From assembly GCA_029945195.1 (NCBI GenBank), contig GCA_029945195.1_4117.1: 64,000 nt of DNA; one strand, written 5' to 3'. Of the stretch, positions 1 to 64,000 are shown in pieces. The notes under the pieces are model-generated. The model was given only the letters and a program-made list of their open reading frames with translations, did not search any database and had not been told where the DNA came from. How positions within the stretch are numbered: the first letter of the stretch is position 1; each line of letters begins with the position of its first letter. The translations under genes and the position numbers were made by a program. Origin of the DNA: a phage.

Positions 1-38
1 CCGTATTAAAAAGATCGCAGTACTTGAATAAAAAGTAC

Positions 39-66
39 TTGCAAACTAAGTTTAAACGCGTATAAT
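39..66 (+). promoter_or_regulatory. sigma70-type promoter (TTGCAA-16-TATAAT)
   Basis: -35 TTGCAA 39-44, -10 TATAAT 61-66; AGTACT in -35 flank. Confidence 0.6.
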
Positions 67-78
67 ACTTTATATCAG

Positions 79-97
79 GTGGGGAATAGTTCCCCAC
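79..97 (+). promoter_or_regulatory. 5' leader hairpin GTGGGGAA-TAG-TTCCCCAC
   Basis: perfect 8-bp inverted repeat about 13 nt after -10, upstream of SD AAGGAG 104-109. Confidence 0.6.
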
Positions 98-116
98 TAA
101 AGCAAGGAGTAATAAA

Positions 117-347
117 ATGACCACTATGTATATGATCGAATTGAAAGCCGTAAAAGATACTACCACAAATAAAACTACTTACTTACAGCGGATCTGCGGT
201 GTATGGCAACGTATTAGTAAAGTAAAGTACTATAAATTAACATCATATGCCAATCGTTCGGATTCATTCAGTACTGAAATAAAAGGTAATAAAGTACACC
301 AATACGGCACTTATTATTATTATAACCTGGACGCGATTGCAGTATAA
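117..347 (+). CDS. hypothetical early protein (76 aa)
   Basis: ORF track; SD AAGGAG 7 nt upstream; promoter+hairpin cassette. Confidence 0.6.
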   Translation: MTTMYMIELKAVKDTTTNKTTYLQRICGVWQRISKVKYYKLTSYANRSDSFSTEIKGNKVHQYGTYYYYNLDAIAV

Positions 348-377
348 GTAGTTTACAAATCTTTACAATTGCCAGTA

Positions 378-406
378 TTGACTTATTTTGTCAGTACTGG
401 CATAAT
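378..406 (+). promoter_or_regulatory. promoter TTGACT-17-CATAAT driving short noncoding unit
   Basis: -35 378-383, -10 401-406, CCAGTACTGG palindrome in spacer; conserved motif TAGCCCATAGGGTGCG at 429-444 downstream. Confidence 0.5.
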
Positions 407-521
407 GTATTCATTGGCAGATAAGCCGTAGCCCATAGGGTGCGGAAGTGTATCTATAGAAAAAGTAGTTTAGTACAGTTACAATTGTGCACCCGGTGGG
501 TTAGCTGTTGTCATGGGGTAT

Positions 522-550
522 ATTATACCAGTACTGGATAGTGCTGTCAA
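522..550 (-). promoter_or_regulatory. minus-strand promoter TTGACA-17-TATAAT convergent with 378-406
   Basis: minus-strand -35 at 545-550, -10 at 522-527; minus-strand copy of conserved motif at 488-505. Confidence 0.5.
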
Positions 551-595
551 TACCTTTTTACTATTCAGTACTGAAAACTATTTGATAAAAAGTAC

Positions 596-623
596 TTGCA
601 AACTATGTTTAAAAGCGTATAAT
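596..623 (+). promoter_or_regulatory. sigma70-type promoter (TTGCAA-16-TATAAT)
   Basis: -35 596-601, -10 618-623. Confidence 0.55.
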
Positions 624-630
624 GTTTTAC

Positions 631-705
631 ATCAGGACGGGGAACGAAATAAGTAACTTCCCGTTAAGTAGCCCAGGAGTAAGGCACACGAAAAACTCCC
701 CTGAT
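631..705 (+). ncRNA. conserved ~75-nt structured leader element, copy 1
   Basis: closed by ATCAGG/CCTGAT stem, internal hairpin ACGGGGAA..TTCCCGT; near-identical copy at 9669-9741 with the same flanking promoters. Confidence 0.4.
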
Positions 706-713
706 AAAATAGT

Positions 714-741
714 TTGACAATTGTTTTTAAAAGCGTATAAT
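714..741 (+). promoter_or_regulatory. sigma70-type promoter (TTGACA-16-TATAAT)
   Basis: -35 714-719, -10 736-741. Confidence 0.6.
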
Positions 742-773
742 ACTTACATCAACTACTGAATGAGGGTTACAAA

Positions 774-1385
774 ATGAAAACTATCACTACTACTACTTTC
801 GTTATGGATTTTTCTGAATTGAACGCAGAACAAAAAACGTCAGCTATCGAACTGGTTCGGGAACGTGAAAAAAACTCAAACGACAATTATTTTTCTGAAA
901 GTGAAATTGAATACTATAAAGAAACAGTACTACCGGAATATGGCATTAATGACGCTGAAATACAATTCAGTGGTTTTTGGTCCCAGGGTGACGGTGCATC
1001 AATCAGTACTGACCACGTTGACGCAGTGAAGTTTTTACGCAAGGTTAGAGCGTTAACTAAGTATCGCTCAATCCGTCACCTGCTGAATGAAGATGAATTA
1101 TCTATGAGGGTACAGCGTTCTCAATCCCGCTACTCACACGAAAACACTGTAAGCGGGTACATTGAATCGGGGTACACTGATTTAACAGCAAAACAGGAAG
1201 CGTTAGCCAATGAGCTTGAGGAATTGCTTACTGTTACTATTCGTGAATTATCTCGCAAGTTGTACCGTGATTTAGAGAATGCATATGAGGATCAATTCAC
1301 TACTGAGAACATCACGGCACTGATCGAGGGTAACGAGTATCAATTCAATGTTATTGATGGCGTAGTAGAATCAATCGCATATTAA
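774..1385 (+). CDS. hypothetical protein (203 aa)
   Basis: ORF track; SD GAGGG upstream; promoter 714-741. Confidence 0.65.
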   Translation: MKTITTTTFVMDFSELNAEQKTSAIELVREREKNSNDNYFSESEIEYYKETVLPEYGINDAEIQFSGFWSQGDGASISTDHVDAVKFLRKVRALTKYRSIRHLLNEDELSMRVQRSQSRYSHENTVSGYIESGYTDLTAKQEALANELEELLTVTIRELSRKLYRDLENAYEDQFTTENITALIEGNEYQFNVIDGVVESIAY

Positions 1386-1440
1386 TTTAGTACTGAGATA
1401 ATGGCGGGGAATGGTTCCCGCCTTTACTGAGGATTATCTA

Positions 1441-1647
1441 ATGAGTGATTTAATCGAACGTATCAAAGAGCTTGAAGAAAAAGAATTACAGTTAATCGGA
1501 TTGCGTAATAAAGTTTATTCAGAGCTTGGAGGCTTCATACAGGCTTGGGATAGTGGTGATCCTGATGCTTTACCTGCTAACCGCCAGGCGATGATCAATG
1601 ATGTGAGAAGTGTCTTTGATTATGTTTTAAAAAGTACTGGACACTAA
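1441..1647 (+). CDS. hypothetical protein (68 aa)
   Basis: track ORF 1411-1647 trimmed to ATG 1441: SD GAGGA 1428-1432; upstream in-frame ATG lies in hairpin 1403-1422. Confidence 0.5.
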   Translation: MSDLIERIKELEEKELQLIGLRNKVYSELGGFIQAWDSGDPDALPANRQAMINDVRSVFDYVLKSTGH

Positions 1648-1717
1648 GCAATAAAGGCGTATAATACTTTATATCGAGAGCGGGAATAGTTCCCGCTACT
1701 AATGAGGAATACTACAA

Positions 1718-1882
1718 ATGAATACTTTTACCTTCGCTCAATTGAACGCCCTGGATGTATTGTCTGATGCTTTGCGGGATGCAACTGAAAGCGGTTTATT
1801 TGACAATGTTGACATTCACCCTGATGTAATTAATAATTTTTGTGATGCTATCGCAGAAGTACTGGAAGATCTAAAAAAATAA
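1718..1882 (+). CDS. hypothetical small protein (54 aa, not in track)
   Basis: hand-translated; -10 TATAAT 1660-1665, hairpin 1679-1697, SD GAGGA 1704-1708. Confidence 0.5.
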   Translation: MNTFTFAQLNALDVLSDALRDATESGLFDNVDIHPDVINNFCDAIAEVLEDLKK

Positions 1883-1892
1883 TAGAAAGTAC

Positions 1893-1920
1893 TTGCAATT
1901 AGTTTTTAGTACTGTATAAT
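1893..1920 (+). promoter_or_regulatory. sigma70-type promoter (TTGCAA-16-TATAAT)
   Basis: -35 1893-1898, -10 1915-1920; AGTACTG immediately before -10. Confidence 0.6.
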
Positions 1921-1932
1921 AGTTTACATAGA

Positions 1933-1952
1933 GGGGAGAAATGGTTCTCCCT
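1933..1952 (+). promoter_or_regulatory. 5' leader hairpin GGGAGAA-ATGG-TTCTCCC
   Basis: inverted repeat between -10 and SD. Confidence 0.55.
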
Positions 1953-1970
1953 GGTAATGAGGAAAATAAA

Positions 1971-2192
1971 ATGGCTAATATCACTACTCTTTCTCAACTG
2001 GAAGCACTGGTTAAATCTATGCGGGAACATGCCGACAATATCGGCGTAAAAGATCCAGCCGTTTGCTTCTGCGACGAAATGAATGATGATACACTGGTAA
2101 TAGCAGAAGTACAAGATATTTCTAACTATTCATCGCGTTACACTGGCGGCGTAGCAAATAAAGGTGACTTCTGTTTATACCTTACCAAATAA
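1971..2192 (+). CDS. hypothetical protein (73 aa)
   Basis: track ORF 1941-2192 trimmed to ATG 1971 (SD GAGGA 1959-1963); upstream ATG sits in hairpin loop. Confidence 0.55.
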   Translation: MANITTLSQLEALVKSMREHADNIGVKDPAVCFCDEMNDDTLVIAEVQDISNYSSRYTGGVANKGDFCLYLTK

Positions 2193-2197
2193 CAACG

Positions 2198-2227
2198 CGG
2201 GGAGATAATAACTCCCCGTTACTTTTT
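2198..2227. terminator. rho-independent terminator-like hairpin (possibly bidirectional)
   Basis: CGGGGAG/CTCCCCG stem, then TTACTTTTT; also 3' of the minus-strand short unit. Confidence 0.5.
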
Positions 2228-2298
2228 CAGTACTGAATCATTTAATAGACGGATCTATGCACCCTGTGGGTTAGTGACTGTATCGTCTTTATGTAGTA

Positions 2299-2327
2299 AT
2301 TATGCCAGTACTGGATGCAGTTGTCAA
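2299..2327 (-). promoter_or_regulatory. minus-strand promoter TTGACA-17-CATAAT driving short noncoding unit
   Basis: minus -35 at 2322-2327, -10 at 2299-2304; conserved motif copy (minus) at 2258-2274. Confidence 0.5.
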
Positions 2328-2360
2328 CAATTATTTTTCAAATACTTTTTATTAAAATAC

Positions 2361-2388
2361 TTGCTATTAGTTTTTAAACGCGTATAAT
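2361..2388 (+). promoter_or_regulatory. sigma70-type promoter (TTGCTA-16-TATAAT)
   Basis: -35 2361-2366, -10 2383-2388; hairpin 2398-2416 follows. Confidence 0.55.
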
Positions 2389-2436
2389 GTTTTGCATAGG
2401 GGGAGCGGTTCCCCCTGGTAACTAAGGAATAAGAAA

Positions 2437-2673
2437 ATGCTTGAACAAATCAAATCAACGTCTGCTAATGTAACGGGAACGGTATCACACTTTATTGGTG
2501 ATGAATCGCGGGGCGTTCCCTATTGTGCTGTACATGTAAACACTGAGGGTAACTACTGGTTTACGGTTTACGGTTCATATTCATTTGGACGGCCAGGGCA
2601 TCAAAAAATTCTGGATAAAGTACAACCAACGGGTAAAAATATCACTGCCGAAATGTTTTATAAAAAATCATAA
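2437..2673 (+). CDS. hypothetical protein (78 aa)
   Basis: ORF track; SD AAGGA; promoter+hairpin cassette. Confidence 0.6.
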   Translation: MLEQIKSTSANVTGTVSHFIGDESRGVPYCAVHVNTEGNYWFTVYGSYSFGRPGHQKILDKVQPTGKNITAEMFYKKS

Positions 2674-2757
2674 AGTACTTGCAATTAGTTTTTAGTACTG
2701 TACAATATTTTACATCGCACGGGGGAGCGGTTCCCCCTGGTAACTAAGGATAATCAA

Positions 2758-3057
2758 ATGAAAATTGCAATCATCGCCCTGGCTTTATCTGTTTCCTCTT
2801 TCGCTGTTAACGCGTCGTTAGATGTACCTAGTGAAAAATTCATTCAGTGTACTGTTGCGATGACAGATGAAAGTACTGGCGAGATTGTTTTAAAGGATTT
2901 AGAGATCCAGCCAGAAGCATTTAAAAGCGGCCCGTTCCATGAAGAAGACGAAAAAGGTAGCACGACAATTTATTACGATGTAAGTACTAAGCGTGGATCG
3001 GTCACGGTTATGGATACTGAGAAAGTAACGCACACCGGAGTAATTAACTGTTTATAA
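2758..3057 (+). CDS. small secreted/periplasmic protein (99 aa)
   Basis: N-terminus MKIAIIALALSVSSFAVNAS is signal-peptide-like; SD AAGGA; promoter+hairpin upstream. Confidence 0.6.
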   Translation: MKIAIIALALSVSSFAVNASLDVPSEKFIQCTVAMTDESTGEIVLKDLEIQPEAFKSGPFHEEDEKGSTTIYYDVSTKRGSVTVMDTEKVTHTGVINCL

Positions 3058-3074
3058 TATAGTACTGAATCACT

Positions 3075-3103
3075 AGCCCACCTTAAACAGTGGGCTTTTT
3101 TGT
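3075..3103 (+). terminator. rho-independent terminator
   Basis: AGCCCAC-loop-GTGGGCT then TTTTTTG; exact duplicate at 3810-3837. Confidence 0.7.
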
Positions 3104-3305
3104 TTTTGTATTATCGTAGTACTGCATACTTTAAAAATAGTTTTAAAATAGTAGTTGACATTACCACAAAAAGGCGTAGAATGTATTACATCAAGACGGG
3201 GAGCACTAAGTAGACCGCCAGTAAGTCGAACGAAAAACTGGACACGTCGATAAAACTTTGATACACTAATAAACGTAAACTAAACTTTAATTGAGGATTT
3301 ATAAA

Positions 3306-3788
3306 ATGGCTAATGTAAAATCATTCCTGAAAGCACTGATTTCAAACGATACTGTTATTGCTGCTGAATTGTTGGCTGACCTGGATAACGATACCATGAA
3401 AGCAGTACGCAACAATTTTAACATTGCGTACAGTGAAGCTAAAGAACTGCAAGCCAAAAAGGTAGCAGAACTGGAAGAACAGAAAAAAGCCCGTGAAGCC
3501 GAACTGCAAGCAACAATCGAAAGTATCCAGGCGGCGGTGGCTGGATTGGATCTGGAAGTAGTTGTAGAAATGGCACATAAAGCCCTGGCGGTTAAGTATG
3601 GTGAAGATAAGCCAGAATCTAAACCTAAAAAATGGATTCAAGAACGTGTTACTGTAGTACTTGATAACGGGGAAGAACATATGATTCCTGTACGCGGTAA
3701 CTGCATTGCGGTAGTACTGGACGCTATCAAAGAAAGCGGTATGACTCGCGAGGAATGGATCGAAGCTCATCGCAAAGTTGAAGCATAA
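3306..3788 (+). CDS. hypothetical charged, helix-rich protein (160 aa)
   Basis: track ORF 3291-3788 trimmed to ATG 3306 (SD GAGGA); K/E/A-rich. Confidence 0.55.
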   Translation: MANVKSFLKALISNDTVIAAELLADLDNDTMKAVRNNFNIAYSEAKELQAKKVAELEEQKKAREAELQATIESIQAAVAGLDLEVVVEMAHKALAVKYGEDKPESKPKKWIQERVTVVLDNGEEHMIPVRGNCIAVVLDAIKESGMTREEWIEAHRKVEA

Positions 3789-3809
3789 CAATTAAAGTAC
3801 TGAATCACT

Positions 3810-3837
3810 AGCCCACCTTAAACAGTGGGCTTTTTTG
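3810..3837 (+). terminator. rho-independent terminator
   Basis: same AGCCCACCTTAAACAGTGGGCTTTTTT as 3075-3103. Confidence 0.7.
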
Positions 3838-3855
3838 TGTCTGTAGTATTCCAGT

Positions 3856-3955
3856 CCACCAGCACCGCCTAGAATCGATTCTAACGCATTAAACTGATTA
3901 TCTGATACATCGCCCTAGCTGGTGGCGTTAAGGTCGTTAGAATGCGATTGAGAGC
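3856..3955. repeat. interleaved inverted repeats containing Chi and its complement
   Basis: CCACCAGC 3856-3863 vs GCTGGTGG 3918-3925; ...AATCGATTCTAACGCATT 3874-3890 vs CGTTAGAATGCGATTGAG 3935-3952. Confidence 0.5.
3918..3925 (+). other. Chi site GCTGGTGG
   Basis: exact E. coli Chi octamer, intergenic. Confidence 0.6.
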
Positions 3956-4073
3956 GTTTAAATTATTTTGCAAAAAGTAATAAAAAGTACTTGCACGATT
4001 AAGAGATTAGCGTATAATGTTTTACATCGAGAGGGGGAAACGGTTCTCCTTCCAAATCAAAGGAATCAAAACA

Positions 4074-4301
4074 ATGGCTATTATCATTACTCGCGTATCT
4101 GGTACTACTGGCAACGAACAAGTAGTTGCAGTCATTACGAACAAGGCAGGTGCGGAATTGCAAAATGCAATGAATACCTGGGCCGTTAATGAGTTCGGTC
4201 AGTGGGCAAGTGTAGCATACATTGAAACCTATCAAGTGCCGACCATTAGTTTAACGGATCTTGGTGTGGAACGTATCCTTTGCCTGGATGAATTAAATTA
4301 A
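4074..4301 (+). CDS. hypothetical protein (75 aa)
   Basis: track ORF 4017-4301 trimmed to ATG 4074 (SD AAAGGA); MAII N-terminus shared with 4388 and 7178 genes. Confidence 0.55.
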   Translation: MAIIITRVSGTTGNEQVVAVITNKAGAELQNAMNTWAVNEFGQWASVAYIETYQVPTISLTDLGVERILCLDELN

Positions 4302-4387
4302 AAAAAGTACTTGCAAAGTAAATCGAATAAAGTATAATACATTACATCAAGGGGAGAAATGATTCTCCCCACTACAAGGAAACTAAA

Positions 4388-4600
4388 ATGGCTATCATTA
4401 CTAAAATCAAAGTTAACAAGACTATCGTTAAACTGGCAGAAGTGAAAGAAGGTTATAAAGTATCTTGGTGCGGTATGTATCGGACGTTCGCAGATATAGA
4501 TGATGCGATCAATTATTACAGTGACACGGTTAAAAACTTTGTTCGTGCTGATGTGGTTATGGCAGTGGCAACATATAAAGCAGCGAAAGAAAGTAAGTAA
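4388..4600 (+). CDS. hypothetical protein (70 aa)
   Basis: ORF track; promoter + hairpin 4351-4370 + SD AAGGA. Confidence 0.6.
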   Translation: MAIITKIKVNKTIVKLAEVKEGYKVSWCGMYRTFADIDDAINYYSDTVKNFVRADVVMAVATYKAAKESK

Positions 4601-4691
4601 AAATATTATCACAGTACTATTGACATAGTTTGATAGTACTGGCATAATAGATTTTATCAAGACGACACATATTAATTTAAGGAATACTAAA

Positions 4692-5015
4692 ATGGCTAAA
4701 ACTATCATCAACACCGTTTCCCTGGCTGCAATCCATGCAATCAATGTTGACGGTAAACGTTGGACTGATTCATATGGCAATACTTATCATTCTTGTCATG
4801 TAAGCGTTGAACTGGATAACGGCTTGAATGATCTGGCGGTTGAATCATTTACTTATGGCTATGAGGATGCATATCAACAAACGGCGGTATCACTCTTAAA
4901 GGAATCAGTAGACGGGCTTGATACTGTTGAAACCTCCCTCTATCGTTTGTGCAATGATCTTAATATCCCGTTGCATTGTACTGTACAGAATGTTAAACGC
5001 AAAAAAGATCTTTAA
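4692..5015 (+). CDS. hypothetical protein (107 aa), paralog of 10461-10784
   Basis: shares RWTDSxGNTYHSC..FTYGY..RKKD with 10461 ORF; promoter ATTGACA..CATAAT upstream. Confidence 0.65.
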   Translation: MAKTIINTVSLAAIHAINVDGKRWTDSYGNTYHSCHVSVELDNGLNDLAVESFTYGYEDAYQQTAVSLLKESVDGLDTVETSLYRLCNDLNIPLHCTVQNVKRKKDL

Positions 5016-5095
5016 TTAGCTTTACTTTATGCAGATACTTTGATATAGTGTCTGCATAGGAGAAAGAAATTAAATCAACTTAAGAGGATAGTAAA

Positions 5096-5365
5096 ATGAA
5101 AAATATCAGTACTTTAATCGATGCAGGTACACATGTTCGTCGGTCTATGGTTGCAACCAGTTCTACAAAACAAGTACCAAGCGGTTATCTTGTATTTGTG
5201 CACGATGGAAAACTCCTGGAACGTTCAATCAATTTTGATGTTAAAAACAATTGCCGTTTTATTATCTTTCGCCGTGAACAATATAAAATTGATTTGCCAG
5301 CGAAGCCCATTAGCGGGGCGTACAACGTGCAATCATTGTTTGAGCGTCAACCATACACCTATTGA
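5096..5365 (+). CDS. hypothetical protein (89 aa)
   Basis: ORF track; SD AGAGGA 8 nt upstream. Confidence 0.5.
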   Translation: MKNISTLIDAGTHVRRSMVATSSTKQVPSGYLVFVHDGKLLERSINFDVKNNCRFIIFRREQYKIDLPAKPISGAYNVQSLFERQPYTY

Positions 5366-5416
5366 TCAAATCATCGTCAGTGGTCGATTTAGGCCGCTTA
5401 TATTGGGGATTATACC

Positions 5417-5785
5417 ATGAACGTTAATCAAGTACTGAATGAGATCGAAAGCATCATTAAACCGATGAAGCGTACTGATGCTATGTTAACACCGGAAGAA
5501 TGCCGCCTTTATGAGCGTTACAGCGTCGAACAAGTCCAGGCAATGGCTAGTATCCTTCCGGTTAGTAGTACTGCTAAAGGTGGCCCAGGTTTAACCGTAC
5601 AGGATAAAATCGATCTCCTTAAGCTCAATGGCTATGTAGTTGATGTCGATAAAGAAAAAGTAATGGTATATGATAGTAGTATTGAGCAAGACTATTATAA
5701 CTATTGCATGATTGAAAATGATCCTATTGATTCTATCATTGAAAATATGGTTAACAAAGCATTAAAAGATTTAGATTTAGTTTGA
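5417..5785 (+). CDS. hypothetical protein (122 aa)
   Basis: ORF track. Confidence 0.55.
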   Translation: MNVNQVLNEIESIIKPMKRTDAMLTPEECRLYERYSVEQVQAMASILPVSSTAKGGPGLTVQDKIDLLKLNGYVVDVDKEKVMVYDSSIEQDYYNYCMIENDPIDSIIENMVNKALKDLDLV

Positions 5786-5859
5786 CAGTACTGTAAAAAG
5801 GCGTATAATGTTTTACATAGAGGGGGGAAATGGTTCTCCCCAATAACAGGAGATACAAA

Positions 5860-6012
5860 ATGAAACAATACAACGCTCGGTTTGATGTTACTATCGGTAA
5901 CGGCAAAGGTCAATTCTCTTTCAGTACTCGACGCAGTTATACAGAAAACTTCCTGCGTAATTGTGCACTGACCGCCGCACAAATTAAACATTACTTTCAG
6001 GCTAAAAAATGA
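5860..6012 (+). CDS. hypothetical small protein (50 aa)
   Basis: track ORF 5830-6012 trimmed to ATG 5860 (SD AGGAG); hairpin about 5820-5842 upstream. Confidence 0.5.
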   Translation: MKQYNARFDVTIGNGKGQFSFSTRRSYTENFLRNCALTAAQIKHYFQAKK

Positions 6013-6098
6013 AATCATTAGCTTATTACAGTTCGGCCCTGGTCGGTGCATTGATCGCGGCGTTGTTAGTAACCTATCTATTCTTTATGGTGATTTAA
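6009..6098 (+). CDS. small hydrophobic membrane peptide (29 aa, not in track)
   Basis: hand-translated MKSLAYYSSALVGALIAALLVTYLFFMVI; ATGA overlap with upstream gene. Confidence 0.4.
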   Translation: MKSLAYYSSALVGALIAALLVTYLFFMVI

Positions 6099-6233
6099 AT
6101 GAATCCTAACGGTATAGTTTACAGTACTCCTAAAACTAAAGCAGATAAAGCTAAAGCACGTAAAGCGAAAGTACAGGAATACATCAAGCAAGGCATGACA
6201 CGAAAGGCCGCAGTACTTAAAGCTAAAAAATAA
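6099..6233 (+). CDS. small basic peptide (44 aa, not in track)
   Basis: hand-translated, lysine-rich; start abuts upstream stop. Confidence 0.4.
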   Translation: MNPNGIVYSTPKTKADKAKARKAKVQEYIKQGMTRKAAVLKAKK

Positions 6234-6237
6234 ATGA

Positions 6238-6314
6238 AAAAAGTGGTTGACTTCGGTCAGCCATTTTGCTATTATATATTCATTGAGAGATAGCTCACTA
6301 GCCCACAGGGTGCA
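6238..6314 (+). repeat. composite intergenic repeat, copy A
   Basis: hairpin 6238-6267 with embedded TTGACT 6247-6252 and TATTAT 6270-6275; conserved motif CTAGCCCACAGGGTGCA 6298-6314. Confidence 0.6.
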
Positions 6315-6368
6315 GGAGTGTATCTATTGTATAATGTTTGAGTACTGAAAACTATTTTTAAAAAGTAC

Positions 6369-6396
6369 TTGCAAACTATCTCAATAAGCGTATAAT
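6369..6396 (+). promoter_or_regulatory. sigma70-type promoter (TTGCAA-16-TATAAT)
   Basis: -35 6369-6374, -10 6391-6396; hairpin 6410-6428. Confidence 0.6.
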
Positions 6397-6447
6397 GTTT
6401 TACATCGAAAGGGGAAACGGTTTCCCCTGGTAATAAGGAAACAAATC

Positions 6448-6789
6448 ATGACTATCTCAATTGCTCAATCTAACTTTGAAAATGAAATCATCGCCCAGGC
6501 ACTGCGTTTAAATGATGGTCGGGCCGAAATTAATTACGGTTTCAATTCAGGCGGTTGCGAAAAATATCAGTACTTTACAACGGCTGATGGCTGTGTCCTG
6601 GGCATCAATACAGTTATTGTAAACATTCAGAAAATTAATTTCAATGATCCAGACGATAGCCAGTTTTACATTGTAGGCGTAGACGTGAATTATGAGGATG
6701 ATTCACTAACTGATGATCACACTGGCGAGAAGTTAGAAAGTGCATACGGTGAAGATGATTATCAGTCAGTACCGGAAGATTTTGAATAA
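6448..6789 (+). CDS. hypothetical acidic protein (113 aa)
   Basis: ORF track; SD AAGGA; promoter+hairpin cassette. Confidence 0.6.
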   Translation: MTISIAQSNFENEIIAQALRLNDGRAEINYGFNSGGCEKYQYFTTADGCVLGINTVIVNIQKINFNDPDDSQFYIVGVDVNYEDDSLTDDHTGEKLESAYGEDDYQSVPEDFE

Positions 6790-6882
6790 TATTAAAAAAT
6801 AGTTTGACAATAGATTATAGTACTGTATAATAGTTTACATCAAGGGGAGAATAGTTCTCCCCACTAACAGAGAGAAAACAAA

Positions 6883-7095
6883 ATGGCTAATATCTGCACT
6901 GCTCTGAAAAATGCAAAACAAGTTTTATTTTCTGATCACGATCATTTAAACAAGGATATTACTGGCGTTCGGAATATCAAAGATGTAAAAAGTGTTATGG
7001 GTATCTATTGCAATATGAAACGTGTTGGAACGTTCGGCGACAAAGTACTATACCAGGCAGGGGATTACAATTTTACACTGACGATCATTAACTAA
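6883..7095 (+). CDS. hypothetical protein (70 aa)
   Basis: ORF track; hairpin 6844-6862 upstream. Confidence 0.6.
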   Translation: MANICTALKNAKQVLFSDHDHLNKDITGVRNIKDVKSVMGIYCNMKRVGTFGDKVLYQAGDYNFTLTIIN

Positions 7096-7177
7096 AAATA
7101 TTATCACAGTACTATTGACATAGTTTGATAGTACTGACATAATAACTTTTATCAACTACACTACTAAGGAATTAAAA

Positions 7178-7357
7178 ATGGCTATCATCGCAAAAACTGA
7201 AATCATCGGCCTGGATTCTATCATCATGACGTTTGAAGATCAAAAAGGTATGTATGTAGTTTCATATGGTGATTATGTTCGGGAGTATGAAACGGTAGAC
7301 GAAGCCTTTGAAAGTTACATTCGCCAGGTGAATAAAGCATACGACGACTACCGCTAA
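7178..7357 (+). CDS. hypothetical small protein (59 aa, not in track)
   Basis: hand-translated MAIIAKTEIIG...; promoter ATTGACA..CATAAT and SD AAGGA upstream. Confidence 0.5.
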   Translation: MAIIAKTEIIGLDSIIMTFEDQKGMYVVSYGDYVREYETVDEAFESYIRQVNKAYDDYR

Positions 7358-7456
7358 AATATATTACCAGTACTATTAAAGATATTGACAACGTTTGATA
7401 GTACTGTATAATAAGTTTTATAAACAGTAGTTAACTTAACCTAAGAGAGAAACAAA

Positions 7457-7600
7457 ATGATCGCACTGGATTCATTCATCGACGCAGTACTGGCAAAAAC
7501 TGGCGAGGATCTTACCGCAGAACAATACGCGATGATCGAACAATGTCAACAGGACGGTAAATCGGTGAAAGATACTGTTAAGATTATCCGCAAGATGTAA
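7457..7600 (+). CDS. hypothetical small protein (47 aa, not in track)
   Basis: hand-translated; promoter TTGACA..TATAAT and SD AGAGAGA upstream. Confidence 0.45.
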   Translation: MIALDSFIDAVLAKTGEDLTAEQYAMIEQCQQDGKSVKDTVKIIRKM

Positions 7601-7606
7601 GATTAT

Positions 7607-7634
7607 AGCCCACTGGTTAACGCTGGTGGGCTTT
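7607..7634 (+). terminator. terminator-like hairpin containing Chi
   Basis: AGCCCAC/GTGGGCT stem 7607-7613/7626-7632 with Chi 7622-7629 spanning loop and 3' arm; weak T tract. Confidence 0.45.
7622..7629 (+). other. Chi site GCTGGTGG
   Basis: exact octamer. Confidence 0.6.
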
Positions 7635-7699
7635 AATTCATTACCCTATACAATGCCAGTACTAAACCGTTTATCTCGTTAGAATGCGTTACAGGACGT

Positions 7700-7903
7700 T
7701 TGACAATGATTAGCATGAAATCAGTACAAAAACAAATAGAAACATTATCAAAAATTAAACGTAAACAGTACTCCTTAGAATATACAATCAATGGTAACTA
7801 TCATCTAATGAAAGAAAATAATTTTATAGTCATTGATGAATCATTGCAAATCATTAGTATAGTACTGAAAGCATTAATCAATGACAGAAAAAAATTAAAA
7901 TAA
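7700..7903 (+). CDS. hypothetical protein (67 aa)
   Basis: ORF track; AT-rich, no strong SD. Confidence 0.35.
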   Translation: MTMISMKSVQKQIETLSKIKRKQYSLEYTINGNYHLMKENNFIVIDESLQIISIVLKALINDRKKLK

Positions 7904-7907
7904 TCTA

Positions 7908-7977
7908 TTGACAAATTATGCCAGTACTGGCATAATACTTACATCAAGACGAGAACGTCACTAACCCATAGGGTGCA
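7908..7977 (+). promoter_or_regulatory. promoter TTGACA-17-CATAAT plus conserved motif CTAACCCATAGGGTGCA
   Basis: -35 7908-7913, -10 7931-7936, motif 7961-7977. Confidence 0.5.
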
Positions 7978-8234
7978 CAAATGTAACTGTATAATATTGA
8001 TCAAAAAATGATCTGATCAATACTTGTTCAATTTGCGTAAAGTAGTATAATTCTATGCAGTTGGTTAGACGAAAGGTTATGATTAGTAGTGGAAGTGTAT
8101 AAAAATTTTCATGGTGTGGTGTTCCGCACATATGGGGATGAATATGTCGTGTCGTATGGATTGGAAAAAGTAAAAACAAGTAATATACTTGTCGCGTTAC
8201 AGTACTATAGTAATTTTATAATGAGGTTAAAATA

Positions 8235-8492
8235 ATGGCTGTAGGATTCACGAAAGATGGGGCCGAGCAAGACGAGATTAACGCAGTGATTCAGGCCGCT
8301 GTTAACCACGCTAGAACGCAAATTAACGCACAAATAGAATCACTGATACATTGCCTCGACTGCGGCGATAAAATCCCTGAGAATCGCCGCCAGGCAGTTA
8401 AGGGGTGTAAGTACTGCATAACTTGCCAGGAGGATCATGATAGTATTTTTAAACGTCAACCGCGTAATTGTTGGCATAGATCTATGAGATAA
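8235..8492 (+). CDS. TraR/DksA-family C4 zinc-finger protein (85 aa)
   Basis: CLDCGDKIPENRRQAVKGCKYCITCQ matches the CxxC-x17-CxxC TraR/DksA C-terminal zinc finger. Confidence 0.6.
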   Translation: MAVGFTKDGAEQDEINAVIQAAVNHARTQINAQIESLIHCLDCGDKIPENRRQAVKGCKYCITCQEDHDSIFKRQPRNCWHRSMR

Positions 8493-8573
8493 AAAGTATT
8501 GACAGTACTGAAAGATAGTGTATACTGTATTACATCAAGGGGAAACGTCTTCCCCTACTAAGAGGAAATGAAA

Positions 8574-8762
8574 ATGGAAAACTTATCAAGTATTTTAGTA
8601 CAAGATGATTTCGGTAATCCTGGAAGTGCTATCATCGTTCGGGGCAATAAGGCAACGTTTGTTATTGCTGGTGGGCCTGTACAGCGTAGCATTAAAAACA
8701 ATGCAGTTACAATCAATAATGTTCGCTATCGCTTAGATAAAGAATTGATTCATAAACTTTAA
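8574..8762 (+). CDS. hypothetical protein (62 aa)
   Basis: track ORF 8568-8762 trimmed to ATG 8574 (SD AGAGGA 8561-8566); hairpin 8538-8556. Confidence 0.5.
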   Translation: MENLSSILVQDDFGNPGSAIIVRGNKATFVIAGGPVQRSIKNNAVTINNVRYRLDKELIHKL

Positions 8763-8848
8763 AAAAAGTATTTGACAAAGCATCGTAGTACTGTATAATA
8801 GTTTACATGAAGGGGAGAAATGATTCTCCCCACTAAGAGGAAAGAAAC

Positions 8849-9061
8849 ATGCAAGGTCAACTAATCGTTCGTAAATGGTCTGATACTAACGAAAAACCGT
8901 GGGATGTTCAATATATCGGACCAGACGGTGTTTCACGTTATCAACCTGGCGTAACGCATAGTACTGAGCAATATGCCGCCGCTCACCGTGAACGCCTGTT
9001 AGAATCTATGAAACAGGGATTCTGTGAAAAATTCATTCAAGATCATTGGCTGAAAGATTAA
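8849..9061 (+). CDS. hypothetical protein (70 aa)
   Basis: ORF track; promoter + hairpin 8812-8831. Confidence 0.6.
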   Translation: MQGQLIVRKWSDTNEKPWDVQYIGPDGVSRYQPGVTHSTEQYAAAHRERLLESMKQGFCEKFIQDHWLKD

Positions 9062-9080
9062 TATATAAGGAGTACAGCTT

Positions 9081-9173
9081 ATGCAAATGAATCCGATGAT
9101 TGTTGTGTTAGCTGTACTTATGATCATTCATGCCATCGTAGAAGTACTAACACAATCAGGAGTAATACAATGA
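9081..9173 (+). CDS. small hydrophobic membrane peptide (30 aa, not in track)
   Basis: hand-translated MQMNPMIVVLAVLMIIHAIVEVLTQSGVIQ; SD AAGGAG upstream. Confidence 0.45.
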   Translation: MQMNPMIVVLAVLMIIHAIVEVLTQSGVIQ

Positions 9174-9340
9174 TCCAGGTGGAATTATCAGTACTGAAAG
9201 ATCTGTTTTATCGGTTAGGCACTACTGGCGAATACCCTAAAGGGGATACTGCTAAACTATACATTGCATTGGATGTATGGCAACGTAATGAACTGGCTAA
9301 CGCCTGGCGTAAAGGTAAATCAGAGGGGATTGCAGCATGA
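9170..9340 (+). CDS. hypothetical small protein (56 aa, not in track)
   Basis: hand-translated; ATGA overlap with neighbours. Confidence 0.45.
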   Translation: MIQVELSVLKDLFYRLGTTGEYPKGDTAKLYIALDVWQRNELANAWRKGKSEGIAA

Positions 9341-9486
9341 AAGAATTTTTATTCGAAGTAGTGTTCCAGGGCGTAGGAAGTAACCAACTGATACGATCAA
9401 GTGGTTACAATGTTAACCAGGCATGGAATAACATTAAACAAATGTACCCGAACGCTATCACCTATCGCAACCCAAAACAAGTTTAA
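9337..9486 (+). CDS. hypothetical small protein (49 aa, not in track)
   Basis: hand-translated; ATGA overlap. Confidence 0.45.
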   Translation: MKEFLFEVVFQGVGSNQLIRSSGYNVNQAWNNIKQMYPNAITYRNPKQV

Positions 9487-9497
9487 AAAGAATTGAA

Positions 9498-9567
9498 AAA
9501 GGGATTGACTCCGGTCAGTCCCTTTGCTATTATATATTCATTGAAACAATCTAGCCCACAGGGTGCA
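9498..9567 (+). repeat. composite intergenic repeat, copy B
   Basis: hairpin 9498-9525 with embedded TTGACT 9505-9510 and TATTAT 9528-9533; motif CTAGCCCACAGGGTGCA 9551-9567. Confidence 0.6.
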
Positions 9568-9585
9568 TAAATGTATCTATTGTTT

Positions 9586-9593
9586 GCTGGTGG
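9586..9593 (+). other. Chi site GCTGGTGG
   Basis: exact octamer, intergenic. Confidence 0.6.
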
Positions 9594-9633
9594 CTAGTAC
9601 TATCAAGTACTGAAAACTATTTTTAAAAAGTAC

Positions 9634-9661
9634 TTGCATTGTACTTAGAATCAAGTATAAT
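9634..9661 (+). promoter_or_regulatory. sigma70-type promoter (TTGCAT-16-TATAAT)
   Basis: -35 9634-9639, -10 9656-9661. Confidence 0.55.
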
Positions 9662-9668
9662 GTTTTAC

Positions 9669-9741
9669 ATCAGGACGGGGAACGAAATAAGTAACCCCGT
9701 TAAGTAGTCCAGGAGTAAGACATACGAAAACCTCCCCTGAT
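9669..9741 (+). ncRNA. conserved ~75-nt structured leader element, copy 2
   Basis: about 90% identical to 631-705 with the same flanking promoters. Confidence 0.4.
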
Positions 9742-9748
9742 AAAATAG

Positions 9749-9777
9749 TTTGACAATAGAAATTAAACGAGTATAAT
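9749..9777 (+). promoter_or_regulatory. sigma70-type promoter (TTGACA-17-TATAAT)
   Basis: -35 9749-9754, -10 9772-9777. Confidence 0.6.
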
Positions 9778-9807
9778 ACTTACATCAACCACAAAGAGGA
9801 ATACAAA

Positions 9808-10008
9808 ATGAAACATTTTACTTTCGGTGTAGTAGGCTTTACAGTATCCAGCGGCGTTTATAAATCAGAACGCGGTGCTAAAAATGCAGCAAGTCGGGCG
9901 TATGGTTCACAGCGTGACTTACAGGTCGGTTATATTAGTAACATTAATAACATGTTTATTCCTGTTTCACAGCGTAAAGCGGGTAACATGAAATGGGAAA
10001 CAATTTGA
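9808..10008 (+). CDS. hypothetical protein (66 aa)
   Basis: ORF track; SD AGAGGA. Confidence 0.6.
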   Translation: MKHFTFGVVGFTVSSGVYKSERGAKNAASRAYGSQRDLQVGYISNINNMFIPVSQRKAGNMKWETI

Positions 10009-10097
10009 TAAAATAGTTTGACAATAGTTTTTAGTACTGTATAATATTTTACATCAAGTGGGGAATAGTTCCCCACCTAACAAAGAGAGAAATTAAA

Positions 10098-10373
10098 ATG
10101 CGGATTCTACTGACAGCTAACGAAATCGAGCAAGTACTGACTACTAACCTGGAACAATGGAAACGTGATGCAGATATCCAGGCGGTACAATGGCTTAACG
10201 ATAAGTTAACGCCGGATGACTTAAGCAAGATTGTAGATCCTCAATTCTACGAAGATATTCACGACACCGCGTTAAGCGTCGAGGATGTACTTGATAAGCA
10301 CTATATTGATACTGATTTACAGGTTTACGGTCGTAAAAACTTTATCACTATTCACGACATTTACAATACTTAA
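10098..10373 (+). CDS. hypothetical acidic protein (91 aa)
   Basis: ORF track; hairpin 10059-10077. Confidence 0.6.
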   Translation: MRILLTANEIEQVLTTNLEQWKRDADIQAVQWLNDKLTPDDLSKIVDPQFYEDIHDTALSVEDVLDKHYIDTDLQVYGRKNFITIHDIYNT

Positions 10374-10460
10374 GTATTGACAAAGTATCTTAGTACTGTA
10401 TAATAGTTTACATCAAGGCAGGGGAATGGTTCCCCTCCTAACTAAAAGAGAGAAATTAAA

Positions 10461-10784
10461 ATGGCTATGATCCTTACCCAGAAAGTAGAAATGAAAATTG
10501 TAACTTCCTTTGACATTAAAGTTAATCGGTGGACTGATAGCCACGGCAATACTTACCACTCATGCTACGTGTCTGCATTGATTGGTGACCGCTGGGAAGA
10601 CCTGGGACACGAAACATTTACTTACGGTTACGGCACACAAGGCGAGTACACTGGTTTGGAAATCATTAAGGAAACTGTAATAGGTTTCAACCCGAAAGAG
10701 AAAGTACTACACAGAATTGAGAAAGAGATCAACAAAGAAATTACAGTTCGATACTACGATGTAAAACGTAAGAAAGACATGTAA
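10461..10784 (+). CDS. hypothetical protein (107 aa), paralog of 4692-5015
   Basis: shared RWTDSHGNTYHSC / FTYGY / KRKKD motifs; hairpin 10420-10436. Confidence 0.65.
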   Translation: MAMILTQKVEMKIVTSFDIKVNRWTDSHGNTYHSCYVSALIGDRWEDLGHETFTYGYGTQGEYTGLEIIKETVIGFNPKEKVLHRIEKEINKEITVRYYDVKRKKDM

Positions 10785-10883
10785 TAGAATCCATTTAAAG
10801 TACTATTTGACATTGCCCAGATAGTACTTTATAATAGACTCTAACTTGTAGTACTAATTAACTTAACTAATAGGATGTACACC

Positions 10884-11279
10884 ATGATTACTAAATTCTT
10901 CGCTACCCGTGAACAAGCTCGCATCGTTGCCCGTGAAGAAGGTGAAACATTTAAAGACATGGGCAAAGATGCACCGAAAGGACAACGCTGGGCGGTACAG
11001 TTCAAAGAGATCTCTGATATTGTGAATTCACCTGAGCCTGTACTTACAGCAGCAGAACTAAAGCAAGCTCAAGAACTGGCTGAAGTACTGAACGCTCAAG
11101 ATGACTTTTTGAAAGGTTCTGATATTGAAGTTACAGTTAACGCAAATGCATGGACTCACGCGGATCACCTGGCAAACCTTAAGCGTCCAAGTGAACTGAT
11201 TCGTAACCAGAAAGAGATCCGTCATGACCGTAAAGGAAACCGTGTAACAGTATACAGTAAACGCCGCCAGGTTATCTAA
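10884..11279 (+). CDS. hypothetical protein (131 aa)
   Basis: track ORF 10875-11279; second ATG 10884 better spaced from AGGA. Confidence 0.55.
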   Translation: MITKFFATREQARIVAREEGETFKDMGKDAPKGQRWAVQFKEISDIVNSPEPVLTAAELKQAQELAEVLNAQDDFLKGSDIEVTVNANAWTHADHLANLKRPSELIRNQKEIRHDRKGNRVTVYSKRRQVI

Positions 11280-11302
11280 TAACTTTGCAGTACTAACAAC
11301 AC

Positions 11303-11327
11303 GGCGGGAACTATTCCCGCCTTTTTT
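11303..11327 (+). terminator. rho-independent terminator
   Basis: GGCGGGAA-CTA-TTCCCGCC then TTTTTT. Confidence 0.7.
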
Positions 11328-11341
11328 ATAGGATAAACAAA

Positions 11342-11596
11342 ATGATTAAGGTTCAACTATCAAACGATAATGTATTACGGGTACACTATAAAGCCCCACA
11401 GAGAATCATCACAAAGGCCGTACAGCTTGCTAATGAGTTTATTAATGGTAGTCTATTGCCTAGGAAGTTAAGCAACGGGAAACTACGTGTAATCGACGTA
11501 GACACTAACAATAGAATAGTGATCGAGAGTACTGGAAAAATTAATCTATATGAACACCAACAATACAATAAAAAAATAAAACTAATATCACGTTGA
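11342..11596 (+). CDS. hypothetical protein (84 aa)
   Basis: ORF track; SD AGGA. Confidence 0.55.
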   Translation: MIKVQLSNDNVLRVHYKAPQRIITKAVQLANEFINGSLLPRKLSNGKLRVIDVDTNNRIVIESTGKINLYEHQQYNKKIKLISR

Positions 11597-11621
11597 CAGT
11601 ACTCAAATGTTTTAGTATTAT
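11593..11621 (+). promoter_or_regulatory. promoter TTGACA-17-TATTAT
   Basis: TTGACAGTACTCAAATGTTTTAGTA block duplicated at 11874-11902. Confidence 0.5.
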
Positions 11622-11654
11622 GTATCTATACCAACACAGAGAGAGAGAAACAAA

Positions 11655-11873
11655 ATGAAATTATCTAAAATCGAAAAGAAAACTATTGATGAAGCAGTGA
11701 AGCACGGTTATACCTTTCGTAATGATTCACACTTCACTAGTTTTCAACAGGGAAACCGTACCATCAAAAAACTCATTGATAAAGGTTTACTCACTAAGGT
11801 TGATAACGGGAACGGTGTAGAATATCAACCGACAGAAGACGCATTATCACTAAAGAAATATTCTATTATCTAA
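11655..11873 (+). CDS. hypothetical protein (72 aa)
   Basis: ORF track. Confidence 0.55.
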   Translation: MKLSKIEKKTIDEAVKHGYTFRNDSHFTSFQQGNRTIKKLIDKGLLTKVDNGNGVEYQPTEDALSLKKYSII

Positions 11874-11902
11874 TTGACAGTACTCAAATGTTTTAGTACT
11901 AT
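11874..11902 (+). promoter_or_regulatory. promoter TTGACA-17-TACTAT (duplicate of 11593-11621)
   Basis: near-identical 30-nt block. Confidence 0.5.
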
Positions 11903-11930
11903 GTACGCATACCAACACGGGGAAAACAAA

Positions 11931-12173
11931 ATGATTACTTTAGAAAAACGTATCAAAGAGACTACAACGCTGGTGGAACTGTTAACCGTTCTTAAATGCC
12001 GGGTAACTCCATTCAGTACACCGGACTTTATCAACATGGTGGACGTTAACGGTCGATATCGTATTGCGGTCGAACAAGGTACGGCAAAAGTATTCAGTAC
12101 TAAAAATACGCGTGAAGTATTCCACGCAGTTCAAGTAAAAAAAGTAGTTGCCATTGATAGTAAAGTACTGTAA
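11931..12173 (+). CDS. hypothetical protein (80 aa)
   Basis: track ORF 11874-12173 trimmed to ATG 11931 (SD GGGGAAAA). Confidence 0.5.
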   Translation: MITLEKRIKETTTLVELLTVLKCRVTPFSTPDFINMVDVNGRYRIAVEQGTAKVFSTKNTREVFHAVQVKKVVAIDSKVL

Positions 12174-12204
12174 TATAGTTTCATTAACTCAAGGAGTCAA
12201 CACA

Positions 12205-12789
12205 ATGCGTAACTATACTAAATTCATCCGTTCACTTCATGCAATGGAAACCAACAAAGAGATCCTTTCAGCTTGTCGGTTAGCTGGACTGGAGATCGTC
12301 GGTGCGGGTTCTTCCCGTATTGTATTCGCTTTAAATGATCGGTTAGTGATTAAGGTCGCGAATTGTGATGCGGGTGTAGAACAAAATGAAACTGAATGTA
12401 AGGTATGGAATTTTTTAGATTATGACCGTCCGCACCTTAAACAGTACTTTGCTAAAGTGCATATGCATTTATGCGATCCTGATAATCTGTTTATTGTTAT
12501 GGATCGTTTGAGTACTGCAAGCAAAGGCAGTGTAAAGCATGTAAACGCGTGCAATGAGTTAAAGTACAATATTAAACGTAATACGGTAGAACGCCATCAC
12601 CATTTCGCTGATGCTCTCAATCACGTTGATGATACATTATCCACACTAACGATAAGAGATATCAGAAAACAGAATATCGGCCAGGATCGCAACGGCTTGA
12701 TTAAAGTACTTGATTACGGTTTAACCCGCAATATCTGGAATCAGTACTATAAAAAACGTGATGTTAACGCGATAACTATAACACGATAA
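12205..12789 (+). CDS. minimal eukaryotic-like protein kinase fold (194 aa)
   Basis: track ORF trimmed to ATG 12205 (SD AAGGAG); Gly loop VGAGSSRIVF, LVIKV lysine, hinge FIVMDRL, catalytic loop IRDIRKQNIG, DYG; C-lobe subdomains VIII-XI absent. Confidence 0.55.
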   Translation: MRNYTKFIRSLHAMETNKEILSACRLAGLEIVGAGSSRIVFALNDRLVIKVANCDAGVEQNETECKVWNFLDYDRPHLKQYFAKVHMHLCDPDNLFIVMDRLSTASKGSVKHVNACNELKYNIKRNTVERHHHFADALNHVDDTLSTLTIRDIRKQNIGQDRNGLIKVLDYGLTRNIWNQYYKKRDVNAITITR

Positions 12790-12800
12790 AAAAGATTAAA

Positions 12801-12875
12801 AAAGGGATTGACTCCAGTCAGTCCCTTTGCTATTATATATTCATTGAGAGATAACTCACTGACCCATAGGGTGCG
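12801..12875 (+). repeat. composite intergenic repeat, copy C
   Basis: hairpin 12801-12828 with embedded TTGACT 12808-12813 and TATTAT 12831-12836; motif CTGACCCATAGGGTGCG 12859-12875. Confidence 0.6.
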
Positions 12876-12930
12876 GAAGTGTATCTATTATATAAGTATT
12901 CAGTACTGAAAACTATTTTATAAAAAGTAC

Positions 12931-12958
12931 TTGCAAACTATCTCAATGAGCGTATAAT
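12931..12958 (+). promoter_or_regulatory. sigma70-type promoter (TTGCAA-16-TATAAT)
   Basis: -35 12931-12936, -10 12953-12958. Confidence 0.6.
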
Positions 12959-13013
12959 GTTTTATATCGAGAGGGGGAAATGGTTCTCCCTGGTACTAAA
13001 AGGAATCAAGACG

Positions 13014-13235
13014 ATGACTACTATGACATGCGTTCACGCTTCAAATCTTCTGAATGATGCAGCATTTAAAGCAGGTGAAGAATATCAATGCTATCGGGAT
13101 GAAAATAAAAAAGTTTTCGTCGTTGATGCTAACGGTTTCCATATTGAATTACAATCCGGCTTCACTGGTTTAAATGGTAAATCAGTATGGGGCGTTAATG
13201 ATGATAATGGTCTTTATCACTTTATCCGTAATTAA
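13014..13235 (+). CDS. hypothetical protein (73 aa)
   Basis: track ORF 12957-13235 trimmed to ATG 13014 (SD AAAGGA). Confidence 0.55.
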   Translation: MTTMTCVHASNLLNDAAFKAGEEYQCYRDENKKVFVVDANGFHIELQSGFTGLNGKSVWGVNDDNGLYHFIRN

Positions 13236-13318
13236 GTATTGACAAAGTATATCAGTACTGTATAATAGTTTACATCAAGGGGAGAATAGTTCTCCCCACA
13301 ATAAAAGGAAACAAAATT

Positions 13319-13591
13319 ATGTCCAGCTACTCCGCTACTATGATTATTAAAGATATGAACGGTAATCCTACTTCTGCTGGTGGATCATTTGGTAACATTA
13401 ATTTAGATGGGCGGTTATCAATTGAATCAGCCATCAATGCCGCGAAAGAAGTTTTTAAGAATGAATGTACTGTAAGCAAACTGGATTATATGGGCTTCGC
13501 TATCGAGAAAACTAATCGTTTTGTGGACTACAAAAAACCACTGATGATCGATACTAACCTGAAAGCTAACGAAGTGGAATACTTATTATGA
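13319..13591 (+). CDS. hypothetical protein (90 aa)
   Basis: ORF track; hairpin 13279-13297; contains in-frame Chi 13376-13383. Confidence 0.6.
   Translation: MSSYSATMIIKDMNGNPTSAGGSFGNINLDGRLSIESAINAAKEVFKNECTVSKLDYMGFAIEKTNRFVDYKKPLMIDTNLKANEVEYLL
13376..13383 (+). other. Chi site GCTGGTGG (inside CDS)
   Basis: exact octamer. Confidence 0.55.
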
Positions 13592-13779
13592 CAGTTGAAG
13601 AAGTTAAAAAAGTACTGGCAGTACTACGCTATCATAATCATTGCAAGGTGAAGAATGATCCTGATTATGTTGATTCATCCCTGGAGGAAGACACCTTAAA
13701 CGCGATAAGCTATATGCAAACATTAGCAAAGCGTATGACCGAAAAGAATAGGCCGGACTATATCGGAAATAAAATTTAA
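13588..13779 (+). CDS. hypothetical protein (63 aa)
   Basis: ORF track; ATGA overlap with upstream gene. Confidence 0.5.
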   Translation: MTVEEVKKVLAVLRYHNHCKVKNDPDYVDSSLEEDTLNAISYMQTLAKRMTEKNRPDYIGNKI

Positions 13780-13867
13780 AAAGTACTTGCATTGTAGTTA
13801 GATTAACGTATAATGTTTTATATCGAGAGGGGGGAAATGGTTTCCCCTCAAGTCCAGGAGATACACC

Positions 13868-14131
13868 ATGAACACTATCGAAATCACTATCAATGCACAC
13901 GTATACGACAACGTAGTACTGCAAACTACTATGACCGCTAATGATACCAGTACTTTGCGGAATATCGTTATTAGTTCAGTATGTGCCGCTATCGGTGATG
14001 TTGCCCTGGAAAATGCAAAACACGTCAACGATGCCTTTACGATGTGCAAACGTGATAACTCAAAACATATCATCTGCGAAGGTTACGGCGGTGTAGAATA
14101 CAATGTTTATATGAAAAAAGTACTTGCATAA
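13868..14131 (+). CDS. hypothetical protein (87 aa)
   Basis: ORF track; SD AGGAG; hairpin about 13825-13847. Confidence 0.6.
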   Translation: MNTIEITINAHVYDNVVLQTTMTANDTSTLRNIVISSVCAAIGDVALENAKHVNDAFTMCKRDNSKHIICEGYGGVEYNVYMKKVLA

Positions 14132-14199
14132 TAACTAAAACAAAGTATAATGTTTTGCATAGGGGGAGATATCCTCCCCCACTAATAAGGAGTACTAAA

Positions 14200-14424
14200 A
14201 TGGCTAACTTTGATGAACTGATGCGGGAAGTAGCTACCCTGGCAGAAGAGAAGAAATCATTTGATTCTATCTATAACACCGCTTACAGTGATTCAGTACT
14301 GGCATGTACTCAGGATCAAAAAGATGAACTGATCGCCACCTATCATGAAGCATGGAAGTATTACCGCCAATGGGAGAAAGAAGAAAGCGAGTCTACCATC
14401 AACGGCATCAATAATCTAATCTAA
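14200..14424 (+). CDS. hypothetical protein (74 aa)
   Basis: track ORF 14155-14424 trimmed to ATG 14200 (SD AAGGAG). Confidence 0.55.
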   Translation: MANFDELMREVATLAEEKKSFDSIYNTAYSDSVLACTQDQKDELIATYHEAWKYYRQWEKEESESTINGINNLI

Positions 14425-14499
14425 AGTTTTATTTCAGTACTATTGACATAGCTTGATAGTACTGATGTAATAACTTTACTAACTACAAGGGGAAACATA

Positions 14500-14757
14500 A
14501 TGGAACAGTTCACACAATATCGGGTAAATCCTCAAGCTATGGCCTACGTAGAAGACCATAAAACATTACCAGTACAGACACCAATCAAAGGCCGTATCTA
14601 TCGTGCTATGCAGTGGAATAACGCCTATAATGGCTATAAAGCGGTATCCGCTGCAATGTACTTAGGGGATGGCGAATGGTTTGATCCAAATAATCCTGGT
14701 GCACTCGATAGTACTGAACAAATGACATGGGCCGACTATATCGAAGATATCTCATAA
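14500..14757 (+). CDS. hypothetical protein (85 aa)
   Basis: ORF track. Confidence 0.55.
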   Translation: MEQFTQYRVNPQAMAYVEDHKTLPVQTPIKGRIYRAMQWNNAYNGYKAVSAAMYLGDGEWFDPNNPGALDSTEQMTWADYIEDIS

Positions 14758-14845
14758 AAACTATTTGACAGTACTACAAGATAATGTATAATGTTTTACA
14801 TAGAGCGGGGGAATAGTTCTCCCGCACCTTTAGGAGTAAAACATT

Positions 14846-15046
14846 ATGTCAATCGCTAACGAATTGGTTGCAGTACTGAATGAAGCAAAAGCCAACTGCA
14901 TCGATGTACAGATCAAAGAGCTTGGCAATGGCTTGATCGGCTGTACTTGTTCCGTGCAAACGGCTACCGATTATCGGGAAGTGGAATCACTCGAATCACT
15001 GGTACGGTATATTAAAATCCTGGTAGAAGATTGGAGAATCATCTAA
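14846..15046 (+). CDS. hypothetical protein (66 aa)
   Basis: ORF track; SD AGGAG. Confidence 0.55.
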   Translation: MSIANELVAVLNEAKANCIDVQIKELGNGLIGCTCSVQTATDYREVESLESLVRYIKILVEDWRII

Positions 15047-15061
15047 CAAAAAAGAATAAAA

Positions 15062-15132
15062 AAAAGGGATTGACTCCGGTCAGTCCCTTTGCTATTATAT
15101 ACGCATAGACAAAAATTAGCCCACAGGGTGCA
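15062..15132 (+). repeat. composite intergenic repeat, copy D
   Basis: hairpin with embedded TTGACT 15070-15075 and TATTAT 15093-15098; motif TAGCCCACAGGGTGCA 15117-15132. Confidence 0.6.
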
Positions 15133-15175
15133 GAGAAGTATCTATAAGATAGTTAATAACGGTGAGTAACTATCT

Positions 15176-15183
15176 GCTGGTGG
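15176..15183 (+). other. Chi site GCTGGTGG
   Basis: exact octamer, intergenic. Confidence 0.6.
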
Positions 15184-15303
15184 ATGTAATGCCAGTACTC
15201 AAAACTATTTCAAAAAAAGTATTGACAAAGTATATCAGTACTGCAATAATGTATCTCGTAGGGCGGCAATGGTGCGACGGCCCACAAAGTTAGGAGATTC
15301 AAA

Positions 15304-15630
15304 ATGAGTACTTCAATCGCTATCGTTAAAGCTTTCATCCGTACCAATTTCGACCGCATTACTGTTGATGGTAATGATCGGGAAGTAGAATACTCTTTCA
15401 TCGTTGCACAAACCGCAAACGGTGCACGCTATATCTTAAACGATAGTGAAGCTAACCACTACTTCTATAATAAGGGATTACATTATATCCCTAGCGAAGT
15501 AGTCTACACTAAGATGAATAAGCTAGTAGACAAGATTAACGCAAAGGGTACTATAGATTTACAGTACTGGACCGAAACCGATCCAGAATACGGATCACAT
15601 CGTTACCTGAATCCAGGAATTAAAATGTAA
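15304..15630 (+). CDS. hypothetical protein (108 aa)
   Basis: ORF track; SD AGGAG. Confidence 0.6.
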   Translation: MSTSIAIVKAFIRTNFDRITVDGNDREVEYSFIVAQTANGARYILNDSEANHYFYNKGLHYIPSEVVYTKMNKLVDKINAKGTIDLQYWTETDPEYGSHRYLNPGIKM

Positions 15631-15719
15631 AAAGTACTTGCATTGTACTTAGAATCAAGTATAATGTTTTACATAGAGAGGGGGAAATGGTTCTCCCTCC
15701 TAAATTAAGGAGTTTTATC

Positions 15720-16121
15720 ATGACCTTCTCAATCACTTCCTTCGCTGACGTTTTAGTACTGGCTCGGACTTTTGGTAAAGATGCACTGGAGTACGCTGTA
15801 AGTAATGGCACTCTCCAACCGGAACAATGCCGCATCATTGGAAACTGCAAACGTTGGGCGGTATCCAATACTATTGCACTAGAAAACTTCAACGATGGTA
15901 ACAATGAGTATTCAGTTGATGCAGTATTCGAAGCCGTTGATCTTGGCGGTATCTATAACACTAACCTAAATGATGTGCGTATCGTTCGCACGGGGTTCGG
16001 TGCTTATGATGTATCTATCCGTGAAGCTATGAACACCGGATACATTAGTAAGGACTTACTTGCTCACATCATGCAGCTATGGACGGAACGTAACGAAGCA
16101 CGCACTATCTTAGGGCTGTAA
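15720..16121 (+). CDS. hypothetical protein (133 aa)
   Basis: track ORF 15687-16121 trimmed to ATG 15720 (SD AAGGAG). Confidence 0.6.
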   Translation: MTFSITSFADVLVLARTFGKDALEYAVSNGTLQPEQCRIIGNCKRWAVSNTIALENFNDGNNEYSVDAVFEAVDLGGIYNTNLNDVRIVRTGFGAYDVSIREAMNTGYISKDLLAHIMQLWTERNEARTILGL

Positions 16122-16189
16122 GCATTACACATCACCAAACATCATAGGCCGCTCTCTAGCGGCCTTAACTATATCAGGAGGGCATACAT

Positions 16190-16399
16190 ATGTTCTATAC
16201 AGTATACAGCGTTCTAGGTACTATTGCTGGCGTACATGATAACGTCAGTGATGCTATGCGTACAGTACTGCAACAGGTTCCACTAAAGCCTAAGACCATT
16301 AAGCAGATGACAGCACGACTAACCAGGGCGACCGCTGGCGTGGAAGTATGGCAGGACTACGGGGATACACAGATAATCGTTAGCGTAACGAAGGATTAA
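16190..16399 (+). CDS. hypothetical protein (69 aa)
   Basis: ORF track; SD AGGAGG; 5' hairpin 16146-16165. Confidence 0.55.
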   Translation: MFYTVYSVLGTIAGVHDNVSDAMRTVLQQVPLKPKTIKQMTARLTRATAGVEVWQDYGDTQIIVSVTKD

Positions 16400-16570
16400 T
16401 GCGTAAAGGGATCTAGTACTGATTCAGAAAAAAGTCAAGGCGTTTTTAAAATAATGCGTTAAAAAAATGCATAGGTAATCCCTTGACTTTTTTAAAATAA
16501 AAGGGATTGGACTATGGCAAAATGCGTAGGGGGCTAAAGGGCGGGTAACCTTAGCGACTTCGATAAAGGG
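16398..16570 (+). repeat. iteron-like direct repeats (AATGCGT x3, TAAAGGG x3-4)
   Basis: TAAAGGG at 16404, 16535, 16564 plus AAAAGGG at 16499; AATGCGT at about 16399, 16454, 16521. Confidence 0.45.
16434..16493 (+). terminator. terminator-like long hairpin
   Basis: GTCAAGG 16434-16440 / CCTTGAC 16481-16487 then TTTTTT; large loop. Confidence 0.35.
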
Positions 16571-16590
16571 GTATTACGAATAAAATGTTA

Positions 16591-16618
16591 TTGACTTTTT
16601 ATACAATTCATATATTAT
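16591..16618 (+). promoter_or_regulatory. promoter TTGACT-16-TATTAT at head of family-A array
   Basis: -35 16591-16596, -10 16613-16618. Confidence 0.5.
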
Positions 16619-16648
16619 ATGATTGATATTATTTTCAAGGGAGTCCCT

Positions 16649-16846
16649 ATGCGTATTTTAACTCAAGCAGAACACCACGAAAGACTTATCAATAACATGG
16701 CTATGATAATGTATAAGTCACATGACCGTGGTATTGCCTATAAGCGTGAATTAATTATGGCACTATTCATTGGGACTAACTATCAGGAAAGGTATGTCAA
16801 GGATTGGATTTGGTATTTAATTGAAGATGTAACGAGTAAACTATGA
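16649..16846 (+). CDS. family-A array protein (LGTNYQ motif)
   Basis: track ORF trimmed to ATG 16649 (SD AAGGGAG); MRILTQ N-terminus typical of family. Confidence 0.65.
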   Translation: MRILTQAEHHERLINNMAMIMYKSHDRGIAYKRELIMALFIGTNYQERYVKDWIWYLIEDVTSKL

Positions 16847-17043
16847 AAATGCGTAAATTAACCGAAAAAGAATATCAAGCACTGTTACGTAAAAACTTCA
16901 CAAAGATTTATAATACAGACTCACACGTAGAACGAATGGAGTTATACCTTTTGATTACATTGGGAACTAACTATCAGGATGCATGGGTAACGAAATATGT
17001 GGATACATTGAAAAATGAAATTTTGTCCACGAGGAAACAATGA
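16843..17043 (+). CDS. family-A array protein (LGTNYQ motif)
   Basis: tandem paralog; ATGA stop-start overlap. Confidence 0.65.
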   Translation: MKMRKLTEKEYQALLRKNFTKIYNTDSHVERMELYLLITLGTNYQDAWVTKYVDTLKNEILSTRKQ

Positions 17044-17249
17044 AAACTATAACACGAACCCAATCATACGGTCTTATCTTGAAATACATGGACTTAATGG
17101 TGGATATCAGCAAAGACCTTCCTAAAACTGAAATTGAAGTTGCAAGAGCAGAGATCCGTATGTTGGCTGTACTGAACACAAACCATCAGGAAGAGTATGT
17201 TCAAGATTGGATTCGATTTTTAATAGAAGATATTAAGAGTAAACTATGA
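17040..17249 (+). CDS. family-A array protein (LNTNHQ)
   Basis: tandem paralog; ATGA overlap. Confidence 0.65.
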   Translation: MKTITRTQSYGLILKYMDLMVDISKDLPKTEIEVARAEIRMLAVLNTNHQEEYVQDWIRFLIEDIKSKL

Positions 17250-17458
17250 TTATATTAACACCTGAAGAATATAAGAAACGTTTTAAATCTGTCCAGGCTG
17301 AAATATTACTTATATACCTTTCAAATGCAGATCTTAACTTATCAAGGGTAATGGAGAAGGATTTACTTATGGGTGCATTTTTGGATACAGACTTTCAGGA
17401 GTATTATGTAGGAGAATACTTTATTGCACTTCAGAACCACATTAAGAGTAAACTATGA
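17246..17458 (+). CDS. family-A array protein (LDTDFQ)
   Basis: tandem paralog; ATGA overlap. Confidence 0.65.
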   Translation: MIILTPEEYKKRFKSVQAEILLIYLSNADLNLSRVMEKDLLMGAFLDTDFQEYYVGEYFIALQNHIKSKL

Positions 17459-17670
17459 TTATTCTAGAAAAATCATATCAATATACTGAACGCATCGCTG
17501 CCAGACAACTTGAAATCCTCATAATATACGAAGAGACTTCTGATTTAAACTTAGCCGAGGTATTGGAAAATGAAATACTTTTGGGTGCATTCTTGGGAAC
17601 AGACTATCAGGAGTATTATGAGGAAAAGTATTTGTCATCTCTTGAGAAATACGTCAGGAGCAAACTATGA
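17455..17670 (+). CDS. family-A array protein (LGTDYQ)
   Basis: tandem paralog; ATGA overlap. Confidence 0.65.
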   Translation: MIILEKSYQYTERIAARQLEILIIYEETSDLNLAEVLENEILLGAFLGTDYQEYYEEKYLSSLEKYVRSKL

Positions 17671-17894
17671 AACATTTAAGTAATATAGAGAAGAATAAAA
17701 TTATCATTGCTGTAATAAACAAATATTTTACACTTCCACAAAAAGAATGTTTATCTATAAGGGAACACAGGATAAACACCACCGAGATTCGCATGTTGGC
17801 TGTACTGGGGACTAACTTCCAAGAAGGCTATGTTCATGAGCACATCGTTGCACTCACTAATTACATAATGGACAAATGTAATGAACATCATTAA
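17667..17894 (+). CDS. family-A array protein (LGTNFQ)
   Basis: tandem paralog; ATGA overlap. Confidence 0.65.
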   Translation: MKHLSNIEKNKIIIAVINKYFTLPQKECLSIREHRINTTEIRMLAVLGTNFQEGYVHEHIVALTNYIMDKCNEHH

Positions 17895-18105
17895 TAACTT
17901 TGAATACGAGGCCCGTGCTAAGAGTGCCAGAAAAAAAGAGAACACCATTTACTTCACTATGATGTACTTACAATGGACTGAAATTGAAGAAAAGGTTGCT
18001 GAAGTATGGATGTTGGAATTCATGGGGACGCAGTATCAGAATAGGTTTGCGGGTGAGTATATCAATGTTCTTATGAAACAAATAGAAAGAAAGGAAAAGA
18101 ACTAA
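17881..18105 (+). CDS. family-A array protein (MGTQYQ)
   Basis: tandem paralog. Confidence 0.6.
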   Translation: MNIINNFEYEARAKSARKKENTIYFTMMYLQWTEIEEKVAEVWMLEFMGTQYQNRFAGEYINVLMKQIERKEKN

Positions 18106-18263
18106 TGGTTTTCATTAACATATCTGACCAACTCGATACTAAACTAAAAGTCGAGCAGAGTGAGGGATGGATGCTGTACTTTCTTGGAACTTCTCATCAG
18201 AATTTTTATGTCCATGAACACATAGTTGCACTCACAAATCTAATAAGGGATAAATGTAAATGA
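18105..18263 (+). CDS. family-A array protein, short member (52 aa, not in track)
   Basis: hand-translated; LGTSHQ motif; TAATG and ATGA junctions. Confidence 0.5.
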   Translation: MVFINISDQLDTKLKVEQSEGWMLYFLGTSHQNFYVHEHIVALTNLIRDKCK

Positions 18264-18517
18264 AACACTTGACGAACGATGAATATTCACTTAGAATTCG
18301 AAAGCTCACCCCAGAAGCAAGACTAATCTACGATGACGGTGAACTTTCATGGAACGAGATGAAAGTTAAAGTTCATGAGCTATGGTTGCTGTACTTTGTG
18401 GGAACCCAATATCAAGAGAAATATTGTACCGATTATCTTGAACAACTAATGGATCTTATACAGATAAAACTAAATGAACGAATTGTGGAAAAATATGAAG
18501 ACTTTATCAAGCACTGA
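18260..18517 (+). CDS. family-A array protein (VGTQYQ), 3' extended
   Basis: reads past usual KL stop into next gene, consistent with a 1-nt shift at the junction. Confidence 0.55.
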   Translation: MKHLTNDEYSLRIRKLTPEARLIYDDGELSWNEMKVKVHELWLLYFVGTQYQEKYCTDYLEQLMDLIQIKLNERIVEKYEDFIKH

Positions 18518-18746
18518 GTATCAGACTGCCCTCTTCTCTCTTCTTAACACCCTTAGAAAAAACTATGCATTACATGGTGCACCTGAATTGGATGTTATCA
18601 ACGGTGATGTTTATCTTATGAAATTCATTGGAACAAACTATCAAGAACTGTTCACTCAACGATATATCTCTGCACTGAGAAACGAAATATCAGATAAAAC
18701 CCGCCAAGCCCAAAGAGAATGGAAGAGACAATGCAACAAAGACTAA
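18474..18746 (+). CDS. family-A array protein (IGTNYQ)
   Basis: tandem paralog; start at canonical junction. Confidence 0.6.
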   Translation: MNELWKNMKTLSSTEYQTALFSLLNTLRKNYALHGAPELDVINGDVYLMKFIGTNYQELFTQRYISALRNEISDKTRQAQREWKRQCNKD

Positions 18747-18982
18747 ATCACAAAATGTATTTTAAACTATTACAGAATCTAGGACAAAAACACTATGATA
18801 CAGTATCTGAAATATTACCCTATGATATCATGCGTTTAATTCATAGTGAGGCAGAGATGCTTGTACTGATGACAGGCACTGATAAAACAGCAATTACCAA
18901 ATCTATAGATATGTTCATCGATGCACACTGCCAACACATTAGAACCGAGATATGGAGACGTGAGAATGAAAATCCTGACTGA
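18719..18982 (+). CDS. family-A array protein, divergent (MTGTDKT)
   Basis: tandem position; degenerate motif. Confidence 0.5.
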   Translation: MEETMQQRLNHKMYFKLLQNLGQKHYDTVSEILPYDIMRLIHSEAEMLVLMTGTDKTAITKSIDMFIDAHCQHIRTEIWRRENENPD

Positions 18983-19181
18983 GCATGAGTATTACAATAG
19001 GTTAAGAACTATACAAGGAAAAGTCTCGTGGACTTTTTTAGATAATTCTATTGCAGAAGCGGACCGATGTGTTATAATAGCTGAAATGAAGCTATTACTC
19101 TTCATTGGGACAAACTATCAAAGTATCTACATAGACGCATGGTTAAGCAGCTTACGTCTGAAGTCGGTGAGTTTAAAATGA
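18966..19181 (+). CDS. family-A array protein (IGTNYQ)
   Basis: track ORF trimmed to ATG 18966 (MKILTEHEY). Confidence 0.6.
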   Translation: MKILTEHEYYNRLRTIQGKVSWTFLDNSIAEADRCVIIAEMKLLLFIGTNYQSIYIDAWLSSLRLKSVSLK

Positions 19182-19396
19182 GAAAATTAATAGGTTTCGA
19201 ATATGTTAAGCTTCTACAAACCTGTGGAATCAGAAGGAGAATGATTCAAAAGGATAAAAGAATTGCCGAAGAACGAAAGTATATAATGATAACTGAACTT
19301 TATGTCTTAACACTCTTAGGCACAAACTATCAACACACTTATGTAGACCTATGGATCGATGCACTACAGAAAGAGGTTAAAAGTAAATGCAAATGA
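19178..19396 (+). CDS. family-A array protein (LGTNYQ)
   Basis: track ORF trimmed to ATGA-junction ATG 19178. Confidence 0.6.
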   Translation: MRKLIGFEYVKLLQTCGIRRRMIQKDKRIAEERKYIMITELYVLTLLGTNYQHTYVDLWIDALQKEVKSKCK

Positions 19397-19605
19397 TTAA
19401 TTTAAGTAAAGACGAATTTTATGTTATACTGGCGAAAACTTATCCAGCACGTAAGGCCGTTTATGATAGTCACATTATTGAACCCTCAAAGAAGTTGATT
19501 TTAGTAAATGAGATAAAGATGCTTTCAGTCTTAGGAACAAACTATCAAGAGAATGCTGTACTGTTGTTAATTGATGCCCTCAAGAGAGAGATACAAAGTA
19601 AATGA
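19387..19605 (+). CDS. family-A array protein (LGTNYQ)
   Basis: tandem paralog. Confidence 0.65.
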   Translation: MQMINLSKDEFYVILAKTYPARKAVYDSHIIEPSKKLILVNEIKMLSVLGTNYQENAVLLLIDALKREIQSK

Positions 19606-19826
19606 TTAATTTAACTTACCATGAATATCAAAAACGTTTAAATGCATCCAGAGATATAAGGATTCAAATATTCAATAACAAAAGATTGAAGCCTGATATC
19701 AGGAAAATCAAAATCATAGAAGCAGAGTTGTGCAACTTTCTAGGGACGAACTATCAGGCAGGTAAGGTAAAAAACTATCTTAAAGAACTCATGAATAGTA
19801 TTGAAAATAAATGTAAGGGTAATTAA
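19602..19826 (+). CDS. family-A array protein (LGTNYQ)
   Basis: tandem paralog; ATGA overlap. Confidence 0.65.
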   Translation: MINLTYHEYQKRLNASRDIRIQIFNNKRLKPDIRKIKIIEAELCNFLGTNYQAGKVKNYLKELMNSIENKCKGN

Positions 19827-19827
19827 C

Positions 19828-20094
19828 ATGAAAATGATCAATTTAAGTAAAGATGAATATAACGAGCGACGTGCAAAAATCTCAACTAAACGCACCGAAA
19901 TCTATTACAGCGAAGAAATCAAACACGACAAGAAGATGATTATGATACGTGAGTTGATAATGGGTGCTATGCTAGGAACTAACTATCAAGAACAAGAGGT
20001 ACAACTCGTATTAAATGAATTACTAATGGAAATCAGAGGTAAGCTGTACTTTCATCAAATGACCCGCCCACTAAGGTGTACTAGGAATGATTAA
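19828..20094 (+). CDS. family-A array protein (LGTNYQ), C-terminal extension
   Basis: track ORF (TTG 19801) trimmed to ATG 19828. Confidence 0.6.
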   Translation: MKMINLSKDEYNERRAKISTKRTEIYYSEEIKHDKKMIMIRELIMGAMLGTNYQEQEVQLVLNELLMEIRGKLYFHQMTRPLRCTRND

Positions 20095-20302
20095 CATCAC
20101 ATTACAAGAAAGGTTCATACGCATCAACTATGCAATTTCCAAATTAGATGCTACAATAGGATTTCAAAGTCTACCATACAAAACCAGATTGTTATTAGAG
20201 TGTGAAGCTAAGTTGGGTGTACTGTTAGGGACGCAACACCAACAACGATATGTGGAAATCTGGATTGACCTTTTAACCCAAAATATATATGAGAGAATGT
20301 AA
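20087..20302 (+). CDS. family-A array protein (LGTQHQ)
   Basis: tandem paralog. Confidence 0.65.
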   Translation: MINITLQERFIRINYAISKLDATIGFQSLPYKTRLLLECEAKLGVLLGTQHQQRYVEIWIDLLTQNIYERM

Positions 20303-20533
20303 ATGCAAAATGAAATGATATACATAACGAATGAAGAATTTCAAGAGAAGATGTTAAAAACAAAAAACATTAATCTTAAGTTCGTTCCAAATCAATCAAT
20401 ATATGAAGTATCTGCAAATGTATTGTTTCAGAAGTTACCATACGTTCTTGGAACTGATAAACAAGAATTTATGGTTCAAAATATGATTGAACATCTTATG
20501 ATGAGTATTAAGGAAAAAGTAAATGCAAAATGA
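20303..20533 (+). CDS. family-A array protein (LGTDKQ)
   Basis: tandem paralog; MQNEMIY N-terminus shared with next gene. Confidence 0.65.
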   Translation: MQNEMIYITNEEFQEKMLKTKNINLKFVPNQSIYEVSANVLFQKLPYVLGTDKQEFMVQNMIEHLMMSIKEKVNAK

Positions 20534-20768
20534 AATGATATACTTAACATATAATGAATACGTCGAGAGATTAGTTAGTGCCAAGAGATATACAAATCAA
20601 CTTCCTCACAACCCAAACCAAACCCCAGAGGAAAAGAATGCGGAAGCTCTATTCCAAGCACTACCATACCTTCTTGGAACTGATAGGCAGGAGTATCACG
20701 TTGAACGTATAATTAAATCTCTTAAAATCACTATTAAGGAAAAGATACATGAAACACTTGACAGATGA
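20523..20768 (+). CDS. family-A array protein (LGTDRQ)
   Basis: tandem paralog. Confidence 0.65.
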   Translation: MQNEMIYLTYNEYVERLVSAKRYTNQLPHNPNQTPEEKNAEALFQALPYLLGTDRQEYHVERIIKSLKITIKEKIHETLDR

Positions 20769-20979
20769 TGAACATGGGCTTATAGTAATGGATGTAATCA
20801 ACATCGAATACAAAAAGTTGATACGCTATCGTTGTTATGAAGATAAGCAACTAGTTCTAGCAGAACAGAAGTTGTTTCGACTCTTAAACACAAACTACCA
20901 AGCACAATACGAAGAATCGTATATGTACCTTTTGGCGAGGAAAGCAAAAAGAGATTATGAAAATTTTAAGCAAAGGTGA
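20749..20979 (+). CDS. family-A array protein (LNTNYQ)
   Basis: tandem paralog. Confidence 0.65.
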   Translation: MKHLTDDEHGLIVMDVINIEYKKLIRYRCYEDKQLVLAEQKLFRLLNTNYQAQYEESYMYLLARKAKRDYENFKQR

Positions 20980-21178
20980 TTCAGTAATATTACTTATAGA
21001 GAGTTCAAGTAAATTCTTAAACATAACACTGTCTGATATAGATGAAGATGATAAAGAAGTACTGAGAGCAGATTTAAGAGTACTGTTACATCTCGGAACA
21101 AACCTACAAGAAGAATATGTAGAGTACTACATTGATGAACTTAAAGAATCAGTACTGAGAAGATGCAAATGCGAATGA
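20957..21178 (+). CDS. family-A array protein (LGTNLQ)
   Basis: tandem paralog. Confidence 0.65.
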   Translation: MKILSKGDSVILLIESSSKFLNITLSDIDEDDKEVLRADLRVLLHLGTNLQEEYVEYYIDELKESVLRRCKCE

Positions 21179-21390
21179 TTACCGACGAAGAATACCTAAC
21201 AATTATAAATGGATTGTTTTTGAAGTTGTTTGTTATTAACACATCAGATATACCAGATATGGATAAAATTATTAAGAGAAATGAAATCTATGTTCTAGCT
21301 ACCCTGGGAACTAACTATCAAGAATACGATATTAATGATTATATTAATACACTTAAAGGAGCAATTGAACTAAAATGCCAAAACCACTAG
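21163..21390 (+). CDS. family-A array protein (LGTNYQ)
   Basis: tandem paralog. Confidence 0.65.
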   Translation: MQMRMITDEEYLTIINGLFLKLFVINTSDIPDMDKIIKRNEIYVLATLGTNYQEYDINDYINTLKGAIELKCQNH

Positions 21391-21590
21391 GAACAGCAGA
21401 ATACATTGAACTCATGGGATTACACTTCTCATCCTTTCAGAAACTTATGCGAGAATCAAAGAATGATTTAGAATATACCATCAGAGGTTCAGATTTAAGA
21501 ATGCTTCTCACCCTAGACACAGATTCCCAAGAGCGTTTTGTCAATGAGCACATTAGAGCACTTTTAATGGAAATTCAAAGTAAACTATGA
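21375..21590 (+). CDS. family-A array protein (LDTDSQ)
   Basis: tandem paralog. Confidence 0.6.
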   Translation: MPKPLGTAEYIELMGLHFSSFQKLMRESKNDLEYTIRGSDLRMLLTLDTDSQERFVNEHIRALLMEIQSKL

Positions 21591-21802
21591 AGGTAATATC
21601 AAACCAAGAGTACTTGGCACTATTCAGGAAGAATAATCACAAATATATGGCACTTGATTCAAGAACTGATATAAGTGAACTTGAAAAAAATCTTTTGCGT
21701 TCAGAGATGATAGTACTGACACTCTTAGGAACACAGCATCAAGAAAGAACTGTTAATTCACACATAGAAATACTTAAGAAGCTTATACAGGAAAAGTTAT
21801 GA
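21587..21802 (+). CDS. family-A array protein (LGTQHQ)
   Basis: tandem paralog; ATGA overlap. Confidence 0.65.
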   Translation: MKVISNQEYLALFRKNNHKYMALDSRTDISELEKNLLRSEMIVLTLLGTQHQERTVNSHIEILKKLIQEKL

Positions 21803-22020
21803 GAATCATAACACAACAAGATATGTTTAAGTTCACAAGGGATTATGCATCTGAATTTGATGCTATATTATCAAAAAGTTACAACAACCCTTATACAGAA
21901 GATGTACACTACAATGAATTATGGGTGTATATACTTTTAGGTACAGATCATCAAGAGCAAGCCGTACAGAGGTATTTGAGTGCTTTAAGTACTGCTACTG
22001 CTAATGGAGTATGTGTTTAA
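21799..22020 (+). CDS. family-A array protein (LGTDHQ)
   Basis: tandem paralog; ATGA overlap. Confidence 0.65.
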   Translation: MRIITQQDMFKFTRDYASEFDAILSKSYNNPYTEDVHYNELWVYILLGTDHQEQAVQRYLSALSTATANGVCV

Positions 22021-22021
22021 T

Positions 22022-22264
22022 ATGAAAGTACTGACAGAATTAGAAATGTATCATAGATTTAATAAGTACTATCATTTACTTAAACCTATACAGAGGATTA
22101 AGTGTCCCTTTGTAGTGAAACAGGTATTAATTTATGAGCATAAGTTATTTGTATCATTAGGTACGAATGAACAAGATTATTATTTGAAGTTGTACTTAAT
22201 TACTTTAATTGAATTGATTAATTCCAAAACTCAGAAAGCGAAGAAATATAAAAATGAAAACTAA
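22022..22264 (+). CDS. family-A array protein (LGTNEQ)
   Basis: track ORF trimmed to ATG 22022. Confidence 0.6.
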   Translation: MKVLTELEMYHRFNKYYHLLKPIQRIKCPFVVKQVLIYEHKLFVSLGTNEQDYYLKLYLITLIELINSKTQKAKKYKNEN

Positions 22265-22595
22265 AATTCAACTCAGGGTATACATATCGTATGAAAATAT
22301 ATACGTTAAAAGTAGTCTATGTAAAGATGTAATGGACTACAAAGGTAAACCATTCACAGTTACTTACAGTTTAACAGGAGGTTTATATATCTCTTTTGCT
22401 AATTACGAAAATAATATGTACGAACACATTGACATTGAAGATTTAAGTACTTTATCACCAGAGGAATACTTCCAGGAATCATTAGTATGGGATTTAGAGT
22501 TCCCTATGCCATTAGTACATAAGATGATAGTACTAATGAAAGAATCTAAACAGGAGCCTAATGGTGATTATGAAGAACACATTATTGAGTATTAA
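22254..22595 (+). CDS. family-B array protein (EExYFQxS motif)
   Basis: LSPEEYFQESLVWD; first family-B member. Confidence 0.6.
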   Translation: MKTKIQLRVYISYENIYVKSSLCKDVMDYKGKPFTVTYSLTGGLYISFANYENNMYEHIDIEDLSTLSPEEYFQESLVWDLEFPMPLVHKMIVLMKESKQEPNGDYEEHIIEY

Positions 22596-22685
22596 GAGTT
22601 CTGATAGTACTGAGAGTACAAATGTTCTTGACAGTACTTTTCATTACTGATATAGTGCACCAACGTTAATCATAGGGTACAGATT

Positions 22686-22931
22686 ATGTTGAATTTTTTA
22701 AATTTCCTTATCGTCTTGTGTATTGTTCTTGGGATTGCACCATTTGTATTGTATTTCATGGATTCAGATGAAATGCAGAAGATGAATTGCACAAGGACAG
22801 GACAGAGTAGAGTAGAGACGATTCTTATGCCTGTTACGGTTATTGTTAACAACATGCCAATTACGAACATGGTCCCTACCCTAACGACAACGTACCAGTA
22901 CTCTTGTACAGACGGAGAGAGGTGGAGATAA
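22686..22931 (+). CDS. small membrane protein (81 aa)
   Basis: hydrophobic N-terminus LNFLIVLCIVLGIAPFVLYF; promoter-like TTGACA..TATAGT upstream. Confidence 0.45.
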   Translation: MLNFLNFLIVLCIVLGIAPFVLYFMDSDEMQKMNCTRTGQSRVETILMPVTVIVNNMPITNMVPTLTTTYQYSCTDGERWR

Positions 22932-23254
22932 TGCGTAAATTCAATTGTATTGTACGTAAGAATTCATGTTACATTGTAGTAGCTGATTTTAATACGGGTT
23001 CTGGGTTGAAGATATTTGAGTACAGAAAATGTAATAATTCTTTTCATTGGAAATTAGGTGCAAGAAAAACAAATACAATTTCAGTACCGAATTTATGTTC
23101 TATCTCTGAAGAAGAAGAGTTTCAGTACATGTTAGTACACGATGATTCTTTAGGTTTTACATTAGAAGATATGAAGAAAGTGCAACAGCAGATGATTGCA
23201 CATTGTCATCTTCCAAAGAATTTTGTTCAACACGTATGTGAATTCCACATATAA
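22931..23254 (+). CDS. family-B array protein
   Basis: track ORF trimmed to ATG 22931 (SD GGAG); SEEEEFQYMLVHDD. Confidence 0.55.
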   Translation: MRKFNCIVRKNSCYIVVADFNTGSGLKIFEYRKCNNSFHWKLGARKTNTISVPNLCSISEEEEFQYMLVHDDSLGFTLEDMKKVQQQMIAHCHLPKNFVQHVCEFHI

Positions 23255-23362
23255 GAGAAGAATATGAAATTTAATATTCACAGAATGAAGATCAATGTTG
23301 ACACTCCATTTGAATAGTGTTAACATGTTTACCTATTCAATTTTAAGATAAGGTACAATGAT

Positions 23363-24172
23363 ATGAAATTTTTAACAGAATCTGAAGCAACCAATTTGAT
23401 TATGAAAAAATTTAGTTCTGGTGATTTAAAGAAATCAGCATCTTACAAAGGTTCAGTTGCCTTGAGTTTATATCTTGGTACAAATTATCAGGAAGCAGCA
23501 CAAGAGCAATATATTAATGCATTAAAGGAAGAGATTCGAGAAAAAATTAAAATTAATAAAGATTGCAGTACTGATTTTTCAATTGAAAAGTTATTGAATA
23601 TGTTTGTCAATACAACAGAGACACCAAGAAAAGAAGATGTTGGTTTAGGTCATGTAAGTGATTTTATGTACGCAGCATATGAATCTTTAGTACAGACTGG
23701 GATTGCTAAATCTGTAATTGAAGTGCATCGTAAATTTGAAGAAGGTGATGAAATTAGACAATTAGTTAAAGATAAAGAAAATAAGATTGGTCGTTTATTT
23801 GTTATTAAGGACAATGATAGTTCTTCATATATTTTGATTAATACAGATAAGACATTCAATTATTACAAGGATTTACATTATTATATGATTACCAATTACG
23901 GAATATCCTATTTAAGAAGTAATTGGGAAGTTGAATATGTATTTTATTTTAACAAACATTCGCATGGTTCAACAAGAACAAAAGATTTATATGAGCAAGC
24001 ATTAATGATTGCTACGCCTAATGAAAATGGCATTTTCAGTAAAGATTACGATAAGGTATTGGAACGTTTAAAACACAGAGCTTCGTGCGGGACAATGCCG
24101 TGTGATTATAGTATTACACAATACAATAAAAATTATCATTGTGGTGTTTTTAAGGAACAATATAAATCATGA
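23363..24172 (+). CDS. chimeric protein: family-A motif N-terminus + about 200-aa unique C-terminal domain (269 aa)
   Basis: LGTNYQEAAQEQYINALKEEIREK at residues 38-61, then unrelated C-terminal region. Confidence 0.6.
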   Translation: MKFLTESEATNLIMKKFSSGDLKKSASYKGSVALSLYLGTNYQEAAQEQYINALKEEIREKIKINKDCSTDFSIEKLLNMFVNTTETPRKEDVGLGHVSDFMYAAYESLVQTGIAKSVIEVHRKFEEGDEIRQLVKDKENKIGRLFVIKDNDSSSYILINTDKTFNYYKDLHYYMITNYGISYLRSNWEVEYVFYFNKHSHGSTRTKDLYEQALMIATPNENGIFSKDYDKVLERLKHRASCGTMPCDYSITQYNKNYHCGVFKEQYKS

Positions 24173-24489
24173 AATTTAATATAGCAAAAACATCTAATGT
24201 ATGTATATTTGGTTATGCTGATGAGTTAGGTGATCTTGACATTCTATTGTACAAAAAGGATGGTGTTATGCATTTCAAGTACCAGGATGAAGAGGCAGAC
24301 AATTATCCTTTACCTAATTTAGTACAAATGCAGGAAGAGGAATTATTCCAGTACAGCTTAGTATATGACATTGATATTTGCACGATGCCAGTACTAATTA
24401 ATATTCAAAAAGTGATGCTCGATGTGTTTGATAGGCTAATACAAGGCACACAAGGAAGAACCATATATGTCAATGTACAAGACAATTAA
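24169..24489 (+). CDS. family-B array protein
   Basis: QEEELFQYSLVYD; ATGA overlap. Confidence 0.6.
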   Translation: MKFNIAKTSNVCIFGYADELGDLDILLYKKDGVMHFKYQDEEADNYPLPNLVQMQEEELFQYSLVYDIDICTMPVLINIQKVMLDVFDRLIQGTQGRTIYVNVQDN

Positions 24490-24682
24490 TCAAGAATGGA
24501 AGACCCAAAAGTACAGGGAATTCAGTACTAGTTTAACAAAAGATGCATTGAATTTAAAAAGAACAGAGTTTGATATGTTTATTTTTCTTGGAACACGTTC
24601 ACAAGAACAATACATTCATTATTATATAAGTTCATTGCGAACGGAGATCGTATGCAAAACACAGGGTATTATAAAAAAGTAA
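24467..24682 (+). CDS. family-A-like protein (LGTRSQ) inside family-B zone
   Basis: motif FLGTRSQEQYIHYYISSLRTEI. Confidence 0.55.
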   Translation: MSMYKTINQEWKTQKYREFSTSLTKDALNLKRTEFDMFIFLGTRSQEQYIHYYISSLRTEIVCKTQGIIKK

Positions 24683-24918
24683 ACCAATATTTGTACGCTA
24701 CAAAGTACAGGGATTTTTGTTTAAAGGGTGGTGATGAAGATTTTTCTTTGCGATTATCAGAATTTAATCTGTTATTTTATCTTGGTACATCGGAACAAGA
24801 AGAAATGGCACAGAAATTTATCAAGCACCTTGAACAAAAAATTCATATGCAAATTTTGATGCTTAAGGTACATAATGAGATAAACAAATATGAACCCAAC
24901 AATAGTACAGGATCTTAA
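24652..24918 (+). CDS. family-A-like protein (LGTSEQ)
   Basis: motif YLGTSEQEEMAQKFIKHLEQKI. Confidence 0.55.
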   Translation: MQNTGYYKKVNQYLYATKYRDFCLKGGDEDFSLRLSEFNLLFYLGTSEQEEMAQKFIKHLEQKIHMQILMLKVHNEINKYEPNNSTGS

Positions 24919-25276
24919 ACAAGTAATATTCCTTTTGAATACAAGAAGTGAAATGTATACAGAGTTAAAAGAGATTAATGCATTTTATCAGAATTTTGTA
25001 ATTCAAGAGTTCAGTGATTTAATTACAGATGCATTATTTGAATTCTCGGAGAAATACAAAGGAACAGAGTTCAGTGTTAAGAATGTTATTCGTCCAATTA
25101 CAAGGAAAATTATATTATCACATTTTACATTTGACAATAAAGATTTATTCAGTCATAATCCAAGTACAGCTTTATATTTTATTCCTGATTCAGACAAAAA
25201 TCATCCTATTCATTACGGATGGATTTTGTCGTACATAGTACAAGGAAAGGAGTATCCTATTAAATGGAACGATTAG
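24890..25276 (+). CDS. hypothetical protein (128 aa)
   Basis: ORF track; no clear family motif. Confidence 0.45.
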   Translation: MNPTIVQDLKQVIFLLNTRSEMYTELKEINAFYQNFVIQEFSDLITDALFEFSEKYKGTEFSVKNVIRPITRKIILSHFTFDNKDLFSHNPSTALYFIPDSDKNHPIHYGWILSYIVQGKEYPIKWND

Positions 25277-25424
25277 GGCGATTAGATTATTACACAATTA
25301 ATACAAATTATTTGTTGCGTAATATAAAATCCGATTACAAAATATGGATAAAGAACAGAGATAGTATGTGTTATGAATTTTATTTAGATTATGCCATCAA
25401 ACGCTTTTTAAGAGAAGAACATTA

Positions 25425-25625
25425 ATGCACACACCGCACAAAGAGCACACAGAGCACAAAAATACAAAAACGATAAATGTTTTAAATGATTCTTTATTGG
25501 TGAGTATAAATTTATATTATAAAATTCATTTAAATGGTGGTATTGAAAATTTTAGTTATTATTTGAGTGCAATATCGCAAGAGCATTTAATATACCAAGA
25601 TCATTTATTGCACCCGAATCCATAA
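25425..25625 (+). CDS. hypothetical protein (66 aa)
   Basis: ORF track; weak SD. Confidence 0.35.
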   Translation: MHTPHKEHTEHKNTKTINVLNDSLLVSINLYYKIHLNGGIENFSYYLSAISQEHLIYQDHLLHPNP

Positions 25626-25633
25626 GGCGAATT

Positions 25634-26179
25634 ATGAATGAGATAGAATTATTAGCACACAAGATTAGTACAATAATGCTTATCCTCAATAACAACCATC
25701 CTATATCGCAGATAGATGGAATCCTGAGTCAGAGGACAGGTGGTAGTTTATATTTGACATTAACAGAGGTTATCGCAAGGAATTACATTGATATTGAAAT
25801 CGAGAACAGTGATGCATCAGGAAAGGTTGATGTAGGTGCATTAATCAGTTCAAATCCAGTATCAGCATCCCCATTGACCAAAGGTGTTAGTACAGGATTC
25901 GAAGGGTATTTGTGGTACAATACCAATGATGATTATTTTATATATCAGCATTCCAATACAAATTATGATGAAGACAAATTTCAGTTCATAGACCCTTATG
26001 ATGAAGCTGAAGTATTTCAAAAATCATTAATCACAAAACCGCATGAGATGATGTATCTAATGTTATTCAGTACAATGCATTTGAATCCATTAATTAAAGG
26101 TTTAAAATTTTATATTCAATTGAATTTAGTCCATGTAGTTTATGATTTATTAATGCAAGGATATAGTTATGAAGTATAA
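25634..26179 (+). CDS. family-B array protein
   Basis: DEAEVFQKSLITKPHEMMYLMLF. Confidence 0.55.
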   Translation: MNEIELLAHKISTIMLILNNNHPISQIDGILSQRTGGSLYLTLTEVIARNYIDIEIENSDASGKVDVGALISSNPVSASPLTKGVSTGFEGYLWYNTNDDYFIYQHSNTNYDEDKFQFIDPYDEAEVFQKSLITKPHEMMYLMLFSTMHLNPLIKGLKFYIQLNLVHVVYDLLMQGYSYEV

Positions 26180-26486
26180 AATGCTTAATACAGTATCAGG
26201 GGTATATGTAGAATTAGAATCCGATTATTCAGATGGATGGAATTTTATTAAACGACACGATAGAAATACATGGTACATGGCACATTTGGATAATGACGTA
26301 ATAATAGATAATTTTGTCGATTTTAATACATTATCAGAAGAAGAATTTTTCCAAATGCAATTTGTGCTTGATACAAATGGATTTGATTTGCTATTATTAA
26401 GGAATATTCAGAAAGCGGTTAATGAATTCATAATCCAAAATAATTCAGGTAAAATGGGGATGTTCCATGATCTGGAAGTACAATGA
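26169..26486 (+). CDS. family-B array protein
   Basis: LSEEEFFQMQFVLD. Confidence 0.6.
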   Translation: MKYKMLNTVSGVYVELESDYSDGWNFIKRHDRNTWYMAHLDNDVIIDNFVDFNTLSEEEFFQMQFVLDTNGFDLLLLRNIQKAVNEFIIQNNSGKMGMFHDLEVQ

Positions 26487-27024
26487 AATTCAGTACACCT
26501 ACGCTAATGCAATCCTTATGGGACAAAAGTTAGCTTGTATTGTTGCAGCCTTATATAATGCACAGAAAGATTACAAGCGTCATATTCACAAATGTATTGG
26601 TATTATTCCATCGAAGTACAATACATATATTGCGTGCACGAGTCATTTTGATAAACGATTCAATACACCTGATACCCCAAATTCCCGTAGTGTTATTGGT
26701 CTTTTGGATTTCGCCCCTGGTGCTGTTATTGGAAAGAATGATTTAGAGTACGCATGGTATAATAAAAATGCCCCGTTAGTAATGGTAAAATATGATACAG
26801 AAACGAACAAAACAATAGAGTACAATACATATAAATCAGAGGAAGAATTTTTCCAAGGTTCATTGCTTGTGCCAGTGCGTTTGTTGTTTTATAATGTCCT
26901 TATTAGTACAGTACACAATAGTCCATTACACAAGAATCACAAAATTAATTTCAATTTTTGTGCTTATGCAATTGATGGTGTGTATGAGTGTTTAATGGAG
27001 GTATTGAGTTATGAAGCTGAATAA
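26467..27024 (+). CDS. family-B array protein
   Basis: KSEEEFFQGSLLVP. Confidence 0.6.
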   Translation: MIWKYNEIQYTYANAILMGQKLACIVAALYNAQKDYKRHIHKCIGIIPSKYNTYIACTSHFDKRFNTPDTPNSRSVIGLLDFAPGAVIGKNDLEYAWYNKNAPLVMVKYDTETNKTIEYNTYKSEEEFFQGSLLVPVRLLFYNVLISTVHNSPLHKNHKINFNFCAYAIDGVYECLMEVLSYEAE

Positions 27025-27352
27025 TACATTTGATATTAATAAGTTAAGAGAATGGTTTTATAGTATTGAAATTGAAGCCATCCCATATCATAGATATGAA
27101 CAATATAATTTAACCAGTATTGATATCAGTGAGTTGTACGCGTATTATCAAAGTGCATTAGAGATGCATAAGTTATTTTTGAGTACAGATTTTGTTCTAA
27201 ATTACAATTTTGAGGAATTTAATAATTATAATTTAGTACAGAAATATGTAGTAGCAAAGTATATGTACCTTCAAGGAATTACAAGTAATTTGGAATTCAA
27301 TACAGTCCTTGCTTTAGTTGAGGTAATTTTATGCAGTACATGTATGATTTAG
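27011..27352 (+). CDS. hypothetical array protein (motif degenerate)
   Basis: ORF track; tandem position. Confidence 0.45.
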   Translation: MKLNNTFDINKLREWFYSIEIEAIPYHRYEQYNLTSIDISELYAYYQSALEMHKLFLSTDFVLNYNFEEFNNYNLVQKYVVAKYMYLQGITSNLEFNTVLALVEVILCSTCMI

Positions 27353-27837
27353 AGTTTAGTTTAGATGCTGCCTTTAAATTTGTTCACAAGATAGAAACAA
27401 TATACAGTACATTATGTGCAATACAATCAGTATCATCTGAGTTTGATGTTGGTGAAAAATATCAGGTATGGAATAATACATTTCTTAACAAAGAACGTTG
27501 CTCTACGGGGTTTAATATTTTAACATTTAATCCCAGCAATTGTTACCCAGAGAAGCATGAACGTTATCCGAATGACGACATGTGGTTTGATTACACAAAA
27601 GATGGTGATATGTCATCCCTTGTAGTTCCTGATGATTTTAATGCCGAAGATTTAACGGAAGAGTGGTGGTTTCAACAGAATTTAGTACACGATGATATTG
27701 ATTTATTTTTTTATGTAGTATTTAAAATGCTTTACCACAACAATATATTAAAAGATAGTGTGTTTTTTTCATGTCTATATATTGATGATTTGTACAATGA
27801 AATCCAAATCAACATACCCAGAACGCCTGTATCGTAA
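27331..27837 (+). CDS. family-B array protein
   Basis: LTEEWWFQQNLVHDD. Confidence 0.6.
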   Translation: MQYMYDLEFSLDAAFKFVHKIETIYSTLCAIQSVSSEFDVGEKYQVWNNTFLNKERCSTGFNILTFNPSNCYPEKHERYPNDDMWFDYTKDGDMSSLVVPDDFNAEDLTEEWWFQQNLVHDDIDLFFYVVFKMLYHNNILKDSVFFSCLYIDDLYNEIQINIPRTPVS

Positions 27838-27852
27838 GATATGGGCTTTTTT
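27825..27852 (+). terminator. terminator-like hairpin inside array
   Basis: GCCTGTATC-GTAA-GATATGGGC then TTTTTT; overlaps stop of upstream gene. Confidence 0.45.
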
Positions 27853-27919
27853 CGTTTTGGTATTGACAAAGAAGTGCAAAGCTGTTATCATGTGTAATCA
27901 TTTTAAAGGAGAACATATA

Positions 27920-28432
27920 GTGAGTTTCATAATCCCTAGTACATACGAAGATGCATCAAGTGCAGTTCATAAGATTCATTATATTTTTAATTTAATTATT
28001 AGATCTGCAAAAATTAAAATGTATGCACCTCTTGTGGAATACGATAAAAATGAGGAAATTTTTGTTAGCACAGACCAAATTATTTTTCCATATTTCAATG
28101 AAGATAGATTGTGGTTCATGCATTTAGCTGCATTACAAAAATATAAAATGTCAATTCGTAATAATTTGGATATACCGTTATATCATCCTGATATTGGAGA
28201 GGATGAATATTTTCAGTACAGTACAGTACACCGCCATGAAGATATCTTTGTTGCTATGCTTATTGCTAAATTGAATACCGTTGATTTGGAGCAGTACAAA
28301 TACAATAATAAATCATGTAAGATCATAATCCCTGCATTCATAGCTCTTTATGATTATGTGGTGCATAACAAAAAAGATGATACATATGCTTTCAATGAAG
28401 AGTATTTGAATTTTTTTAAGGAGAACATATGA
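27920..28432 (+). CDS. family-B array protein (GTG start)
   Basis: track ORF 27758-28432 trimmed to GTG 27920: SD AAGGAG 27906-27911; GEDEYFQYSTVHRHED. Confidence 0.5.
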   Translation: MSFIIPSTYEDASSAVHKIHYIFNLIIRSAKIKMYAPLVEYDKNEEIFVSTDQIIFPYFNEDRLWFMHLAALQKYKMSIRNNLDIPLYHPDIGEDEYFQYSTVHRHEDIFVAMLIAKLNTVDLEQYKYNNKSCKIIIPAFIALYDYVVHNKKDDTYAFNEEYLNFFKENI

Positions 28433-28956
28433 GCAGTGAAGTGCTGAAATCAATGACATTCAATGAAATTGGTACATTTAAAGATAAGATCATTGATTGC
28501 ATTGAATACATGATTTGTAGTAATATCGAAAGTATCGAGATATTTAACAAGACAAATCGCTCTTACCATATGATGTACATTGCAAACAATAATGGTATCA
28601 TTCCATTTATTTCGGATAGTACAATATGGTACGCATGTGATACGAAAAAATACACAGCAGGTTCGTATAGCTTAGGGTCACATACGGAATTGATTATTCC
28701 TGAGCATTGTATGAAAGAAGAAGAATATTTTCAAATGCAATGTATACATTCACCATTAGTGTTGTTTAGTTTATATATTATACCTTATATCACCAAATGT
28801 GTTCATGAGAATAAAGCTCCGTGGAATCATGAATTTGTATCGTTGAAGTTATTGTATAATGTATTAGTAGAATATTATGATTACAGGCACAATGGTACAA
28901 TCAGTGATGTATGGGATTTTGAATCGCTAAGGGTGAAAACATACACAGGTGAATGA
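28429..28956 (+). CDS. family-B array protein
   Basis: MKEEEYFQMQCIHSP; ATGA overlap. Confidence 0.6.
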   Translation: MSSEVLKSMTFNEIGTFKDKIIDCIEYMICSNIESIEIFNKTNRSYHMMYIANNNGIIPFISDSTIWYACDTKKYTAGSYSLGSHTELIIPEHCMKEEEYFQMQCIHSPLVLFSLYIIPYITKCVHENKAPWNHEFVSLKLLYNVLVEYYDYRHNGTISDVWDFESLRVKTYTGE

Positions 28957-29572
28957 TATGACCAGAATTAAAATGTATGATTTGATGCAGTACAGTAAAA
29001 TTGCCATTCCAGTGCTTAATAAAGTGCTGGATGCATTCATTGCCAAATACCCTGAGAATTCAGTGTTATGTATTCCATTTAGTGTTCCAGATAAAGATGA
29101 TATATTCCAAGTGAATGTCAGTACACGTGGTATTACATTACAGCAGAAATACATGGATACGGAATATTATGGAATAAAGTTGGATTCAGTACAGGGTTCA
29201 AAATCAGCCTATGATTTTTTTGTTCCTAATAATATAGAGTCATGGGAAACAAACATTTCAAAGAAAGATGAAAATGATGTTCCTATTAGTGGTGTGTTCA
29301 ACAATAAAGTTTTTTATTATTACGAAACCGACAAATTCCCTGAAGAGTTATATTACAATTCAGAAATGAATGAAGATGTAGATGCATTCATGTTTCAATT
29401 ATCTTTAGTACATGATATCATTGATGTTCAAGAGTTAAGAGCAGAAATCAATTTAGCTAAAGAGTTATCGGACATGCTGCCACCGTTTAGTATGCTTTTT
29501 TGTGAAGGTGGTTATTTTTCAAAAGAAGTGTTTGAACATTTCGTAGATGTTGTAAAAGGGTTGGATATATAG
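28949..29572 (+). CDS. family-B array protein
   Basis: EDVDAFMFQLSLVHD. Confidence 0.55.
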   Translation: MNDMTRIKMYDLMQYSKIAIPVLNKVLDAFIAKYPENSVLCIPFSVPDKDDIFQVNVSTRGITLQQKYMDTEYYGIKLDSVQGSKSAYDFFVPNNIESWETNISKKDENDVPISGVFNNKVFYYYETDKFPEELYYNSEMNEDVDAFMFQLSLVHDIIDVQELRAEINLAKELSDMLPPFSMLFCEGGYFSKEVFEHFVDVVKGLDI

Positions 29573-29573
29573 T

Positions 29574-29768
29574 ATGCTTACAGTTGATGTTAAACAAAAA
29601 TACCGTAAGTTTGATTGGTTCACCGACAGTTTCCAGCTTGAATTATTACATTTGAATATCTGTGAAACATTATGTGCAGAAACACAAGATGAATTTGATG
29701 ATAGAGTGATGAACATAGTAATGCTTTCTTGCTTTAAACATTTTGGTTATTTTTTCGGACAGAATTGA
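29574..29768 (+). CDS. hypothetical protein (64 aa)
   Basis: ORF track. Confidence 0.4.
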   Translation: MLTVDVKQKYRKFDWFTDSFQLELLHLNICETLCAETQDEFDDRVMNIVMLSCFKHFGYFFGQN

Positions 29769-29776
29769 GGTAAAAA

Positions 29777-30292
29777 ATGCATCAACACAAGCATCATTCA
29801 TATGATTTTGCAATTAACATTATGAAGTTCATTCGAGCGTTGGAGGATGGGAAGCTTAGTCATAAGTACACCAAAGTAGGTGACAATTGGTTCAGAAATG
29901 ATGATGAGTTCAGAAGTCATAAGATTGTTTACAGCAATAATTACAGTGCCAATTACCTACAAGATGTAGTGATGTGTTTTGAATACGTGTTGCAGTTCAG
30001 GGGTTCAATCCAGGATGAGTTGATGGAGCACATGTACATCCGATACCTTCCAATGCTCAAAGATGAAAATGTATTATTAAATTCAATATACCAACGAGTT
30101 CGTGAAATTGAGTGCAGGGATATATTAGATACAGAAGAATCGTATTTCCAGCAATCCCTGATTTATGCACCTGATTTATTACAGGTACATAATTTGTTTA
30201 ATACATTACGTCAAAACATCAGTACAGACATATTTTTGTCATTATCGGATTATGATACATTTGTCAAAGATTTAGAGGAAATAGGTTTATGA
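29777..30292 (+). CDS. family-B array protein
   Basis: DTEESYFQQSLIYAPD. Confidence 0.6.
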   Translation: MHQHKHHSYDFAINIMKFIRALEDGKLSHKYTKVGDNWFRNDDEFRSHKIVYSNNYSANYLQDVVMCFEYVLQFRGSIQDELMEHMYIRYLPMLKDENVLLNSIYQRVREIECRDILDTEESYFQQSLIYAPDLLQVHNLFNTLRQNISTDIFLSLSDYDTFVKDLEEIGL

Positions 30293-30633
30293 GTCGATTT
30301 TCGGTTTATATAGTAAACGTCAGTAAAGATGGTAGTTTAATTGAATTTGATGTAGTTGATAACAATGATAATTCATATGGTATTAAGGTACAGGACAATG
30401 ATGTACAGTTCAGTACAAGGACAAATTTTGAGAATCCAGTCCAAGTTCCGAATTTCATAGAAGATGAAGCTGCACGATTCCAATACGAAACGGCATATGA
30501 CAATGTACATATGCATATTATTATGCAAACGAGTTTAGTTCAATTAGTTCCTTTGTTCAGACAAAATATATATGTACATGAAGTGTCGATTAATGGCATT
30601 CAAAGTTCCGTTTTGTTCGGTACAAATATGTAA
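30289..30633 (+). CDS. family-B array protein (divergent)
   Basis: EDEAARFQYETAYD; ATGA overlap. Confidence 0.55.
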   Translation: MSRFSVYIVNVSKDGSLIEFDVVDNNDNSYGIKVQDNDVQFSTRTNFENPVQVPNFIEDEAARFQYETAYDNVHMHIIMQTSLVQLVPLFRQNIYVHEVSINGIQSSVLFGTNM

Positions 30634-30643
30634 GGAAAGTACA

Positions 30644-31195
30644 ATGAGTTCAATGAGTTTATTAGATACATTAGAAAAAGACAGAAGTGCAATTAAGCGT
30701 TTAAAAGAGCAAGTACAAAAGATTGTATACAACGTTGATAAGTTTGAAGTCCCAGGAAGATTTGGTGATATTTCCCATACGGAGATCAAATCCCTTAAGT
30801 CAGATTTGTTGATTAAAAATAAAAATGGGTTGATTTTAGTTTTGAGTTCAGATATGATGGGGGCAACACATAGTTATAATGCAGTATCGGTGCGTTCAGA
30901 GTGTGAAGGTATATATCTATCACAGGGTTTCAATAGCGAGACACAGGTTTGTTTTTGTGATGCAGTACATGACCCTATGAAGTTCACGAGAAGTGAAGCC
31001 CAAGCGTTATTAGAGCTATCAGACGAGAGTTTGTTTCAGTACAGTACAATGTATGACAATGATAAGCTTCGTTGTATGTACGCTGTAAAGCATTATACAC
31101 AGGAGTTTTCTGGATTTGCATACCTTTTAGTTAGAACCAATACCAGATATATTGATATGTTAGAAGATTACATCGATAAAGTTGTTAATGTATGA
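30644..31195 (+). CDS. family-B array protein
   Basis: track ORF trimmed to ATG 30644 (SD AAGGA); SDESLFQYSTMYDND. Confidence 0.55.
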   Translation: MSSMSLLDTLEKDRSAIKRLKEQVQKIVYNVDKFEVPGRFGDISHTEIKSLKSDLLIKNKNGLILVLSSDMMGATHSYNAVSVRSECEGIYLSQGFNSETQVCFCDAVHDPMKFTRSEAQALLELSDESLFQYSTMYDNDKLRCMYAVKHYTQEFSGFAYLLVRTNTRYIDMLEDYIDKVVNV

Positions 31196-31377
31196 TGTAT
31201 GATTATGTGATGGTATAATGCTGATGAAAGAGTTATTTGAAGATCAGTTCAATACATATGTGGATAATATTCTTTATTCCAGCCGTGCTAGTCAACGAGG
31301 AAATCGTGCTTACAATATAGATTACCTATTAGTGGTGCTGAGTTCACAGTACACCTACGCTGTACAGAGGACATATT

Positions 31378-31581
31378 ATGAATAATTTTAGAGATGTTGC
31401 TAAGGAGAAGTTCAAGTGCAGTTTAGATTTTGGGTTAAATGATTTTCTGACATGCACAATGTACAGGAATGATGATTATGAGCAATCCGTAATTTCGTTG
31501 CACAGATATTTCGAAATAATTTACGCAAGATATCTTAGAAGGTTAGAGGGAATAGGGGATTGGAATTATGATTACGTTTGA
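31378..31581 (+). CDS. hypothetical protein (67 aa)
   Basis: ORF track. Confidence 0.45.
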   Translation: MNNFRDVAKEKFKCSLDFGLNDFLTCTMYRNDDYEQSVISLHRYFEIIYARYLRRLEGIGDWNYDYV

Positions 31582-31792
31582 AGAGCCGGAAGTGGCATAT
31601 TGCTTTAGTGTGAAAGGTTTTGAATTCATGATGGATTCTATTTTGAAGGATACATATTTGGTTCAGATTGCAGTTGCAGATAATACAGATAATGCATTAC
31701 AGCGAGTATTGAATATATACGAGAGGACGAGTCGAAGGCTTTGTGCAATGAAAAGGATTGAAGAAATCAAGGTTTCTAGGCTGAATAAATAG
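31568..31792 (+). CDS. hypothetical protein (74 aa)
   Basis: ORF track. Confidence 0.45.
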   Translation: MITFEEPEVAYCFSVKGFEFMMDSILKDTYLVQIAVADNTDNALQRVLNIYERTSRRLCAMKRIEEIKVSRLNK

Positions 31793-31810
31793 AGACGTTT
31801 CATTTTGACA

Positions 31811-31840
31811 GGCCGCAGGGGGGGGTCAAAAAAATTTCCG
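31811..31840. repeat. G8/A7 homopolymer element
   Basis: GCCGCAGGGGGGGGTCAAAAAAATTTCCGCTG; related inverted copy at 55905-55938. Confidence 0.5.
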
Positions 31841-31990
31841 CTGAAAAACATGCTAAGGTATATGTTTAATATAAAGTTTTATATTGTGTTTTTCAGAGTA
31901 CAGTTCATGTTTCTTGAAACAAAAAATACCCCGCCGCCGAACGTTCTCCTTATATTGGAGTTTACCTTATTAATTATAGTAGAGATTAAG

Positions 31991-32368
31991 ATGGAAATAA
32001 AATATAATGAATTTTGTGCAAGGACATGGATGTACACTGGTGAGTTAGTTACGCACTCTAACTTATACAAGGGTGATTTAAACTACGCTAGGGACAAGAT
32101 TTTAAAGTACTGGAATGCTGACTTTTATTTGATGGATTTTAGTACTGGGTTTAGGGGTAAAGCAACCGAGATGTTGGACTATACAGTACTTGATGATGCT
32201 GCACTGTTTCAGGCGGCATTAGTATTTGATAAGAAGTACATCTGTACATTAGAAGAGATGATTGAATTACAGCGTAGAATTAAATGTATTCACAGGGAAT
32301 GTATAGATATCTGGTGCAGTACTGGTGAAGATGATTTTTGTAATCATTTCAATCTAGGGGAAGTGTGA
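31991..32368 (+). CDS. family-B array protein
   Basis: track ORF 31805-32368 trimmed to ATG 31991; DDAALFQAALVFDKKY; upstream part is G-tract noncoding. Confidence 0.55.
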   Translation: MEIKYNEFCARTWMYTGELVTHSNLYKGDLNYARDKILKYWNADFYLMDFSTGFRGKATEMLDYTVLDDAALFQAALVFDKKYICTLEEMIELQRRIKCIHRECIDIWCSTGEDDFCNHFNLGEV

Positions 32369-32529
32369 TGGAATTTGATTTTTTAATATCAGTACATTCT
32401 TTTAAGCACAGTTATCAGTACTTTTGTAATTTAAACAAAGGTGATTTGATTATGGATACAGATACAGAGGCTGTATACAGTTCTAATATTCTGTACAAAT
32501 TCAGTACTAATCTGAAGGAGATTTTATGA
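32368..32529 (+). pseudogene. truncated duplicate of the N-terminus of gene 32894-33250
   Basis: first ~85 nt ~85% identical to 32894-32981 (MEFDFLIS..HSYQYFCNLNKGDL), then diverges to early stop (53 aa). Confidence 0.5.
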
Positions 32530-32894
32530 AAAAAGAAATTAGAATTCAATTCGGTATGAGGAAAAGAGAGGTCATCTGTACACTGAATCATGCGGACGTG
32601 GAAATGGGTGGTGCATTACAAAAATTCTCCCATTTTGTTCTTGTACTATATGAAAATGGGTCTTTTAAAATCTTCACATATGATGATTCAAAAAATTACC
32701 GTAATGATTTTGTAAATCTTACAGTACTGTCAGAAGAGGAATTCTTTCAGGAAAGTACTGTTTGGAATTTACCAAGAGCACCAATTGAATACGTCCGTGC
32801 TACACAGGTAGAGATGATCAAAACAATGCAGAACTATCCAGAAGATTATATGACTAAGTTTCCTGAATCTTTTAATGTAGAGGTTGAGTACTGA
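32526..32894 (+). CDS. family-B array protein
   Basis: LSEEEFFQESTVWN. Confidence 0.6.
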   Translation: MKKEIRIQFGMRKREVICTLNHADVEMGGALQKFSHFVLVLYENGSFKIFTYDDSKNYRNDFVNLTVLSEEEFFQESTVWNLPRAPIEYVRATQVEMIKTMQNYPEDYMTKFPESFNVEVEY

Positions 32895-33250
32895 TGGAAT
32901 TTGATTTTTTAATATCTACACATACGTTCAAGCACAGTTATCAGTACTTTTGTAATTTAAACAAAGGTGATTTAATGCACAGTGCAAATGAGTATATTCA
33001 TTACACTCAGGGTAAATTTACATTCATTGATTACAGTTCATTACAGTATCCACACCAAGATATGCCGGACTATACATTAATGGATACCGCAGAACTATTC
33101 CAAGAATCATTAGTATTTGATAAAAAGTACTTGTGTACATTTGAAGAAGTTATTGCAATACAAAATGAAATGAAAGAGTATGCTGCTTTGAATAAACCCA
33201 ATGCAAGTATTAATCAAGAATACAAATTCAATTTAGGAATTCAAGAATGA
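32894..33250 (+). CDS. family-B array protein
   Basis: DTAELFQESLVFDKKYLCTFEEV. Confidence 0.6.
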   Translation: MEFDFLISTHTFKHSYQYFCNLNKGDLMHSANEYIHYTQGKFTFIDYSSLQYPHQDMPDYTLMDTAELFQESLVFDKKYLCTFEEVIAIQNEMKEYAALNKPNASINQEYKFNLGIQE

Positions 33251-33606
33251 CATATGATTATTCTATGTACTATTATAAGTTACCTAAAGGATGGGACTTG
33301 TGCTGTAATCTTATTAAGGGCGACTCGGAACATGAGTTGAGTTTATATATGCATTACAAAGATTCTTGTTTTAAATTTATTCATGTATCACATGACGACT
33401 ATGACTATGAATCTGAGAGTCTTATAGATTATACAGTACTGGACGATGGCGAACTATTTCAGGCTGCATTAGTGTTTGATAAGAATAAGTACTCCTGTAC
33501 ATTTGAAGAAATGGTTTCTTTGCAAAATGAAATGAAGAGATTTGAAAAAGAAAACGTATTTAATCCATCCCCATCAAGAACGAATAATTATTATTTCAAT
33601 ATATGA
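33247..33606 (+). CDS. family-B array protein
   Basis: DDGELFQAALVFDKNKYSCTFEEM. Confidence 0.6.
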   Translation: MTYDYSMYYYKLPKGWDLCCNLIKGDSEHELSLYMHYKDSCFKFIHVSHDDYDYESESLIDYTVLDDGELFQAALVFDKNKYSCTFEEMVSLQNEMKRFEKENVFNPSPSRTNNYYFNI

Positions 33607-33615
33607 GATTATAAA

Positions 33616-34107
33616 ATGACATTACAGAGTTCATTGGAAAAAGCAAAGAAGATTCATGAGTACATGAATATGGCAAAAGAAGGTTCAGTTTACGGTGTTT
33701 TCAAAGACACAAGTACTCAATATTATGTACCAGATAACCTCCTTTATAATGACTGCTCAGATACAGAAACGTGCGTACTGGATACAGAAACGTGCATACT
33801 AGATACCGACCCTAATGATTATGAATGCTTCATTAATATGCATAATGAGTACATGGTCTATATTAATGATACAGATACCATTAACAGTACTGACAGCGAT
33901 TCCAATGACATTATAATTCCGAGTGAAGTTCTGGAAGGTCCGTGGGATAGTGAAGAGTATTACTTCCAACAAAGTACTGTATATGATAATGAAGTACTTG
34001 ATGTTATTATAATTATGTGGTACTTTAAAAGTATTGGTTCTGGGAACTTCTATTTCGATTACAAATACGTAAAGAAAACTGTAGATAACGGTATTAACAG
34101 GGGTTGA
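33616..34107 (+). CDS. family-B subfamily protein (EEYYFQQS, WYFKS)
   Basis: GPWDSEEYYFQQSTVYDNEVLDVIIIMWYFKS. Confidence 0.65.
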   Translation: MTLQSSLEKAKKIHEYMNMAKEGSVYGVFKDTSTQYYVPDNLLYNDCSDTETCVLDTETCILDTDPNDYECFINMHNEYMVYINDTDTINSTDSDSNDIIIPSEVLEGPWDSEEYYFQQSTVYDNEVLDVIIIMWYFKSIGSGNFYFDYKYVKKTVDNGINRG

Positions 34108-34108
34108 A

Positions 34109-34579
34109 ATGAGTTTAGAAAGAGCATTAGAGATTGCGAAGTTAATTGATTTATGCAGCAAAGAAATTGTAGCAAATTGTCTTAATGGATATCTATTCAA
34201 GGAAGGTAAATCATATTGTCGAATGAGATACGATGACAGTAGTGAGTACATTCACATGTATGAAGAAAACTTAGATTCTTCTGAAACAACACTCAATGGG
34301 TGTGATGTTAATTTGGAAGATAATTACATGTACTTCTGTCGTGATGCTGATATTTTAATACAAGATTCTGACATTATATCTGGTGCAGCAGAGAAACATC
34401 TTCCGTATTCAGTACTGGATAATGACTGGGGAAGTGAAGAGTACTACTTCCAGCAGAATACTATCTACGAGGAAGATGTACTTGACAAGCTTGTCATTCT
34501 GTGGTACTTTAATAATACAGATTGTCCTAGCTTCTATTTGGACTTGGATCTACTACGAGTTATTAAAGAGGATATATGA
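34109..34579 (+). CDS. family-B subfamily protein
   Basis: DWGSEEYYFQQNTIYEEDVLDKLVILWYF. Confidence 0.65.
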   Translation: MSLERALEIAKLIDLCSKEIVANCLNGYLFKEGKSYCRMRYDDSSEYIHMYEENLDSSETTLNGCDVNLEDNYMYFCRDADILIQDSDIISGAAEKHLPYSVLDNDWGSEEYYFQQNTIYEEDVLDKLVILWYFNNTDCPSFYLDLDLLRVIKEDI

Positions 34580-35019
34580 GTTTAGCAAGTGCACTTGAAC
34601 TAGCACACAGAATACATCACTTCCACGATAACATAAAAAGTGGGTTCTATGGTGATAAAGTAAGTGCATTTGGTGATGAGTATTATCTATCAGGTATAAA
34701 GACATACTCTGATGATATTTTACTTATGGGACAGGATAAAGACAATACTATACAGTACTCTTCATGTAGTCAATATACTAATTTTTTTGTATATATTCCA
34801 GGTACTAAGATTACTTTTGACACAACAAATACACCTGTTGACTTCGGGGTACTTGATGGCCCGTGGGGTACTGAAGAGTATTACTTCCAACAGAGTCTCA
34901 TTTTTAACCAAGAAATTCTTGATTCCTTGGTTGTGTTGTGGTACTTTAAGGAATTGAATTTTGAACCATTCTTTCTTGACTGGGGAGCATGTGAATATTT
35001 AAGTACAGGGGATTTGTAA
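34576..35019 (+). CDS. family-B subfamily protein
   Basis: GPWGTEEYYFQQSLIFNQEILDSLVVLWYF. Confidence 0.65.
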   Translation: MSLASALELAHRIHHFHDNIKSGFYGDKVSAFGDEYYLSGIKTYSDDILLMGQDKDNTIQYSSCSQYTNFFVYIPGTKITFDTTNTPVDFGVLDGPWGTEEYYFQQSLIFNQEILDSLVVLWYFKELNFEPFFLDWGACEYLSTGDL

Positions 35020-35507
35020 TGTCATTACAAAGTGCATTGAAAGAAGCAAAGAAGATTCATGAGTACATGATTATGGTACAGGAAGGTTCAGTACCAGGTG
35101 TATATAAAACATCTGATACTGAATTTTTTGTAAAAGACCGTGACGATTATGACGAGTCCGAGATATGTGCAGAAACATTAGTACTGCACACTGATACTGG
35201 TGACAGTGATAACTGTGAATATCATATGTACAATCAGTACATTAGTTATTGTCGTAATGAAGATATTACCATCTACAACACAGATAGTGATGCTGATGAC
35301 ACTATCATTCCTTATTCAGTACTGGAAGGACCGTGGGATAGTGAAGAATATTACTTCCAGAATAGTACGTTGTACAATGAAGAAGAATTAGATGTTATTG
35401 TAATTATGTGGTATTTCAAAAGTATTGACTCCAGTAGTTTCTATTTTGATTATGAATATGTAGAGAATACTGTAGGAGAAGGTAATGTCATTACAAAGTG
35501 CTCTTGA
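35019..35507 (+). CDS. family-B subfamily protein
   Basis: GPWDSEEYYFQNSTLYNEEELDVIVIMWYF. Confidence 0.65.
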   Translation: MSLQSALKEAKKIHEYMIMVQEGSVPGVYKTSDTEFFVKDRDDYDESEICAETLVLHTDTGDSDNCEYHMYNQYISYCRNEDITIYNTDSDADDTIIPYSVLEGPWDSEEYYFQNSTLYNEEELDVIVIMWYFKSIDSSSFYFDYEYVENTVGEGNVITKCS

Positions 35508-35937
35508 AAAAGCAAAAGAACTACATGGATACTTTGACGATATAAAGGCAGGAAAGTTCAAAGAAGTGTACAAAGCCGAGAACGGCAACTACTACAAGGA
35601 TGAAATGTATAATAACTCCGTTGGTGTAAGGGTTATTCTTGGGTTGAATTCCAATAGTCCTATATCGTTTTCTGAATACAATAGAGATGCAGAATTTATT
35701 AGTTATGTTGAAAATGGTAGCATTCGTTTTATTAATCGCAAAAAACCATTAATTTTGAATTATGAAGTACTGGAAGGTCCGTGGGATAGTGAAGAGTATT
35801 ACTTCCAAAACAGTACTGTTTACGATGATGAAGTACTTGAAGCATTAGTTATTATGTGGTACTTAAAGAGTGTTAACTGTCCTCGATTTTATTTGGATTT
35901 CGAAGAACTTCGTAAAGATCCAGAAGGTATAGAATGA
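35485..35937 (+). CDS. family-B subfamily protein
   Basis: GPWDSEEYYFQNSTVYDDEVLEALVIMWYL. Confidence 0.65.
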   Translation: MSLQSALEKAKELHGYFDDIKAGKFKEVYKAENGNYYKDEMYNNSVGVRVILGLNSNSPISFSEYNRDAEFISYVENGSIRFINRKKPLILNYEVLEGPWDSEEYYFQNSTVYDDEVLEALVIMWYLKSVNCPRFYLDFEELRKDPEGIE

Positions 35938-36248
35938 AAAACTTATTCAGTGTTCAGTACGTCCCTGGTGAAATTAGTTTATTGTATCTGTTTGATCATG
36001 ATAATTCATTATTACTAGTAGTAAAGAAATGCCAAGCTAGTTCATTTGTTGAATACATTCACGATAGTGAATATATACCTGATTTTTTAGAGTGTGATTA
36101 TTACGATGAACATGAATCATTTATTTTCCAGGAATCGCTCGTGTGGGATAAATCGATCAACTTCTTTACGTTAATTGAATTACAAAAGCAGGTGAAGTAT
36201 CATTGGAATTACTTAATCACACAGGATTACATTGAGATAGAAATATAA
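35934..36248 (+). CDS. family-B array protein (divergent)
   Basis: DEHESFIFQESLVWDK. Confidence 0.55.
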   Translation: MKNLFSVQYVPGEISLLYLFDHDNSLLLVVKKCQASSFVEYIHDSEYIPDFLECDYYDEHESFIFQESLVWDKSINFFTLIELQKQVKYHWNYLITQDYIEIEI

Positions 36249-36556
36249 TGACTAAAAATGAATTTGATTCACTTTGTACGGTTTATAATTCATTGACAGA
36301 AATACCTGACTTTATTAATTACATTTCAGCTTTAAATCAAATTATGCATAGTTTTGAACAATCGTTTGAAGAGAAATATGCTGGTAGAAAAGTTCTATGT
36401 CATATGTCAATGTACTTAGGAGATGGTGAGCCTTACACTACAAGTACTACATGTGAAATAAAAAAATATAATATATTATTGGGGACAATAGAATTCACAG
36501 TATCCAATGGTGGTAGTTATATGTACTTTAGAGATGGAGTGGTTGAATTATTATGA
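36248..36556 (+). CDS. hypothetical protein (102 aa)
   Basis: ORF track; no family motif. Confidence 0.45.
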   Translation: MTKNEFDSLCTVYNSLTEIPDFINYISALNQIMHSFEQSFEEKYAGRKVLCHMSMYLGDGEPYTTSTTCEIKKYNILLGTIEFTVSNGGSYMYFRDGVVELL

Positions 36557-37002
36557 GTTACGAAAGTGCAATCAAGAAAGCAAATGATATTCTACGCGTC
36601 GTTAAATTCTTCAAAGAAAATCCTGAATACTTAGCTGATGAAAACCATGATCACGATGAGAGATTGAGACGAAAAATTGTCGCTTTATTTGACACTAATG
36701 CGGATAATTATAGTCTAATTGAGTTAGCATACGATTATATTTCATTGAACCGAAACGGACATTTAGTTAATATAGAAAGACATGCGAGTGAAGAATCTTT
36801 TAAAATTTCAGACATTTTATCCCTGAGTACTGAAGAAGGGTACTTCCAGGGTAGTACTGTTTATGAACAAGGAACACTTGACAATCTATGCACATTCAGT
36901 GTAATATATCAGAAATCAGTACTGGATGTATTTTATCTTGACACTGCTGAACTGGATACACTAATCAATTTTGTTACTACTGAAGAGGCCACATTTGAGT
37001 GA
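36553..37002 (+). CDS. family-B array protein
   Basis: LSTEEGYFQGSTVYEQG. Confidence 0.6.
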   Translation: MSYESAIKKANDILRVVKFFKENPEYLADENHDHDERLRRKIVALFDTNADNYSLIELAYDYISLNRNGHLVNIERHASEESFKISDILSLSTEEGYFQGSTVYEQGTLDNLCTFSVIYQKSVLDVFYLDTAELDTLINFVTTEEATFE

Positions 37003-37535
37003 TGAAAGTTAACATCAATGACTTTGATGCATTACAAGATTTATCAAAAAAGATTCGTATCATCGTACCAGTACTCAAAAAATGCAGTACTGGTTTAATC
37101 GATCCTAGTACTGTTGTTAATGAGAAGTACAATTTTCATTATGTATTACAGGGTACTGGGGCATTCCAGAAGTGTGAGGTGCGTGAGACACACGTAATTG
37201 ATACATCATTGTTTTCTATTGGTGCACCTGTGTCGAATAATACTATTTTCCTAGACAACGCTGGAAATATTCAACAATTAACATTTAAGAAAAGGAAAAA
37301 GAACAATAACATTGGTGTGTATGCGATGAAGTGGGGTCAACCTGATTTGAAGCGTGAAATTCACATCCCTAAGTACAATTACAATGCATTTGACGAACAG
37401 TGTTTTCAACTATCGTGTACTGACCCTGACTATGCTATCATTCAGTTCTATATGGAATTGCAGATAGCATTTAACAGTAATTTGTATATTAACTTATTGG
37501 CGATTAACATTGATGAAGTATTCAAAAACATTTAA
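36999..37535 (+). CDS. family-B array protein (divergent)
   Basis: FDEQCFQLSCTDPD. Confidence 0.5.
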   Translation: MMKVNINDFDALQDLSKKIRIIVPVLKKCSTGLIDPSTVVNEKYNFHYVLQGTGAFQKCEVRETHVIDTSLFSIGAPVSNNTIFLDNAGNIQQLTFKKRKKNNNIGVYAMKWGQPDLKREIHIPKYNYNAFDEQCFQLSCTDPDYAIIQFYMELQIAFNSNLYINLLAINIDEVFKNI

Positions 37536-37731
37536 TCGAATTGAATACATGAGAACTGTGAGTGCAGTGTGGGACATATGGTTCACTACTAAACCAAAAA
37601 TGGATTACCATGACTTTAAGCTCTTGTTCTTCGTTGGCTCTAACAAACAGGATGTTGCAATGAAGGGTTATATTCAGCACTTACAGGAACTAATCCAGAA
37701 GAGAATATATGAAAATAATAGACCAAAATGA
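37510..37731 (+). CDS. family-A-like protein (VGSNKQ)
   Basis: FFVGSNKQDVAMKGYIQHLQELI. Confidence 0.5.
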   Translation: MMKYSKTFNRIEYMRTVSAVWDIWFTTKPKMDYHDFKLLFFVGSNKQDVAMKGYIQHLQELIQKRIYENNRPK

Positions 37732-37900
37732 CATTGCTAAACTATTCAATATATATTCTACTAGAATGATGCAAACAGACTCATATAGTACTGAATTCAA
37801 AGAGTTGAAAGTCCTGATGTACTTGGGAACCCAATATCAGGAACAAGTTATTTTGGAATATATTAATTCGCTGAAGAAGGATATCCGTTATGTACGATGA
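37709..37900 (+). CDS. family-A-like protein (LGTQYQ)
   Basis: MYLGTQYQEQVILEYINSLKKDI. Confidence 0.55.
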   Translation: MKIIDQNDIAKLFNIYSTRMMQTDSYSTEFKELKVLMYLGTQYQEQVILEYINSLKKDIRYVR

Positions 37901-38450
37901 TTTAGATATTGCGTTTGAACGTATGGTAATTTTAATGCAATGTGCAGAAATGCATGAAACAATCCGTCGCACCAAAGGGATTGAATATACAAGTAAACTA
38001 TTCTCATACGAAAGTCGTCGAGGGATGGATCATTTTTACTGCACTGATTGTTCAAAGTTTTCAGTACTGAAATATTATCATCCTACTGTTTCCAATAATA
38101 GTTTAATATCCACATATGACGGTGTTCTGTTTAGTGTAATGTATGACACATTACATCCATCAATTTCAATCTATAAAGATTGCGATAGTAGTTTATCGTA
38201 TATAATTGAAGATTACTTATCTCCTAATACTGAAGAGAATATTTTTCAGAACAGTGTGTTGCATGATGAATTAAGCATAAAATGCATCTATATGTTCAAT
38301 AAGTTAAAAGAGTACGCCGATAATAATTACTTAATTGATAAGTTAGCAGTATTGTCTGTTTCCGTTTTTAATACAAATGACATTGATATGAAATACTATA
38401 ATGAGATTTGTAAAGTACATCATATGTATAAGGAACTATTATGTCAATAA
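37890..38450 (+). CDS. family-B array protein
   Basis: NTEENIFQNSVLHDE. Confidence 0.55.
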   Translation: MYDDLDIAFERMVILMQCAEMHETIRRTKGIEYTSKLFSYESRRGMDHFYCTDCSKFSVLKYYHPTVSNNSLISTYDGVLFSVMYDTLHPSISIYKDCDSSLSYIIEDYLSPNTEENIFQNSVLHDELSIKCIYMFNKLKEYADNNYLIDKLAVLSVSVFNTNDIDMKYYNEICKVHHMYKELLCQ

Positions 38451-39043
38451 ATGCAAATAAATGTTGTAGTGCAGATGTGCATTTGTTTTTTAAGAAATTA
38501 GCAAATGATATTATATATATGCAGGAAATGATTTATCACAAACGAGCGGATTTAGAAAAAGCATTAGTACAGTTCTCATTTATGCTTGATGGTGATATAT
38601 TTCTAGAGAGTGATGCATTGCGAATAGTATTAGATAAAAATGCTAAAAGATTTTTATTTCATATAGATAATAAATTATGTTCCTCCGTATGTCGTACTTT
38701 TTATAATCGTGATTCGGACTTATATCAATTCCTTTATTCTAAAGGTGCAGTAGAAGCATCATATGGTGATGGTTATGCCCTAGGAAAGAGTATTCCATTT
38801 ATGAAATCATTTAAAATAGAACACATCAGTACTGATGAAGATGCAATGTTCACAAATGATATAACTATGGGACGTGAAGATGCAATGCGATATATTACAA
38901 ATTCTATGCATACATTCTTTCAACGAACAGAATTTGATAATGTATATATATCAAATGTAAATATTTTCAATGACCTGTGTCAGTACTTGAGAAGTGTTTG
39001 TGATTTTGATGAAAGCTATTGTAAGCTTTATACTGAGGTATAA
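38441..39043 (+). CDS. hypothetical array protein (motif degenerate)
   Basis: ORF track; tandem position. Confidence 0.45.
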   Translation: MSINANKCCSADVHLFFKKLANDIIYMQEMIYHKRADLEKALVQFSFMLDGDIFLESDALRIVLDKNAKRFLFHIDNKLCSSVCRTFYNRDSDLYQFLYSKGAVEASYGDGYALGKSIPFMKSFKIEHISTDEDAMFTNDITMGREDAMRYITNSMHTFFQRTEFDNVYISNVNIFNDLCQYLRSVCDFDESYCKLYTEV

Positions 39044-39048
39044 AACAA

Positions 39049-39411
39049 ATGAACACATTAAGTATTACATACTATACAACTAAAAAATTAGTTACTTGTT
39101 TAATATCATTGAAGACAAACCATGATGATATGTTTGATATGGCTGCATATGAATTAGAATTATCAGAAGATGGCTTCAAGAGCTATGAAGTATATAGCTA
39201 TGTTCGTGAAGATGTAATTGACACTACACTAATGCAAGAGGATGAGTTATTCCAAGAAAGTTTAGTATGGGATAATAAGTACGATTGTAACTTTGATTTC
39301 TTATGTTTAATCCAGAAAGAAATGAAAAGAATCTTTGATAATTATCCAATCAAACGTTTCAGTACTGCACCTGAGCAATATAAAAGGATTATATTCACCT
39401 ATGAAGATTGA
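39049..39411 (+). CDS. family-B array protein
   Basis: MQEDELFQESLVWDNKY. Confidence 0.6.
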   Translation: MNTLSITYYTTKKLVTCLISLKTNHDDMFDMAAYELELSEDGFKSYEVYSYVREDVIDTTLMQEDELFQESLVWDNKYDCNFDFLCLIQKEMKRIFDNYPIKRFSTAPEQYKRIIFTYED

Positions 39412-39778
39412 ATTTGAAGTTATTACATATAGTATAGGTGATGGTATCCGTTGCTATGTACAAGCAAGGCATATGGTTCCTGATGATAAACTGTCACCCA
39501 AAAGCTTCTGTATCACACAAGATCTCTTAGATATCAACGGAGAGTACAAGTACATATATTATCTTACTAAGGGTTATTGTAGTACACGCGGTTTTAATAT
39601 TGTAGCTGTTTCTAGAGATGAAATTGATGATTTAACTGAGTACGGGGAAGAAGAGATGTTCCAGTACAGTACTGTTTTTAATGAACTGGATGTGTTTCTG
39701 TTACGAAAAATACAACACATTATGCAAGAATGTTTGCATCATAAGAGAGGTATGGTATGCGACGTGAATCTGAATTAG
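39401..39778 (+). CDS. family-B array protein
   Basis: track ORF trimmed to ATGA-junction ATG 39401; GEEEMFQYSTVFNE. Confidence 0.55.
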   Translation: MKIEFEVITYSIGDGIRCYVQARHMVPDDKLSPKSFCITQDLLDINGEYKYIYYLTKGYCSTRGFNIVAVSRDEIDDLTEYGEEEMFQYSTVFNELDVFLLRKIQHIMQECLHHKRGMVCDVNLN

Positions 39779-40098
39779 TTAAAGTAATGTACGCTACTCA
39801 TATTAAACTACTACTTGTTAAATTTGATTATAATAAAAAACATAATGATTTCTATACTTTAATTCGTGATGAAAATACATTCTCCTTGCGATGCAACAAT
39901 ATACCCTTGAAGATAAATGATTTTACTTCACTTGACGAGGGGGAATTATTTCAAGAATCATTAGTTTTTAATAGTAATATAAAAATTGATATAGAAGTTA
40001 TTAAAAAATACCAGATTCTATTGAACAAAATTATGAATTGTTATCCATGTGAAATAGGTGGTCATATGCAGTTCAAATCAAAAATGTATGAATTATGA
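39757..40098 (+). CDS. family-B array protein
   Basis: LDEGELFQESLVFNSN. Confidence 0.6.
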   Translation: MRRESELVKVMYATHIKLLLVKFDYNKKHNDFYTLIRDENTFSLRCNNIPLKINDFTSLDEGELFQESLVFNSNIKIDIEVIKKYQILLNKIMNCYPCEIGGHMQFKSKMYEL

Positions 40099-40105
40099 GG
40101 TTTAT

Positions 40106-40642
40106 ATGTTAGATAAAAAAATGAACTCTGGAACCCAATATAATCATCTTAAGTTGGATACATTCGAATCAGCTATCAGTACAGCACAAGATATAATTGA
40201 TATTATCAAGTTCATTAAAGAAGATAAGTTCAAATGTTTGAAAATACTAAATCGTTCAATGTACCGTGATAAAAATATTCATGTATCAGTACGTAGACCG
40301 AAAGATCAAGAAAGTGGGAGAGATTTCTATAACAACAGTGAGCAGTTCGAATGTGAATATGATCCAGAATTTAGAGGTGGTTTCATGTGTTACAGTATGA
40401 AGGATACCTCACACATTGAGATACGTTCATCGAAAGGTGGCATACGTACATTAGAGTTTATTGATATAGTTTTAAATCAGGAATACTACTTTCAACTATC
40501 ATTATTGTTTCCTTCATACGATTTAGGAGTTCTATTCATGTATAAGTACTTTCATGAGCACTGGAATGAAGACTTCTATCTGGACTTAGAAGATTACCAA
40601 TTAGTTTGGAAAGAAATGGTAGAACTTCGCAACCCATCTTGA
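40106..40642 (+). CDS. family-B array protein
   Basis: track ORF trimmed to ATG 40106 (SD GAGG); NQEYYFQLSLLFP. Confidence 0.55.
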   Translation: MLDKKMNSGTQYNHLKLDTFESAISTAQDIIDIIKFIKEDKFKCLKILNRSMYRDKNIHVSVRRPKDQESGRDFYNNSEQFECEYDPEFRGGFMCYSMKDTSHIEIRSSKGGIRTLEFIDIVLNQEYYFQLSLLFPSYDLGVLFMYKYFHEHWNEDFYLDLEDYQLVWKEMVELRNPS

Positions 40643-40701
40643 CACCCTCCGATTCTTTGTGATATAATCTCTTTATATTAATTGTAAAGGGTTATATCAC
40701 A

Positions 40702-41178
40702 ATGTCCAAAGACCTATCATTTAGCAATGCACAAAAAATAGCAAAAGACATTATCAGGGTTTATAAATTCCTTACAAATGTTACTGAAGATTTTTCCGTA
40801 GGCAAACATACAGTCAAAAAACGAAATGGATACCTTTCCTTTATGGATGGGTTACTCTATAGTTCAGATGAATCAACTTGTAGTATTAGAGTGCTTGATG
40901 AAGTACCAAGTGGTGATTTTATTTCATACCATTTCCCAAGTTCAGATAATTTCAAATACTACAATCATCATCTTATAAATGAAGGATTTGATACGGCTGA
41001 AATTAACACTGAAGAAGAGTTCTTCCAGTACAGTACTGTGTATCCAGAGAGGATTGTTTTCAGTTCAGTGATTTACACTGCCCTTAAAAATGAACTAAAT
41101 TCAGATAGTGATCATTTCTACTTGGACCTGAACAATCTCGATTGTATTATTGAGTACCTGGAGAAAAATGGTTTATGA
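40702..41178 (+). CDS. family-B array protein
   Basis: NTEEEFFQYSTVYPE; promoter-like TTGTGATATAAT upstream. Confidence 0.6.
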   Translation: MSKDLSFSNAQKIAKDIIRVYKFLTNVTEDFSVGKHTVKKRNGYLSFMDGLLYSSDESTCSIRVLDEVPSGDFISYHFPSSDNFKYYNHHLINEGFDTAEINTEEEFFQYSTVYPERIVFSSVIYTALKNELNSDSDHFYLDLNNLDCIIEYLEKNGL

Positions 41179-41645
41179 TTACTACAGAATATGATTACGA
41201 TGGTGTTTTAGAATTTGCAGAAAATATCTATCGCATTGCAAAGGAGTTCAGAAGTCCTGACCCATTTGGTGGTATGTTCGAATACGATGAGTTTAGTTCA
41301 TCCAAAGGAAGACTTGCGTTTACTAATGAAAGAGGTAATCAAATCTATGCCGAGTACTTTGATGATAATGACTTTCATTACAAAGCCGAATACATTTCAT
41401 ATTGCCCTGGGTCTGATTTGAAGATTAATATTGATACATTTAGAGAAGCAGTATTTGTTCCGTATAATGATTTAGTCTTCATGTCAGAGGAAATGTACTT
41501 TCAGGGTTCTTGTATTCATGATGTAAAAGTACTTAATGCTATGTTATTTTATGGTGCACTACTTAATCATTACAAATACAATCAACGATTCTTTTTAGAT
41601 TTAGCAGTCTACTATAAATGCGTGGATTATTTGAATGCAAAATAA
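41175..41645 (+). CDS. family-B array protein
   Basis: MSEEMYFQGSCIHD; ATGA overlap. Confidence 0.6.
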   Translation: MITTEYDYDGVLEFAENIYRIAKEFRSPDPFGGMFEYDEFSSSKGRLAFTNERGNQIYAEYFDDNDFHYKAEYISYCPGSDLKINIDTFREAVFVPYNDLVFMSEEMYFQGSCIHDVKVLNAMLFYGALLNHYKYNQRFFLDLAVYYKCVDYLNAK

Positions 41646-41997
41646 GAAAACAATTCAGTACATGACTGATGGTTCTGAATACTTTGTTTCAAGATATGTA
41701 ATCAACTACAACCATTATGTAACCTATATTCCAGAGTACAATCAATTTTATATTCAGATTTATCAAAATAATGGAAAGATAAATGATATATATTCAGAAA
41801 TAAAAATCCCTGATTATAGTACTTTATCAGAAGAGGAATTGTTTCAGGAGAACACTATAAGTACTGAAGATGTGTACGAAATAATGGAATACCAAAAGGT
41901 ACTTAAACATTTTCATGAAGCAAATGATATACAAATAGATATTGTTAAACCGTGGTGTTACAATACATATGAGGTAAATTATGTTAGAAATGATTAA
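41635..41997 (+). CDS. family-B array protein
   Basis: LSEEELFQENTIS. Confidence 0.55.
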   Translation: MQNKKTIQYMTDGSEYFVSRYVINYNHYVTYIPEYNQFYIQIYQNNGKINDIYSEIKIPDYSTLSEEELFQENTISTEDVYEIMEYQKVLKHFHEANDIQIDIVKPWCYNTYEVNYVRND

Positions 41998-42394
41998 AAT
42001 TATGCAACGCTGTCTTGTTGATCAACACGGGGTATATGGATATCGTTTAAGTGCTCCTATTGACAAAAATAAAACAACCTATGTAAGCTATAATGCTGTA
42101 CATGGATTTGATATATTCATTGATGCCAACAATAAAATCAAACAAGCTAAGGATGTGTCTATAATGACCCCTGATGAGTTATTCCAGTACAGCTTAGTTC
42201 TTCCTACATGTATCGATTTACAACGTCTAGGAGCGATACAGAAGGTTTTACGCGAACATAAAGTACAACCCAATAAAGTCACACACATTCCAGAAACAAT
42301 CTTCAAAACCATAGAAGTAGAAACTCCTGATTATATGTTAAGTGATGATGAGTACTACGAAAAACACTTCCCTGGTAAAGTTTGGAGAGACTAA
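41981..42394 (+). CDS. family-B array protein
   Basis: TPDELFQYSLVLP. Confidence 0.55.
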   Translation: MLEMIKIMQRCLVDQHGVYGYRLSAPIDKNKTTYVSYNAVHGFDIFIDANNKIKQAKDVSIMTPDELFQYSLVLPTCIDLQRLGAIQKVLREHKVQPNKVTHIPETIFKTIEVETPDYMLSDDEYYEKHFPGKVWRD

Positions 42395-42885
42395 TGAACC
42401 GAAAGTACAGAGAAACTATGAAGTTCGCTAAGGAGTGTTTAGAAGTGTTTGAGTTCATCAATGCTCATAAAGATTTACTCCATAGATACATTGCAATCAG
42501 TGAGACAGATGACCATAGGTACATATGTTCTCGAATTCACGATAAGATATATAAGATTGTGTTCTCGGAAACATACACAGATACATCTAATTCACTATAT
42601 GATTTTGCACGTACTGATTACGTTTCATACAAATCTTGGTCTGATAGTATTAAAATTGTGCACAAGCAAAATACATTTTATTCTTTTCTTACGGACATTT
42701 CCGAAGAAAGTTACTTTCAAAACAGTTTAATTTATACAGAAAAAGAACTCAAAATGTTATTCATAATGTCGTACTTTAAAAAGTACTGCAAATTTAATAC
42801 ATTATCTTTTGAGATTTCTGCAATGAAAGTATTCATTAAAAATGTAAAAGAATTAAAGAGGGCTTTTAATGTACATAGAAAATGA
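42382..42885 (+). CDS. family-B array protein
   Basis: SEESYFQNSLIYTEKELKMLFIMSYFKKY. Confidence 0.6.
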   Translation: MERLMNRKYRETMKFAKECLEVFEFINAHKDLLHRYIAISETDDHRYICSRIHDKIYKIVFSETYTDTSNSLYDFARTDYVSYKSWSDSIKIVHKQNTFYSFLTDISEESYFQNSLIYTEKELKMLFIMSYFKKYCKFNTLSFEISAMKVFIKNVKELKRAFNVHRK

Positions 42886-43411
42886 GAATGTAAAATGCAT
42901 TACTGACATTTGTATAAAATTAATGAAAATTTTCATTAACCCAAAATACAAGACTCGTTCTTTACGTCATAATATTGATGAGCATTGTACCATTAATATA
43001 CTAGGTAGTATTCTTGATGTAAAATATGATGGTAAAATGTTATTCGGTATAAGAGAAGAGAAGATAGATGATGCATTCTTTTCTTCTAAAGATAAATTTG
43101 AACCTTCTGATTATAAAGTGATTATTCGTGATGATAGCATCTATATTAGTAGTGATTATTCAAATTACTTCGATAAAATATACACTGAAAACGTTGACTA
43201 CCATTATGAAATGATTGATTTACCAGTAACAGACATTGATATGGAGAGAATCAAATTTTCATTATCAGATAATGAGTACTTAGGTATACAAACATATTAT
43301 TCACTACAAGGAAAGATTCCACCTGCTATGTATATAAGGATTGAGATTGGTAATGTATTCAATGATAAGGTTATATCAATTGCTGATAAAATATTGGGGG
43401 TTGAATTATGA
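42869..43411 (+). CDS. hypothetical array protein (motif degenerate)
   Basis: ORF track. Confidence 0.45.
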   Translation: MYIENENVKCITDICIKLMKIFINPKYKTRSLRHNIDEHCTINILGSILDVKYDGKMLFGIREEKIDDAFFSSKDKFEPSDYKVIIRDDSIYISSDYSNYFDKIYTENVDYHYEMIDLPVTDIDMERIKFSLSDNEYLGIQTYYSLQGKIPPAMYIRIEIGNVFNDKVISIADKILGVEL

Positions 43412-43971
43412 ATATCAATGATTACCAATTTCATAGGCTTGAATTTCGTCATTGTGTTGCATTTGCAAAAACATTGATGTGCATCATTGACACTCTTTCA
43501 TCCAAACAATTTCGTAAGGATAATGATTTATTTCTGAAAAAAGGTCGTGTAACATCATCCGATATCTGTGTTGAACTATTTGTTGATATCAGTGTTGATA
43601 CCGGAGACAGTACAAGGGTTGGTTGTATAGGTCATATTGGTACACATTGCTTCACATGGAATCCAAATACAAGTCAAGTACGAATTGATTATAGAAATTC
43701 ACGTTGGGTTGATCTTAGTACTGAATCCGATTTAGAATCAGCTATGTTCCAGCTAAGTTTAATTCACAATCCTAATGAACTTCTTTACATTATTACTTTC
43801 AGTTATCTGTTACAAAACTACGATAAACCATCAGGGTTTTTCATAGAATCGGATATAGAAGAAATTATGGAAGAGTTTCCTAGTTTAAAGGATATTCTGG
43901 TAGAAAAAGATTTCTATGAAGACTTCAGAGATTTATACGACATGCACTTGGAGTTATTTAAGAATGGATAA
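43408..43971 (+). CDS. family-B array protein
   Basis: LESAMFQLSLIHNP. Confidence 0.55.
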   Translation: MNINDYQFHRLEFRHCVAFAKTLMCIIDTLSSKQFRKDNDLFLKKGRVTSSDICVELFVDISVDTGDSTRVGCIGHIGTHCFTWNPNTSQVRIDYRNSRWVDLSTESDLESAMFQLSLIHNPNELLYIITFSYLLQNYDKPSGFFIESDIEEIMEEFPSLKDILVEKDFYEDFRDLYDMHLELFKNG

Positions 43972-44482
43972 AGATGATATTCTAATTAGACTAATCAACA
44001 GTCTGTTAAATTTCGTGAATAGTGCCAGTGATACACACAATATAGGTGACATTGAATTCAAATCATTTGGAATGTACGGTGAGGAAAAAACATATTATGC
44101 ATCAATGAAATTCCAAGATTATTATGAAATGTTAGTTTCATTATCATACGAAGATGTGGACCCAAGATGGAGTTCCAGTATTTCACTATCGAGAATGGTA
44201 ATTCGTAGTAAACATCGTTACATTTCGTCAAAGAATACTCCCAACTTGTTTGATATTGTTTTAAATGAAAATACCAATCCTATATCTAAACATGATATCG
44301 TACCTTTAACTGATGAAGTACTTTTTCAATTGAGCACCATTTGTGATGAAGATGTGATATCATGTATGAAAATTTATGAGAAGGTTGGGAGTGATATTCC
44401 CATGAACTATTACCTAACGATAGATGGAACATACCTCAGAGATGAAGCTCTAGCGTACATTGACAGTGTTTTACCAAAATAA
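43964..44482 (+). CDS. family-B array protein
   Basis: track ORF trimmed to ATG 43964; TDEVLFQLSTICDED. Confidence 0.55.
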   Translation: MDKDDILIRLINSLLNFVNSASDTHNIGDIEFKSFGMYGEEKTYYASMKFQDYYEMLVSLSYEDVDPRWSSSISLSRMVIRSKHRYISSKNTPNLFDIVLNENTNPISKHDIVPLTDEVLFQLSTICDEDVISCMKIYEKVGSDIPMNYYLTIDGTYLRDEALAYIDSVLPK

Positions 44483-44504
44483 AGACCCGTATTGGGTCTT
44501 TTTG
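44483..44504 (+). terminator. rho-independent terminator inside array
   Basis: AGACCC-GTATT-GGGTCT then TTTTG. Confidence 0.6.
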
Positions 44505-44570
44505 TGTTTACGTCTTTACAGTAGCATTCAGATGTGTTATAATCGCTTTTAATAGAGTACAGGAGAAGAT

Positions 44571-45137
44571 ATGAGTACTGAATTAATTAAAGAAGTTACC
44601 TTACTTCTGAAGCATTGTTTTAAGTTCATTCCTGATACTGGTTCACGCCAGTACATTAAAGTTAATGAGAAATATAACATCAATATCCTTGTATCTGAAA
44701 CTGCGAGCAGTTATGCTAACATTGAGTTGGATTCTGAAGAAAAATATACAGTATTACAAATCATAGCAGATGTACAACGTAAACAAGATTATCGTTCTTC
44801 ATTTTACAACGATTATCTGTGTGTTTGCTCAAACTTCAGTGAGAATAAAATTGTGTATAAGAATTTATACACACATGAAGTGATTGATACATATAATTAT
44901 AAAATTTCATCTGATGAATACAATGTGCTAATGTTCAACGCAAACCTTTTGTATGATGCCAGTACTGTACGCTGTTTAGAGTTAGCATATAAAATTCCAA
45001 AGATCATGGAAAGAAAAGATTTGATTCACTTTAAAACTATTTTAAAATACAGTACAAAAGAATTAGAGGATTTAGTACAGGCTCTTAAGAATTTCATTAA
45101 TGAACATGTACCTGTTAAATTCGAGGATGCACAATGA
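44571..45137 (+). CDS. hypothetical array protein (motif degenerate)
   Basis: ORF track; SD AGGAG; promoter-like TGTGTTATAAT upstream. Confidence 0.5.
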   Translation: MSTELIKEVTLLLKHCFKFIPDTGSRQYIKVNEKYNINILVSETASSYANIELDSEEKYTVLQIIADVQRKQDYRSSFYNDYLCVCSNFSENKIVYKNLYTHEVIDTYNYKISSDEYNVLMFNANLLYDASTVRCLELAYKIPKIMERKDLIHFKTILKYSTKELEDLVQALKNFINEHVPVKFEDAQ

Positions 45138-45718
45138 ACCATATCAGAACTAAAATTTTGAGACTCATGCATGACATTGCAGAACTTTCAGAGATTCATG
45201 ACATTACAGAAATTGTTGAATTTGATGATTATCGACTGAAAATTGAAAACAAATCCAAACATCGTTTTGGATCAGTTCAGTTGGATGTATATAAAACTTA
45301 TGAATTTTCTAAAAAAATTAAAAGTTCATGGGATACGATTACTATGTACATTCGCACATCCAGAAATCGTGAACGTATTGGTTCTATTTCTTCTAATATG
45401 GTATTTGCGAATGCATTACATGAAAAAATGAATAAAATTGTAGAATCTAATTTCAGTGAAGATGATGGATTTATTGGGTTGGATGTTCCACCAGAATTAG
45501 ACCAAAGTGAAGATATTCGAGATGCATTCATTTTCCAGAAATCCTTGTTGGACAATTACAAAGAATTCGAGTACTTAATGCTTTGTTACGATACTGCAAA
45601 AGTTCTTGATTGTGGTGAACTAGTTATGTACAATGATTTTATCAATTACAAGACTGATGTTCTGAATACACTACTTCAAAATATAGAATCGGTTAAGGAA
45701 AAATATGAACGCTTATAG
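45134..45718 (+). CDS. family-B array protein
   Basis: IRDAFIFQKSLLDN. Confidence 0.55.
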   Translation: MNHIRTKILRLMHDIAELSEIHDITEIVEFDDYRLKIENKSKHRFGSVQLDVYKTYEFSKKIKSSWDTITMYIRTSRNRERIGSISSNMVFANALHEKMNKIVESNFSEDDGFIGLDVPPELDQSEDIRDAFIFQKSLLDNYKEFEYLMLCYDTAKVLDCGELVMYNDFINYKTDVLNTLLQNIESVKEKYERL

Positions 45719-46283
45719 TTATATGACAGAACGCCATCAGTTATTATATGATATCAGTACAAAAATGTTATCAATTGTTAGTAGTGCAAAAGAAATTGAA
45801 AAACAATACCTCATCCGTGATGTAGCAATTTCATCTAAATGTTGGTCCAATGAATATTACGATCACGGTATTCTTACTATTTCTGGGGCTAGAAATATTT
45901 GTATTGTAAAAAATAAAAATAAAAGTAATGAAGAGTGTGAGATTAGAACCGATATACAAATTAAGGATGATGGAAGTTTTTCACACCACCCATTCCATAT
46001 TAGTACTATTAGTGTTTTATATAATATTAAAGTACTATTCGGTGATGAAGAGTATGTGTTAAAAGCTATCAATCCAGATTCAAGTACAGTTGAAGAAGAA
46101 CTGTTCCAGATGAGCACTGTTATACCTGAAGAGGTTCTTAGTACTGTTATTTTTTGTAGTTTAATTTATCATGAATACAAAAAGTTCCAGTTCGATTTCC
46201 ACATGTTAGGAACATACATCTTCAATAATTTGAATGTAGATCGTTTAACAGCATTAAATGCAGCAATGGATAAGGTGCTATAA
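45705..46283 (+). CDS. family-B array protein
   Basis: TVEEELFQMSTVIPEE. Confidence 0.6.
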   Translation: MNAYSYMTERHQLLYDISTKMLSIVSSAKEIEKQYLIRDVAISSKCWSNEYYDHGILTISGARNICIVKNKNKSNEECEIRTDIQIKDDGSFSHHPFHISTISVLYNIKVLFGDEEYVLKAINPDSSTVEEELFQMSTVIPEEVLSTVIFCSLIYHEYKKFQFDFHMLGTYIFNNLNVDRLTALNAAMDKVL

Positions 46284-46711
46284 TGACAAGAGATGATTGT
46301 TTGTACATATGGGATATAATTGAAACTACACTTTCAAATCCAGAAAATTATAAAACAAAAAAAAGACAACGACACAAAATATGGATAGATTTGTTCGTTG
46401 AGGGCATACACGCAGTGACTATTTGGGATTCACCGAGGGCATCAGCATCTACTCTGTTGGACAATGAATGCATTGATTGCATTAATTCCACTTTTCATCT
46501 CCACGGTACTACAATTTTTGGTACATTTCTGGATATTGAAAGTAAAGATGATATTGATTCACTTGCGTTACAATACCAAGTACTATATAATACTAAATTA
46601 ATTTACGATTTAGTACTAGCTTCTTATGTGTATAAATTAATGATGAAATATAATCATATTTCTGTTTCAGTTTATACTAAGGATATTCTTTCATTAAGAG
46701 ACAAAACATGA
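46283..46711 (+). CDS. hypothetical array protein (motif degenerate)
   Basis: ORF track. Confidence 0.45.
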   Translation: MTRDDCLYIWDIIETTLSNPENYKTKKRQRHKIWIDLFVEGIHAVTIWDSPRASASTLLDNECIDCINSTFHLHGTTIFGTFLDIESKDDIDSLALQYQVLYNTKLIYDLVLASYVYKLMMKYNHISVSVYTKDILSLRDKT

Positions 46712-47217
46712 GTTTATTAAATGCACGAGAATTAGTTGAGATGTATGAGATCTTATCTTCATATAAAAATTCTCCAAAAGATGTAATTCTAAACAAAAAG
46801 TTCCATGTCAGTGTTGAACATATAACAAATATAGATATGATTTCTTTGGTGGAAAGTAATAAGTCAGGTCTGGAGCGTGATATCATGCGTTTGATTTATA
46901 TTCCTAAACCATCATATACTAATGATAGTACTATTAGCAATGAGACATTCATGTATAGTCCTGGTACGGATTCTACTATAGTATCGCTGTCCAATAAATC
47001 AATGGATACTTTCCAATTCATCTATACCAGTACTGATAACATTGAAGAAATTGAATTTCAAAACAATACATTAAGTCCATGTAGTAGTGTTATAACCTTT
47101 ATGTCATATCTATGGTCAACTAAAACAAGTGCTGTTGTATATAGTTCAAATTATACACAAGATAGTATTGTTGAATCATATAAAGTTCTAAAGGAATACT
47201 ATGAAAATAACAAATGA
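46708..47217 (+). CDS. family-B array protein (divergent)
   Basis: NIEEIEFQNNTLSP. Confidence 0.5.
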   Translation: MSLLNARELVEMYEILSSYKNSPKDVILNKKFHVSVEHITNIDMISLVESNKSGLERDIMRLIYIPKPSYTNDSTISNETFMYSPGTDSTIVSLSNKSMDTFQFIYTSTDNIEEIEFQNNTLSPCSSVITFMSYLWSTKTSAVVYSSNYTQDSIVESYKVLKEYYENNK

Positions 47218-47782
47218 TTTTATTAAAAGTGTAGTACACCCTATGCTTAGTATTATGAAAAAAATACAGAATCTACCGGAAGATAACGATTACAAGTTTA
47301 ATCGTTTTGATTCAGATGTGTTTTGTATTGAAATTGAAATTAATAACAATCGTAATTTACATTTAAAATTCAAAGAATCTTCGAGTCCGTACTACAACTT
47401 TGATATGAATTTTAAAATAGATACTGACATTGAAGAAAACATAATATCAAATCATACTAGCAAAAATGGTTTTATGCATAGAACTACTATGTACAATAAT
47501 AAAAATAGTATTATATCTAAATGGAATCAACAATTCACTAAAATTTGTGAAATTGAATATAATGATTTTGGTGAAGAACATTACTTTCAGTTAAGTACAA
47601 TTCATGAACTTCCACCATATGATTATGTTAAAACATGGTTTGATATTCATAATATAATTGATGATGCAATCAAACTTCCATTTGGTGTGTCAATATCATA
47701 TACTGCTCCTAAAACATTTGTTTTTACTGAAGATATGATTATGAAAAAGATATGGGCAATCATCCCACTTATGATGGATTAA
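47201..47782 (+). CDS. family-B array protein
   Basis: FGEEHYFQLSTIHE. Confidence 0.6.
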   Translation: MKITNDFIKSVVHPMLSIMKKIQNLPEDNDYKFNRFDSDVFCIEIEINNNRNLHLKFKESSSPYYNFDMNFKIDTDIEENIISNHTSKNGFMHRTTMYNNKNSIISKWNQQFTKICEIEYNDFGEEHYFQLSTIHELPPYDYVKTWFDIHNIIDDAIKLPFGVSISYTAPKTFVFTEDMIMKKIWAIIPLMMD

Positions 47783-47788
47783 ATTTGT

Positions 47789-47813
47789 ACCAGGGGTTGA
47801 CTCTGGTTTTTTT
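47789..47813 (+). terminator. rho-independent terminator inside array
   Basis: ACCAG-GGGTTGACT-CTGGT then TTTTTTT. Confidence 0.55.
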
Positions 47814-47843
47814 GTATGATACATTGTTCTCAAGGAGAATTTT

Positions 47844-48395
47844 ATGAACTACAATCATGATCTTTTTACATTATGTGCATCCAAATGTGTTGAAGGATGG
47901 GCAGATAAAATCAATACCATAATTCATCGATATCTCGTCTTTAGTTCCCGTGCACGAAGTGAGGGGGCTATGGATTTCAAATATACACTATCTATTGATG
48001 GTGTAACTATCCATGCAGACGAAGAACGTCTGAACATTAATTTGTATGATTCCTGTGTATTTGCTATTCACCAAAAGATGGGGAAAGGATGGGGTTGTAA
48101 TAACATTAACTCCAAAGCTATCTTTTGGGTTGGTCACCATCAGACAGTACTTGATCCTTCAATCAAATCTAATCTTTTATCCGATAATATGGTTTATGAT
48201 TTATTGTACTCCGAAGAACAACATTTTCAGTTAAGTACATTACATGATCTGGCACAGTACGAGGATTGTTACAAAACATTAGAACTATGCCATTCCCTTG
48301 AACTTAAAGATAAATTGATACAAGTTTACCCTTCATTCTTTCATGAAGAAGTACAAAGTACACTAGATCATATTTTATATGGATACGATAAATGA
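47844..48395 (+). CDS. family-B array protein
   Basis: YSEEQHFQLSTLHD; SD AAGGAG. Confidence 0.6.
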   Translation: MNYNHDLFTLCASKCVEGWADKINTIIHRYLVFSSRARSEGAMDFKYTLSIDGVTIHADEERLNINLYDSCVFAIHQKMGKGWGCNNINSKAIFWVGHHQTVLDPSIKSNLLSDNMVYDLLYSEEQHFQLSTLHDLAQYEDCYKTLELCHSLELKDKLIQVYPSFFHEEVQSTLDHILYGYDK

Positions 48396-48994
48396 GAAAA
48401 AGTTATCAAGAAGCTATTGACTTAATTCGTGAAGTTATCAAGGTGGCTCCTGCTGCTATTGAGTTCAAGAAGTCCATATACAAGAAGTATGGTTCAATGT
48501 CGAGTATGTGCTTTCAAAAGAAACGTAGAGCATTCACTACCCAGTACTGGAATGATTCTATCATCCTGAGCAATGAGACTCAGCGTATTTTAACACTAGA
48601 ATCTGAACCTAATGAGTACGGGGAAGGGAACATTTGTGTACCTGATTATGATGAAATTAACTTCAACTGCGGTGATTTTGAAACAACATTATTACTTCAT
48701 GAGGGTTATCCAGAAGGTGATGTATTAGCTGAGTACAATCCAAAAACTAAAATTCTCAAAAGAGGAATCCAGTTCACTATTAATAACAAAGATGATGTTC
48801 AAGCAGCACTGATGCAACTGAGTACAAGTGAACCTATCACTATTAGTGTAGAAGAGTTATGGGGAATTATTTCAGTACTCAATGAGTGCTACAAAGTAAA
48901 ATCATTGCGTAAACACAGCATTATATTACATACCAATATGGCAAATATAAAATGTAAGCACATTCAAGAAATGGTGGTTCCAGATGGACTTTAA
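48392..48994 (+). CDS. family-B array protein (divergent)
   Basis: DVQAALMQLSTSEP. Confidence 0.5.
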   Translation: MRKSYQEAIDLIREVIKVAPAAIEFKKSIYKKYGSMSSMCFQKKRRAFTTQYWNDSIILSNETQRILTLESEPNEYGEGNICVPDYDEINFNCGDFETTLLLHEGYPEGDVLAEYNPKTKILKRGIQFTINNKDDVQAALMQLSTSEPITISVEELWGIISVLNECYKVKSLRKHSIILHTNMANIKCKHIQEMVVPDGL

Positions 48995-49568
48995 AGAAAT
49001 TGAAAGTAAATTAAAGTACTTCAAAGATATCAAACTTCTTTGGAAAAAGTATAAAGTTGATTACAATTTCAGTGATGATGAGACAATAAAATACATTGAG
49101 ATTAATATCAAAATCAAGTTCAAGAATAATAATTATGGTGAAGTAACCTTAAATCATACTGGTATATCACTCAAGGACTATGATGGTACAACACTCGCAT
49201 ATTTTGACTTCACACCAGAACCAGGTGAAACACTACTTAGTGAGATAAATTCCTATGACATGGAAGTGTTCGGCGGGAATCCGTTACTGTTCCGACTTTC
49301 TGAAGAGTGGAGTGAAGAGTACTACACTTACAAAGATGGTGTAGTACTTGATATTCATGGAGAAGTTGTGAATGACTTGGAAGAACGTTTGTTCCAAGAA
49401 TTGTGTGTTTCAAATACTTCATATGCATACAATCATATCCTTGACATGTTTGATTTATATAGTAAAATAGATGCTGAAATGAAGGCACATGGTATTCATT
49501 ACCTTACAATTAACGACTATGCTCAACTCGAAACCGCTGTGAAAGCATTGACTAAAGTACTGAAATAG
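48984..49568 (+). CDS. family-B array protein
   Basis: LEERLFQELCVSN. Confidence 0.5.
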   Translation: MDFKEIESKLKYFKDIKLLWKKYKVDYNFSDDETIKYIEINIKIKFKNNNYGEVTLNHTGISLKDYDGTTLAYFDFTPEPGETLLSEINSYDMEVFGGNPLLFRLSEEWSEEYYTYKDGVVLDIHGEVVNDLEERLFQELCVSNTSYAYNHILDMFDLYSKIDAEMKAHGIHYLTINDYAQLETAVKALTKVLK

Positions 49569-49577
49569 GAATGAAAT

Positions 49578-49991
49578 ATGAAACTGTATCATGCGAGTAC
49601 TGTAAAAATTGATAACTTTTATATCCCGTATGGTGGTCTTCATATGGGAGGTAAACACAGTGCTTTGGAAGCTGCATTACGCAAGCTGAGAAGCCCACTG
49701 AACGTAGTAGACGCATGTACAGTATACTTGCATACCTTAGAAGTTGATGTTGATAACGTGCTTCTGTGTGAAGATTTAGGCAGTGATGATGAGTGGCGTT
49801 CACTTATTGAGAATTGCACTGCTCAAGGTTATGATGCTGTTCAGTACAAAAATGATTACGAGCCAGACAATGTTCCTAGCTTTATGATTTGGGATGCATC
49901 TAAAGTTCGCATCATTGAAGTTGATGCTATGCATATGGATGAAGCTGAAATGATTATCGAAGATTTTCTTGATGAATATGAAGGTGTATAA
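49578..49991 (+). CDS. hypothetical protein (137 aa), non-family insert in array
   Basis: ORF track; no family motif, composition looks less AT-rich by eye. Confidence 0.5.
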   Translation: MKLYHASTVKIDNFYIPYGGLHMGGKHSALEAALRKLRSPLNVVDACTVYLHTLEVDVDNVLLCEDLGSDDEWRSLIENCTAQGYDAVQYKNDYEPDNVPSFMIWDASKVRIIEVDAMHMDEAEMIIEDFLDEYEGV

Positions 49992-50527
49992 TGTCTGAAC
50001 CGATGGTAGCACTGGCACGTACAAAATTACTATTAAAGATTGGTGAGATTTTTACGGTTCTTCTGTCCAATAATATTGATATCACTGAGCTAGATATTAA
50101 GCAACCGTGGGAAGTGACTATGTTCTCGGCGTTCCACCGATTGTCATATAAAGGTGAAAGTGTTCTTGATTTTAACCCTAAAGCAAAATTCATAGATTAT
50201 GCTGCGTTGTACAGAGAGTTGCACAGAAATATTTATTCCGGTTGTATAACCAATAACTTCAAAGAAATTAAAGTTCAAACTGCATCACATGAGTTCAATG
50301 ATTTACTTTATCCAGAATTTAATCTAACAGAAGAATTACTCTTTCAGTACTCGTTAATTCTCACAAATCTCGAAACACTAGAGTTCTACAAAGAGTTAGT
50401 AGATATTTTTATGAATACACGACTTTCAAAAGATATTGTGATATTCTGGTATACAGAGCATGTTACGGAGGAATTGCTTACTGAATTTCTTCTAAATATG
50501 ACAGCTATAAAGGAGAAGTTATGTTAG
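49991..50527 (+). CDS. family-B array protein
   Basis: LTEELLFQYSLILT. Confidence 0.55.
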   Translation: MSEPMVALARTKLLLKIGEIFTVLLSNNIDITELDIKQPWEVTMFSAFHRLSYKGESVLDFNPKAKFIDYAALYRELHRNIYSGCITNNFKEIKVQTASHEFNDLLYPEFNLTEELLFQYSLILTNLETLEFYKELVDIFMNTRLSKDIVIFWYTEHVTEELLTEFLLNMTAIKEKLC

Positions 50528-50994
50528 ATATTTTAGGAAACATCGATACTGCAAATTATTTTATCCAGGACGCACTGTTCAATACAGTTCAACAAGGATT
50601 AGAAGTTCGTCATAACGTTTACCAAGGTGATGGTTATTTCGTTGATATTGTTGAGGCACGAAAGAATACGTTTAATGTTAACATTACAACACTGGGTAGA
50701 CAGAACATTGCACGAATTTTAGTAAGTAAAGATGAAATTGTATTGAGATACAGTGCTAAGTTTATGTTGACTTATAAGAAAAAAACTGATATGTTCAGTA
50801 CTAATTTATTTGATGAGCCATTTGACCTTGAAGATATTGAAGCTACTTTCTTTACTCAAAGTACTATGGTAAAATACACTGATGTTCAATTTTCTGCTGA
50901 TGTAATGTCAGAAACATTACAAATGATCAAGGTATTATTTTATGCATTTGAGCAATTTAGAGAAGAAAGAAACAAGGTTAACAACCACAGATGA
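50521..50994 (+). CDS. family-B array protein (divergent)
   Basis: EDIEATFFTQSTMV. Confidence 0.5.
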   Translation: MLDILGNIDTANYFIQDALFNTVQQGLEVRHNVYQGDGYFVDIVEARKNTFNVNITTLGRQNIARILVSKDEIVLRYSAKFMLTYKKKTDMFSTNLFDEPFDLEDIEATFFTQSTMVKYTDVQFSADVMSETLQMIKVLFYAFEQFREERNKVNNHR

Positions 50995-51007
50995 ACTAAT
51001 AGAGGCG

Positions 51008-51355
51008 ATGACTAAGGAGTCAAAATACCACAAAGGGATTCGTCTATATTTTATAGATATTGGTTCAATGGAAGGCATATACATTTATGGTTCACAATCT
51101 TTATCTTATGATGTAATGCCAAAAAAACATGTAAAAATCTTTTTAGGTTCAAATAAAAAAACTTTCTTGACAATTAATGATAAAAACGTTATTATGAATT
51201 CGTTGGGTCATGATAAGGTGGAAATTGATCTAAACACACTGGAGGATATTGATTTTTTTCAATACGAGTGTTTAGGTGTTGACTTACATGGCATTAGTAG
51301 CGATATGATAAAATCATTAATCAAATATTTCGAAGGTGTTCATAAATGTATCTAA
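51008..51355 (+). CDS. family-B array protein (divergent)
   Basis: track ORF 50942-51355; start uncertain, ATG 51008 chosen to avoid overlap; EDIDFFQYECLGVD. Confidence 0.45.
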   Translation: MTKESKYHKGIRLYFIDIGSMEGIYIYGSQSLSYDVMPKKHVKIFLGSNKKTFLTINDKNVIMNSLGHDKVEIDLNTLEDIDFFQYECLGVDLHGISSDMIKSLIKYFEGVHKCI

Positions 51356-51843
51356 CTAAATCAATGAAAAATTCATTTGATAAAATCAAGAGTTGTCTTG
51401 ATGGGGAAAATATTACAAGTGTTACACAAACTGCTGACCAAATTCAAAGCAGTTCAAGTGATTGTACTGTTATTTTAGGTTTACATAGTCTACGTTTATC
51501 AATAGTAAATAATATTGACAACACTGCTATTGTAATCACACCATGCCATATTCAAAATGAGAATGGTGTATATCTTCATCACATGGGAACAGTATTTCAT
51601 ATTTTCAATACAAACGAAAACATTGTTAAGGAATACAAATCTCTTAATATTGATTCAGGTGAATTATTTCAAATGAGTACTTTGTACTCATGTAATTTTA
51701 CAGATACTTCATGTATTTTGCCATTTTTCTTGGAAATTATTAAGAAAATGGAAAATTTAAAACGTGAATACAATAAAGAAATGGTTCCTGAAGCTATATT
51801 AAATATTACTAATGCTATAGAGAAGTATAATGCAGTGACTTAA
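51346..51843 (+). CDS. family-B array protein
   Basis: DSGELFQMSTLYS. Confidence 0.55.
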   Translation: MYLTKSMKNSFDKIKSCLDGENITSVTQTADQIQSSSSDCTVILGLHSLRLSIVNNIDNTAIVITPCHIQNENGVYLHHMGTVFHIFNTNENIVKEYKSLNIDSGELFQMSTLYSCNFTDTSCILPFFLEIIKKMENLKREYNKEMVPEAILNITNAIEKYNAVT

Positions 51844-51885
51844 TAAAAACGCACATGGAGTGCATTAGAAGATCAAGGATAGATC

Positions 51886-52359
51886 ATGGAGATTAAAACT
51901 GTTGAAAATGGGAAAATTGATGACATTTTAGAGTTGGACGCATTCAAAGTTCATGATATAATGTTTAATGTGAAGGACATTATTCAATGTCTATTTTTGT
52001 GTAGCAAGACAATGCATGATTTTTTTCACAACCCAAATACTAACGTTTTTATACTAACAATCAGTACTGAAAACTCGTTTATCATGGGTATGCCTATGAG
52101 TACAAATGAACAATATATTGATTGTGTTATTCGTAATAACGATAGTATTACGCCACAATCTGAAGTACGTAAAAAGAAAAACACCTACACAATCAAAGAT
52201 GATAAAATTATGATGTGCTGTAGTAAAGGGTTTATATTAGATAATTTTATCGTCAAAGACAGTTATCACGACTTTAAAGTGTCTGAAAATCAATCCAATG
52301 TAGTTCTTTATGCGAGTGACATAGAAAGTCTAACAGTTAAAGATCCCAGTTTGGAGTAA
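51886..52359 (+). CDS. hypothetical protein (157 aa)
   Basis: ORF track; SD AAGGA. Confidence 0.5.
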   Translation: MEIKTVENGKIDDILELDAFKVHDIMFNVKDIIQCLFLCSKTMHDFFHNPNTNVFILTISTENSFIMGMPMSTNEQYIDCVIRNNDSITPQSEVRKKKNTYTIKDDKIMMCCSKGFILDNFIVKDSYHDFKVSENQSNVVLYASDIESLTVKDPSLE

Positions 52360-52361
52360 GT

Positions 52362-52493
52362 ATGGCTAAGAAAGTAAACAATTTCGTACAGAAACACATG
52401 AATGAGTTTAACAAGCCTCAGACACATGTGGATCGTAAAAAAGAAATGAAAAATGGTAAAGTAAAACACAAGTCGAGATTTATTCTCGACTAA
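52362..52493 (+). CDS. small lysine-rich basic protein (43 aa, not in track)
   Basis: hand-translated MAKKVNNFVQKHMNEFNKPQTHVDRKKEMKNGKVKHKSRFILD; SD GGAG. Confidence 0.45.
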   Translation: MAKKVNNFVQKHMNEFNKPQTHVDRKKEMKNGKVKHKSRFILD

Positions 52494-52522
52494 TTTTTTG
52501 TCTAAATTTATGAGGATTGTAT

Positions 52523-53371
52523 ATGTTAGATATTTCAGATTTTCTTAATTTTAAAAAGTATTCAGTACTTGAACATATCAACGAATTTCTGAATTCTACT
52601 ACACCATTTGGTATCAGTACATCAGATGCATACGATGGATATACAATCTTCCCATACAATGACTTTCAAATTTCCGTCAAAAAAGGTTTTACAAAAGAAG
52701 TTGCAATTCGTGATGTAGTAATGTATAGCGATTCTTCTATTTCTTACTGTCATGACGTGAACAAGTTTGAATCTCTTTCAACACCTAATTGTTCATACTA
52801 CAAATCCCATGACACGATGATGTATAAAGAACAACATATCAATGGTGTTTCGTTCTATAAAACTAGCAGTGATAAATCATATACATCTAGAGATGATTTT
52901 GGAAAATACACATGTACTATGCACACGGATAATGAAAAAACAAATTACACTCATTCATTCGAGTCCAAATTCCAAGAGAGTGAAGTTTCAAATATCACTA
53001 TACAAGAACAGGTTTCAGAAGGCATTGTATATCGTAGTACTGCATTCTTTCGCATGAAAGATATTGCCACAGGCAGACCAATGATGTACAATATTGACAT
53101 ATACATGAAAGGTGATATATCCGAAGTAGTGATTAGTACTGGTTATCGTGAAAAATATACAGTTACAATGGAATCACCAGATGCATCATTAGTTCACCTC
53201 TTTAACAATTTATATACATTCCAATTCGAACTTAGTTTCGATCCAAATGAATATCAAATATTTGATATATTAAAAAGTAATATTATTAATAAGTTAGAAT
53301 ATTACTACAAGTTAGGTGGTAAGATGTGCATAGTTAATACTATGTTACATAACATAAAAGAAACATTATAA
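52523..53371 (+). CDS. hypothetical protein (282 aa)
   Basis: track ORF (TTG 52517) trimmed to ATG 52523; SD GAGGA. Confidence 0.6.
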   Translation: MLDISDFLNFKKYSVLEHINEFLNSTTPFGISTSDAYDGYTIFPYNDFQISVKKGFTKEVAIRDVVMYSDSSISYCHDVNKFESLSTPNCSYYKSHDTMMYKEQHINGVSFYKTSSDKSYTSRDDFGKYTCTMHTDNEKTNYTHSFESKFQESEVSNITIQEQVSEGIVYRSTAFFRMKDIATGRPMMYNIDIYMKGDISEVVISTGYREKYTVTMESPDASLVHLFNNLYTFQFELSFDPNEYQIFDILKSNIINKLEYYYKLGGKMCIVNTMLHNIKETL

Positions 53372-53387
53372 ATCTGGAGGATTTGGT

Positions 53388-53681
53388 ATGGATACTAAAT
53401 TCAAAATTATTTTTAAAACTAAGCCGTATATTCCACATACAGCAGAACGTTTTATACCACATGGTGCTGAGGAAATTATTCACCAAGATGGTACTAAGTT
53501 ATACCTTGTTCCTTGTTCTTATGAACGTGCAGTAGAAATGTTACTAATGAATGCTAGACTATGCAAAAACAAGTACATTAGTTACCTATACAATGAACAT
53601 ATTTTAGATTTCAATGATGAAAATATGTTCATTCTAGCAATTGAGGATTTTGATAACTGGTACAATATTATTAAAATCTAA
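53388..53681 (+). CDS. hypothetical protein (97 aa)
   Basis: ORF track; SD GGAGG. Confidence 0.55.
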   Translation: MDTKFKIIFKTKPYIPHTAERFIPHGAEEIIHQDGTKLYLVPCSYERAVEMLLMNARLCKNKYISYLYNEHILDFNDENMFILAIEDFDNWYNIIKI

Positions 53682-53752
53682 TGAAAATAATGTGAACATA
53701 TTAGATTCTTGTGATATAATGTTCACATCTTTTTTTGATAACGGAGATATAG

Positions 53753-54139
53753 ATGAATACAAGTTCAGTCCTAAAAGCAATTGGTGGTGTTTTACTCATT
53801 GAAGTAAAAGGTGAGCCAAAGCTATGCTGTTTAGAAGATATGAAGAATACAAAACACTTCAGTACTGGTCAGATTTTCAATGCCATTCGTATTCTAAATG
53901 ACAAATCCATTGCTGATTATGGAAAAGTTTGGCCTGTATATCAAAATGCTGATGGTGATATCAGTACTGATTGGAAAACAATTGAGGCGGTACGACAAAG
54001 TTGTGAGAGTGATTGGGACTTCATTGTTGAAGTTTGTGATCAACTACAAGAAGATGTTCCAGAAATTGTTGAACGAAAAGAAGTTCTAGCACGACTTGAA
54101 AAATTCCGTCACGGAACACTACAGTATGACACAATCTAA
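53753..54139 (+). CDS. hypothetical protein (128 aa)
   Basis: ORF track; promoter-like TTGTGATATAAT upstream. Confidence 0.55.
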   Translation: MNTSSVLKAIGGVLLIEVKGEPKLCCLEDMKNTKHFSTGQIFNAIRILNDKSIADYGKVWPVYQNADGDISTDWKTIEAVRQSCESDWDFIVEVCDQLQEDVPEIVERKEVLARLEKFRHGTLQYDTI

Positions 54140-54188
54140 TCTGCTTATTAAAAATATCTAATTAACATTATATAAAAGGAATTTAAAA

Positions 54189-54494
54189 ATGGAAGACAAT
54201 GGAATGAAATTTGATATGTTTGAAGGTGTACCAGAGTTCGATTTCAACAAACTTGAAGAAGGTGAGGAATCAGAACTAGTTAGTGTTACACTTAAAGCAG
54301 ATTCTAAAAAGAAATATTCATCATCAGTACGTTCACGTTCACAAGAAGAATACGAAACATTTATTGAAAGTATTCATTATGAAACATTCCATCACGCAGA
54401 TGGAACTCCATATGAAGTACGTGTAACAGTACTGAAGCCTGAAGTAAATCCAATGGAAAATCTACGTCCTGTTTACTGCTGGGCAAGTCACTAA
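54189..54494 (+). CDS. hypothetical protein (101 aa)
   Basis: ORF track; SD AAGGA. Confidence 0.55.
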   Translation: MEDNGMKFDMFEGVPEFDFNKLEEGEESELVSVTLKADSKKKYSSSVRSRSQEEYETFIESIHYETFHHADGTPYEVRVTVLKPEVNPMENLRPVYCWASH

Positions 54495-54503
54495 TAAACC
54501 AAA

Positions 54504-54534
54504 GGACGGGATTTGTTATCTCGTCCTTTTTTTT
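54504..54534 (+). terminator. rho-independent terminator
   Basis: GGACG..CGTCC stem then TTTTTTTT. Confidence 0.65.
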
Positions 54535-54546
54535 GTCTGGAGATGT

Positions 54547-55401
54547 ATGAAACTTTATCTAATCGTTGACTACAATAAGGATTATGCTGGTAACTTCACC
54601 GAAGATTCGGATGGATATTGCACATCGACTAATGTCAATGTACGTAGCAGTAGTGCTCATGAACATGAATCTTGTAAAAATCTAAAAGATTTTATCGCAT
54701 ACCGAGCATTTGAAAAGAACTTCTGCCGCAGTAGATATTCGAAGTTTGAGTACCCGTTAATTGATGTTCCTGATGATTTAATGTTCCAGTTAATGCTAAC
54801 TGGAGTTCAAGATTATGATTACATAGCATATAATCATATTACTAAGAAAATTTATATTGGTACATCATCACATGACACTTCTATGTATGCATCATGCCCA
54901 GATGATCGAATGAATGATAGAAAATCATACTATAGTGGATCAGTTGGTTTAAATGATTCATTAAATAAAAATATATTCTTTGAGTATGTTTATGATTACC
55001 ATCATGAGAAAAAAGAACGTGAAGATTACTGTATAGCAATTGATAGTACTAATGGGTATGAAGACGTGAAAGAAGCACTTATGCCGTACATTATTGAAAA
55101 GTACTACAAAGATTTTCAGTACTGTAGTAATTTTCTAATCAGAAATTCTATTATAATCGGTCGCCAATCTAGTGCATACTCTCAGTACTATAATGATTCA
55201 CCAGTAGCATCGGCAAATGAAATGTGTGATATTTTACAAATTCCACGTGAAGATATGGCATTCATTTTTACATCTTTTATTGAAGATGATGAATTGTACG
55301 TTAAAAATAAACACCGTTTAATGCCAAGTAAGATTGAAATTATTAGATGCGTAAGCGTTGATATACTGACAAATTTTACTGAAAAAACAGAATATAACTG
55401 A
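54547..55401 (+). CDS. hypothetical protein (284 aa)
   Basis: ORF track; SD GGAGA. Confidence 0.6.
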   Translation: MKLYLIVDYNKDYAGNFTEDSDGYCTSTNVNVRSSSAHEHESCKNLKDFIAYRAFEKNFCRSRYSKFEYPLIDVPDDLMFQLMLTGVQDYDYIAYNHITKKIYIGTSSHDTSMYASCPDDRMNDRKSYYSGSVGLNDSLNKNIFFEYVYDYHHEKKEREDYCIAIDSTNGYEDVKEALMPYIIEKYYKDFQYCSNFLIRNSIIIGRQSSAYSQYYNDSPVASANEMCDILQIPREDMAFIFTSFIEDDELYVKNKHRLMPSKIEIIRCVSVDILTNFTEKTEYN

Positions 55402-55430
55402 GACAAAGAATAAGTTAATGATATAATGTA

Positions 55431-55465
55431 AGGTGACAACATAATATGTTGGTCACCTTTTTTAA
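55431..55465 (+). terminator. rho-independent terminator
   Basis: AGGTGACAACAT..ATGTTGGTCACCT then TTTTTT. Confidence 0.65.
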
Positions 55466-56004
55466 TCCTGAAAGGTTCCCATAAGGAAATGATTAAAAGC
55501 CTAATCCACTCGAAAATGTAGAGGGTAGATGAGTAGTCCTTTCAGTACGAACAGCAGATGAAACCCGTTAGATGATGGCATAGTTTGAACCACTCACGGC
55601 AATGCGGCTGTATAAAGAACTCCAATAGGATAAAGAGAGTTCCTCGATAGACATATAAGGATCGCACCTTACCAATTATCTAAGGGAGATTTCATAAGAA
55701 ATATGCGGTCGGAATTATACAATATAGTTGCGTCCAAATTTTGTGAAATCAAATACAAGTACTGGTCATATGGTATTTGTATTATGTGTCGGGATGTTTA
55801 AGACCGACGACCGTTGCTACAAGAACCGCGATAGAGAGAAACAGAGCAACCCGCTTTCGTCTCGTAAGAGAATTCGTGATATGAACTATGTGAAGGCCAC
55901 CAGCGTCAAATTTTTTTGTTCTTTCCCCTGCGGGGGGGATGAAATATGCTCAAGCAAACCCCGTCAATATTAATTAAAAGAAAATAGTACTTGTAGAATT
56001 AGAC
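55466..56004. other. ~540-bp noncoding island, visibly less AT-rich than flanks
   Basis: no convincing ORF (track ORF 55728-55973 has no SD and odd composition); holds CCACCAGC 55897-55904 and T7..G7 element. Confidence 0.4.
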
Positions 56005-56079
56005 ATGCGTAGCATGATAATTCTACTGATGTTGATGCAATCAACGTCACGTATATTCATTGATGTTTCCATAGGAATA

Positions 56080-56625
56080 ATGATGGCATTTATTAGAAAA
56101 GAAAAAACTGTTACTTATAAAACTTTGAATTTTGATGATTGCATTAATCAGTCACAAGACGAAGATATCTTTACTGGATATGTGGTTATTAAAGAAAAAG
56201 GATGCATTTCTTATATAAAGGAATTACAAAATGGAATTGAAGTGACTTCAGTTAAATTACTTCCTACTCAAAAACCAACAATATCAAAAGCCCAGTATGG
56301 TAATTATTTTGAAGAAAGATATAGTAATAATTCAATAAGTGTTAAGGCTCATATTATTAAAGGAGAACTAGAAGGAGAATATAGAAAATACAACCCACAA
56401 GGAAAATGTGTTTGGGTTAAATACTTCAATTCAGGATATGATGTAACATCTGAAATTATAGAATTCTTGGGTTTAAAATGTACCCCTGAGACTATTCATG
56501 ATTACAAGTTCAATACTGAAGAAGAGTTTAATCTGATGATGCGTTACGGTTCACATTTTAAATTTTTATATGAATATAACATTGACAGTAGTACTTTTGA
56601 TAAGATAGTACACAACTGTCTCTAA
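56080..56625 (+). CDS. hypothetical protein with MORN-like repeats (181 aa)
   Basis: track ORF 56005-56625 trimmed to ATG 56080; GEYRKYNPQGKCVWVKYFNSGYD resembles MORN/YwqK-type repeats (weak). Confidence 0.4.
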   Translation: MMAFIRKEKTVTYKTLNFDDCINQSQDEDIFTGYVVIKEKGCISYIKELQNGIEVTSVKLLPTQKPTISKAQYGNYFEERYSNNSISVKAHIIKGELEGEYRKYNPQGKCVWVKYFNSGYDVTSEIIEFLGLKCTPETIHDYKFNTEEEFNLMMRYGSHFKFLYEYNIDSSTFDKIVHNCL

Positions 56626-56641
56626 CAAAAGGAATTATATA

Positions 56642-57163
56642 ATGTCGAAGAAGGATGCTTCGAAAAAACATTCAGTACATTTCAGTACTGGAAAGGACAA
56701 CTGGACAACTCCCAAAGATTTCTTTGAAGATTTGGATGAGTTATGGGGATTTACACTTGATGCTGCTTGTGTTGATGAGACTGCATTGTGTGATAACTAT
56801 TTTACACCTGATGATAATTCTCTTGAACAAGACTGGGGAAAAAATATTGTTTGGTTAAATCCCCCATATAGTGATTTAAAAACTTGGTTAGCCAAGGCAG
56901 TAGATGCGTATAATAAAGGTGCTACAGTACTGATTCTAGTACCATCCAGGACTGATACAATAGCATTTCAGGAATATGCAGCCAAAATATGTGATTGTAT
57001 TTGTTTTATCAAAGGTAGATTACGTTTTGGTATTCCAGAAGAACCTGATAAGAAAACAGATTCAGCACCATTTCCTTCGTGTCTTATAGTCCTTGATAAG
57101 TACCTCACTACTGCTAAAATTAATTATCTTAAATCTCTCGGATTGGTGATGAAGAATCTATGA
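56642..57163 (+). CDS. DNA N6-adenine methyltransferase, phage Dam-like (173 aa)
   Basis: WTTPKDFFEDLDELWGFTLDAAC N-terminal block and NPPYS catalytic motif; SD AAAGGA. Confidence 0.6.
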   Translation: MSKKDASKKHSVHFSTGKDNWTTPKDFFEDLDELWGFTLDAACVDETALCDNYFTPDDNSLEQDWGKNIVWLNPPYSDLKTWLAKAVDAYNKGATVLILVPSRTDTIAFQEYAAKICDCICFIKGRLRFGIPEEPDKKTDSAPFPSCLIVLDKYLTTAKINYLKSLGLVMKNL

Positions 57164-57693
57164 AAGAAACATGTGTATTAACGTTTGGTCGTATTAATCC
57201 TGTACATCGTGGACATGGTTTAGTTTTTGAAAAGGCCAAAACATTACAAGAACAGTACAATGCTGATTTAAAAATATATCTAAGCACCAGTACTGACAAT
57301 ATAAAAAACCCACTCCCACCTGAACTAAAAATGTATTATACAGAGGGATTCTATCCTTCAGTGCAAGAGAACATCTACACAGAAGACAATCTATTTGATA
57401 TAATGAGAGAACTGGATGGAAAGTACTTAGATGTTCTTTTCATTTGTGGTTCTGACCGTATTGATTCTTTTCAAAAAACTCTTGACATGTACAATGGTAA
57501 GTTGTATAATTTTTGTAGTATAAAAGCAATTCAGGCAGGTATTGACCGTAATGTAAGTCAATATAGCTCAACACAAATGCGTAACTTCGCAAAAAATGAA
57601 GATTTTGATAGTTTTCGTGAGTTTTTACCTGGAAATGACGAGGACTTAAAAATACAATTATTTGAAGACGTTATAAAATACATGAGGAAATAA
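57160..57693 (+). CDS. NadM-type nucleotidyltransferase, likely NMN adenylyltransferase (177 aa)
   Basis: FGRINPVHRGH (HxGH motif as in NadM GRFQPFHKGH) and SSTQMR (SxTxxR); ATGA coupling to upstream MTase. Confidence 0.6.
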   Translation: MKETCVLTFGRINPVHRGHGLVFEKAKTLQEQYNADLKIYLSTSTDNIKNPLPPELKMYYTEGFYPSVQENIYTEDNLFDIMRELDGKYLDVLFICGSDRIDSFQKTLDMYNGKLYNFCSIKAIQAGIDRNVSQYSSTQMRNFAKNEDFDSFREFLPGNDEDLKIQLFEDVIKYMRK

Positions 57694-57695
57694 TT

Positions 57696-57989
57696 ATGTC
57701 AGTACTGTTCAAAACCAATCCAGTACTTTGGGATCAAAATGAGCAATCAGGATTTCGTTCCATCCATGTTGAATACAAAGGTAATACTGTAGTTGCAATT
57801 ATTGCTAACAAAACTCTAGGAAACTGGACTGCACAGGTTGTTCCTATGGGATATTCTTACACATCTGATGAGGTACAATTCCTGGCTGAACTATATCGCC
57901 AAGTGCCGTTTATCATTAATGTACTAGAAGGTAATGATACATTATCACATGCAGATGTGATTAATTTTCTTGGAAACTTGCATGTGTGA
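57696..57989 (+). CDS. hypothetical protein (97 aa)
   Basis: ORF track. Confidence 0.5.
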   Translation: MSVLFKTNPVLWDQNEQSGFRSIHVEYKGNTVVAIIANKTLGNWTAQVVPMGYSYTSDEVQFLAELYRQVPFIINVLEGNDTLSHADVINFLGNLHV

Positions 57990-58269
57990 TGAAATAAATC
58001 TTACAGGATATTTTTTACAAGAATCAATGATTAAATTTAGTGAAAAATTTTCAGTACTGGATGGTATCGAAATGTGGCATGTCAAACCACTGTTCCACAC
58101 TTTCAGTAAAGAGCACAAAATGTTATTGACTGAAGCGAGTAAATCAAATAACATATGTGAAATCAAAATTGGTGTAAATGTCTATAAAGGGATGGTTATC
58201 TTTTTTGACAATAACAGCAACTACTTTTATATTGTTAAGGAGCATTACGTTGACAAATACAAATACTAA
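57982..58269 (+). CDS. hypothetical protein (95 aa)
   Basis: track ORF (TTG 57970) trimmed to first ATG 57982. Confidence 0.45.
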   Translation: MCDEINLTGYFLQESMIKFSEKFSVLDGIEMWHVKPLFHTFSKEHKMLLTEASKSNNICEIKIGVNVYKGMVIFFDNNSNYFYIVKEHYVDKYKY

Positions 58270-58864
58270 TACATACTTCCGTTATCTTCGCTTAGGTCTT
58301 TCCCTACGTCCGATCCGTGGAAAGTGCGATTCACTCGCTGACCTTGACTATGCATATGCATTACATCATGAAGGTGTACAGTATGTATTGGGTGATTATG
58401 GTGAATTTGAAGAAACAAATGACAGTACTGGAATTAATGCTGGTGTAGAAAATCTTAACAACATTGCTAACAGTTCTCGCCATGACATTGTGTTACAGAT
58501 TCAAAACTTTATTGAGCAGCACACAGGTAAACGTGTTTGGTGCTATGTCGGTACTGATGCACAAATGTCAATTTCATTCGGTAACGATGAAGGATATGTT
58601 GCACAGCTTATTATGGATTTTGAATCTGAAGAGAAGTTTTTAGAATTCAAAGAAAAGATTATTCAGTCACTTGTTGATATGGGTATCCCCGAAGATAAAA
58701 TGCCAGAAGTTCAAAACATTGATGAATTTGTTTTGATTCCATCTGATGAGAAATATGATGCAATGTTTACTGCTCTTAATATTCCAGGAGTTATTGTGGA
58801 GTACTTTGATGATGGTGATGATAGTATCTATATCGATCTAGATGACGATGACGACGATGAATAA
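58250..58864 (+). CDS. hypothetical protein with poly-Asp C-terminus (204 aa, TTG start)
   Basis: track ORF 58178-58864 trimmed to TTG 58250: SD AAGGAG 58237-58242, 7-nt spacing; ends DLDDDDDDE. Confidence 0.5.
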   Translation: MTNTNTNTYFRYLRLGLSLRPIRGKCDSLADLDYAYALHHEGVQYVLGDYGEFEETNDSTGINAGVENLNNIANSSRHDIVLQIQNFIEQHTGKRVWCYVGTDAQMSISFGNDEGYVAQLIMDFESEEKFLEFKEKIIQSLVDMGIPEDKMPEVQNIDEFVLIPSDEKYDAMFTALNIPGVIVEYFDDGDDSIYIDLDDDDDDE

Positions 58865-58871
58865 TGTACAT

Positions 58872-58898
58872 AGCCCGACATAAGTTCGGGCTATTTTT
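58872..58898 (+). terminator. rho-independent terminator
   Basis: AGCCCGA-CATAAGT-TCGGGCT then ATTTTTG. Confidence 0.65.
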
Positions 58899-58910
58899 GT
58901 AAGGGGATAT

Positions 58911-59186
58911 ATGAATTATAAAGTTCTACAATATACATACAGTGTTTTGTTTGATTTACATCACAATGGAAGATATCTCAATACAATACGAGAAAACACA
59001 TTCACTCATACTATCTGGATTAATCACTTAATAATGATACGTGAATATTTTGTTAATAGTGAGATAATCATTCGTGGTAAAAAACAGAAGATAGAACAAG
59101 TTAATAGTTTTGGTGGTAAATTAGTACTATCATTTATAGATAGTAATACTAATGAAAGATATAGTATAGATTTGGTGGACATATGA
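58911..59186 (+). CDS. family-C tandem small protein
   Basis: MNYKVLQYTYSVLFDL..; tandem paralogs follow. Confidence 0.55.
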   Translation: MNYKVLQYTYSVLFDLHHNGRYLNTIRENTFTHTIWINHLIMIREYFVNSEIIIRGKKQKIEQVNSFGGKLVLSFIDSNTNERYSIDLVDI

Positions 59187-59449
59187 ATTATAAAGATTTC
59201 CTACTAACATACAAGATTATTCGAGATTTAGCACACGACAATGATAGCCCTAGTCTAGAAGACACATGCACTGAAATGATTCATACAATTCGTGGTAAGA
59301 TTAAAAAAAAATTCAGTACTGTTATTATTGGTGATGACCATGCAGAATTTTCTGATATAATCATTAGACGTGATGGTAAAGTTGAGGTTCAGTACTACAC
59401 TGATTTTGGATTTACCAGTATTCCGTTGGAGATATTCCCTTGGGATTAA
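59183..59449 (+). CDS. family-C tandem small protein
   Basis: MNYKDFLLTYKIIRDL; ATGA overlap. Confidence 0.55.
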   Translation: MNYKDFLLTYKIIRDLAHDNDSPSLEDTCTEMIHTIRGKIKKKFSTVIIGDDHAEFSDIIIRRDGKVEVQYYTDFGFTSIPLEIFPWD

Positions 59450-59751
59450 ATTTAAATGATATACAATTCACTTATAAGATCCTATATGATTTGTATGATG
59501 TATACCTTGTTAGTAACAAAATAGGTTCACATAACCCATACAAAGAACAACCATTTATTGATTTATATATTGAGTACTTAGATTCAGTAGGTGAATATAT
59601 AAAAAAGAATTACAGTACTTTTATCGACGGAAATGATATATTCGAGTTCTCTGGAGTTAAATCATACAATGGGATTATCCATGTTGAATTTCTTGAAATA
59701 ACCGATAGGGGATTTATCGAGATTAAAGTTGTGAAGTTGGTGAATTTATAA
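59440..59751 (+). CDS. family-C tandem small protein
   Basis: LNDIQFTYKILYDLYD. Confidence 0.55.
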   Translation: MGLNLNDIQFTYKILYDLYDVYLVSNKIGSHNPYKEQPFIDLYIEYLDSVGEYIKKNYSTFIDGNDIFEFSGVKSYNGIIHVEFLEITDRGFIEIKVVKLVNL

Positions 59752-59761
59752 GAGGTTACAT

Positions 59762-60073
59762 ATGTTATTAAATGATATACAATTCACATACAAATTTTTG
59801 TATATCCAATACGCTACGGTTGATGCTGGAGAATATCTCTACGGTGAAATCTATCGTTCGGTATGGATAAAGTTTTTGGATGAATTACATGAATATTACC
59901 ATGATTTGTGTATAGTTCGTGATAATAAAATATACAAATTCCGCGATATTGTTAGTCATAGCGGTAAGCTACGATTGGAATTGAGTACTGATAGTGATGT
60001 TGATTGGATTGGTGTAAATTTACTGGAGTTGGAGAATGAAAAACAACTTAAAGGAAATACAAGTATTTTATAA
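59762..60073 (+). CDS. family-C tandem small protein
   Basis: LNDIQFTYKFLYIQY. Confidence 0.55.
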   Translation: MLLNDIQFTYKFLYIQYATVDAGEYLYGEIYRSVWIKFLDELHEYYHDLCIVRDNKIYKFRDIVSHSGKLRLELSTDSDVDWIGVNLLELENEKQLKGNTSIL

Positions 60074-60320
60074 ATTCTTATACTTGTCATATGTAAAAGA
60101 TGAGTACTATGAAAGTGTGTATTATTTTTTATGGCAACATTACCGTACTATAGTAAGAGATTTATATATAGGAAAATCTATCATATCCAATGGTGAAAAA
60201 TGTATATGTACTGATGTTGTTAGTTTTAATGGTTCTTTAACACTGTGTTTCAGATGCGATAATAATAGTGGGTCATTTTCATTAAACGTATATCAGTTAG
60301 AAGGAATAAATTTTGAATAA
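60036..60320 (+). CDS. family-C tandem small protein
   Basis: LKEIQVFYKFLYLSY. Confidence 0.55.
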   Translation: MKNNLKEIQVFYKFLYLSYVKDEYYESVYYFLWQHYRTIVRDLYIGKSIISNGEKCICTDVVSFNGSLTLCFRCDNNSGSFSLNVYQLEGINFE

Positions 60321-60513
60321 ATGTCCATATTGTAACAGTACTCAATTAGCTCGTTTCCGTTTAGATTCAGACTGGGCGACTGGTGCTGGTGATTTCTTCC
60401 CTATTAATGATGATGCAGAATACACCGAAGAACAGCACAAAGATTTTGATAAATCATGGCGACCTGACATTGAGTGCATTTATTGCCTTAATTGTGAGCG
60501 TGTTCATGACTAA
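60313..60513 (+). CDS. zinc-ribbon small protein (66 aa, TTG start)
   Basis: CPYC..(x45)..CIYCLNC, two CxxC pairs; TTG start in track; overlaps neighbours. Confidence 0.35.
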   Translation: MNKCPYCNSTQLARFRLDSDWATGAGDFFPINDDAEYTEEQHKDFDKSWRPDIECIYCLNCERVHD

Positions 60514-60769
60514 AGCTGAACTAATAGTTCATACATATAAAATGATATCAAGTACTGAGTTATCATATAGTGCAGATAATCCAGTACTGGATTATTTTGT
60601 TGAATTATTGAAAGAGCATTATATTGGTAAATCACTGATTCTTAATAATATTAATTTCACGGTAAAGGATGTAGCACCTGGAAAAAACGTACTAATAGTA
60701 TGTGTTACTTCATCTGATAACCCAGTATACCCAATATCAATAATTTTTGAGATATTAGGAGATTTATGA
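60506..60769 (+). CDS. family-C tandem small protein
   Basis: track ORF 60383-60769 trimmed to ATG 60506; ELIVHTYKMISS. Confidence 0.5.
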   Translation: MTKAELIVHTYKMISSTELSYSADNPVLDYFVELLKEHYIGKSLILNNINFTVKDVAPGKNVLIVCVTSSDNPVYPISIIFEILGDL

Positions 60770-61056
60770 ATATCATTTTAATGCAGAAAACATATGCTAT
60801 ATTGGTGAAAGATTATTCCATTACTTTCGATTCACAAGAAAGTGCTCTACATAACCTATACAAAAACGTAACACAAGAATACAGAAATATGTTTTCTGAC
60901 TTAGTAGTAGGAAGGTATTTCAGTACTAGAAAATACCCAAAACTTCAAATAGTTGATGTTTCTTTTTATTTCAATGGTCATATTACTATTCATAGTTTAG
61001 ACCAAGATTCAACAACGTACTTAAACTTTTCATTTGATGAGGTAACATTTTTATGA
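60766..61056 (+). CDS. family-C tandem small protein
   Basis: MQKTYAILVKDY; ATGA overlap. Confidence 0.55.
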   Translation: MNIILMQKTYAILVKDYSITFDSQESALHNLYKNVTQEYRNMFSDLVVGRYFSTRKYPKLQIVDVSFYFNGHITIHSLDQDSTTYLNFSFDEVTFL

Positions 61057-61229
61057 GAACAGTATTTTTTATCTGGAGTCTTTTTTCATTGGCAGTACTG
61101 ACAGTATGTGGGATTTGTTTCCTTTCATCAATTAATACTTGGTATATCAATTTACTATTTCCATTTGTCGGTGTTGGATTAGGATTTACTTTACATAGTG
61201 TATGTAAGGATTACAATGAGAACAAATGA
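61053..61229 (+). CDS. small membrane protein (58 aa, not in track)
   Basis: hand-translated MRTVFFIWSLFSLAVLTVCGICFLSS..; two hydrophobic segments. Confidence 0.45.
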   Translation: MRTVFFIWSLFSLAVLTVCGICFLSSINTWYINLLFPFVGVGLGFTLHSVCKDYNENK

Positions 61230-61494
61230 AGTACTTGTTGCTGAAACAATGAAGATGATTTACGATATCACGTCAGCACAGAATATGCCATATCCAACTA
61301 AGTCTTTATTGAGGACTGTGTATCTGGGGATAGTACAGGAGTACTACAAATCCAAGCACAGAAGCATTATTAGTGTTTATCGTGATTATGAAAGGATTCG
61401 TATTTTATTCTGGAACAAGAATCGAGTACGTTCTGAATGTGATCTAGTAGATTTTAAATTAGAGAATCTTTATTGCTATAAACAGGGACAATAG
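61216..61494 (+). CDS. hypothetical protein (92 aa)
   Basis: track ORF 61198-61494 trimmed to ATG 61216. Confidence 0.45.
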   Translation: MRTNEVLVAETMKMIYDITSAQNMPYPTKSLLRTVYLGIVQEYYKSKHRSIISVYRDYERIRILFWNKNRVRSECDLVDFKLENLYCYKQGQ

Positions 61495-61552
61495 TTTAAT
61501 TCATGATATAATAATGGGTAAGGAACAATAATTAACACAAGGAGTGTGTGAA

Positions 61553-62281
61553 ATGCTTGACCGTATCCGTTTCGCTACAGAGATGGCGAATGAATTAAAC
61601 ATGGCAAATTTCCAAATGTTAACATCAGTAATGGCTGAACATGCATGTGCTTATTCTGTAAGTGGTGTGCAGTGTGGTCAGGAGAATATGTTAGCAGATG
61701 TTTATAGTGAAGTACAAAGTAAGCAATATAGTGTAAAGACATATAAGGATAAGTTTGTTAGTCTTTATATGAACGAAGATATTGCCGAAGACCGCAAATT
61801 CACTGATTTTATTATTGAACGCCGAGTATCAGGTGTATCTAATCCTAATGCATCAAGCGATGAAGTTTTTGCAGAAGTACTGAAAGATATATACGAAAAT
61901 GAATTAAAAAGTAAGAATCATTACAATGTACGTGAAACTAACACAGTGCTCTTGGGATATGATGAAGACGAAGAATACTATTATTTTCGTATGACTGAAG
62001 TTCCTTTTGAATACAAATCTCCATATACAACTACAGTGAAAGAATTTACTGAAAAAAGTAAAAACTTTATGAAGCATGAAGGAAATCGTTGTAGTATAAA
62101 TGGTTATGACGAAAATGGCATTCACATTTATGAATGGGTTCACCCAAATTGTCAGACATACACTCGTTGCTTGAAAAAACGTTATAATTTAGAAGAGCAT
62201 GAATCATTCTATTTTAAAGTTAAGAAGCAAGGTTATACTCGCCCCGCCGATTCTGAATTGATGGGTATGATATATTTCTAA
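61553..62281 (+). CDS. hypothetical protein (242 aa)
   Basis: track ORF (GTG 61544) trimmed to ATG 61553: SD AAGGAG 61539-61544; promoter-like GATATAAT upstream. Confidence 0.6.
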   Translation: MLDRIRFATEMANELNMANFQMLTSVMAEHACAYSVSGVQCGQENMLADVYSEVQSKQYSVKTYKDKFVSLYMNEDIAEDRKFTDFIIERRVSGVSNPNASSDEVFAEVLKDIYENELKSKNHYNVRETNTVLLGYDEDEEYYYFRMTEVPFEYKSPYTTTVKEFTEKSKNFMKHEGNRCSINGYDENGIHIYEWVHPNCQTYTRCLKKRYNLEEHESFYFKVKKQGYTRPADSELMGMIYF

Positions 62282-62291
62282 GGAAACTGCT

Positions 62292-62573
62292 ATGGATTTT
62301 TATCTACACACATGGACATACGAACAATATATTACATTATATCTTGAAATTATTAACACAGAACCTAGGTGTGGTTGTTGGTTCGCAGATATCATAAAAG
62401 AGTATGCGGACGAATTTGAGTTCGTGTATCTTGGTACTGATATATTTGTAAAAAGTGTAGGTAAAACCGGACGAATCACTGATATAGATTACGACACTGT
62501 TAGTGTGAATTTCTATGTTGATTTTCCTGATGCTGGCGTTGATGGTGTATATTGTCTTTATGAAATAATTTAA
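62292..62573 (+). CDS. hypothetical protein (93 aa)
   Basis: ORF track. Confidence 0.55.
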   Translation: MDFYLHTWTYEQYITLYLEIINTEPRCGCWFADIIKEYADEFEFVYLGTDIFVKSVGKTGRITDIDYDTVSVNFYVDFPDAGVDGVYCLYEII

Positions 62574-62580
62574 ATTTTTA

Positions 62581-62604
62581 GGCCAGCGTTTGCTGGTCTT
62601 TTTT
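62581..62604 (+). terminator. rho-independent terminator
   Basis: GGCCAGC-GTTT-GCTGGTC then TTTTTT. Confidence 0.65.
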
Positions 62605-62617
62605 CGCAGGTACAAAG

Positions 62618-62920
62618 ATGTTCAGTATAGATTTAATTAACAGTACTATCAAAATGTTGGCAGATTTGGTGAGACAATCCAATGGAACTTTATATTCTGC
62701 AATGTATAAAATGTTTGACCGATATATCAAGGATTGTAACATATCATTATATGGACTTGCTGTTGATATAGACGATTACTATGGAATTAATACTTCATAT
62801 AAAACAGGAATTTTAATTGGTATTAATATAAAGATGGGGTATTTCCCTTATTACTGTATAGGATTACCAGATAATACTTTGGTAGAATATCCAGCCAGTA
62901 CTATAAAAATAAGAGGATAA
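62618..62920 (+). CDS. hypothetical protein (100 aa)
   Basis: ORF track. Confidence 0.5.
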   Translation: MFSIDLINSTIKMLADLVRQSNGTLYSAMYKMFDRYIKDCNISLYGLAVDIDDYYGINTSYKTGILIGINIKMGYFPYYCIGLPDNTLVEYPASTIKIRG

Positions 62921-62927
62921 AACTAAA

Positions 62928-63506
62928 ATGAATGTATTAGAATTAAGTACTAAGCTGATTACTATGCGTAACGAGTGGTACGATTGGTTTTATAATGGTA
63001 CTGATATGGATTTTTCAAAATATCCATTTATGGAATCAGGATGTGATGCAAGATACCGCTGGTTGAGCAAAGATTGTTCTGGTTTACATATTCTAGTTGA
63101 CGATAGTGGTCAGGGAATTATAAAAGATTTACTTCAAGTTGAACAACTCGTCCATGATAATTGGTGTGATAACGATCCATACCTTGGAAATATGATTTAT
63201 GTAAGTGAAGATGATTGCATATTCGTTATCCAGCGTCATGGTAATTCTATGTTTTATGTAGCAGACAGCAGTACTCCAGAAGGTGCAGCAGCCGATGGTC
63301 TTATGCCTAAGATTGATATATTGGAATTTGGATTACCTGAGCACTTCCAGATTAGTACTTTATACGATATTCCACCACTTGAGTTCTTTGAAGAATTTAA
63401 ATTGTACTACAATGATCTTCAAAAATTGAGTACTGAGAGTCGCCTTGAAATAACCGTCAAGTACATGGACGGAACGAAATTAACCGATACGGGGATAGAA
63501 TTTTGA
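62928..63506 (+). CDS. family-B-like protein (192 aa)
   Basis: LPEHFQISTLYDIPPLEFFEEF; SD AGAGGA. Confidence 0.55.
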   Translation: MNVLELSTKLITMRNEWYDWFYNGTDMDFSKYPFMESGCDARYRWLSKDCSGLHILVDDSGQGIIKDLLQVEQLVHDNWCDNDPYLGNMIYVSEDDCIFVIQRHGNSMFYVADSSTPEGAAADGLMPKIDILEFGLPEHFQISTLYDIPPLEFFEEFKLYYNDLQKLSTESRLEITVKYMDGTKLTDTGIEF

Positions 63507-64000
63507 TTAAAGATTTAGATAGAATTTTATATGTACTAAGGGGTGTAATTACATTACATCCACAAATCAATCGAATTGAAAGTACATTTCAGTTGGAGTC
63601 AAGAGAAACTCCATATTCACATATATCAAATGTAGTTGGTTCACTCAGTACTGAAGACTCGTCTTACGATATTTGTGTATGTGAAGTACAACCAAGTTCG
63701 GATCTTGGATTTGCTATTTTTGATAAAGAACAAAATCTCATTAGTATGTTTCAGTGCAATAATCCTTTTTGGAAAACATGCCTGTATCCAGAGTGGGCTA
63801 TGCTTGATCCAACCAAGAGTACCATTAAAGTTTATGACTCTAAAAATGATGAAGTCGTTATTGATTTGGATGAGTCAATGTCAGAGGAAGAACACTTTCA
63901 GCTAATGATGATGCGTGCTATGCCTGAGTACAATGCAATGATTAATACTATACAATACATTAAGGATACCATGCCATCATTGCGTACACATGAGTTTTGC
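63503..64000 (+). CDS. family-B-like protein, 3' partial (TTG start, runs off window)
   Basis: hand-traced frame from TTG 63503 (SD GGGGA) with no stop to 64000; contains MSEEEHFQLMMMRAM. Confidence 0.4.
   Translation, partial: MIKDLDRILYVLRGVITLHPQINRIESTFQLESRETPYSHISNVVGSLSTEDSSYDICVCEVQPSSDLGFAIFDKEQNLISMFQCNNPFWKTCLYPEWAMLDPTKSTIKVYDSKNDEVVIDLDESMSEEEHFQLMMMRAMPEYNAMINTIQYIKDTMPSLRTHEFC

Follow-up and report, generated by a model that had tools for sequence, protein, structure and literature searches.

What does the short hairpin do that recurs between promoter and start codon of so many small genes at the left end of this phage DNA? The window, meaning the whole stretch of 64,000 nucleotides analysed here, belongs to an Asteriusvirus (121Q/G17-like), a RaK2-like jumbo coliphage, and the region in question lies inside a direct terminal repeat of approximately 21 kb that houses small ORFan early genes. 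An earlier note had listed 21 copies of a promoter/hairpin/SD unit in the first 16 kb and proposed that a 5'-terminal hairpin on every early mRNA could block 5'-end-dependent decay by RNase E or act as a shared regulatory handle.

The repeated unit is real. At each of the 21 listed positions lies an inverted repeat, G-rich on one arm and C-rich on the other, whose stem has 6-9 bp and whose loop has 3-5 nt; 20 of these repeats have a promoter (Table 1). The expression unit of these 20 copies, spread over 1-16.4 kb, measures about 95 bp and runs from an upstream A-rich tract through a strong sigma70 promoter (16-bp spacer), a conserved start region (TTTACATCRAR), the hairpin of 7-9 bp and a short A-rich linker to the SD and the ATG. 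TTGACA, TTGCAA or a close variant is followed after exactly 16 nt by the -10 hexamer, which is TATAAT in 18 copies and TACAAT and TATACT in one each. The stem begins 8-15 nt past the -10 (mode 12), with SD and ATG 11-24 nt downstream of it (about 20 nt to the ATG). Among 74 distinct cassettes from 8 loci the two distances are likewise fixed, at 11.8 ± 1.35 nt from -10 to stem and 19.7 ± 2.25 nt from stem to ATG. The listed copy at 1403 is not a promoter cassette: it has no promoter, a stop codon precedes it and TTT follows. Its 121Q counterpart at the same position is also promoter-less, whereas G17 and A4 have promoter-bearing cassettes there whose stem is nearly identical and whose downstream sequence is the same. 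Two further hairpins of this type, at 2197 and 11303, resemble terminators because they lack a promoter and have T-runs after the stem. In-frame ATGs within loops, thought to inflate several ORFs, occur at three cassettes (1941, 5830 and 15687) and only there.

Table 1. Hairpin cassettes and promoter-less hairpins of the same type (arms in capitals or as sequence tokens, loops in lower case)
Feature	Position	Strand	Promoter	Hairpin	ATG	Remarks
Cassette 1	39..119	+	TTGCAA-16-TATAAT	78-98, GGTGGGGAA tag TTCCCCACT	117	SD present
Cassette 2	1638..1720	+	TGGACA-16-TATAAT	1679-1697, AGCGGGAA tag TTCCCGCT	1718	
Cassette 3	1893..1973	+		1933-1952, GGGGAGAA atgg TTCTCCCT	1971	Loop ATG 1941 in frame
Cassette 4	2361..2439	+	TTGCTA-16-TATAAT	2397-2417, TAGGGGGAG cgg TTCCCCCTG	2437	Homology breakpoint 2397/2400
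Cassette 5	2679..2760	+	TTGCAA-16-TACAAT	2721-2737, GGGGGAG cgg TTCCCCC	2758	
Cassette 6	3991..4076	+	TTGCAC-16-TATAAT	4031-4052, GAGGGGGAA acgg TTCTCCTTC	4074	Two G·U; breakpoint 4031
Cassette 7	4311..4390	+		4351-4370, GGGGAGAA atga TTCTCCCC	4388	Gene-deletion junction 4371-4388 vs. 121Q, A4, G17
Cassette 8	5782..5862	+	TTGACA-16-TATAAT	5822-5841, GGGGGGAA atgg TTCTCCCC	5860	One G·U
Cassette 9	6369..6450	+		6410-6428, AGGGGAAA cgg TTTCCCCT	6448	
Cassette 10	6804..6885	+		6844-6862, GGGGAGAA tag TTCTCCCC	6883	A4 orthologue: GGGAAGTA ccag TACTTCCC
Cassette 11	8499..8576	+	TTGACA-16-TATACT	8538-8556, AGGGGAA acgtc TTCCCCT	8574	Acetyltransferase-gene indel junction 8516-8536
Cassette 12	8772..8851	+		8812-8831, GGGGAGAA atga TTCTCCCC	8849	
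Cassette 13	10018..10100	+		10058-10076, GTGGGGAA tag TTCCCCAC	10098	
Cassette 14	10377..10463	+		10420-10436, AGGGGAA tgg TTCCCCT	10461	Two cassettes around extra gene in G17, A4 (10360-10467)
Cassette 15	12931..13016	+		12972-12991, AGGGGGAA atgg TTCTCCCT	13014	
Cassette 16	13239..13321	+		13279-13297, GGGGAGAA tag TTCTCCCC	13319	Two cassettes around extra gene in G17, A4 (13234-13331)
Cassette 17	13787..13870	+		13827-13849, GAGGGGGGA aatgg TTTCCCCTC	13868	Breakpoint 13823 (cassette swap)
Cassette 18	14124..14202	+		14162-14180, GGGGGAG atatc CTCCCCC	14200	
Cassette 19	14765..14848	+		14805-14825, GCGGGGGAA tag TTCTCCCGC	14846	
Cassette 20	15638..15722	+		15678-15699, GAGGGGGAA atgg TTCTCCCTC	15720	
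Promoter-less hairpin	1403..1422	+		GGCGGGGA atgg TTCCCGCC, then TTTACTG		Between stop codon and next SD
Promoter-less hairpin	2197..2219	+		T-rich tail		Terminator-like on both strands; absent from first list
Promoter-less hairpin	11303..11321	+		GGCGGGAA cta TTCCCGCC, then TTTTTT		Intrinsic-terminator form of same stem family; absent from first list

The hairpin follows one promoter class. Counting + strand promoters that match at least 10/12, we found it behind 14 of 20 with a 16-nt spacer, behind none of 12 with a 17-nt spacer and behind none of 25 in 16.4-64 kb, against an expectation of 0.13 ± 0.36 from shuffled downstream sequence; together these counts exclude chance. The only GGG/CCC hairpin outside the region, at 44386, is unrelated. 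Across three genera the corresponding figures are 107/177 and 5/155 for 16-nt and 17-nt spacers. Of the roughly 46 ORFs in the first 16 kb, about 20 are headed by a complete cassette, so that "most genes" was too strong, and "every early mRNA" was an overstatement, since a second promoter class (17-nt spacer, TGnCATAAT, unstructured leaders) drives other early genes. All 20 ORFs behind cassettes encode 50-133 aa, and a Pfam search with them found no family above threshold.

Selection preserves the hairpin as a sense-strand structure, which upholds the proposal of RNA structure rather than a sequence-specific DNA operator: stem sequences vary from copy to copy and from genome to genome, with pairing retained. 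We compared 44 distinct stems from 10 loci in Escherichia, Klebsiella and Erwinia phages. In two covariation sets 96.4% and 97.7% of stem cells are paired, and both sides have changed in a compensatory way at 7/8 and 8/8 stem pairs. The covariation scores (0.62 vs. 0.23 shuffled and 0.71 vs. 0.20 shuffled) were reached by 0/500 shuffles, a statistic that overstates independence because the sequences were selected for being hairpins and share ancestry through duplication. Sliding the register drops pairing to 50-67%. All 53 orthologous cassette pairs retain the hairpin in the partner; where stem and loop lengths are equal, 11/11 changed stem pairs are still paired, the differences being compensatory or G·U only. 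Internal wobbles (22 G·T vs. 6 A·C) point to the sense strand. In Klebsiella phages RaK2 and Muenster and in Erwinia phage Hallingskeid, the same position is occupied by stems of unrelated sequence (GGGGATACA/TGTATCCCT, GGGAATGAA/TTCATTCCC, GGAGATTCCA/TGGAATCTCC and GGGAAGAG/CTCTTCCC).

Cassettes also mark sites at which phages acquire, lose and swap small early genes. Compared with four relatives, 17 of 39 distinct homology breakpoints lie in the 11.7% of the region that cassettes occupy (p = 6e-7, uniform null). Against a null of any intergenic DNA the enrichment is not significant (6/14 vs. 32% expected, p = 0.28); the cassettes are thus junctions, though not demonstrably more recombinogenic than other intergenic repeats. 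Repeated promoter-region sequence flanks five whole-gene indels (4371-4388, 8516-8536, 10360-10467, 13234-13331 and 15214-15275), the first four involving hairpin cassettes and the fifth a 17-nt-spacer promoter at 15222. G17, JP4 and A4 have the ORF of cassette 17 at 99-100% identity behind another hairpin (GCGGGGGAA tag TTCTCCCGC). The Vequintavirinae phage A73 has a cassette-plus-gene block in common with the window at 83-90% identity, and Phapecoctavirus shares small genes with it.

The closest known system is the PeSL (promoter-early stem-loop) cassette of the T4-type phages RB49/phi1, PST/T4 and nt-1/KVP40 (Arbiol et al. 2010, PMC2839356; Comeau et al. 2014, PMC4122927). Both are intergenic units of about 100 bp with an AT-rich tract, a near-consensus sigma70 early promoter, a G-tract/C-tract stem-loop, SD and ATG; both cluster in variable regions rich in small ORFans and lie at indel or replacement junctions between close relatives, with a single cassette in one phage where a relative has two around an extra gene. 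However, the PeSL stem-loop terminates upstream transcription and is variably placed upstream of, within or just before the promoter's start site, whereas here the stem-loop has moved into the transcript, at one fixed position, without a U-tract and with RNA-type covariation. The lineage is also that of RaK2-like jumbo phages rather than Tevenvirinae, and blastn found no similarity to T4-type phages. A separate element of the window (6240, 9498, 12801 and 15063), with the -35 inside its hairpin and a T-run at the end, is nearer to the classical PeSL layout. Lambdoid morons (Hendrix and colleagues; PMC2839356) are likewise single accessory genes with their own promoter, mobile between phage genomes. 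Their flanks, however, are unrelated and their insertion is attributed to illegitimate recombination, while the regulatory flank of the cassettes is itself a conserved repeat that supplies homology.

We therefore favor, with a probability of roughly 0.55, the view that RaK2-like jumbo phages carry a portable expression cassette for early genes, in which the hairpin would be a leader module and the DNA a homology tract. In predicted folds the hairpin (-9 to -13 kcal/mol) is the main structure of the leader, the SD is always unpaired, and the ATG is paired in no more than one or two; for leaders of the 17-nt-spacer class the predicted energy is 0 to -1.7 kcal/mol. The z-scores of two of six folded leaders are unremarkable (-0.13 and -1.36) because G/C-rich shuffles fold too. 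By sigma70 start-site rules the likeliest start would be an A located 8 nt past the -10, so that the stem would be preceded by a median of about 5 unpaired nt (range 1-8).

The alternative that survives best, although doubtful, is the one first put forward: a classical protective stem-loop of the ompA, papA or T7 phi10 type, leaving no free 5' end, so that RppH and the 5' sensor of RNase E are blocked and early mRNAs stabilized. In work cited by PMC3997798, Emory, Bouvet and Belasco reportedly described such 5'-terminal stabilizing stem-loops for ompA and papA. The cassette hairpin shares with the ompA, papA and T7 gene 10 leaders a short, sequence-independent 5' structure on a highly expressed mRNA with an unstructured RBS next to it, and the T7 phi10 hairpin has a purine-rich 5' arm too (GGGAGA...UUUCCC). 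The cassette hairpin is the first structure past a strong promoter, at a fixed distance from the -10, and in a few copies (2361, 15638) additional pairs next to the stem would reduce the free 5' end to about 1 nt. RppH disfavors a pyrimidine as second nucleotide (PMC8833179), and a pyrimidine is predicted here (AU..., or AC... with an alternative start). However, the known protective hairpins begin 0-2 nt from the 5' end, and RppH and RNase E need at least 2 unpaired nt and prefer at least 3 (PMC8833179), so the approximately 5 predicted here would suffice for attack and strict 5'-terminal protection is not supported as stated. Moreover, RNase E readily bypasses orthogonal stem-loops by scanning (PMC9943677), and half of the early genes have no hairpin.

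It is rather unlikely that the hairpin is instead a recognition handle, by which a phage- or host-encoded protein would bind the marked early mRNAs and treat them as a regulon, be it a repressor or shut-off nuclease like T4 RegA/RegB or an antiterminator like lambda N on boxB. Its confinement to one promoter class in three genera and its tight spacing to the SD would suit such a role. So would the G-run at the 5' base and the arm asymmetry, purine-rich 5' and pyrimidine-rich 3' (purine content 89% vs. 11%), which are conserved beyond the need of pairing; a purely structural role does not require this asymmetry, and it counts against our preferred reading. However, the loops are not conserved (30 different ones of 3-6 nt), stem sequences vary inside a single genome and give way to others from genus to genus, hairpin leaders have no boxA-like or other common flanking motif of their own, and an Rfam search gave no match. 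The lambda nut boxB hairpin also lies just downstream of early promoters, but it has a conserved loop, a boxA partner and one site per operon, whereas in the cassettes the loop is freely variable and every small gene comes with a hairpin of its own.

A PeSL-type terminator or attenuator that stops or damps upstream read-through, so that each small gene is transcribed alone, is quite improbable. RB49/phi1 PeSL stem-loops cut downstream lacZ as strongly as rrnB T1 (PMC2839356), and the same stem family serves with a T-run as a putative terminator at 11303 and 2197. Yet the cassette hairpin is ruled out as an intrinsic terminator because a U-tract is missing: it is found behind none of the 20 promoter-linked copies, the 8 nt past the stem contain on average 1.8 T (at least 5 in only 1 of 112), a terminator scan called 0/20, and ARNOLD, which the G17 annotators used, calls only 1/21 in G17. 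A hairpin downstream of its own promoter would abort its own transcript too, and the phage uses separate canonical terminators (3075, 3810, 7610 and 11303). Least probable of all is a DNA-level palindrome (a dimeric-protein operator, cruciform or site-specific recombination site) with incidental RNA folding: several breakpoints lie at or inside the hairpin (2397, 4031, 8533 and 13823) and one PeSL mini-circle crossover mapped to the loop (PMC2839356), but the two half-sites covary among the copies of one genome, a pattern that binding by a common protein would not call for, and both the wobble bias and the conserved spacing to SD and ATG speak against it.

In the expression cassette that we favor, the role of the hairpin would be leader insulation or stability, which sequence cannot distinguish from a protein-binding handle. 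Folding co-transcriptionally as a self-contained leader module, it would lock up the first 25 or so nt of the mRNA and keep a short unstructured RBS accessible whatever ORF follows. It would probably also prolong mRNA life modestly in two ways, being a 5'-proximal structure of its own transcript and a 3' cap for processed read-through RNA of the upstream gene. At the same time the near-identical cassettes would provide the homology that lets phages lose, gain, re-head and exchange small orphan early genes, a cassette-mediated shuffling akin to that of the PeSL cassettes in T4-type phages.

A hairpin search of both strands of the window recovered every hairpin position given in an earlier note on this sequence, and it found a single, unrelated GGG/CCC hairpin in the other 47.6 kb. 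The repeat is real, non-random and conserved. Twenty copies are linked to a promoter with the -35 TTGACA, TTGCAA or a close variant, a spacer of exactly 16 nt and a -10 that is TATAAT in 18 of the 20 (TACAAT and TATACT once each), preceded by an AT-rich upstream tract (AAAAAGTAC). The first paired base of the hairpin lies 8-15 nt after the -10 (mode 12), the stem pairs a G-tract with a C-tract over 7-9 bp (-9 to -13 kcal/mol), and the start codon follows the stem by 11-24 nt, behind a GGA/GAG-type SD. For 74 distinct cassettes, the -10-to-stem and stem-to-ATG distances are 11.8 +/- 1.35 nt and 19.7 +/- 2.25 nt, respectively. Among plus-strand promoters of 1-16.4 kb matching at least 10/12 positions, the hairpin was present on 14 of 20 with a 16-nt spacer and 0 of 12 with a 17-nt spacer; none of the 25 promoters in the rest of the window carried one at the same cut-off, and shuffling the 50 nt downstream of the promoters yielded 0.13 +/- 0.36 hairpins.

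Some details of the earlier description require revision. The cassette was said to precede most genes but is found at about 20 of roughly 46 ORFs; the listed copies are preceded by a promoter in 20 cases, the exception being 1403; and in-frame ATGs within loops, proposed to inflate several ORFs, exist in three loops only. Besides 1403, two more hairpins of the cassette stem family, at 2197 and 11303, have no promoter, and both are terminator-like with a T-run at the end. Promoter-less leader-type hairpins are rare (about five among roughly one hundred, setting aside terminator elements that embed a -35 and cassettes with a TGGACA -35). Because spacing is fixed on both sides and few copies lack a promoter, the hairpin is tied to promoter and RBS simultaneously. 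Such a geometry is what would be expected of a compact 5' UTR module complete in itself, and it is at odds with an independent 3' stabiliser of the upstream gene.

Megablast of window 1-16,400 matched 167 phage records, best among them the Asteriusvirus jumbo coliphages JP4, G17, fEgEco12, 121Q and phAPEC6 (89-96% identity), which cover only 40-66% of the query, in many pieces (66% for the top relative). The matching DNA is annotated as a direct terminal repeat in vB_Ec-M-J, the terminal repeat of fEgEco12 is 20,993 bp long (PMC13070987), and the homologous early region of Klebsiella phage Muenster is a 20-kb terminal repeat predicted by PhageTerm. These data and the Asteriusvirus matches therefore place the cassettes in early DNA that is terminally redundant, in a jumbo phage of the RaK2-like group. 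It is dense in genes of 50-130 aa with unknown function. Its G+C content is 38.1% versus 32.3% in the remainder of the window, and the cassettes end at the 16400 boundary.

The region contains a second abundant promoter type, in which TTGACA is followed after 17 nt by TGnCATAAT or TATTAT. Both classes have the start region ...ACATCAA in common, and the hairpin is restricted to one of them: in ten phage loci it was found on 107 of 177 promoter matches with a 16-nt spacer versus 5 of 155 with a 17-nt spacer, and the same split is present in RaK2, Muenster and Erwinia phage Hallingskeid. Leaders of the 17-nt type directly before genes are short and have next to no predicted structure (0 to -1.7 kcal/mol), as against -13 to -16 kcal/mol for hairpin leaders, in which the hairpin is the main predicted structure. 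The SD is unpaired in every predicted leader fold and the ATG in all but one or two, and a small CTCC...GGAG alternative pairing occurs at cassette 20 (15638..15722, plus strand) only.

Conservation of the stem as RNA was assessed on hairpins from the window, G17, JP4, 121Q and A4 (Asteriusvirus), RaK2 and Muenster (Alcyoneusvirus), Hallingskeid (Erwinia), A73 (Vequintavirinae) and nepoznato (Phapecoctavirus), which at a stricter promoter cut-off comprise 112 promoter-linked hairpins with 44 distinct stems in ten loci. Covariation was counted on length-matched sets, because whole-cassette alignment with MAFFT misaligns arms of unequal length. The 28 sequences with a 3-nt loop were 96.4% paired, with two-sided changes in 7 of 8 pairs, and the 22 with a 4-nt loop were 97.7% paired, with two-sided changes in all 8; covariation scores were 0.62 vs. 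0.23 shuffled and 0.71 vs. 0.20 shuffled, respectively (0/500 in each). Sliding the pairing register lowered pairing in the length-matched sets to 50-67%, and swapping 3' arms among 43 distinct stems lowered it from 7.65 to 5.58 of 8 (0/5000). Cassettes could be paired by orthology of the downstream ORF in 53 cases; every partner kept the hairpin, and 24 of the pairs differ; where stem and loop lengths were equal, all 11 changed base pairs still paired, six through a double change and five via G·U.

The p-values of these tests, and of the wobble count given below, overstate independence, since every sequence was selected for being a hairpin and many are duplicates of one another in origin; the wholesale replacement of stems between genera does not rest on them. 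Klebsiella and Erwinia phages retain the promoter, start region and spacing with quite different stems, namely GGGGATACA/TGTATCCCT, GGGAATGAA/TTCATTCCC, GGAGATTCCA/TGGAATCTCC, GGGGCAA/TTGCCCC, GGGAAGAG/CTCTTCCC and GGGGGTA/TATCCCC. Pairing and spacing are kept in three genera. In addition, internal non-Watson-Crick pairs on the plus strand comprised 22 G·T versus 6 A·C (strand-symmetric detector, p = 0.004), a wobble bias that points to sense RNA, not duplex DNA, as the selected form. Covariation, orthologous pairs and sense-strand wobbles all bear out the original preference for RNA structure over a sequence-specific operator, and a palindromic operator is unlikely because both half-sites change together within one genome. 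The arms are strongly biased (5' arm 89% purine, 3' arm 11%). Such a bias might reflect compensatory change that proceeded by transitions alone, via G·U intermediates, or hint at an additional partner that recognises sequence.

We infer that the hairpin works in cis, as part of the leader, where it would keep the RBS free whatever ORF follows, and that it may add some mRNA stability. A broader role is conceivable. Arm polarity is conserved, with a G-rich, SD-like 5' arm and a C-rich, anti-SD-like 3' arm (AGGAGGT/ACCTCCT in a RaK2 copy), and this polarity, together with the linkage to one promoter class in three genera, might mark an immediate-early regulon recognised by a phage or host factor that times or boosts the terminal-repeat genes. 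We regard such a regulon as improbable; its factor would be the ribosome itself or an RNA-binding protein with a shut-off or protective role, and, if true, it would provide a common post-transcriptional switch for the host take-over genes of jumbo phages.

Protection of mRNA from RNase E had also been suggested and depends on the 5' end of the transcript. Protective stem-loops of the ompA/papA/T7 phi10 type, which lengthen mRNA half-life through RNase E and RppH, start no more than about 0-2 nt from that end. Sigma70 starts lie mostly 7-8 nt past the -10, with pyrimidine-purine preferred. In TATAAT-GTTTTAC-A-TC, the pattern points to the A at position 8 as the probable start, and this predicted start leaves an unpaired 5' tail, AUCRA, with a median of about 5 nt (range 1-8). 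RppH and RNase E require at least 2 unpaired 5' nucleotides and prefer three or more (PMC8833179), needs that a tail of this length satisfies. Protection is therefore doubtful, and valid only if the real starts are nearer the stem than predicted. One point in its favor is that the predicted second nucleotide is a pyrimidine, disfavoured by RppH, yet this is true of hairpin-less leaders too. Nor is a 5'-proximal hairpin likely to block RNase E scanning despite the free tail, as scanning steps over orthogonal stem-loops, which are readily bypassed (PMC9943677).

There is no support for the 3' arm (CUCC) acting as an anti-SD that hides the real SD, since the cassette hairpin forms and leaves the SD free in every predicted fold. 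The sequence argues against intrinsic (Rho-independent) termination: all 20 promoter-linked copies lack the U-tract present at 2197 and 11303; an ACTAA-, GGTAA- or CTAAC-type sequence follows these 20 stems, the 8 nt past the stem contain a mean of 1.8 T (at least 5 T in 1 of 112 hairpins), a terminator scan called 0 of the 20, and the ARNOLD run of the G17 annotators marked 1 of 21 G17 cassette hairpins. Ordinary terminators are located elsewhere in the region, at 3075, 3810 and 11303. A boxB/nut-type antitermination site, which has a conserved loop and a boxA beside it, is contradicted by loops that vary freely (30 variants of 3-6 nt among the 112 hairpins) with no shared extra motif. An Rfam scan of 1-17 kb at E <= 1 gave no match on any cassette.

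The closest described system is the promoter-early stem-loop (PeSL) cassette of T4-type phages (PMC2839356, PMC4122927). Both combine a sigma70 early promoter and AT-rich tract with a G-tract/C-tract stem-loop, SD and ATG, and both cluster among small ORFans in hyperplastic regions, at indel junctions. The PeSL stem-loop, however, lies upstream of, within or just before the promoter start site in five variable arrangements and terminates upstream transcription (PMC2839356), whereas the stem-loop described here occupies one fixed place inside the predicted transcript, lacks a U-tract and covaries as an RNA helix. PeSL cassettes also give rise to excised mini-circles when neighbouring copies recombine. 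Given the differing stem-loop position and presumed role, we therefore regard the cassette as a variant of the PeSL kind and not as a member. The hairpin is undescribed in published accounts of RaK2, phAPEC6, fEgEco12 and CBB; that of CBB gives only RpoD-like promoters with a UP-like element, and the PeSL-citing literature does not cover RaK2-like phages. The cassettes thus resemble PeSL but belong to a different group of phages, and their hairpin covaries and is predicted to be transcribed.

Cassettes coincide with junctions in gene content. In chained blastn matches of 1-16.4 kb against G17, JP4, 121Q and A4, 17 of 39 distinct homology breakpoints fell in cassettes, which make up 11.7% of the region (p = 6e-7 under a uniform null). 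The excess is not significant when the null is confined to intergenic DNA (6 of 14 vs. 32% expected), and because of this cassettes are claimed as junctions only, not as hotspots. In five cases, one promoter-region repeat in the window corresponds to two copies flanking an extra gene in a relative, and four of these indels are at hairpin cassettes, as at PeSL (see the table). Cassette 7 (4311..4390, plus strand) aligns identically, through the ATG, with the 121Q cassette ahead of g280; past the ATG it runs into the orthologue of g281, whose promoter in 121Q is hairpin-less, and the junction is within the shared SD-ATG segment. The gene behind cassette 17 (13787..13870, plus strand) matches its counterparts in G17, JP4 and A4 at 99-100% identity across the first 90 nt, yet the hairpin in those phages is that of cassette 19 (14765..14848, plus strand). 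Such indels may arise by homologous recombination between cassettes.

Cassettes are also present in other families. Vequintavirinae phage A73 and Asteriusvirus have in common a block of ~670 bp (83-90% identity) containing a non-coding leader, two cassettes and two genes; the Phapecoctavirus nepoznato has several small genes in common and hairpin cassettes of its own. Scanning IMG/VR with a strict cassette pattern returned 5 loci only, at least two of which belonged to cultured phages already in the set, and a protein search with a DksA-like early gene for GAP32/CBB-type early regions matched mostly T4-like phages. Records of ~150 kb labelled 'Campylobacter phage' (e.g. B15, MG065650) match small early genes common to A73 and ~150-kb coliphages such as ESCO13, and their host label looks doubtful.

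Coordinates of indel junctions and of other repeated elements in the window
Feature	Position	Strand	Gene or relatives
Indel junction, hairpin cassette	4371-4388		121Q g280
Indel junction, hairpin cassette	8516-8536		acetyltransferase gene
Indel junction, hairpin cassette	10360-10467		
Indel junction, hairpin cassette	13234-13331		
Indel junction, 17-nt-spacer promoter 15222	15214-15275		
RRCCCAYMGGGTGC-N6-TGTATCTAT, starts	432, 6302, 7965, 9555, 12863, 15120	+	
RRCCCAYMGGGTGC-N6-TGTATCTAT, starts	2270, 500	-	
-35-embedding hairpin	6240-6275, 9498-9533, 12801-12836, 15063-15098		also in G17, 121Q, A4, RaK2
Cassette-type promoter, long non-coding leader	596-741, 9634-9777, 3155-3300		
(A)TGAAACAC or GGAACAC, directly upstream of TTGAC(A/G) promoter-like site	18254-18297, 20743-20786, 36863-36907		

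Several other elements recur in the window. The palindrome AGTACT occurs 237 times in 1-64000 versus 21 expected from base composition, most densely in 1-16400, and CAGTACTG 53 times versus 0.6 expected. Copies of AGTACT lie in intergenic DNA and, within genes, in each of the three codon phases; the palindrome also sits at fixed sites of both promoter classes (AAAGTAC-TTGCAA; TAGTACTG-TATAAT; CCAGTACTGG-CATAAT). Its density is 6-7/kb in the early regions of RaK2, Muenster and Hallingskeid versus 0.2-0.5/kb in A73 and nepoznato, and some 4-kb bins of the window hold 0-2 copies. It looks like a DNA-level signal; we found no paper on it.

The CCCACAGGGTGC motif, RRCCCAYMGGGTGC-N6-TGTATCTAT, lies ~28 nt past 17-nt-spacer promoters, with 47 copies in six loci, and is among the non-coding sequences still alignable by blastn between Asteriusvirus and RaK2/Muenster (72-87% identity). 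RNAalifold detected no covariation in this element, which is therefore not a structured RNA of the cassette-hairpin kind and may be a protein-binding site, a phage-specific promoter site or a sequence-specific small RNA. The minus-strand copy at 2270 runs into a bidirectional terminator (2197-2219), resembling an sRNA gene of ~100 nt. Strong convergent promoters at 378-406 (+) and 550-522 (-), ~170 bp apart, would yield overlapping antisense RNAs, each with the CCCAYMGGGTGC motif.

A 12-bp hairpin, AAAGGGATTGAC tccg GTCAGTCCCTTT, encloses the -35 TTGACT and ends in a T-run, followed by the -10 TATTAT; this terminator/promoter composite is arranged like a classical PeSL, in which stem-loop and -35 overlap. 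Three cassette-type promoters are followed by a long non-coding leader, one of which (631-713, 83 nt) folds at -19.3 kcal/mol; a second perfect promoter follows the first two tabulated leaders, at 714 and 9750, and this leader-plus-promoter block is common to A73 at ~90% identity. An alternative -35, 'TGAAACG', is reported for CBB and GAP32 (PMC5259590), and (A)TGAAACAC or GGAACAC is similar to it; the first two of the three sites of this motif are within a stretch of similar short ORFs that begins near 16.6 kb.

The cassettes show how orphan genes acquired by RaK2-like jumbo phages can come under immediate-early control through a compact promoter-leader-RBS unit. That unit would also be the homology by which genes are gained, lost and exchanged, partly across Asteriusvirus, Vequintavirinae and Phapecoctavirus. 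They extend the PeSL concept to another large phage group, with the stem-loop turned into an mRNA part under RNA-level selection. In practical terms, they pinpoint true start codons, which helps with several ORFs that are called too long because of an ATG in the loop or in TATAATG, and they represent natural, strong and putatively context-insulated expression parts for E. coli. Finally, they single out a set of ~20 immediate-early genes in each genome that are candidates for a part in host take-over or anti-defence.

Follow-up and report, generated by a model that had tools for sequence, protein, structure and literature searches.

Why does a single hexamer, AGTACT, recur at the promoters of a jumbo phage and throughout the genes behind them? 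The DNA considered here (64,000 nt, referred to as the window) derives from a 121Q/PBECO4-like jumbo coliphage. The original prediction, made for positions 1-16400, described an excess of AGTACT at fixed promoter positions and proposed either an operator for a dimeric regulator acting on most early promoters or a target of DNA modification or restriction avoidance. The analyses presented below indicate that AGTACT is probably where a phage protein lands to mark the viral genome and control it.

AGTACT enrichment in the window and across the phage group

The predicted count of about 8 copies in the first 600 nt was reproduced (positions 19, 34, 226, 270, 393, 530, 567 and 591, against 0.2 expected), and comparison with shuffled controls revealed an excess larger than had been noted. 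AGTACT occurs 237 times in the window, where it is the most over-represented hexamer (11-fold), compared with 17.4 +/- 4.0 occurrences (largest 27) in 100 dinucleotide-preserving shuffles of the 64-kb sequence. The excess claimed for positions 1-16400 is indeed present (104 copies in the region 1-16420 against 5.3 expected), but it is not limited to that region and spans the window outside two islands (16421-21057 and 24530-32105). Approximately two thirds of the copies are intragenic and fall in all three codon frames, and in the long operons of small genes at 32106-64000 AGTACT is used in 106 of the 207 amino-acid contexts that can encode it.

A return to expected frequency beyond the window would have spoken against the prediction; instead, AGTACT is the top hexamer of the 348-kb 121Q genome (903 copies against 118 expected, 7.65-fold), with every 5-kb bin enriched and with copies in late and structural genes on both strands. 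The suggestion of restriction avoidance fails in its direction, since AGTACT, a ScaI-type site, is enriched in 121Q, a genome that has purged 26 other hexamer palindromes (3 observed against 634 expected). Eight more relatives, infecting hosts from E. coli to Xanthomonas, were sampled, and in each of them AGTACT is either the top hexamer or strongly enriched. It ranks first in RaK2, GAP32, CBB, 7t3, BF and XaC1, and it is 15.6-fold enriched in K64-1, where the hexamer ranking is spoiled by runs of N. The group-wide excess is 7- to 20-fold; in the more distant Pseudomonas phage PA5oct, AGTACT is not enriched. One 50-kb sample of E. coli K-12 contains 3 copies. Because AGTACT is 40-100 times denser in phage DNA than in this single host sample, the motif sets phage DNA apart from host DNA, with the host side represented by those 50 kb.

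Table 1. Features of the window discussed in the text.
Feature	Coordinates	Strand	Remarks
Early-promoter block	1..16420	.	104 AGTACT copies at 6.3 per kb, the densest part
TTGACT...CATAAT-class promoter	378..406	+	Palindrome gtCAGTACTGg immediately upstream of -10
Model early promoter with two operator-like sites	1888..1920	+	AGTACT(1888-1893)-TTGCAA, spacer, AGTACT(1908-1913)G-TATAAT
Second two-site promoter	2674..2706	+	Layout as at 1888..1920; AGTACT at 2674 and 2694
Neighbour of the RelE-like gene	10875..11279	+	Kept beside the RelE-like gene in four genera
Early gene, 84-aa RelE/ParE-superfamily protein	11342..11596	+	Candidate sequence-specific RNase
Island 1, array of ~70-aa paralogues	16421..21057	+	Zero AGTAC; AGT depleted
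Inter-island stretch	21058..24529	.	17 AGTACT copies
Island 2 (ACT-free zone), ~19 genes	24530..32035	+	Zero sense-strand ACT
Long operons of small genes	32106..64000	.	116 AGTACT, mostly within coding sequence
Dam-family N6-adenine DNA methyltransferase (PF05869)	56642..57163	+	Candidate enzyme for methylation of AGTACT

Extended motif and placement in early promoters

The sequence contexts quoted in the original prediction are all present in the DNA, AAGTACTTGCAA and AGTACTGTATAAT seven times each, TTCAGTACTGAA five times and CCAGTACTGGCATAAT once, at 7921. Extended by one base on each side, the motif is the palindrome CAGTACTG (8 bp, 53 copies), with C at -1 in 43% and G at +1 in 50% of cases. 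The flanks are symmetric, so that AGTACT stands in CAGTACTG or AAGTACTT contexts as a short palindrome centred on GTAC.

Some 33-40 strong sigma-70-type promoters lie in the early-promoter block, and downstream of each come a hairpin, a Shine-Dalgarno sequence and a small ORF. Among the 33 strongest promoters in 1-16400, 28 have AGTACT at one of three core positions. Thirteen sites lie at offset -27 from the start of the -10 hexamer, abutting the -35, and thirteen at -7/-8, abutting the -10, in agreement with the two fixed positions that had been proposed; four are found at -17/-18, just past the -35. Five of these promoters carry both flanking sites, which are then about 20 bp apart (approximately two helical turns) and each overlap the upstream edge of one element, the -35 or the -10. 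In the model promoter at 1888 the centres of the two sites are separated by 20 bp, and in the promoter at 378 the TG of the palindrome provides an extended -10. This arrangement resembles an operator, with a GTAC-centred palindrome and paired sites overlapping the core promoter. The -27/-28 and -7/-8 offsets are found again in phages of Escherichia, Klebsiella, Salmonella and Serratia, and in the Xanthomonas phage the same positions recur as outer half-sites. It should be noted that the fixed positions are partly inherited through duplication of promoter cassettes.

Selection on duplex DNA

Between 40 and 55% of the amino-acid contexts able to encode AGTACT do so, and synonymous-codon shuffling left 207 +/- 9 copies where 733 are observed (3.5-fold, z about 56). 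After codon control, the one-sided variants AGTACA (1.26) and TGTACT (1.25) are equally and mildly enriched. AGTACT shows no strand polarity, with equal density in plus- and minus-strand genes and polar variants only in the two islands; its density is doubled in intergenic DNA, and neither deamination product, AGTATT or AATACT, is depleted. Since all codon frames are used, the excess withstands shuffling and the strands are symmetric, selection works at the level of duplex DNA.

Comparison between genomes indicates purifying selection. At 89% identity, 45 of 51 AGTACT sites are intact compared with 60% of random hexamer windows, and between 121Q and RaK2 (73% identity) 25 of 51 sites are kept in place while the others turn over, compared with 23-43% for other hexamers. 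AGTACT density over the whole genome is maintained by selection. This combination of strong excess, presence within genes in any frame and turnover of individual copies is shared with genome-wide self-recognition words.

Two islands without AGTACT

The two islands depart from this pattern. In overall tetranucleotide composition they lie as close to the remainder of 121Q as do the early and mid blocks next to them. In island 1 all 10 occurrences of GTACT are TGTACT, and AGT is found 60 times against 100. In the ACT-free zone, 7,509 nt of sense strand contain no ACT where about 142 would be expected (log10 of expected gaps -56), and synonymous shuffling yields 41.8 +/- 4.7; a trinucleotide is thus absent from whole genes beyond what codon choice explains, as would be anticipated of RNase-immune transcripts. 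The AGTACT copies at 24390 and 24524 contain the only ACTs from 23698 to 32035. The strand bias of the islands is mirrored, with TGTACT on top in island 1 and AGTACA on top in island 2, where AGTACA stands in for AGTACT (38 copies, 2.6 times the codon-shuffle expectation). Because AGTACA is selected within the ACT-free zone, the function of the site at the DNA level tolerates one altered outer base, a tolerance that is common among dimeric DNA binders. The ACT-free zone is also present in Ecwhy_1, CMSTMSU and JNE01 and partly in 7t3, in relatives at 28-55% protein identity. To our knowledge, no other natural 7.5-kb multi-gene block lacking a trinucleotide has been described.

A proposed phage-encoded reader

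We tentatively favour, at slightly less than even confidence, the reading that a symmetric, most likely phage-encoded and group-specific protein recognises AGTACT (mostly in CAGTACTG or AAGTACTT) as a GTAC-centred palindrome on double-stranded DNA. Bound to paired sites, the proposed protein would exclude sigma-70 RNA polymerase, so that occupancy would shut early promoters off on every genome copy, and the intragenic copies may concentrate the same protein on phage DNA. Binding, repression and timing at these sites are inferences. The operator proposed in the original prediction survives in part. A symmetric duplex site placed where it could control early promoters is supported by the palindromic flanks, by one-sided variants that are equal on both strands and by promoter positions conserved across genera, but a plain early-promoter operator is too narrow because the motif is largely intragenic, extends to late and structural genes and is a clade-wide trait. 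Pfam searches of 150 window ORFs returned no DNA-binding domain that would account for a reader of AGTACT. A stoichiometric binder would need to cover about 900 sites per genome copy.

Several characterised systems resemble parts of this arrangement. YefM recognises TGTACA and Phd an 8-bp site with a GTAC core; in both cases a small dimer binds paired sites that overlap the -10 and represses (PMC1802561). The phage sites are likewise short GTAC-centred palindromes, paired and placed on the core promoter, and the phage also has a YoeB/YafQ-like protein with a conserved partner gene. The outer bases (AGTACT versus TGTACA), the spacing (about 20 bp versus 12-13 bp) and the number of sites (about 900 per genome versus a single operator) differ, and no YefM/Phd homologue was found in the phage by sequence or fold: Pfam gave no hit to this family among the 150 window ORFs, profile and phmmer searches of all 121Q and window ORFs returned only noise, and the product of the partner gene (10875..11279) has no recognisable fold and no YefM/Phd fold match.

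Phage SPO1 encodes TF1, an abundant DNA-binding protein whose preferred sites lie at early promoters. Like the proposed reader, this phage protein binds globally to phage DNA, prefers sites that overlap early promoters and inhibits early transcription, but it recognises hydroxymethyluracil DNA and bendable sites whereas the motif here is a defined hexamer; no HU-like protein was identified in the phage. DNA uptake sequences, Chi and KOPS are genome-wide over-represented recognition words with known readers, each serving a machinery that tells own from foreign DNA or acts often along DNA. As with AGTACT, these words occur far above chance, lie within genes in any frame and are selected for density over position. 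They are non-palindromic and cellular, and Chi and KOPS are strand-polar, whereas AGTACT is palindromic and viral.

The RelE-like early gene and a possible joint programme

The early gene at 11342-11596 was found solely in this phage group. Its product matches PF24732 above the curated threshold (40.4 bits, cut-off 24.4), retains invariant His, Tyr, Arg and Lys, and yields an AF2 model (pLDDT 89) whose top Foldseek matches are YoeB, YafQ, HigB and ParE2, all of them weak (E 0.08-0.5, TM 0.4-0.47). Profile and superfamily fold together place it in the RelE/ParE superfamily. The gene is also present in genera whose sampled region held no ACT-free zone.

Phage T4 has an early RNase whose fold is RelE-like, RegB (GGAG), and the phage group studied here has a RelE-like early gene as a candidate RNase. 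RNases with 3-nt specificity spare transcripts without their trinucleotide, and the RNase table of the same review contains no strictly ACU-specific enzyme (PMC5408214). The ACT-free zone resembles ACA-less mRNAs with MazF, and GCU with MqsR, in that a trinucleotide is wholly missing from the sense strand of whole genes. In those systems the specificity is that of a 3-nt RNase, whereas the RelE-like protein is a candidate only. A conceivable, if doubtful, reading is that AGTACT and the ACT-free block form one undescribed programme comprising an ACU-cutting phage RNase (candidate RelE/YoeB-like), an RNase-proof operon of about 19 genes and a separate DNA-level reader. The candidate early endoribonuclease would cut RNA at ACU and destroy host and early phage messages, the conserved operon, recoded without ACU, would stay expressed, and the AGTACA kept within it would show that the hexamer is recognised at the DNA level by a different phage protein, one that marks the phage DNA and silences it.

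Alternative explanations

A phage DNA methyltransferase could have AGTACT as its target, with the Dam-family enzyme encoded in the window as the candidate, in which case the difference between fully methylated injected DNA and newly replicated DNA would tune early promoters and ScaI-type sites would be protected. We regard this as unlikely. The enzyme has homologues in relatives including Serratia phage BF and a Xanthomonas jumbo phage, the recognition would be symmetric as with type II methyltransferases, and a genome purged of 26 palindromes yet carrying 900 ScaI-type sites would need protection where such enzymes occur. Those enzymes of this Dam family that have been characterised target GATC, which in 121Q is merely 0.57-fold, and methylation alone gives no cause for a 7- to 20-fold excess or for intragenic density selection. 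A C5 methyltransferase is also encoded in 121Q (gp91), and RaK2 DNA has been reported to be methylated (PMC3622015).

It is improbable that AGUACU (with UACU/ACU) is instead a preferred RNA cleavage or binding site of a sequence-specific phage endoribonuclease turning over early and host mRNAs. The group-confined RelE-like gene with its invariant residues and YoeB, YafQ and HigB as nearest folds, the conserved block without ACU in its mRNA and the peak of AGTACT density in the early region would all suit this explanation, and MazF/PemK enzymes that cut U^ACU exist (PMC10864209). Nevertheless, AGUACA and UGUACU are equally enriched after codon control, leaving no sense-strand preference, the flanks are palindromic, and many copies lie at conserved positions in promoter DNA upstream of start sites. 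Furthermore, ACU alone occurs about 20 times per kb, so that extra AGUACU would add little sensitivity, and AGUACA is still selected in the ACU-free zone.

Little credence can equally be given to AGTACT as the preferred site of a T4-like replication enzyme (primase or type II topoisomerase) serving either strand at forks. Catalytic amounts of such a reader would suffice, the distribution is genome-wide, orientation-independent and density-selected, and the mirror-image bias of the islands could reflect a strand-polar DNA process. Against this, known primase sites are trinucleotides for which palindromy is not needed, the conserved placement beside the -35 and -10 is left unexplained, and PA5oct has an annotated T4-like primase yet lacks the motif.

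The excess might also have no dedicated reader and be a by-product of duplicated promoter cassettes together with codon, amino-acid or mutational (repair) bias. The early promoters are clearly paralogous cassettes, and the AGTACA/TGTACT asymmetry tracks the coding strand and is gone after codon control. This explanation is very improbable and is largely refuted by the shuffling and conservation tests; use of all three frames, undepleted AGTATT and AATACT, persistence across genera whose DNA is saturated with substitutions, and islands lacking AGTACT despite a composition like that of neighbouring blocks also stand against it.

Binding by a host protein such as the nucleoid-occlusion factor SlmA to manipulate the host cell is scarcely credible: its palindromic, dimer-bound site GTGAGTACTCAC has the identical central hexamer (PMC3020112), but each of its half-sites requires G1, T2, a purine at position 3, A4 and G5, and the flanking GT(R) is absent or disfavoured in the phage (C 43% and G, the rarest, 10% at position 3), full sites (GT[AG]AG[CT][AG]CT[CT]AC) number 0 in the window and 121Q with half-sites below expectation, and the motif is even stronger in the Xanthomonas phage. 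The LexA SOS box (CTGT-N8-ACAG) occurs 0 times in the window and once in 121Q, and host-specific factors as the reader are ruled out.

Implications for the 121Q/RaK2 group

Jumbo phages of the 121Q/RaK2 group are under development for therapy, and most of their approximately 600 genes and their regulation are obscure. The roughly 900 copies of AGTACT per genome, held by selection in phages infecting E. coli, Salmonella, Klebsiella, Cronobacter, Pectobacterium, Serratia and Xanthomonas, point to a conserved, putative protein by which phage DNA is recognised and early transcription probably timed. If RNase immunity of the ACT-free operon holds true, it would reveal a new way of shutting off the host and of controlling expression in time, and it would be nature's equivalent of the ACA-less/MazF system engineered for single-protein production. 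The joint programme, if true, would provide the first viral case of a natural multi-gene 'RNase-proof' operon, combined with a genome-wide self-marking motif.

AGTACT abundance in the window, in phage 121Q and in their relatives

The source of the DNA is an Asteriusvirus, a 121Q/PBECO4-like jumbo coliphage, with 90-97% identity to Salmonella phage SD-6_S16, PBECO4 and 121Q. AGTACT is by far its most over-represented hexamer (11-fold), with 237 copies in the 64 kb against 17.4 +/- 4.0 in dinucleotide-preserving shuffles. The original prediction had placed an excess of this hexamer in positions 1-16400, and that interval does hold 104 copies where 5.3 are expected, including 8 in the first 600 nt (0.2 expected); all the sequence contexts quoted with it are found in the window. 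The boundary did not stand, as the excess runs on past 16400 and through the window except for two AGTACT-free islands. The extended 8-bp palindrome CAGTACTG, named alongside a second AGTACT-context duplex, AAGTACTT, has 53 exact copies in the window; 43% of AGTACT sites are preceded by C (position -1) and 50% are followed by G (+1).

For genome-wide counts, the 121Q genome (348,532 bp) was put together from seven segments. AGTACT is again the top hexamer (903 copies against 118 expected). Its enrichment extends to every 5-kb bin and takes in the late and structural genes, whichever strand they occupy, with maximal density in the early-promoter block equivalent to window positions 1-16400. The frequency elsewhere is thus far from normal, and relatives, sampled over 24-50 kb, are enriched as well. 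The trait is therefore a property of a phage clade and not of a host group, which argues against an enterobacteria-specific reader. AGTACT occurs at 2.6-6.3 per kb in the phage and at 0.06 per kb in Escherichia coli K-12 (3 copies), a 40-100-fold difference that sets phage DNA apart from that of the host, the host figure being one small 50-kb sample.

AGTACT in sampled regions of related phages
Phage (host)	Region	AGTACT	Remark
RaK2 (Klebsiella)	core replication genes, 50 kb	114 vs 16.6 expected	top hexamer
GAP32 (Cronobacter)	core genes, 50 kb	114 vs 16.8 expected	top hexamer
CBB (Pectobacterium)	core genes, 50 kb	112 vs 16.8 expected	top hexamer
K64-1 (Klebsiella)	early region	15.6-fold	hexamer ranking spoiled by N runs in record
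7t3 (Salmonella)	early region	13.8-fold	top hexamer
BF (Serratia)	early region	17.2-fold	top hexamer
XaC1 (Xanthomonas)	early region	21.6-fold	top hexamer
PA5oct (Pseudomonas)	100001-150000, 50 kb	3 vs 16.6 expected	more distant; depleted

Level of selection and conservation

In the window, where 146 of 151 ORFs lie on the plus strand, 162 copies fall within ORFs (3.05 per kb) and 75 are intergenic (6.9 per kb). The copies within ORFs are spread over all three codon frames (69, 39 and 54), and AGTACT is used in 40-55% of the amino-acid contexts able to encode it. The sense strands of 121Q genes contain 733 copies against 207 +/- 9 after within-gene synonymous-codon shuffling; this 3.5-fold excess and the use of all three frames exclude a codon-usage artefact. 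The one-sided variants AGTACA and TGTACT show an equal, slight enrichment after the same control (1.26-fold and 1.25-fold), and AGTACT is as dense in genes of the plus strand (2.4 per kb) as in those of the minus strand (2.2 per kb). Frames, codon control, strand-equal density and palindromic flanks point to recognition on duplex DNA by a symmetric reader rather than to a motif read on RNA or an artefact of codon use.

Where the window and 121Q differ most (89% identity), 45 of 51 AGTACT copies are intact, compared with 60% of random hexamer windows. Between the syntenic core genes of 121Q and RaK2 (73% identity), 25 of 51 are in place, the values for other frequent hexamers being 23-43%, and RaK2 has 80 copies in the DNA aligned to the 121Q core genes. 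Single sites are thus somewhat constrained; it is mainly density that is upheld, while copies turn over.

Placement at early promoters

Some 33-40 promoters close to the sigma-70 consensus lie in the first 16.4 kb, and downstream of each come, in this order, a hairpin, a Shine-Dalgarno sequence and a small ORF. The predicted fixed positions beside the -35 and -10 elements were recovered, with AGTACT at one of three core places in 28 of the 33 strongest promoters. Thirteen sites touch the upstream edge of the -35 (AAGTAC/TTGCAA, the slash marking the junction), another 13 touch the -10 (AGTACTG/TATAAT), and four lie right after the -35 (TTGACAGTACT). In five promoters the two flanking sites occur together, at a distance of 20 bp; the promoter spacing of 20-24 bp is the sole one preferred in the genome, with no helical periodicity beyond it. 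The Klebsiella, Salmonella and Serratia phages use both offsets as well; promoters of the Xanthomonas phage carry the outer halves, AGTAC(C)TTGCAA ... (G)GTACTtTATAAT. Judged by its sequence, this layout is operator-like, with two sites predicted to lie on one helix face and to cover the margins of the two elements that RNA polymerase contacts.

The early promoters also have other conserved companions. A G-rich hairpin of the GGGGAATAGTTCCCC type follows within ~15-20 nt of the -10 hexamer at almost every one of them, with the Shine-Dalgarno sequence and start codon directly 3'; some of these hairpins have a T-run and resemble terminators of the preceding gene. In a second promoter class, TTGACT-17-TATTAT, a conserved 'agcccacagggtgc' element comes next in place of hairpin, Shine-Dalgarno sequence and ORF, and it is also seen in the K64-1, 7t3 and BF loci. 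The 'agcccacagggtgc' elements, which have no Rfam match, may be a small-RNA family; Rfam and tRNA scans of the window gave no matches.

Candidate readers of AGTACT

The palindrome is clade-wide, strand-symmetric and selected for density, its paired placement on early core promoters is conserved, and it contrasts strongly with host DNA and with the phage's own other palindromes. Our tentative reading, in which the following steps are taken jointly, is that a phage-encoded symmetric protein may bind the AGTACT sites, that the bound protein would repress early promoters on every genome copy, and that intragenic copies would concentrate it on phage DNA.

Scanned against Pfam, none of the 150 window ORFs showed a DNA-binding domain accounting for AGTACT. 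The scan did identify an early 84-aa protein of the RelE/ParE superfamily (PF24732), which is confined to this jumbo-phage group (70 records, with no PA5oct record among the tblastn matches listed); His, Tyr, Arg and Lys residues are invariant in it. In a confident model, its nearest solved structures are YoeB, YafQ, HigB and ParE2, at weak scores. The gene is suggestive because YoeB and Doc have DNA-binding partners, YefM and Phd, whose operators are pairs of GTAC-core palindromes lying over the -10 box (PMC1802561). An adjacent gene is conserved beside it in phages of four genera (Escherichia, Salmonella, Serratia and Xanthomonas phages), and its protein has no similarity to YefM/Phd detectable by sequence or by fold. 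The likeness of the gene pair to YefM/Phd systems is hence a lead and not membership.

An unlikely alternative is that AGTACT is a methyltransferase target. There is a gene for a Dam-family adenine methyltransferase (PF05869) in the window, and 121Q has one for a C5 methyltransferase in addition. Restriction avoidance, also offered in the original prediction, runs against the counts: 26 of the 64 hexamer palindromes of 121Q have together 3 copies where 634 are expected, and the enrichment of AGTACT (a ScaI-type site), the sole palindrome pushed upward in 121Q, is in the opposite direction. GCGC is absent from the 348 kb and GATC stands at 0.57-fold. The window lacks 27 hexamer palindromes completely, among them the 26 counted in 121Q; the purge of G/C-containing palindromes is extreme in the whole window and in 121Q. 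Next after the Dam-family gene comes one for a cytidylyltransferase-like protein (nucleotidyltransferase), and this order is kept in Serratia phage BF.

It is improbable that AGTACT is an RNase site acting at the RNA level. A raw excess of AGTACA over TGTACT in 121Q could be taken for a sense-strand preference; it reverses with gene orientation, which marks it as a coding effect, and is gone after codon control. A replication or topoisomerase site is equally improbable. That the excess is a by-product of duplication and bias is very improbable. The positional regularity is partly inherited, because the promoters are paralogous cassettes; AGTATT and AATACT, the products of deamination, show no depletion, which makes a bias of the very-short-patch repair type unlikely. 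Binding by a host factor such as SlmA is hardly credible. The SlmA site, GTGAGTACTCAC, shares the AGTACT core but must have G, T and a purine at positions 1-3 (PMC3020112), whereas the phage flanks are wrong, position 3 favouring C with G rarest; the 348 kb contain 0 full sites and half-sites below expectation, and the excess is even greater in the Xanthomonas phage. LexA, whose half-site is similar (CAGTA/TACTG), was likewise rejected, with 0 SOS boxes in the window and 1 in 121Q.

The ACT-free zone and island 1

The islands are the two longest AGTACT-free stretches of 121Q (7.6 and 4.1 kb; the next is 2.1 kb). Island 2 contains a zone, unique in the 348-kb genome, whose plus strand lacks ACT altogether where ~142 are expected. 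The expected number of such gaps is ~10^-56, and that of the next most extreme trinucleotide gap in 121Q ~10^-7. Synonymous-codon shuffling gives 42 +/- 5 ACT at codon junctions (minimum 28 in 200 shuffles) against 0 observed. The reverse complement, AGT, has normal frequency while ACT is absent, so the constraint is strand-specific. In place of AGTACT, island 2 has 38 AGTACA (~3 expected), a 2.6-fold excess over synonymous-codon shuffles in the zone, which shows that the function of the hexamer tolerates one changed outer base and is separable from whatever bars ACT.

The zone genes are paralogues of ACT-containing flanking genes and share a [DE][DE]x[FYW]FQ motif, so the zone is not foreign DNA. 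A foreign origin is rejected for both islands, whose genes are paralogous to flanking ones and which resemble the remainder of 121Q in tetranucleotide composition as closely as adjacent blocks do. All PHROG families of the zone proteins are of unknown function, as are those of the large paralogous family of 100-210-aa proteins with this motif. The codons of the FQY version of the motif themselves spell CAGTAC. TGCTT is enriched in the zone (17 against 4.3), mostly as ATGCTTA or TGCTTT, words that resemble the T4 MotA box, and TCT is consistently depleted there, at 0.23-0.58 of flank frequency in four phages.

Coordinates of features in the window and in related phages (L numbers are sequence records)
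Feature	Sequence	Position	Strand	Length	Remark
Island 1	window	16421-21057	+		array of ~70-aa paralogues
Island 1 pattern	Ecwhy_1 (L012)	first 5 kb
Island 1 pattern	CMSTMSU (L013)	first 5 kb
Island 1 pattern	7t3 (L016)	26-28 kb
Island 2	window	24530-32105			contains ACT-free zone
ACT-free zone	window	24530-32035	+	7,509 nt	~19 genes
ACT-free zone	121Q	161804-169313
ACT-free zone	Ecwhy_1 (L012)	7235-15072		7,839 nt	orthologous protein 55% identical
ACT-free zone	CMSTMSU (L013)	6653-15112		8,461 nt	orthologous protein 45% identical
ACT-free zone	JNE01 (L014)	9728-14173		4,447 nt	orthologous protein 28% identical
ACT-free zone	Salmonella phage 7t3 (L016)	~30000-32381			reduced form
Paralogous [DE][DE]x[FYW]FQ family	window	~24169-50000
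RelE-like gene	window	11342-11596	+	84 aa
Gene beside RelE-like gene	window	10875-11279	+
Methyltransferase/cytidylyltransferase-like pair	window	56642-57693
Methyltransferase/cytidylyltransferase-like pair	BF (L017)	31476-32237
GGGGAATAGTTCCCC-type hairpins	window	1-16400 (e.g. 81-95, 1412-1426, 1681-1695)
'agcccacagggtgc' promoter class	window	~6247-6330, 9505-9590, 12808-12890, 15070-15150
'agcccacagggtgc' promoter class, variants	window	378-470, 7908-7990

The closest precedent for the absence of a trinucleotide from a sense strand is that of ACA-less RNAs, which are immune to the 3-nt-specific MazF (PMC5408214), and MazF/PemK enzymes that cut UACU exist (PMC10864209). Specificity of the MazF-SEA/PemK type (UACG/UACU) does not fit the zone, which retains UACG, nor does that of MazF (ACA) or ChpBK (ACY), as ACA is plentiful; the constraint is therefore strictly N-ACU. 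An enzyme of this kind could be the RelE-like early protein, though it is also present in genera whose sampled region showed no zone.

Island 1 lacks AGTAC, its 10 GTACT all occur as TGTACT, and AGT is down by a third to a half; the relatives repeat this pattern. Its bias partly mirrors that seen in the ACT-free zone, both lying on one coding strand. An RNase model leaves this mirror-image bias unaccounted for; a strand-polar DNA process could explain it.

Significance

Short over-represented recognition palindromes that double as operators are a known kind of feature. In full-text searches of the literature open without subscription, and in the papers on RaK2, CBB and Sharanji, no mention turned up of the AGTACT hexamer in phage or of the ACT-free block. 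As far as can be told, what is new here is the scale of the phenomenon, the fact that a whole clade of viruses conserves it, and the connection with an ACT-free operon.

Follow-up and report, generated by a model that had tools for sequence, protein, structure and literature searches.

The locus at 378-550 lies near the left end of the window, by which we mean the whole 64,000-nt stretch of phage DNA that was analysed, between two neighbouring genes (117-347 and 774-1385) for which PHROGs of unknown function were the sole matches. Two promoters of the strong sigma70 type with extended -10 elements face each other here, and behind each of them lies a copy of one motif, TAGCCCATAGGGTGCG at 429-444 on the plus strand and, inverted, GCTAACCCACCGGGTGCA at 505-488 on the minus strand. 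Each promoter is referred to below, together with the element that follows it, as a unit (U1 and U2), and the two hairpins of the element as P1 and P2. The features of the locus are as follows:

370-402, plus strand: palindrome TGCCAGTATTGAC-TTATTTT-GTCAGTACTGGCA, an inverted repeat with 92% complementarity that holds the U1 -35 box
378-406, plus strand: U1 promoter, -35 TTGACT at 378-383, 17-nt spacer with T398 G399 (TGn), -10 CATAAT at 401-406, 10 of 12 consensus positions
413-461, plus strand: predicted U1 RNA element, covariance model 43 bits, E = 4e-10
462-470, no strand: AT-rich centre between U1 and U2, at the tip of a 69-nt imperfect palindrome (432-500)
471-515, minus strand: predicted U2 RNA element of the short class, with no real P1 and a weak covariance-model match (15 bits, E = 0.19)
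550-522, minus strand: U2 promoter, -35 TTGACA at 550-545, 17-nt spacer with TGn, -10 TATAAT at 527-522, 12 of 12 consensus positions

Both promoters are conserved in all eight orthologous genomes, where the -35 box of U2 is invariant and its -10 box reads TATAAT or CATAAT. The two -10 boxes are 116 bp apart, and the convergent promoters described in the initial annotation, at a distance of about 115 bp, were thus confirmed, as was its claim that each is followed by one of two inverted copies of a motif, the plus-strand copy beginning 22 nt and the minus-strand copy 16 nt past the respective -10 box. The predicted transcription start of U1 is A413, in 'CAT', and that of U2 lies near 514-515; behind it, the U2 promoter stands back to back with a gene-type promoter at 596-623. 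In a promoter scan, weak promoter-like matches occurred at close to the chance rate (17 against 10.2 expected in 3 kb), and the argument is therefore carried by conservation and repetition, not by the scan.

The only ORFs at the locus encode 33 aa (440-541) and 47 aa (513-656), and a Shine-Dalgarno sequence was found for neither. Their frames are broken in an eight-genome alignment by ortholog indels of 7, 3 and 1 nt, the 47-aa ORF being destroyed in EJP2 and WPEC3, where the ATG is directly followed by TAG, and frame-shifted elsewhere, and the mini-ORF calls made at the locus differ among annotators and genomes. A further mini-ORF, GTG-TAT-CTA-TAG at 449-460 with GGAG upstream, was rejected since its start codon is not conserved across copies. 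The region 378-550 is non-coding, in agreement with the earlier statement that no protein-coding ORF lies between the promoters. The same result bears on the suggestion that this is a locus-specific type I toxin-antitoxin or sense/antisense pair, a reading to which the convergent promoters and the hydrophobic N-terminal half of the 47-aa product lend some colour. That ORF, however, overlaps two promoters in addition to its broken frame and missing Shine-Dalgarno sequence, and the cassette occurs singly six more times in the window. Because no conserved small ORF was found in the orthologs, the toxin-antitoxin reading was rejected, and we regard it as scarcely credible.

A pattern search of the window with the 16-mer, allowing up to three mismatches, returned seven copies where 0.09 were expected, and the minus-strand copy at 488-505 brings the total to eight. 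The promoter that precedes each of the eight by 16-29 nt has TGn and a spacer of 17 nt, whereas the strong gene promoters nearly all have a 16-nt spacer without TG; the unit promoters are a distinct promoter class. The remaining six units are:

2327-2198, minus strand: U3, a stand-alone small-RNA gene, promoter 2327-2299, element 2290-2241, 31.5 bits
6240-6331, plus strand: U4, composite terminator/promoter 6240-6275, element 6282-6331, next gene promoter at 6369, 60.6 bits
7908-7994, plus strand: U5, promoter 7908-7936, element 7946-7994, 26.3 bits
9498-9584, plus strand: U6, composite terminator/promoter 9498-9533, element 9540-9584, 39.1 bits
12801-12892, plus strand: U7, composite terminator/promoter 12801-12836, element 12843-12892, 67 bits
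15063-15149, plus strand: U8, composite terminator/promoter 15063-15098, element 15105-15149, 31.5 bits

All eight units fall within the first 15.2 kb, and the covariance model gave no credible unit in 16-64 kb. U3 carries CAGTACTG at 2235-2228 and a bidirectional terminator at 2218-2198, spans about 100 nt without an ORF, and has a fold energy of -24.2 kcal/mol (z = -2.3). In U4, U6, U7 and U8 the -35 box sits within the terminator hairpin of the upstream gene (AAAGGGATTGACTCCGGTCAGTCCCTTT-GCTATTAT), which was scored as an intrinsic terminator in each case (6240-6267, 9498-9525, 12801-12828 and 15063-15090), and it is to this promoter-embedded hairpin of the other co-directional units that the palindrome at 370-402 would correspond. 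A Chi site was noted at 9586, just after U6.

The first 2.5 kb of the window share 90-98% identity with Asteriusvirus jumbo coliphages (PBECO4, G17, phAPEC6, 121Q and others). In vB_Ec-M-J the equivalent of the locus is at 3438-3697, within an annotated direct terminal repeat (1-21525), and in records with known physical ends it lies approximately 3.1-3.7 kb from the left end, from which it follows that the window from position 1 to approximately 16.5 kb corresponds to the terminal repeat. This repeat is the early, host-takeover-type region of an Asteriusvirus jumbo coliphage. Its small ORFs are mainly monocistronic, each with a sigma70 promoter and a GGGGAA..TTCCCC 5' hairpin, and repeated promoter-plus-hairpin cassettes flanking small ORFs fill it. 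The Rak2-group jumbo phages are candidates for therapy, and more than 80% of their genes, as well as all of their regulation, are uncharacterised.

An IMG/VR pattern scan found the motif in the Rak2-like jumbo phages RaK2, GAP32, CBB and 121Q and in several metagenomic contigs of 354-366 kb, and a relaxed scan yielded 63 distinct promoter-linked sequence copies. From seven copies a covariance model was built, which recovered all eight units of the window and gave 83 good matches in 20 sources of Rak2-like phages, the hosts of the phages carrying these approximately 80 copies being E. coli, Klebsiella, Cronobacter and Pectobacterium; the 11 matches in vB_Ec-M-J are all within the terminal repeat. 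The locus at 378-550 thus consists of two tail-to-tail copies of a clade-specific repeated cassette that is present about 11 times per terminal repeat, mostly as single units. In most of the related phages checked, a unit and a homolog of the 774-1385 protein are no more than about 1 kb apart, an association that gave no functional clue.

The copies share a common plan, in which the promoter and a start at the A of 'CAT' are followed by P1, a CUAR-like linker, the sequence R-CCC-AYA-GGG-U-GC and a conserved U-rich tail of the form U-S-U-R-U-C-U-R-U, with P2 being the near-invariant CCC-AYA-GGG-UGC hairpin. Two length classes can be told apart, one with 25-29 nt from the -10 box to CCC and a clear P1, the other with 20-22 nt and a P1 that is weak or absent. 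In U1, P1 pairs 416-418 with 425-427 (GGC/GCC, plus U415-G428) around the loop AGATAA and is followed by the linker TAG; P2 is formed by G431-U441 and by CCC 432-434 with GGG 438-440 around the loop ATA, with UGC at 441-443, and a conserved U at 449 leads into the tail GTATCTAT at 450-457. U2 has the leader AUGACAACAGCUAA and a P2 of A501-U491 and CCC 500-498 with GGG 494-492 around the loop ACC, followed by UGC 491-489 and the tail CAATTGTAACTGTAC. In the EJP2 and WPEC3 orthologs of U2, which have 7 extra nt, a P1 hairpin (GAC-GAGAAA-GTC) is present, and in A4, 121Q and TH47 the U1 hairpin GGC-AGATAA-GCC has been swapped for ATTG-AAACGAA-CAAT, which can still form a hairpin.

Such swaps of the whole P1 hairpin were seen between orthologs with 95% identity. 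Approximately 15 different P1 stem sequences were tabulated without model fitting, among them GGC/GCC, GAG/CTC, GACG/CGTC, AGACA/TGTCT, GGAG/CTCC, AGCA/TGCT, GCCA/TGGC and ACCAC/GTGGT, and the P1 loops are purine-rich and end in AA. Counted over the model alignment, the four P1 pairs all show covariation (AU, UA, GC and CG) and are 92% paired, and 121 of the 123 cells in the whole structure that are changed on both sides belong to these four pairs; none of 500 shuffles reached the P1 pairing values, and slid controls collapsed. These pair counts were made on an alignment fitted to the model and are biased towards the structure, and it is the unfitted table of stems and the hairpin swaps between orthologs that convey the same message independently of that fit. 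P2 varies chiefly in its closing pair, with A-U and G-U in 34 copies each, while the rest of its stem is almost invariant, apart from a compensatory CCU/AGG change in two independent copies; a second IMG/VR scan that placed no constraint on the P2 stem still gave CCC..GGG in every promoter-linked copy. The U about 9 nt after P2 is approximately 92% conserved and often followed by G. Folded as single sequences, the units were not significantly more stable than shuffles, and the structure is therefore supported by comparative evidence only. Subsets of copies also show the closing stem AGATA/TATCT, a pseudoknot in which the P1 loop pairs with the tail, or a third, UNCG-loop hairpin (ATAGA-TCCG-TCTAT), but each of these was rejected as a general feature.

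Only with the strand that is transcribed from the adjacent promoter are the G-U pairs and the A/G alternation compatible, which places the constraint on a folded single strand of this polarity, most simply RNA. This bears on a group of alternatives in which the DNA itself, or the process of transcribing it, is what matters, the motif being an operator or roadblock for a phage protein downstream of a special class of promoter, the seed of an R-loop priming replication from the G-rich non-template strand (GGGTGCGGAG), or the convergent promoters an insulator. Origins of phage T4 combine a promoter with a downstream unwinding element, and a transcript in a persistent R-loop primes leading-strand synthesis. 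Several observations could be accommodated at the level of DNA: the CCC..GGGTGC core is invariant and hardly covaries, as would suit recognition of a specific sequence; units occur in the terminal repeat only; G clusters are notable in an AT-rich genome; and the anti-oriented units face the ends of upstream genes. Against this, the covariation of P1, the 34:34 split between A-U and G-U and the CCU/AGG changes point to a folded single strand of defined polarity, and from one length class to the other the distance from promoter to motif shifts by 9 nt, which would be unusual in an operator. That some copies stand alone and end at a terminator implies a discrete RNA, some 11 origins per repeat in both orientations are implausible, and the pair spacings of 68, 79 and 86 nt correspond to 6.5, 7.5 and 8.2 helical turns, without phasing. 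We therefore judge this group distinctly improbable. The replication origin mentioned in the initial annotation likewise lacked specific support, and it is difficult to reconcile with a copy number of about 11, with units in either orientation and with the terminators at which several of them end.

It could also be envisaged that the units are neutral repeats, mobile cassettes of the PeSL (promoter-early stem-loop) type that spread by recombination and carry conserved sequence along with a functionless RNA. The terminal repeat is indeed full of promoter-plus-hairpin cassettes, and the hairpin swaps show that recombination between copies is frequent. However, a core of at least 12 nt and the tail are invariant across phages whose flanking proteins share only 34-45% identity, and this invariance, together with the maintenance of P1 pairing through some 15 stems and the invariable capping of anti-oriented copies, indicates purifying selection, so that neutrality appears very unlikely.

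With respect to the neighbouring genes, 44 units are co-directional and 29 of 76 anti-oriented. Downstream of the 44 co-directional units the next feature is a gene promoter in 19, a convergent unit in 10 and a terminator in 3, and nothing was detected by simple rules in the other 12. The anti-oriented units contain no ORF and face the ends of upstream genes; in at least 10 of the 29 an intrinsic terminator follows the element at no more than about 45 nt, and another 10 face a convergent unit. A stand-alone small-RNA gene of the bacterial type combines a promoter with the absence of an ORF and with an intrinsic terminator some 50-300 nt further on; U3 and at least 10 anti-oriented units in relatives fit this description, and since a promoter, some 100 nt, a terminator and no ORF leave no other product, the RNA was treated as the product. 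For U1 and U2 no canonical terminator of their own was found, and they do not qualify as stand-alone small-RNA genes. Co-directional units in general mostly have no terminator either, and transcription from them would continue into the next promoter and gene, so that a discrete small RNA would need to be released from them by processing.

The main rival to a small RNA acting in trans is a cis-acting leader like that of phage HK022 put, in which the nascent P1-P2 RNA would stay on the polymerase that made it and render it resistant to pausing and termination, giving delayed-early read-through while ordinary gene-promoter transcripts stop. Co-directional units come directly after a terminator, with the -35 box inside its hairpin, so that only polymerases starting there would carry the RNA, and most of these units, having no terminator of their own, feed downstream genes. 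The consensus pause site has G at -10, Y at -1 and G at +1, and the conserved U past P2, often with its following G, fits such a site. The element moreover begins at +3 and has two hairpins, as does putL (PMC9378689). On the other hand, the 29 anti-oriented units of 76 rely on terminators or face another unit, and anti-termination would defeat those terminators and give antisense RNA; no obvious use can be seen for convergent anti-terminated polymerases. The element is also only about 50 nt long with stems of 3-5 bp, against the roughly 70-74 nt and two long stems of put, to which no sequence relation is apparent. On these grounds we consider a put-like leader unlikely.

Convergent pairs such as that at 378-550 were found 11 times in the collected material, which covers E. 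coli phages, Cronobacter GAP32, Pectobacterium CBB and metagenomic phages. The CCC-to-CCC spacing is 68 nt in seven pairs (in the window, G17, CBB and two metagenomic phages, and two in GAP32), 79 nt in two and 86 nt in two, and the promoter-to-promoter distance varies between 115 and 127 nt. Alignment is possible among the 68-nt pairs, which resemble a single old module. The inverted symmetry at 378-550, with arms at 429-463 and 469-503 that are 71% complementary, is that of two family members placed tail to tail; as the units share a consensus, the segment from CCC to GGG is an imperfect palindrome, of 69-87 nt across the pairs, whose outer 12-16 bp are motif and anti-motif. RNAs of the pair palindromes alone have predicted energies of -23 to -41 kcal/mol, and those over the whole pair overlap -29 to -50 kcal/mol (z = -4.4 to -7.3). 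No canonical terminator was found between the promoters at 378-406 and 522-550, so that the two predicted transcripts would share as much as about 100 nt of complementary sequence (413-515). The largely complementary transcripts proposed in the initial annotation are thus upheld as a prediction, but the pair is no isolated case, being one arrangement of a multicopy cassette.

Searches for known families gave little. An Rfam 15 scan of 1-3000 with E up to 10 returned matches at chance level only, of which the best scored 21 bits where the threshold is 45 bits and none fell on the strand of the unit itself; two Rfam matches to RT-6, at 17-18 bits against a threshold of 46.7 bits, fell on the shared promoter sequence and were dismissed as chance. 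ARAGORN found no tRNA or tmRNA. In 596 Gb of bacterial and archaeal genomes the extended motif had two matches, both promoterless, which is at or below the approximately nine expected by chance, and a host origin of the element was discarded, the motif being absent from bacterial genomes beyond chance. No unit was found with the covariance model in the terminal repeat of PA5oct. Full-text literature searches on the motif and on transcription in Rak2-like phages yielded only a mention of RpoD-like promoters in the early region and terminal repeat of CBB; expression data for Rak2-like phages were not found in the literature searched, and transcription and the 5' and 3' ends given here are predicted. 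The element family is thus previously undescribed with respect to Rfam, bacterial genomes and the literature searched, clade-wide and strongly constrained.

Candidate partners and targets were also considered. Comparison by eye gave no consistent match to CsrA sites (GGA), to the -10-like element of sigma-dependent pausing, to the DnaA box or to RfaH ops. The consensus of nut sites comprises boxA and a boxB hairpin with a 5-bp stem and a GNRA-like pentaloop; a lambda-type nut site was rejected, since P2 has 3 to 4 bp with an AYA triloop and no boxA consensus (CGCTCTTA) lies upstream. An RNA anti-CRISPR, that is, a solitary mimic of a CRISPR repeat, was set aside because no convincing match to type I-E or I-F repeats was seen by eye and the extended motif is absent, beyond chance, from the 596 Gb of bacterial and archaeal genomes. 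An antisense target in the phage was also rejected, the excess of complementary 8-mers (80 against 47 +/- 9.5 expected) consisting of AT-rich words, none with the invariant core, and phage mRNAs showed no specific enrichment of complementary 8-mers.

On balance we think it probable, from the comparative sequence evidence, that the units constitute a multicopy family of early small RNAs acting through the invariant hairpin and tail on a conserved partner, with the pair as a self-limiting arrangement. U2, as a weak family member (15 bits), was counted against this reading. In the mechanism that we propose, the sigma70 RNA polymerase of E. coli would start at the extended -10 promoter, at the A of 'CAT', and would transcribe P1, the CUAR linker, the invariant R-CCC-AYA-GGG-U hairpin with GC, and then the conserved tail. 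Acting in trans, the unit RNAs may engage a conserved protein through this hairpin and tail, either as its ligand or as a decoy. Where both promoters of a pair fire, polymerases would transcribe into each other with no terminator between them, and the products, overlapping at 413-515 and mutually complementary, may each fold into a 69-nt hairpin with motif and anti-motif at its base. Collision, stalling at the long hairpin or cleavage of the double-stranded RNA by RNase III might then limit and process both transcripts, and the leftward transcript would next meet the palindrome or terminator within its partner's promoter. More tentatively, and as a possibility short of probable, the family could represent a new class of early structured RNA in Rak2-like phages that engages a conserved component of the expression machinery of host or phage, as an abundant decoy or as a polymerase-bound modifier, with the convergent pairs serving as self-limiting modules that generate double-stranded RNA. 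If this holds true, it would be the first RNA-based host-takeover device described for the Rak2-like clade.

The analysis provides a clade-wide non-coding element with exact coordinates, a covariance model that finds it and a distinct promoter class, and a testable family of RNA genes thereby takes the place of an anonymous 'intergenic' stretch of 400 bp. At a minimum, spurious ORF calls are corrected in deposited genomes, of which there are dozens. Binding of the RNA to RNA polymerase or to a host RNA-binding protein, if it occurs, would represent a new mode of early host takeover. A use as a compact regulatory part in synthetic biology can also be envisaged.

Among known systems, type I toxin-antitoxin loci such as par of pAD1 are convergent antisense RNA pairs, and the locus resembles par in its convergent promoters about 100 nt apart and in the overlapping complementary RNAs predicted from them. 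Unlike par, it has no toxin ORF and no shared bidirectional terminator between the promoters, and both partners come from one RNA family. The closest known things are the PeSL cassettes, put RNA and the non-coding RNAs of terminal repeats, and the element belongs to none of these. PeSL cassettes are reportedly a feature of T4-type phages, in an account by Arbiol et al. from 2010. Like them, the units are repeated in intergenic regions, join a stem-loop or terminator to an early promoter of the sigma70 type, are found beside small ORFs in the plastic early region of a T4-related phage, so answering to the description of a PeSL, and are likely substrates for recombination between copies. PeSLs precede genes and are not known to carry an invariant transcribed motif, to take an ORF-less form running from promoter to terminator or to form convergent pairs of fixed spacing, all of which are seen in the units.

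The put RNA attaches to RNA polymerase at the zinc-binding domain of the beta' subunit and lets it read through terminators. In HK022 it is approximately 70-74 nt long and forms two long stem-loops near the start site, followed by a conserved downstream position (PMC9378689). The units are like put in belonging to a phage early region read by the host sigma70 RNA polymerase, in an element that runs from +3 and in its two hairpins with a conserved position downstream of them. Unlike put, with its long stems and triple helix over 70-74 nt, they comprise about 50 nt with stems of 3-5 bp and thus fall short of it in size, and no sequence similarity between the two is apparent. Furthermore, put occurs twice per genome, as putL and putR, and is always co-directional, in contrast to the approximately 11 units per terminal repeat, many of them anti-oriented at terminators and some in convergent pairs. 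The Pseudomonas jumbo phage PA5oct encodes ncRNA001 and ncRNA002 in its long terminal repeat, and both are highly transcribed throughout infection (PMC7318152). The units share with these RNAs their location in ORF-less regions of a jumbo-phage long terminal repeat and the use of host RNA polymerase, transcription being predicted in the present case, and they differ from them in that the PA5oct RNAs are 236-451 nt long and single-copy, in a phage that is a distant relative.

Chi sites (GCTGGTGG) were found nine times in the window against 0.43 expected, an approximately 20-fold excess, and eight of the nine were situated in the part corresponding to the terminal repeat, seven of these on the + strand.

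3856-15183, eight Chi sites
55897, one Chi site

Two of them (9586 and 15176) lie immediately 3' of units, the repeated cassettes of a promoter and a short predicted structured RNA element, and the unit-promoter spacers of other Rak2-like phages contain Chi or its complement. In the related phage vB_Ec-M-J, all 11 Chi sites (0.28 expected) fall within the terminal repeat. This excess, together with its location in the terminal repeat, suggests from sequence that Chi may either shield the genome ends from RecBCD or stimulate recombination. The region of vB_Ec-M-J that lies shortly to the left of the window (1-1760) has no annotated genes, these being the leftmost 1.7 kb of that genome, and carries the following features (vB_Ec-M-J coordinates).

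60-100, short tandem-like repeat AGTAATCAAA
588-607, inverted Chi pair
780-920, short tandem-like repeats GGCTAGATGG and GGCTAAACGG
1082 (-), 1232 (+) and 1298 (-), three further unit matches

The palindrome CAGTACTG was present 53 times in the whole window against 0.75 expected (for example at 392, 529, 566, 2228, 2306 and 12901). It is located in promoter spacers, as AGTACTGTATAAT and CCAGTACTGGCATAAT, 5' of -35 boxes, as AAAAGTACTTGCAA, directly 3' of the conserved tail of units, and also within coding sequence all through 16-64 kb. From this distribution, it looks like a DNA signal spread genome-wide.

Two promoter classes were distinguished in the terminal repeat (window 1-17000). Among gene promoters, the usual form has TATAAT, a AAAAAGTAC upstream element and a 16-nt spacer without TG. 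A 17-nt spacer with an extended -10 element (TGn) was seen in all eight unit promoters and in three gene promoters (4620, 7115 and 15222). Extended -10 promoters have less need of -35 recognition, and we therefore speculate that TGn promoters might remain active despite a phage anti-sigma factor.

A second promoter-driven element devoid of an ORF was present in two copies.

596-712, first copy
9637-9750, second copy

Each comprises a gene-type promoter followed by a predicted RNA of ~83 nt (CAUCAGGACGGGGAAC...CUCCCCUGAU), in which an AUCAGG/CCUGAU closing stem is predicted to surround two hairpins. The initial 28 nt are identical between the copies, fold z-scores were -2.4 and -1.0, and both copies come directly after a unit and directly ahead of another promoter and gene. 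Across the non-coding region at window 440-717, the mini-ORF calls of deposited genomes differ and conflict (121Q gp270; A4_267; WPEC3 CDS063-065), and these annotations are likely spurious.

Composite terminator-promoter elements were found at four positions.

6240-6275
9498-9533
12801-12836
15063-15098

In these, the promoter that follows has its -35 box (TTGAC) embedded in a GC-rich intrinsic terminator hairpin and uses the terminator's T-tract as its spacer, and this layout is kept in GAP32, CBB and metagenomic relatives.
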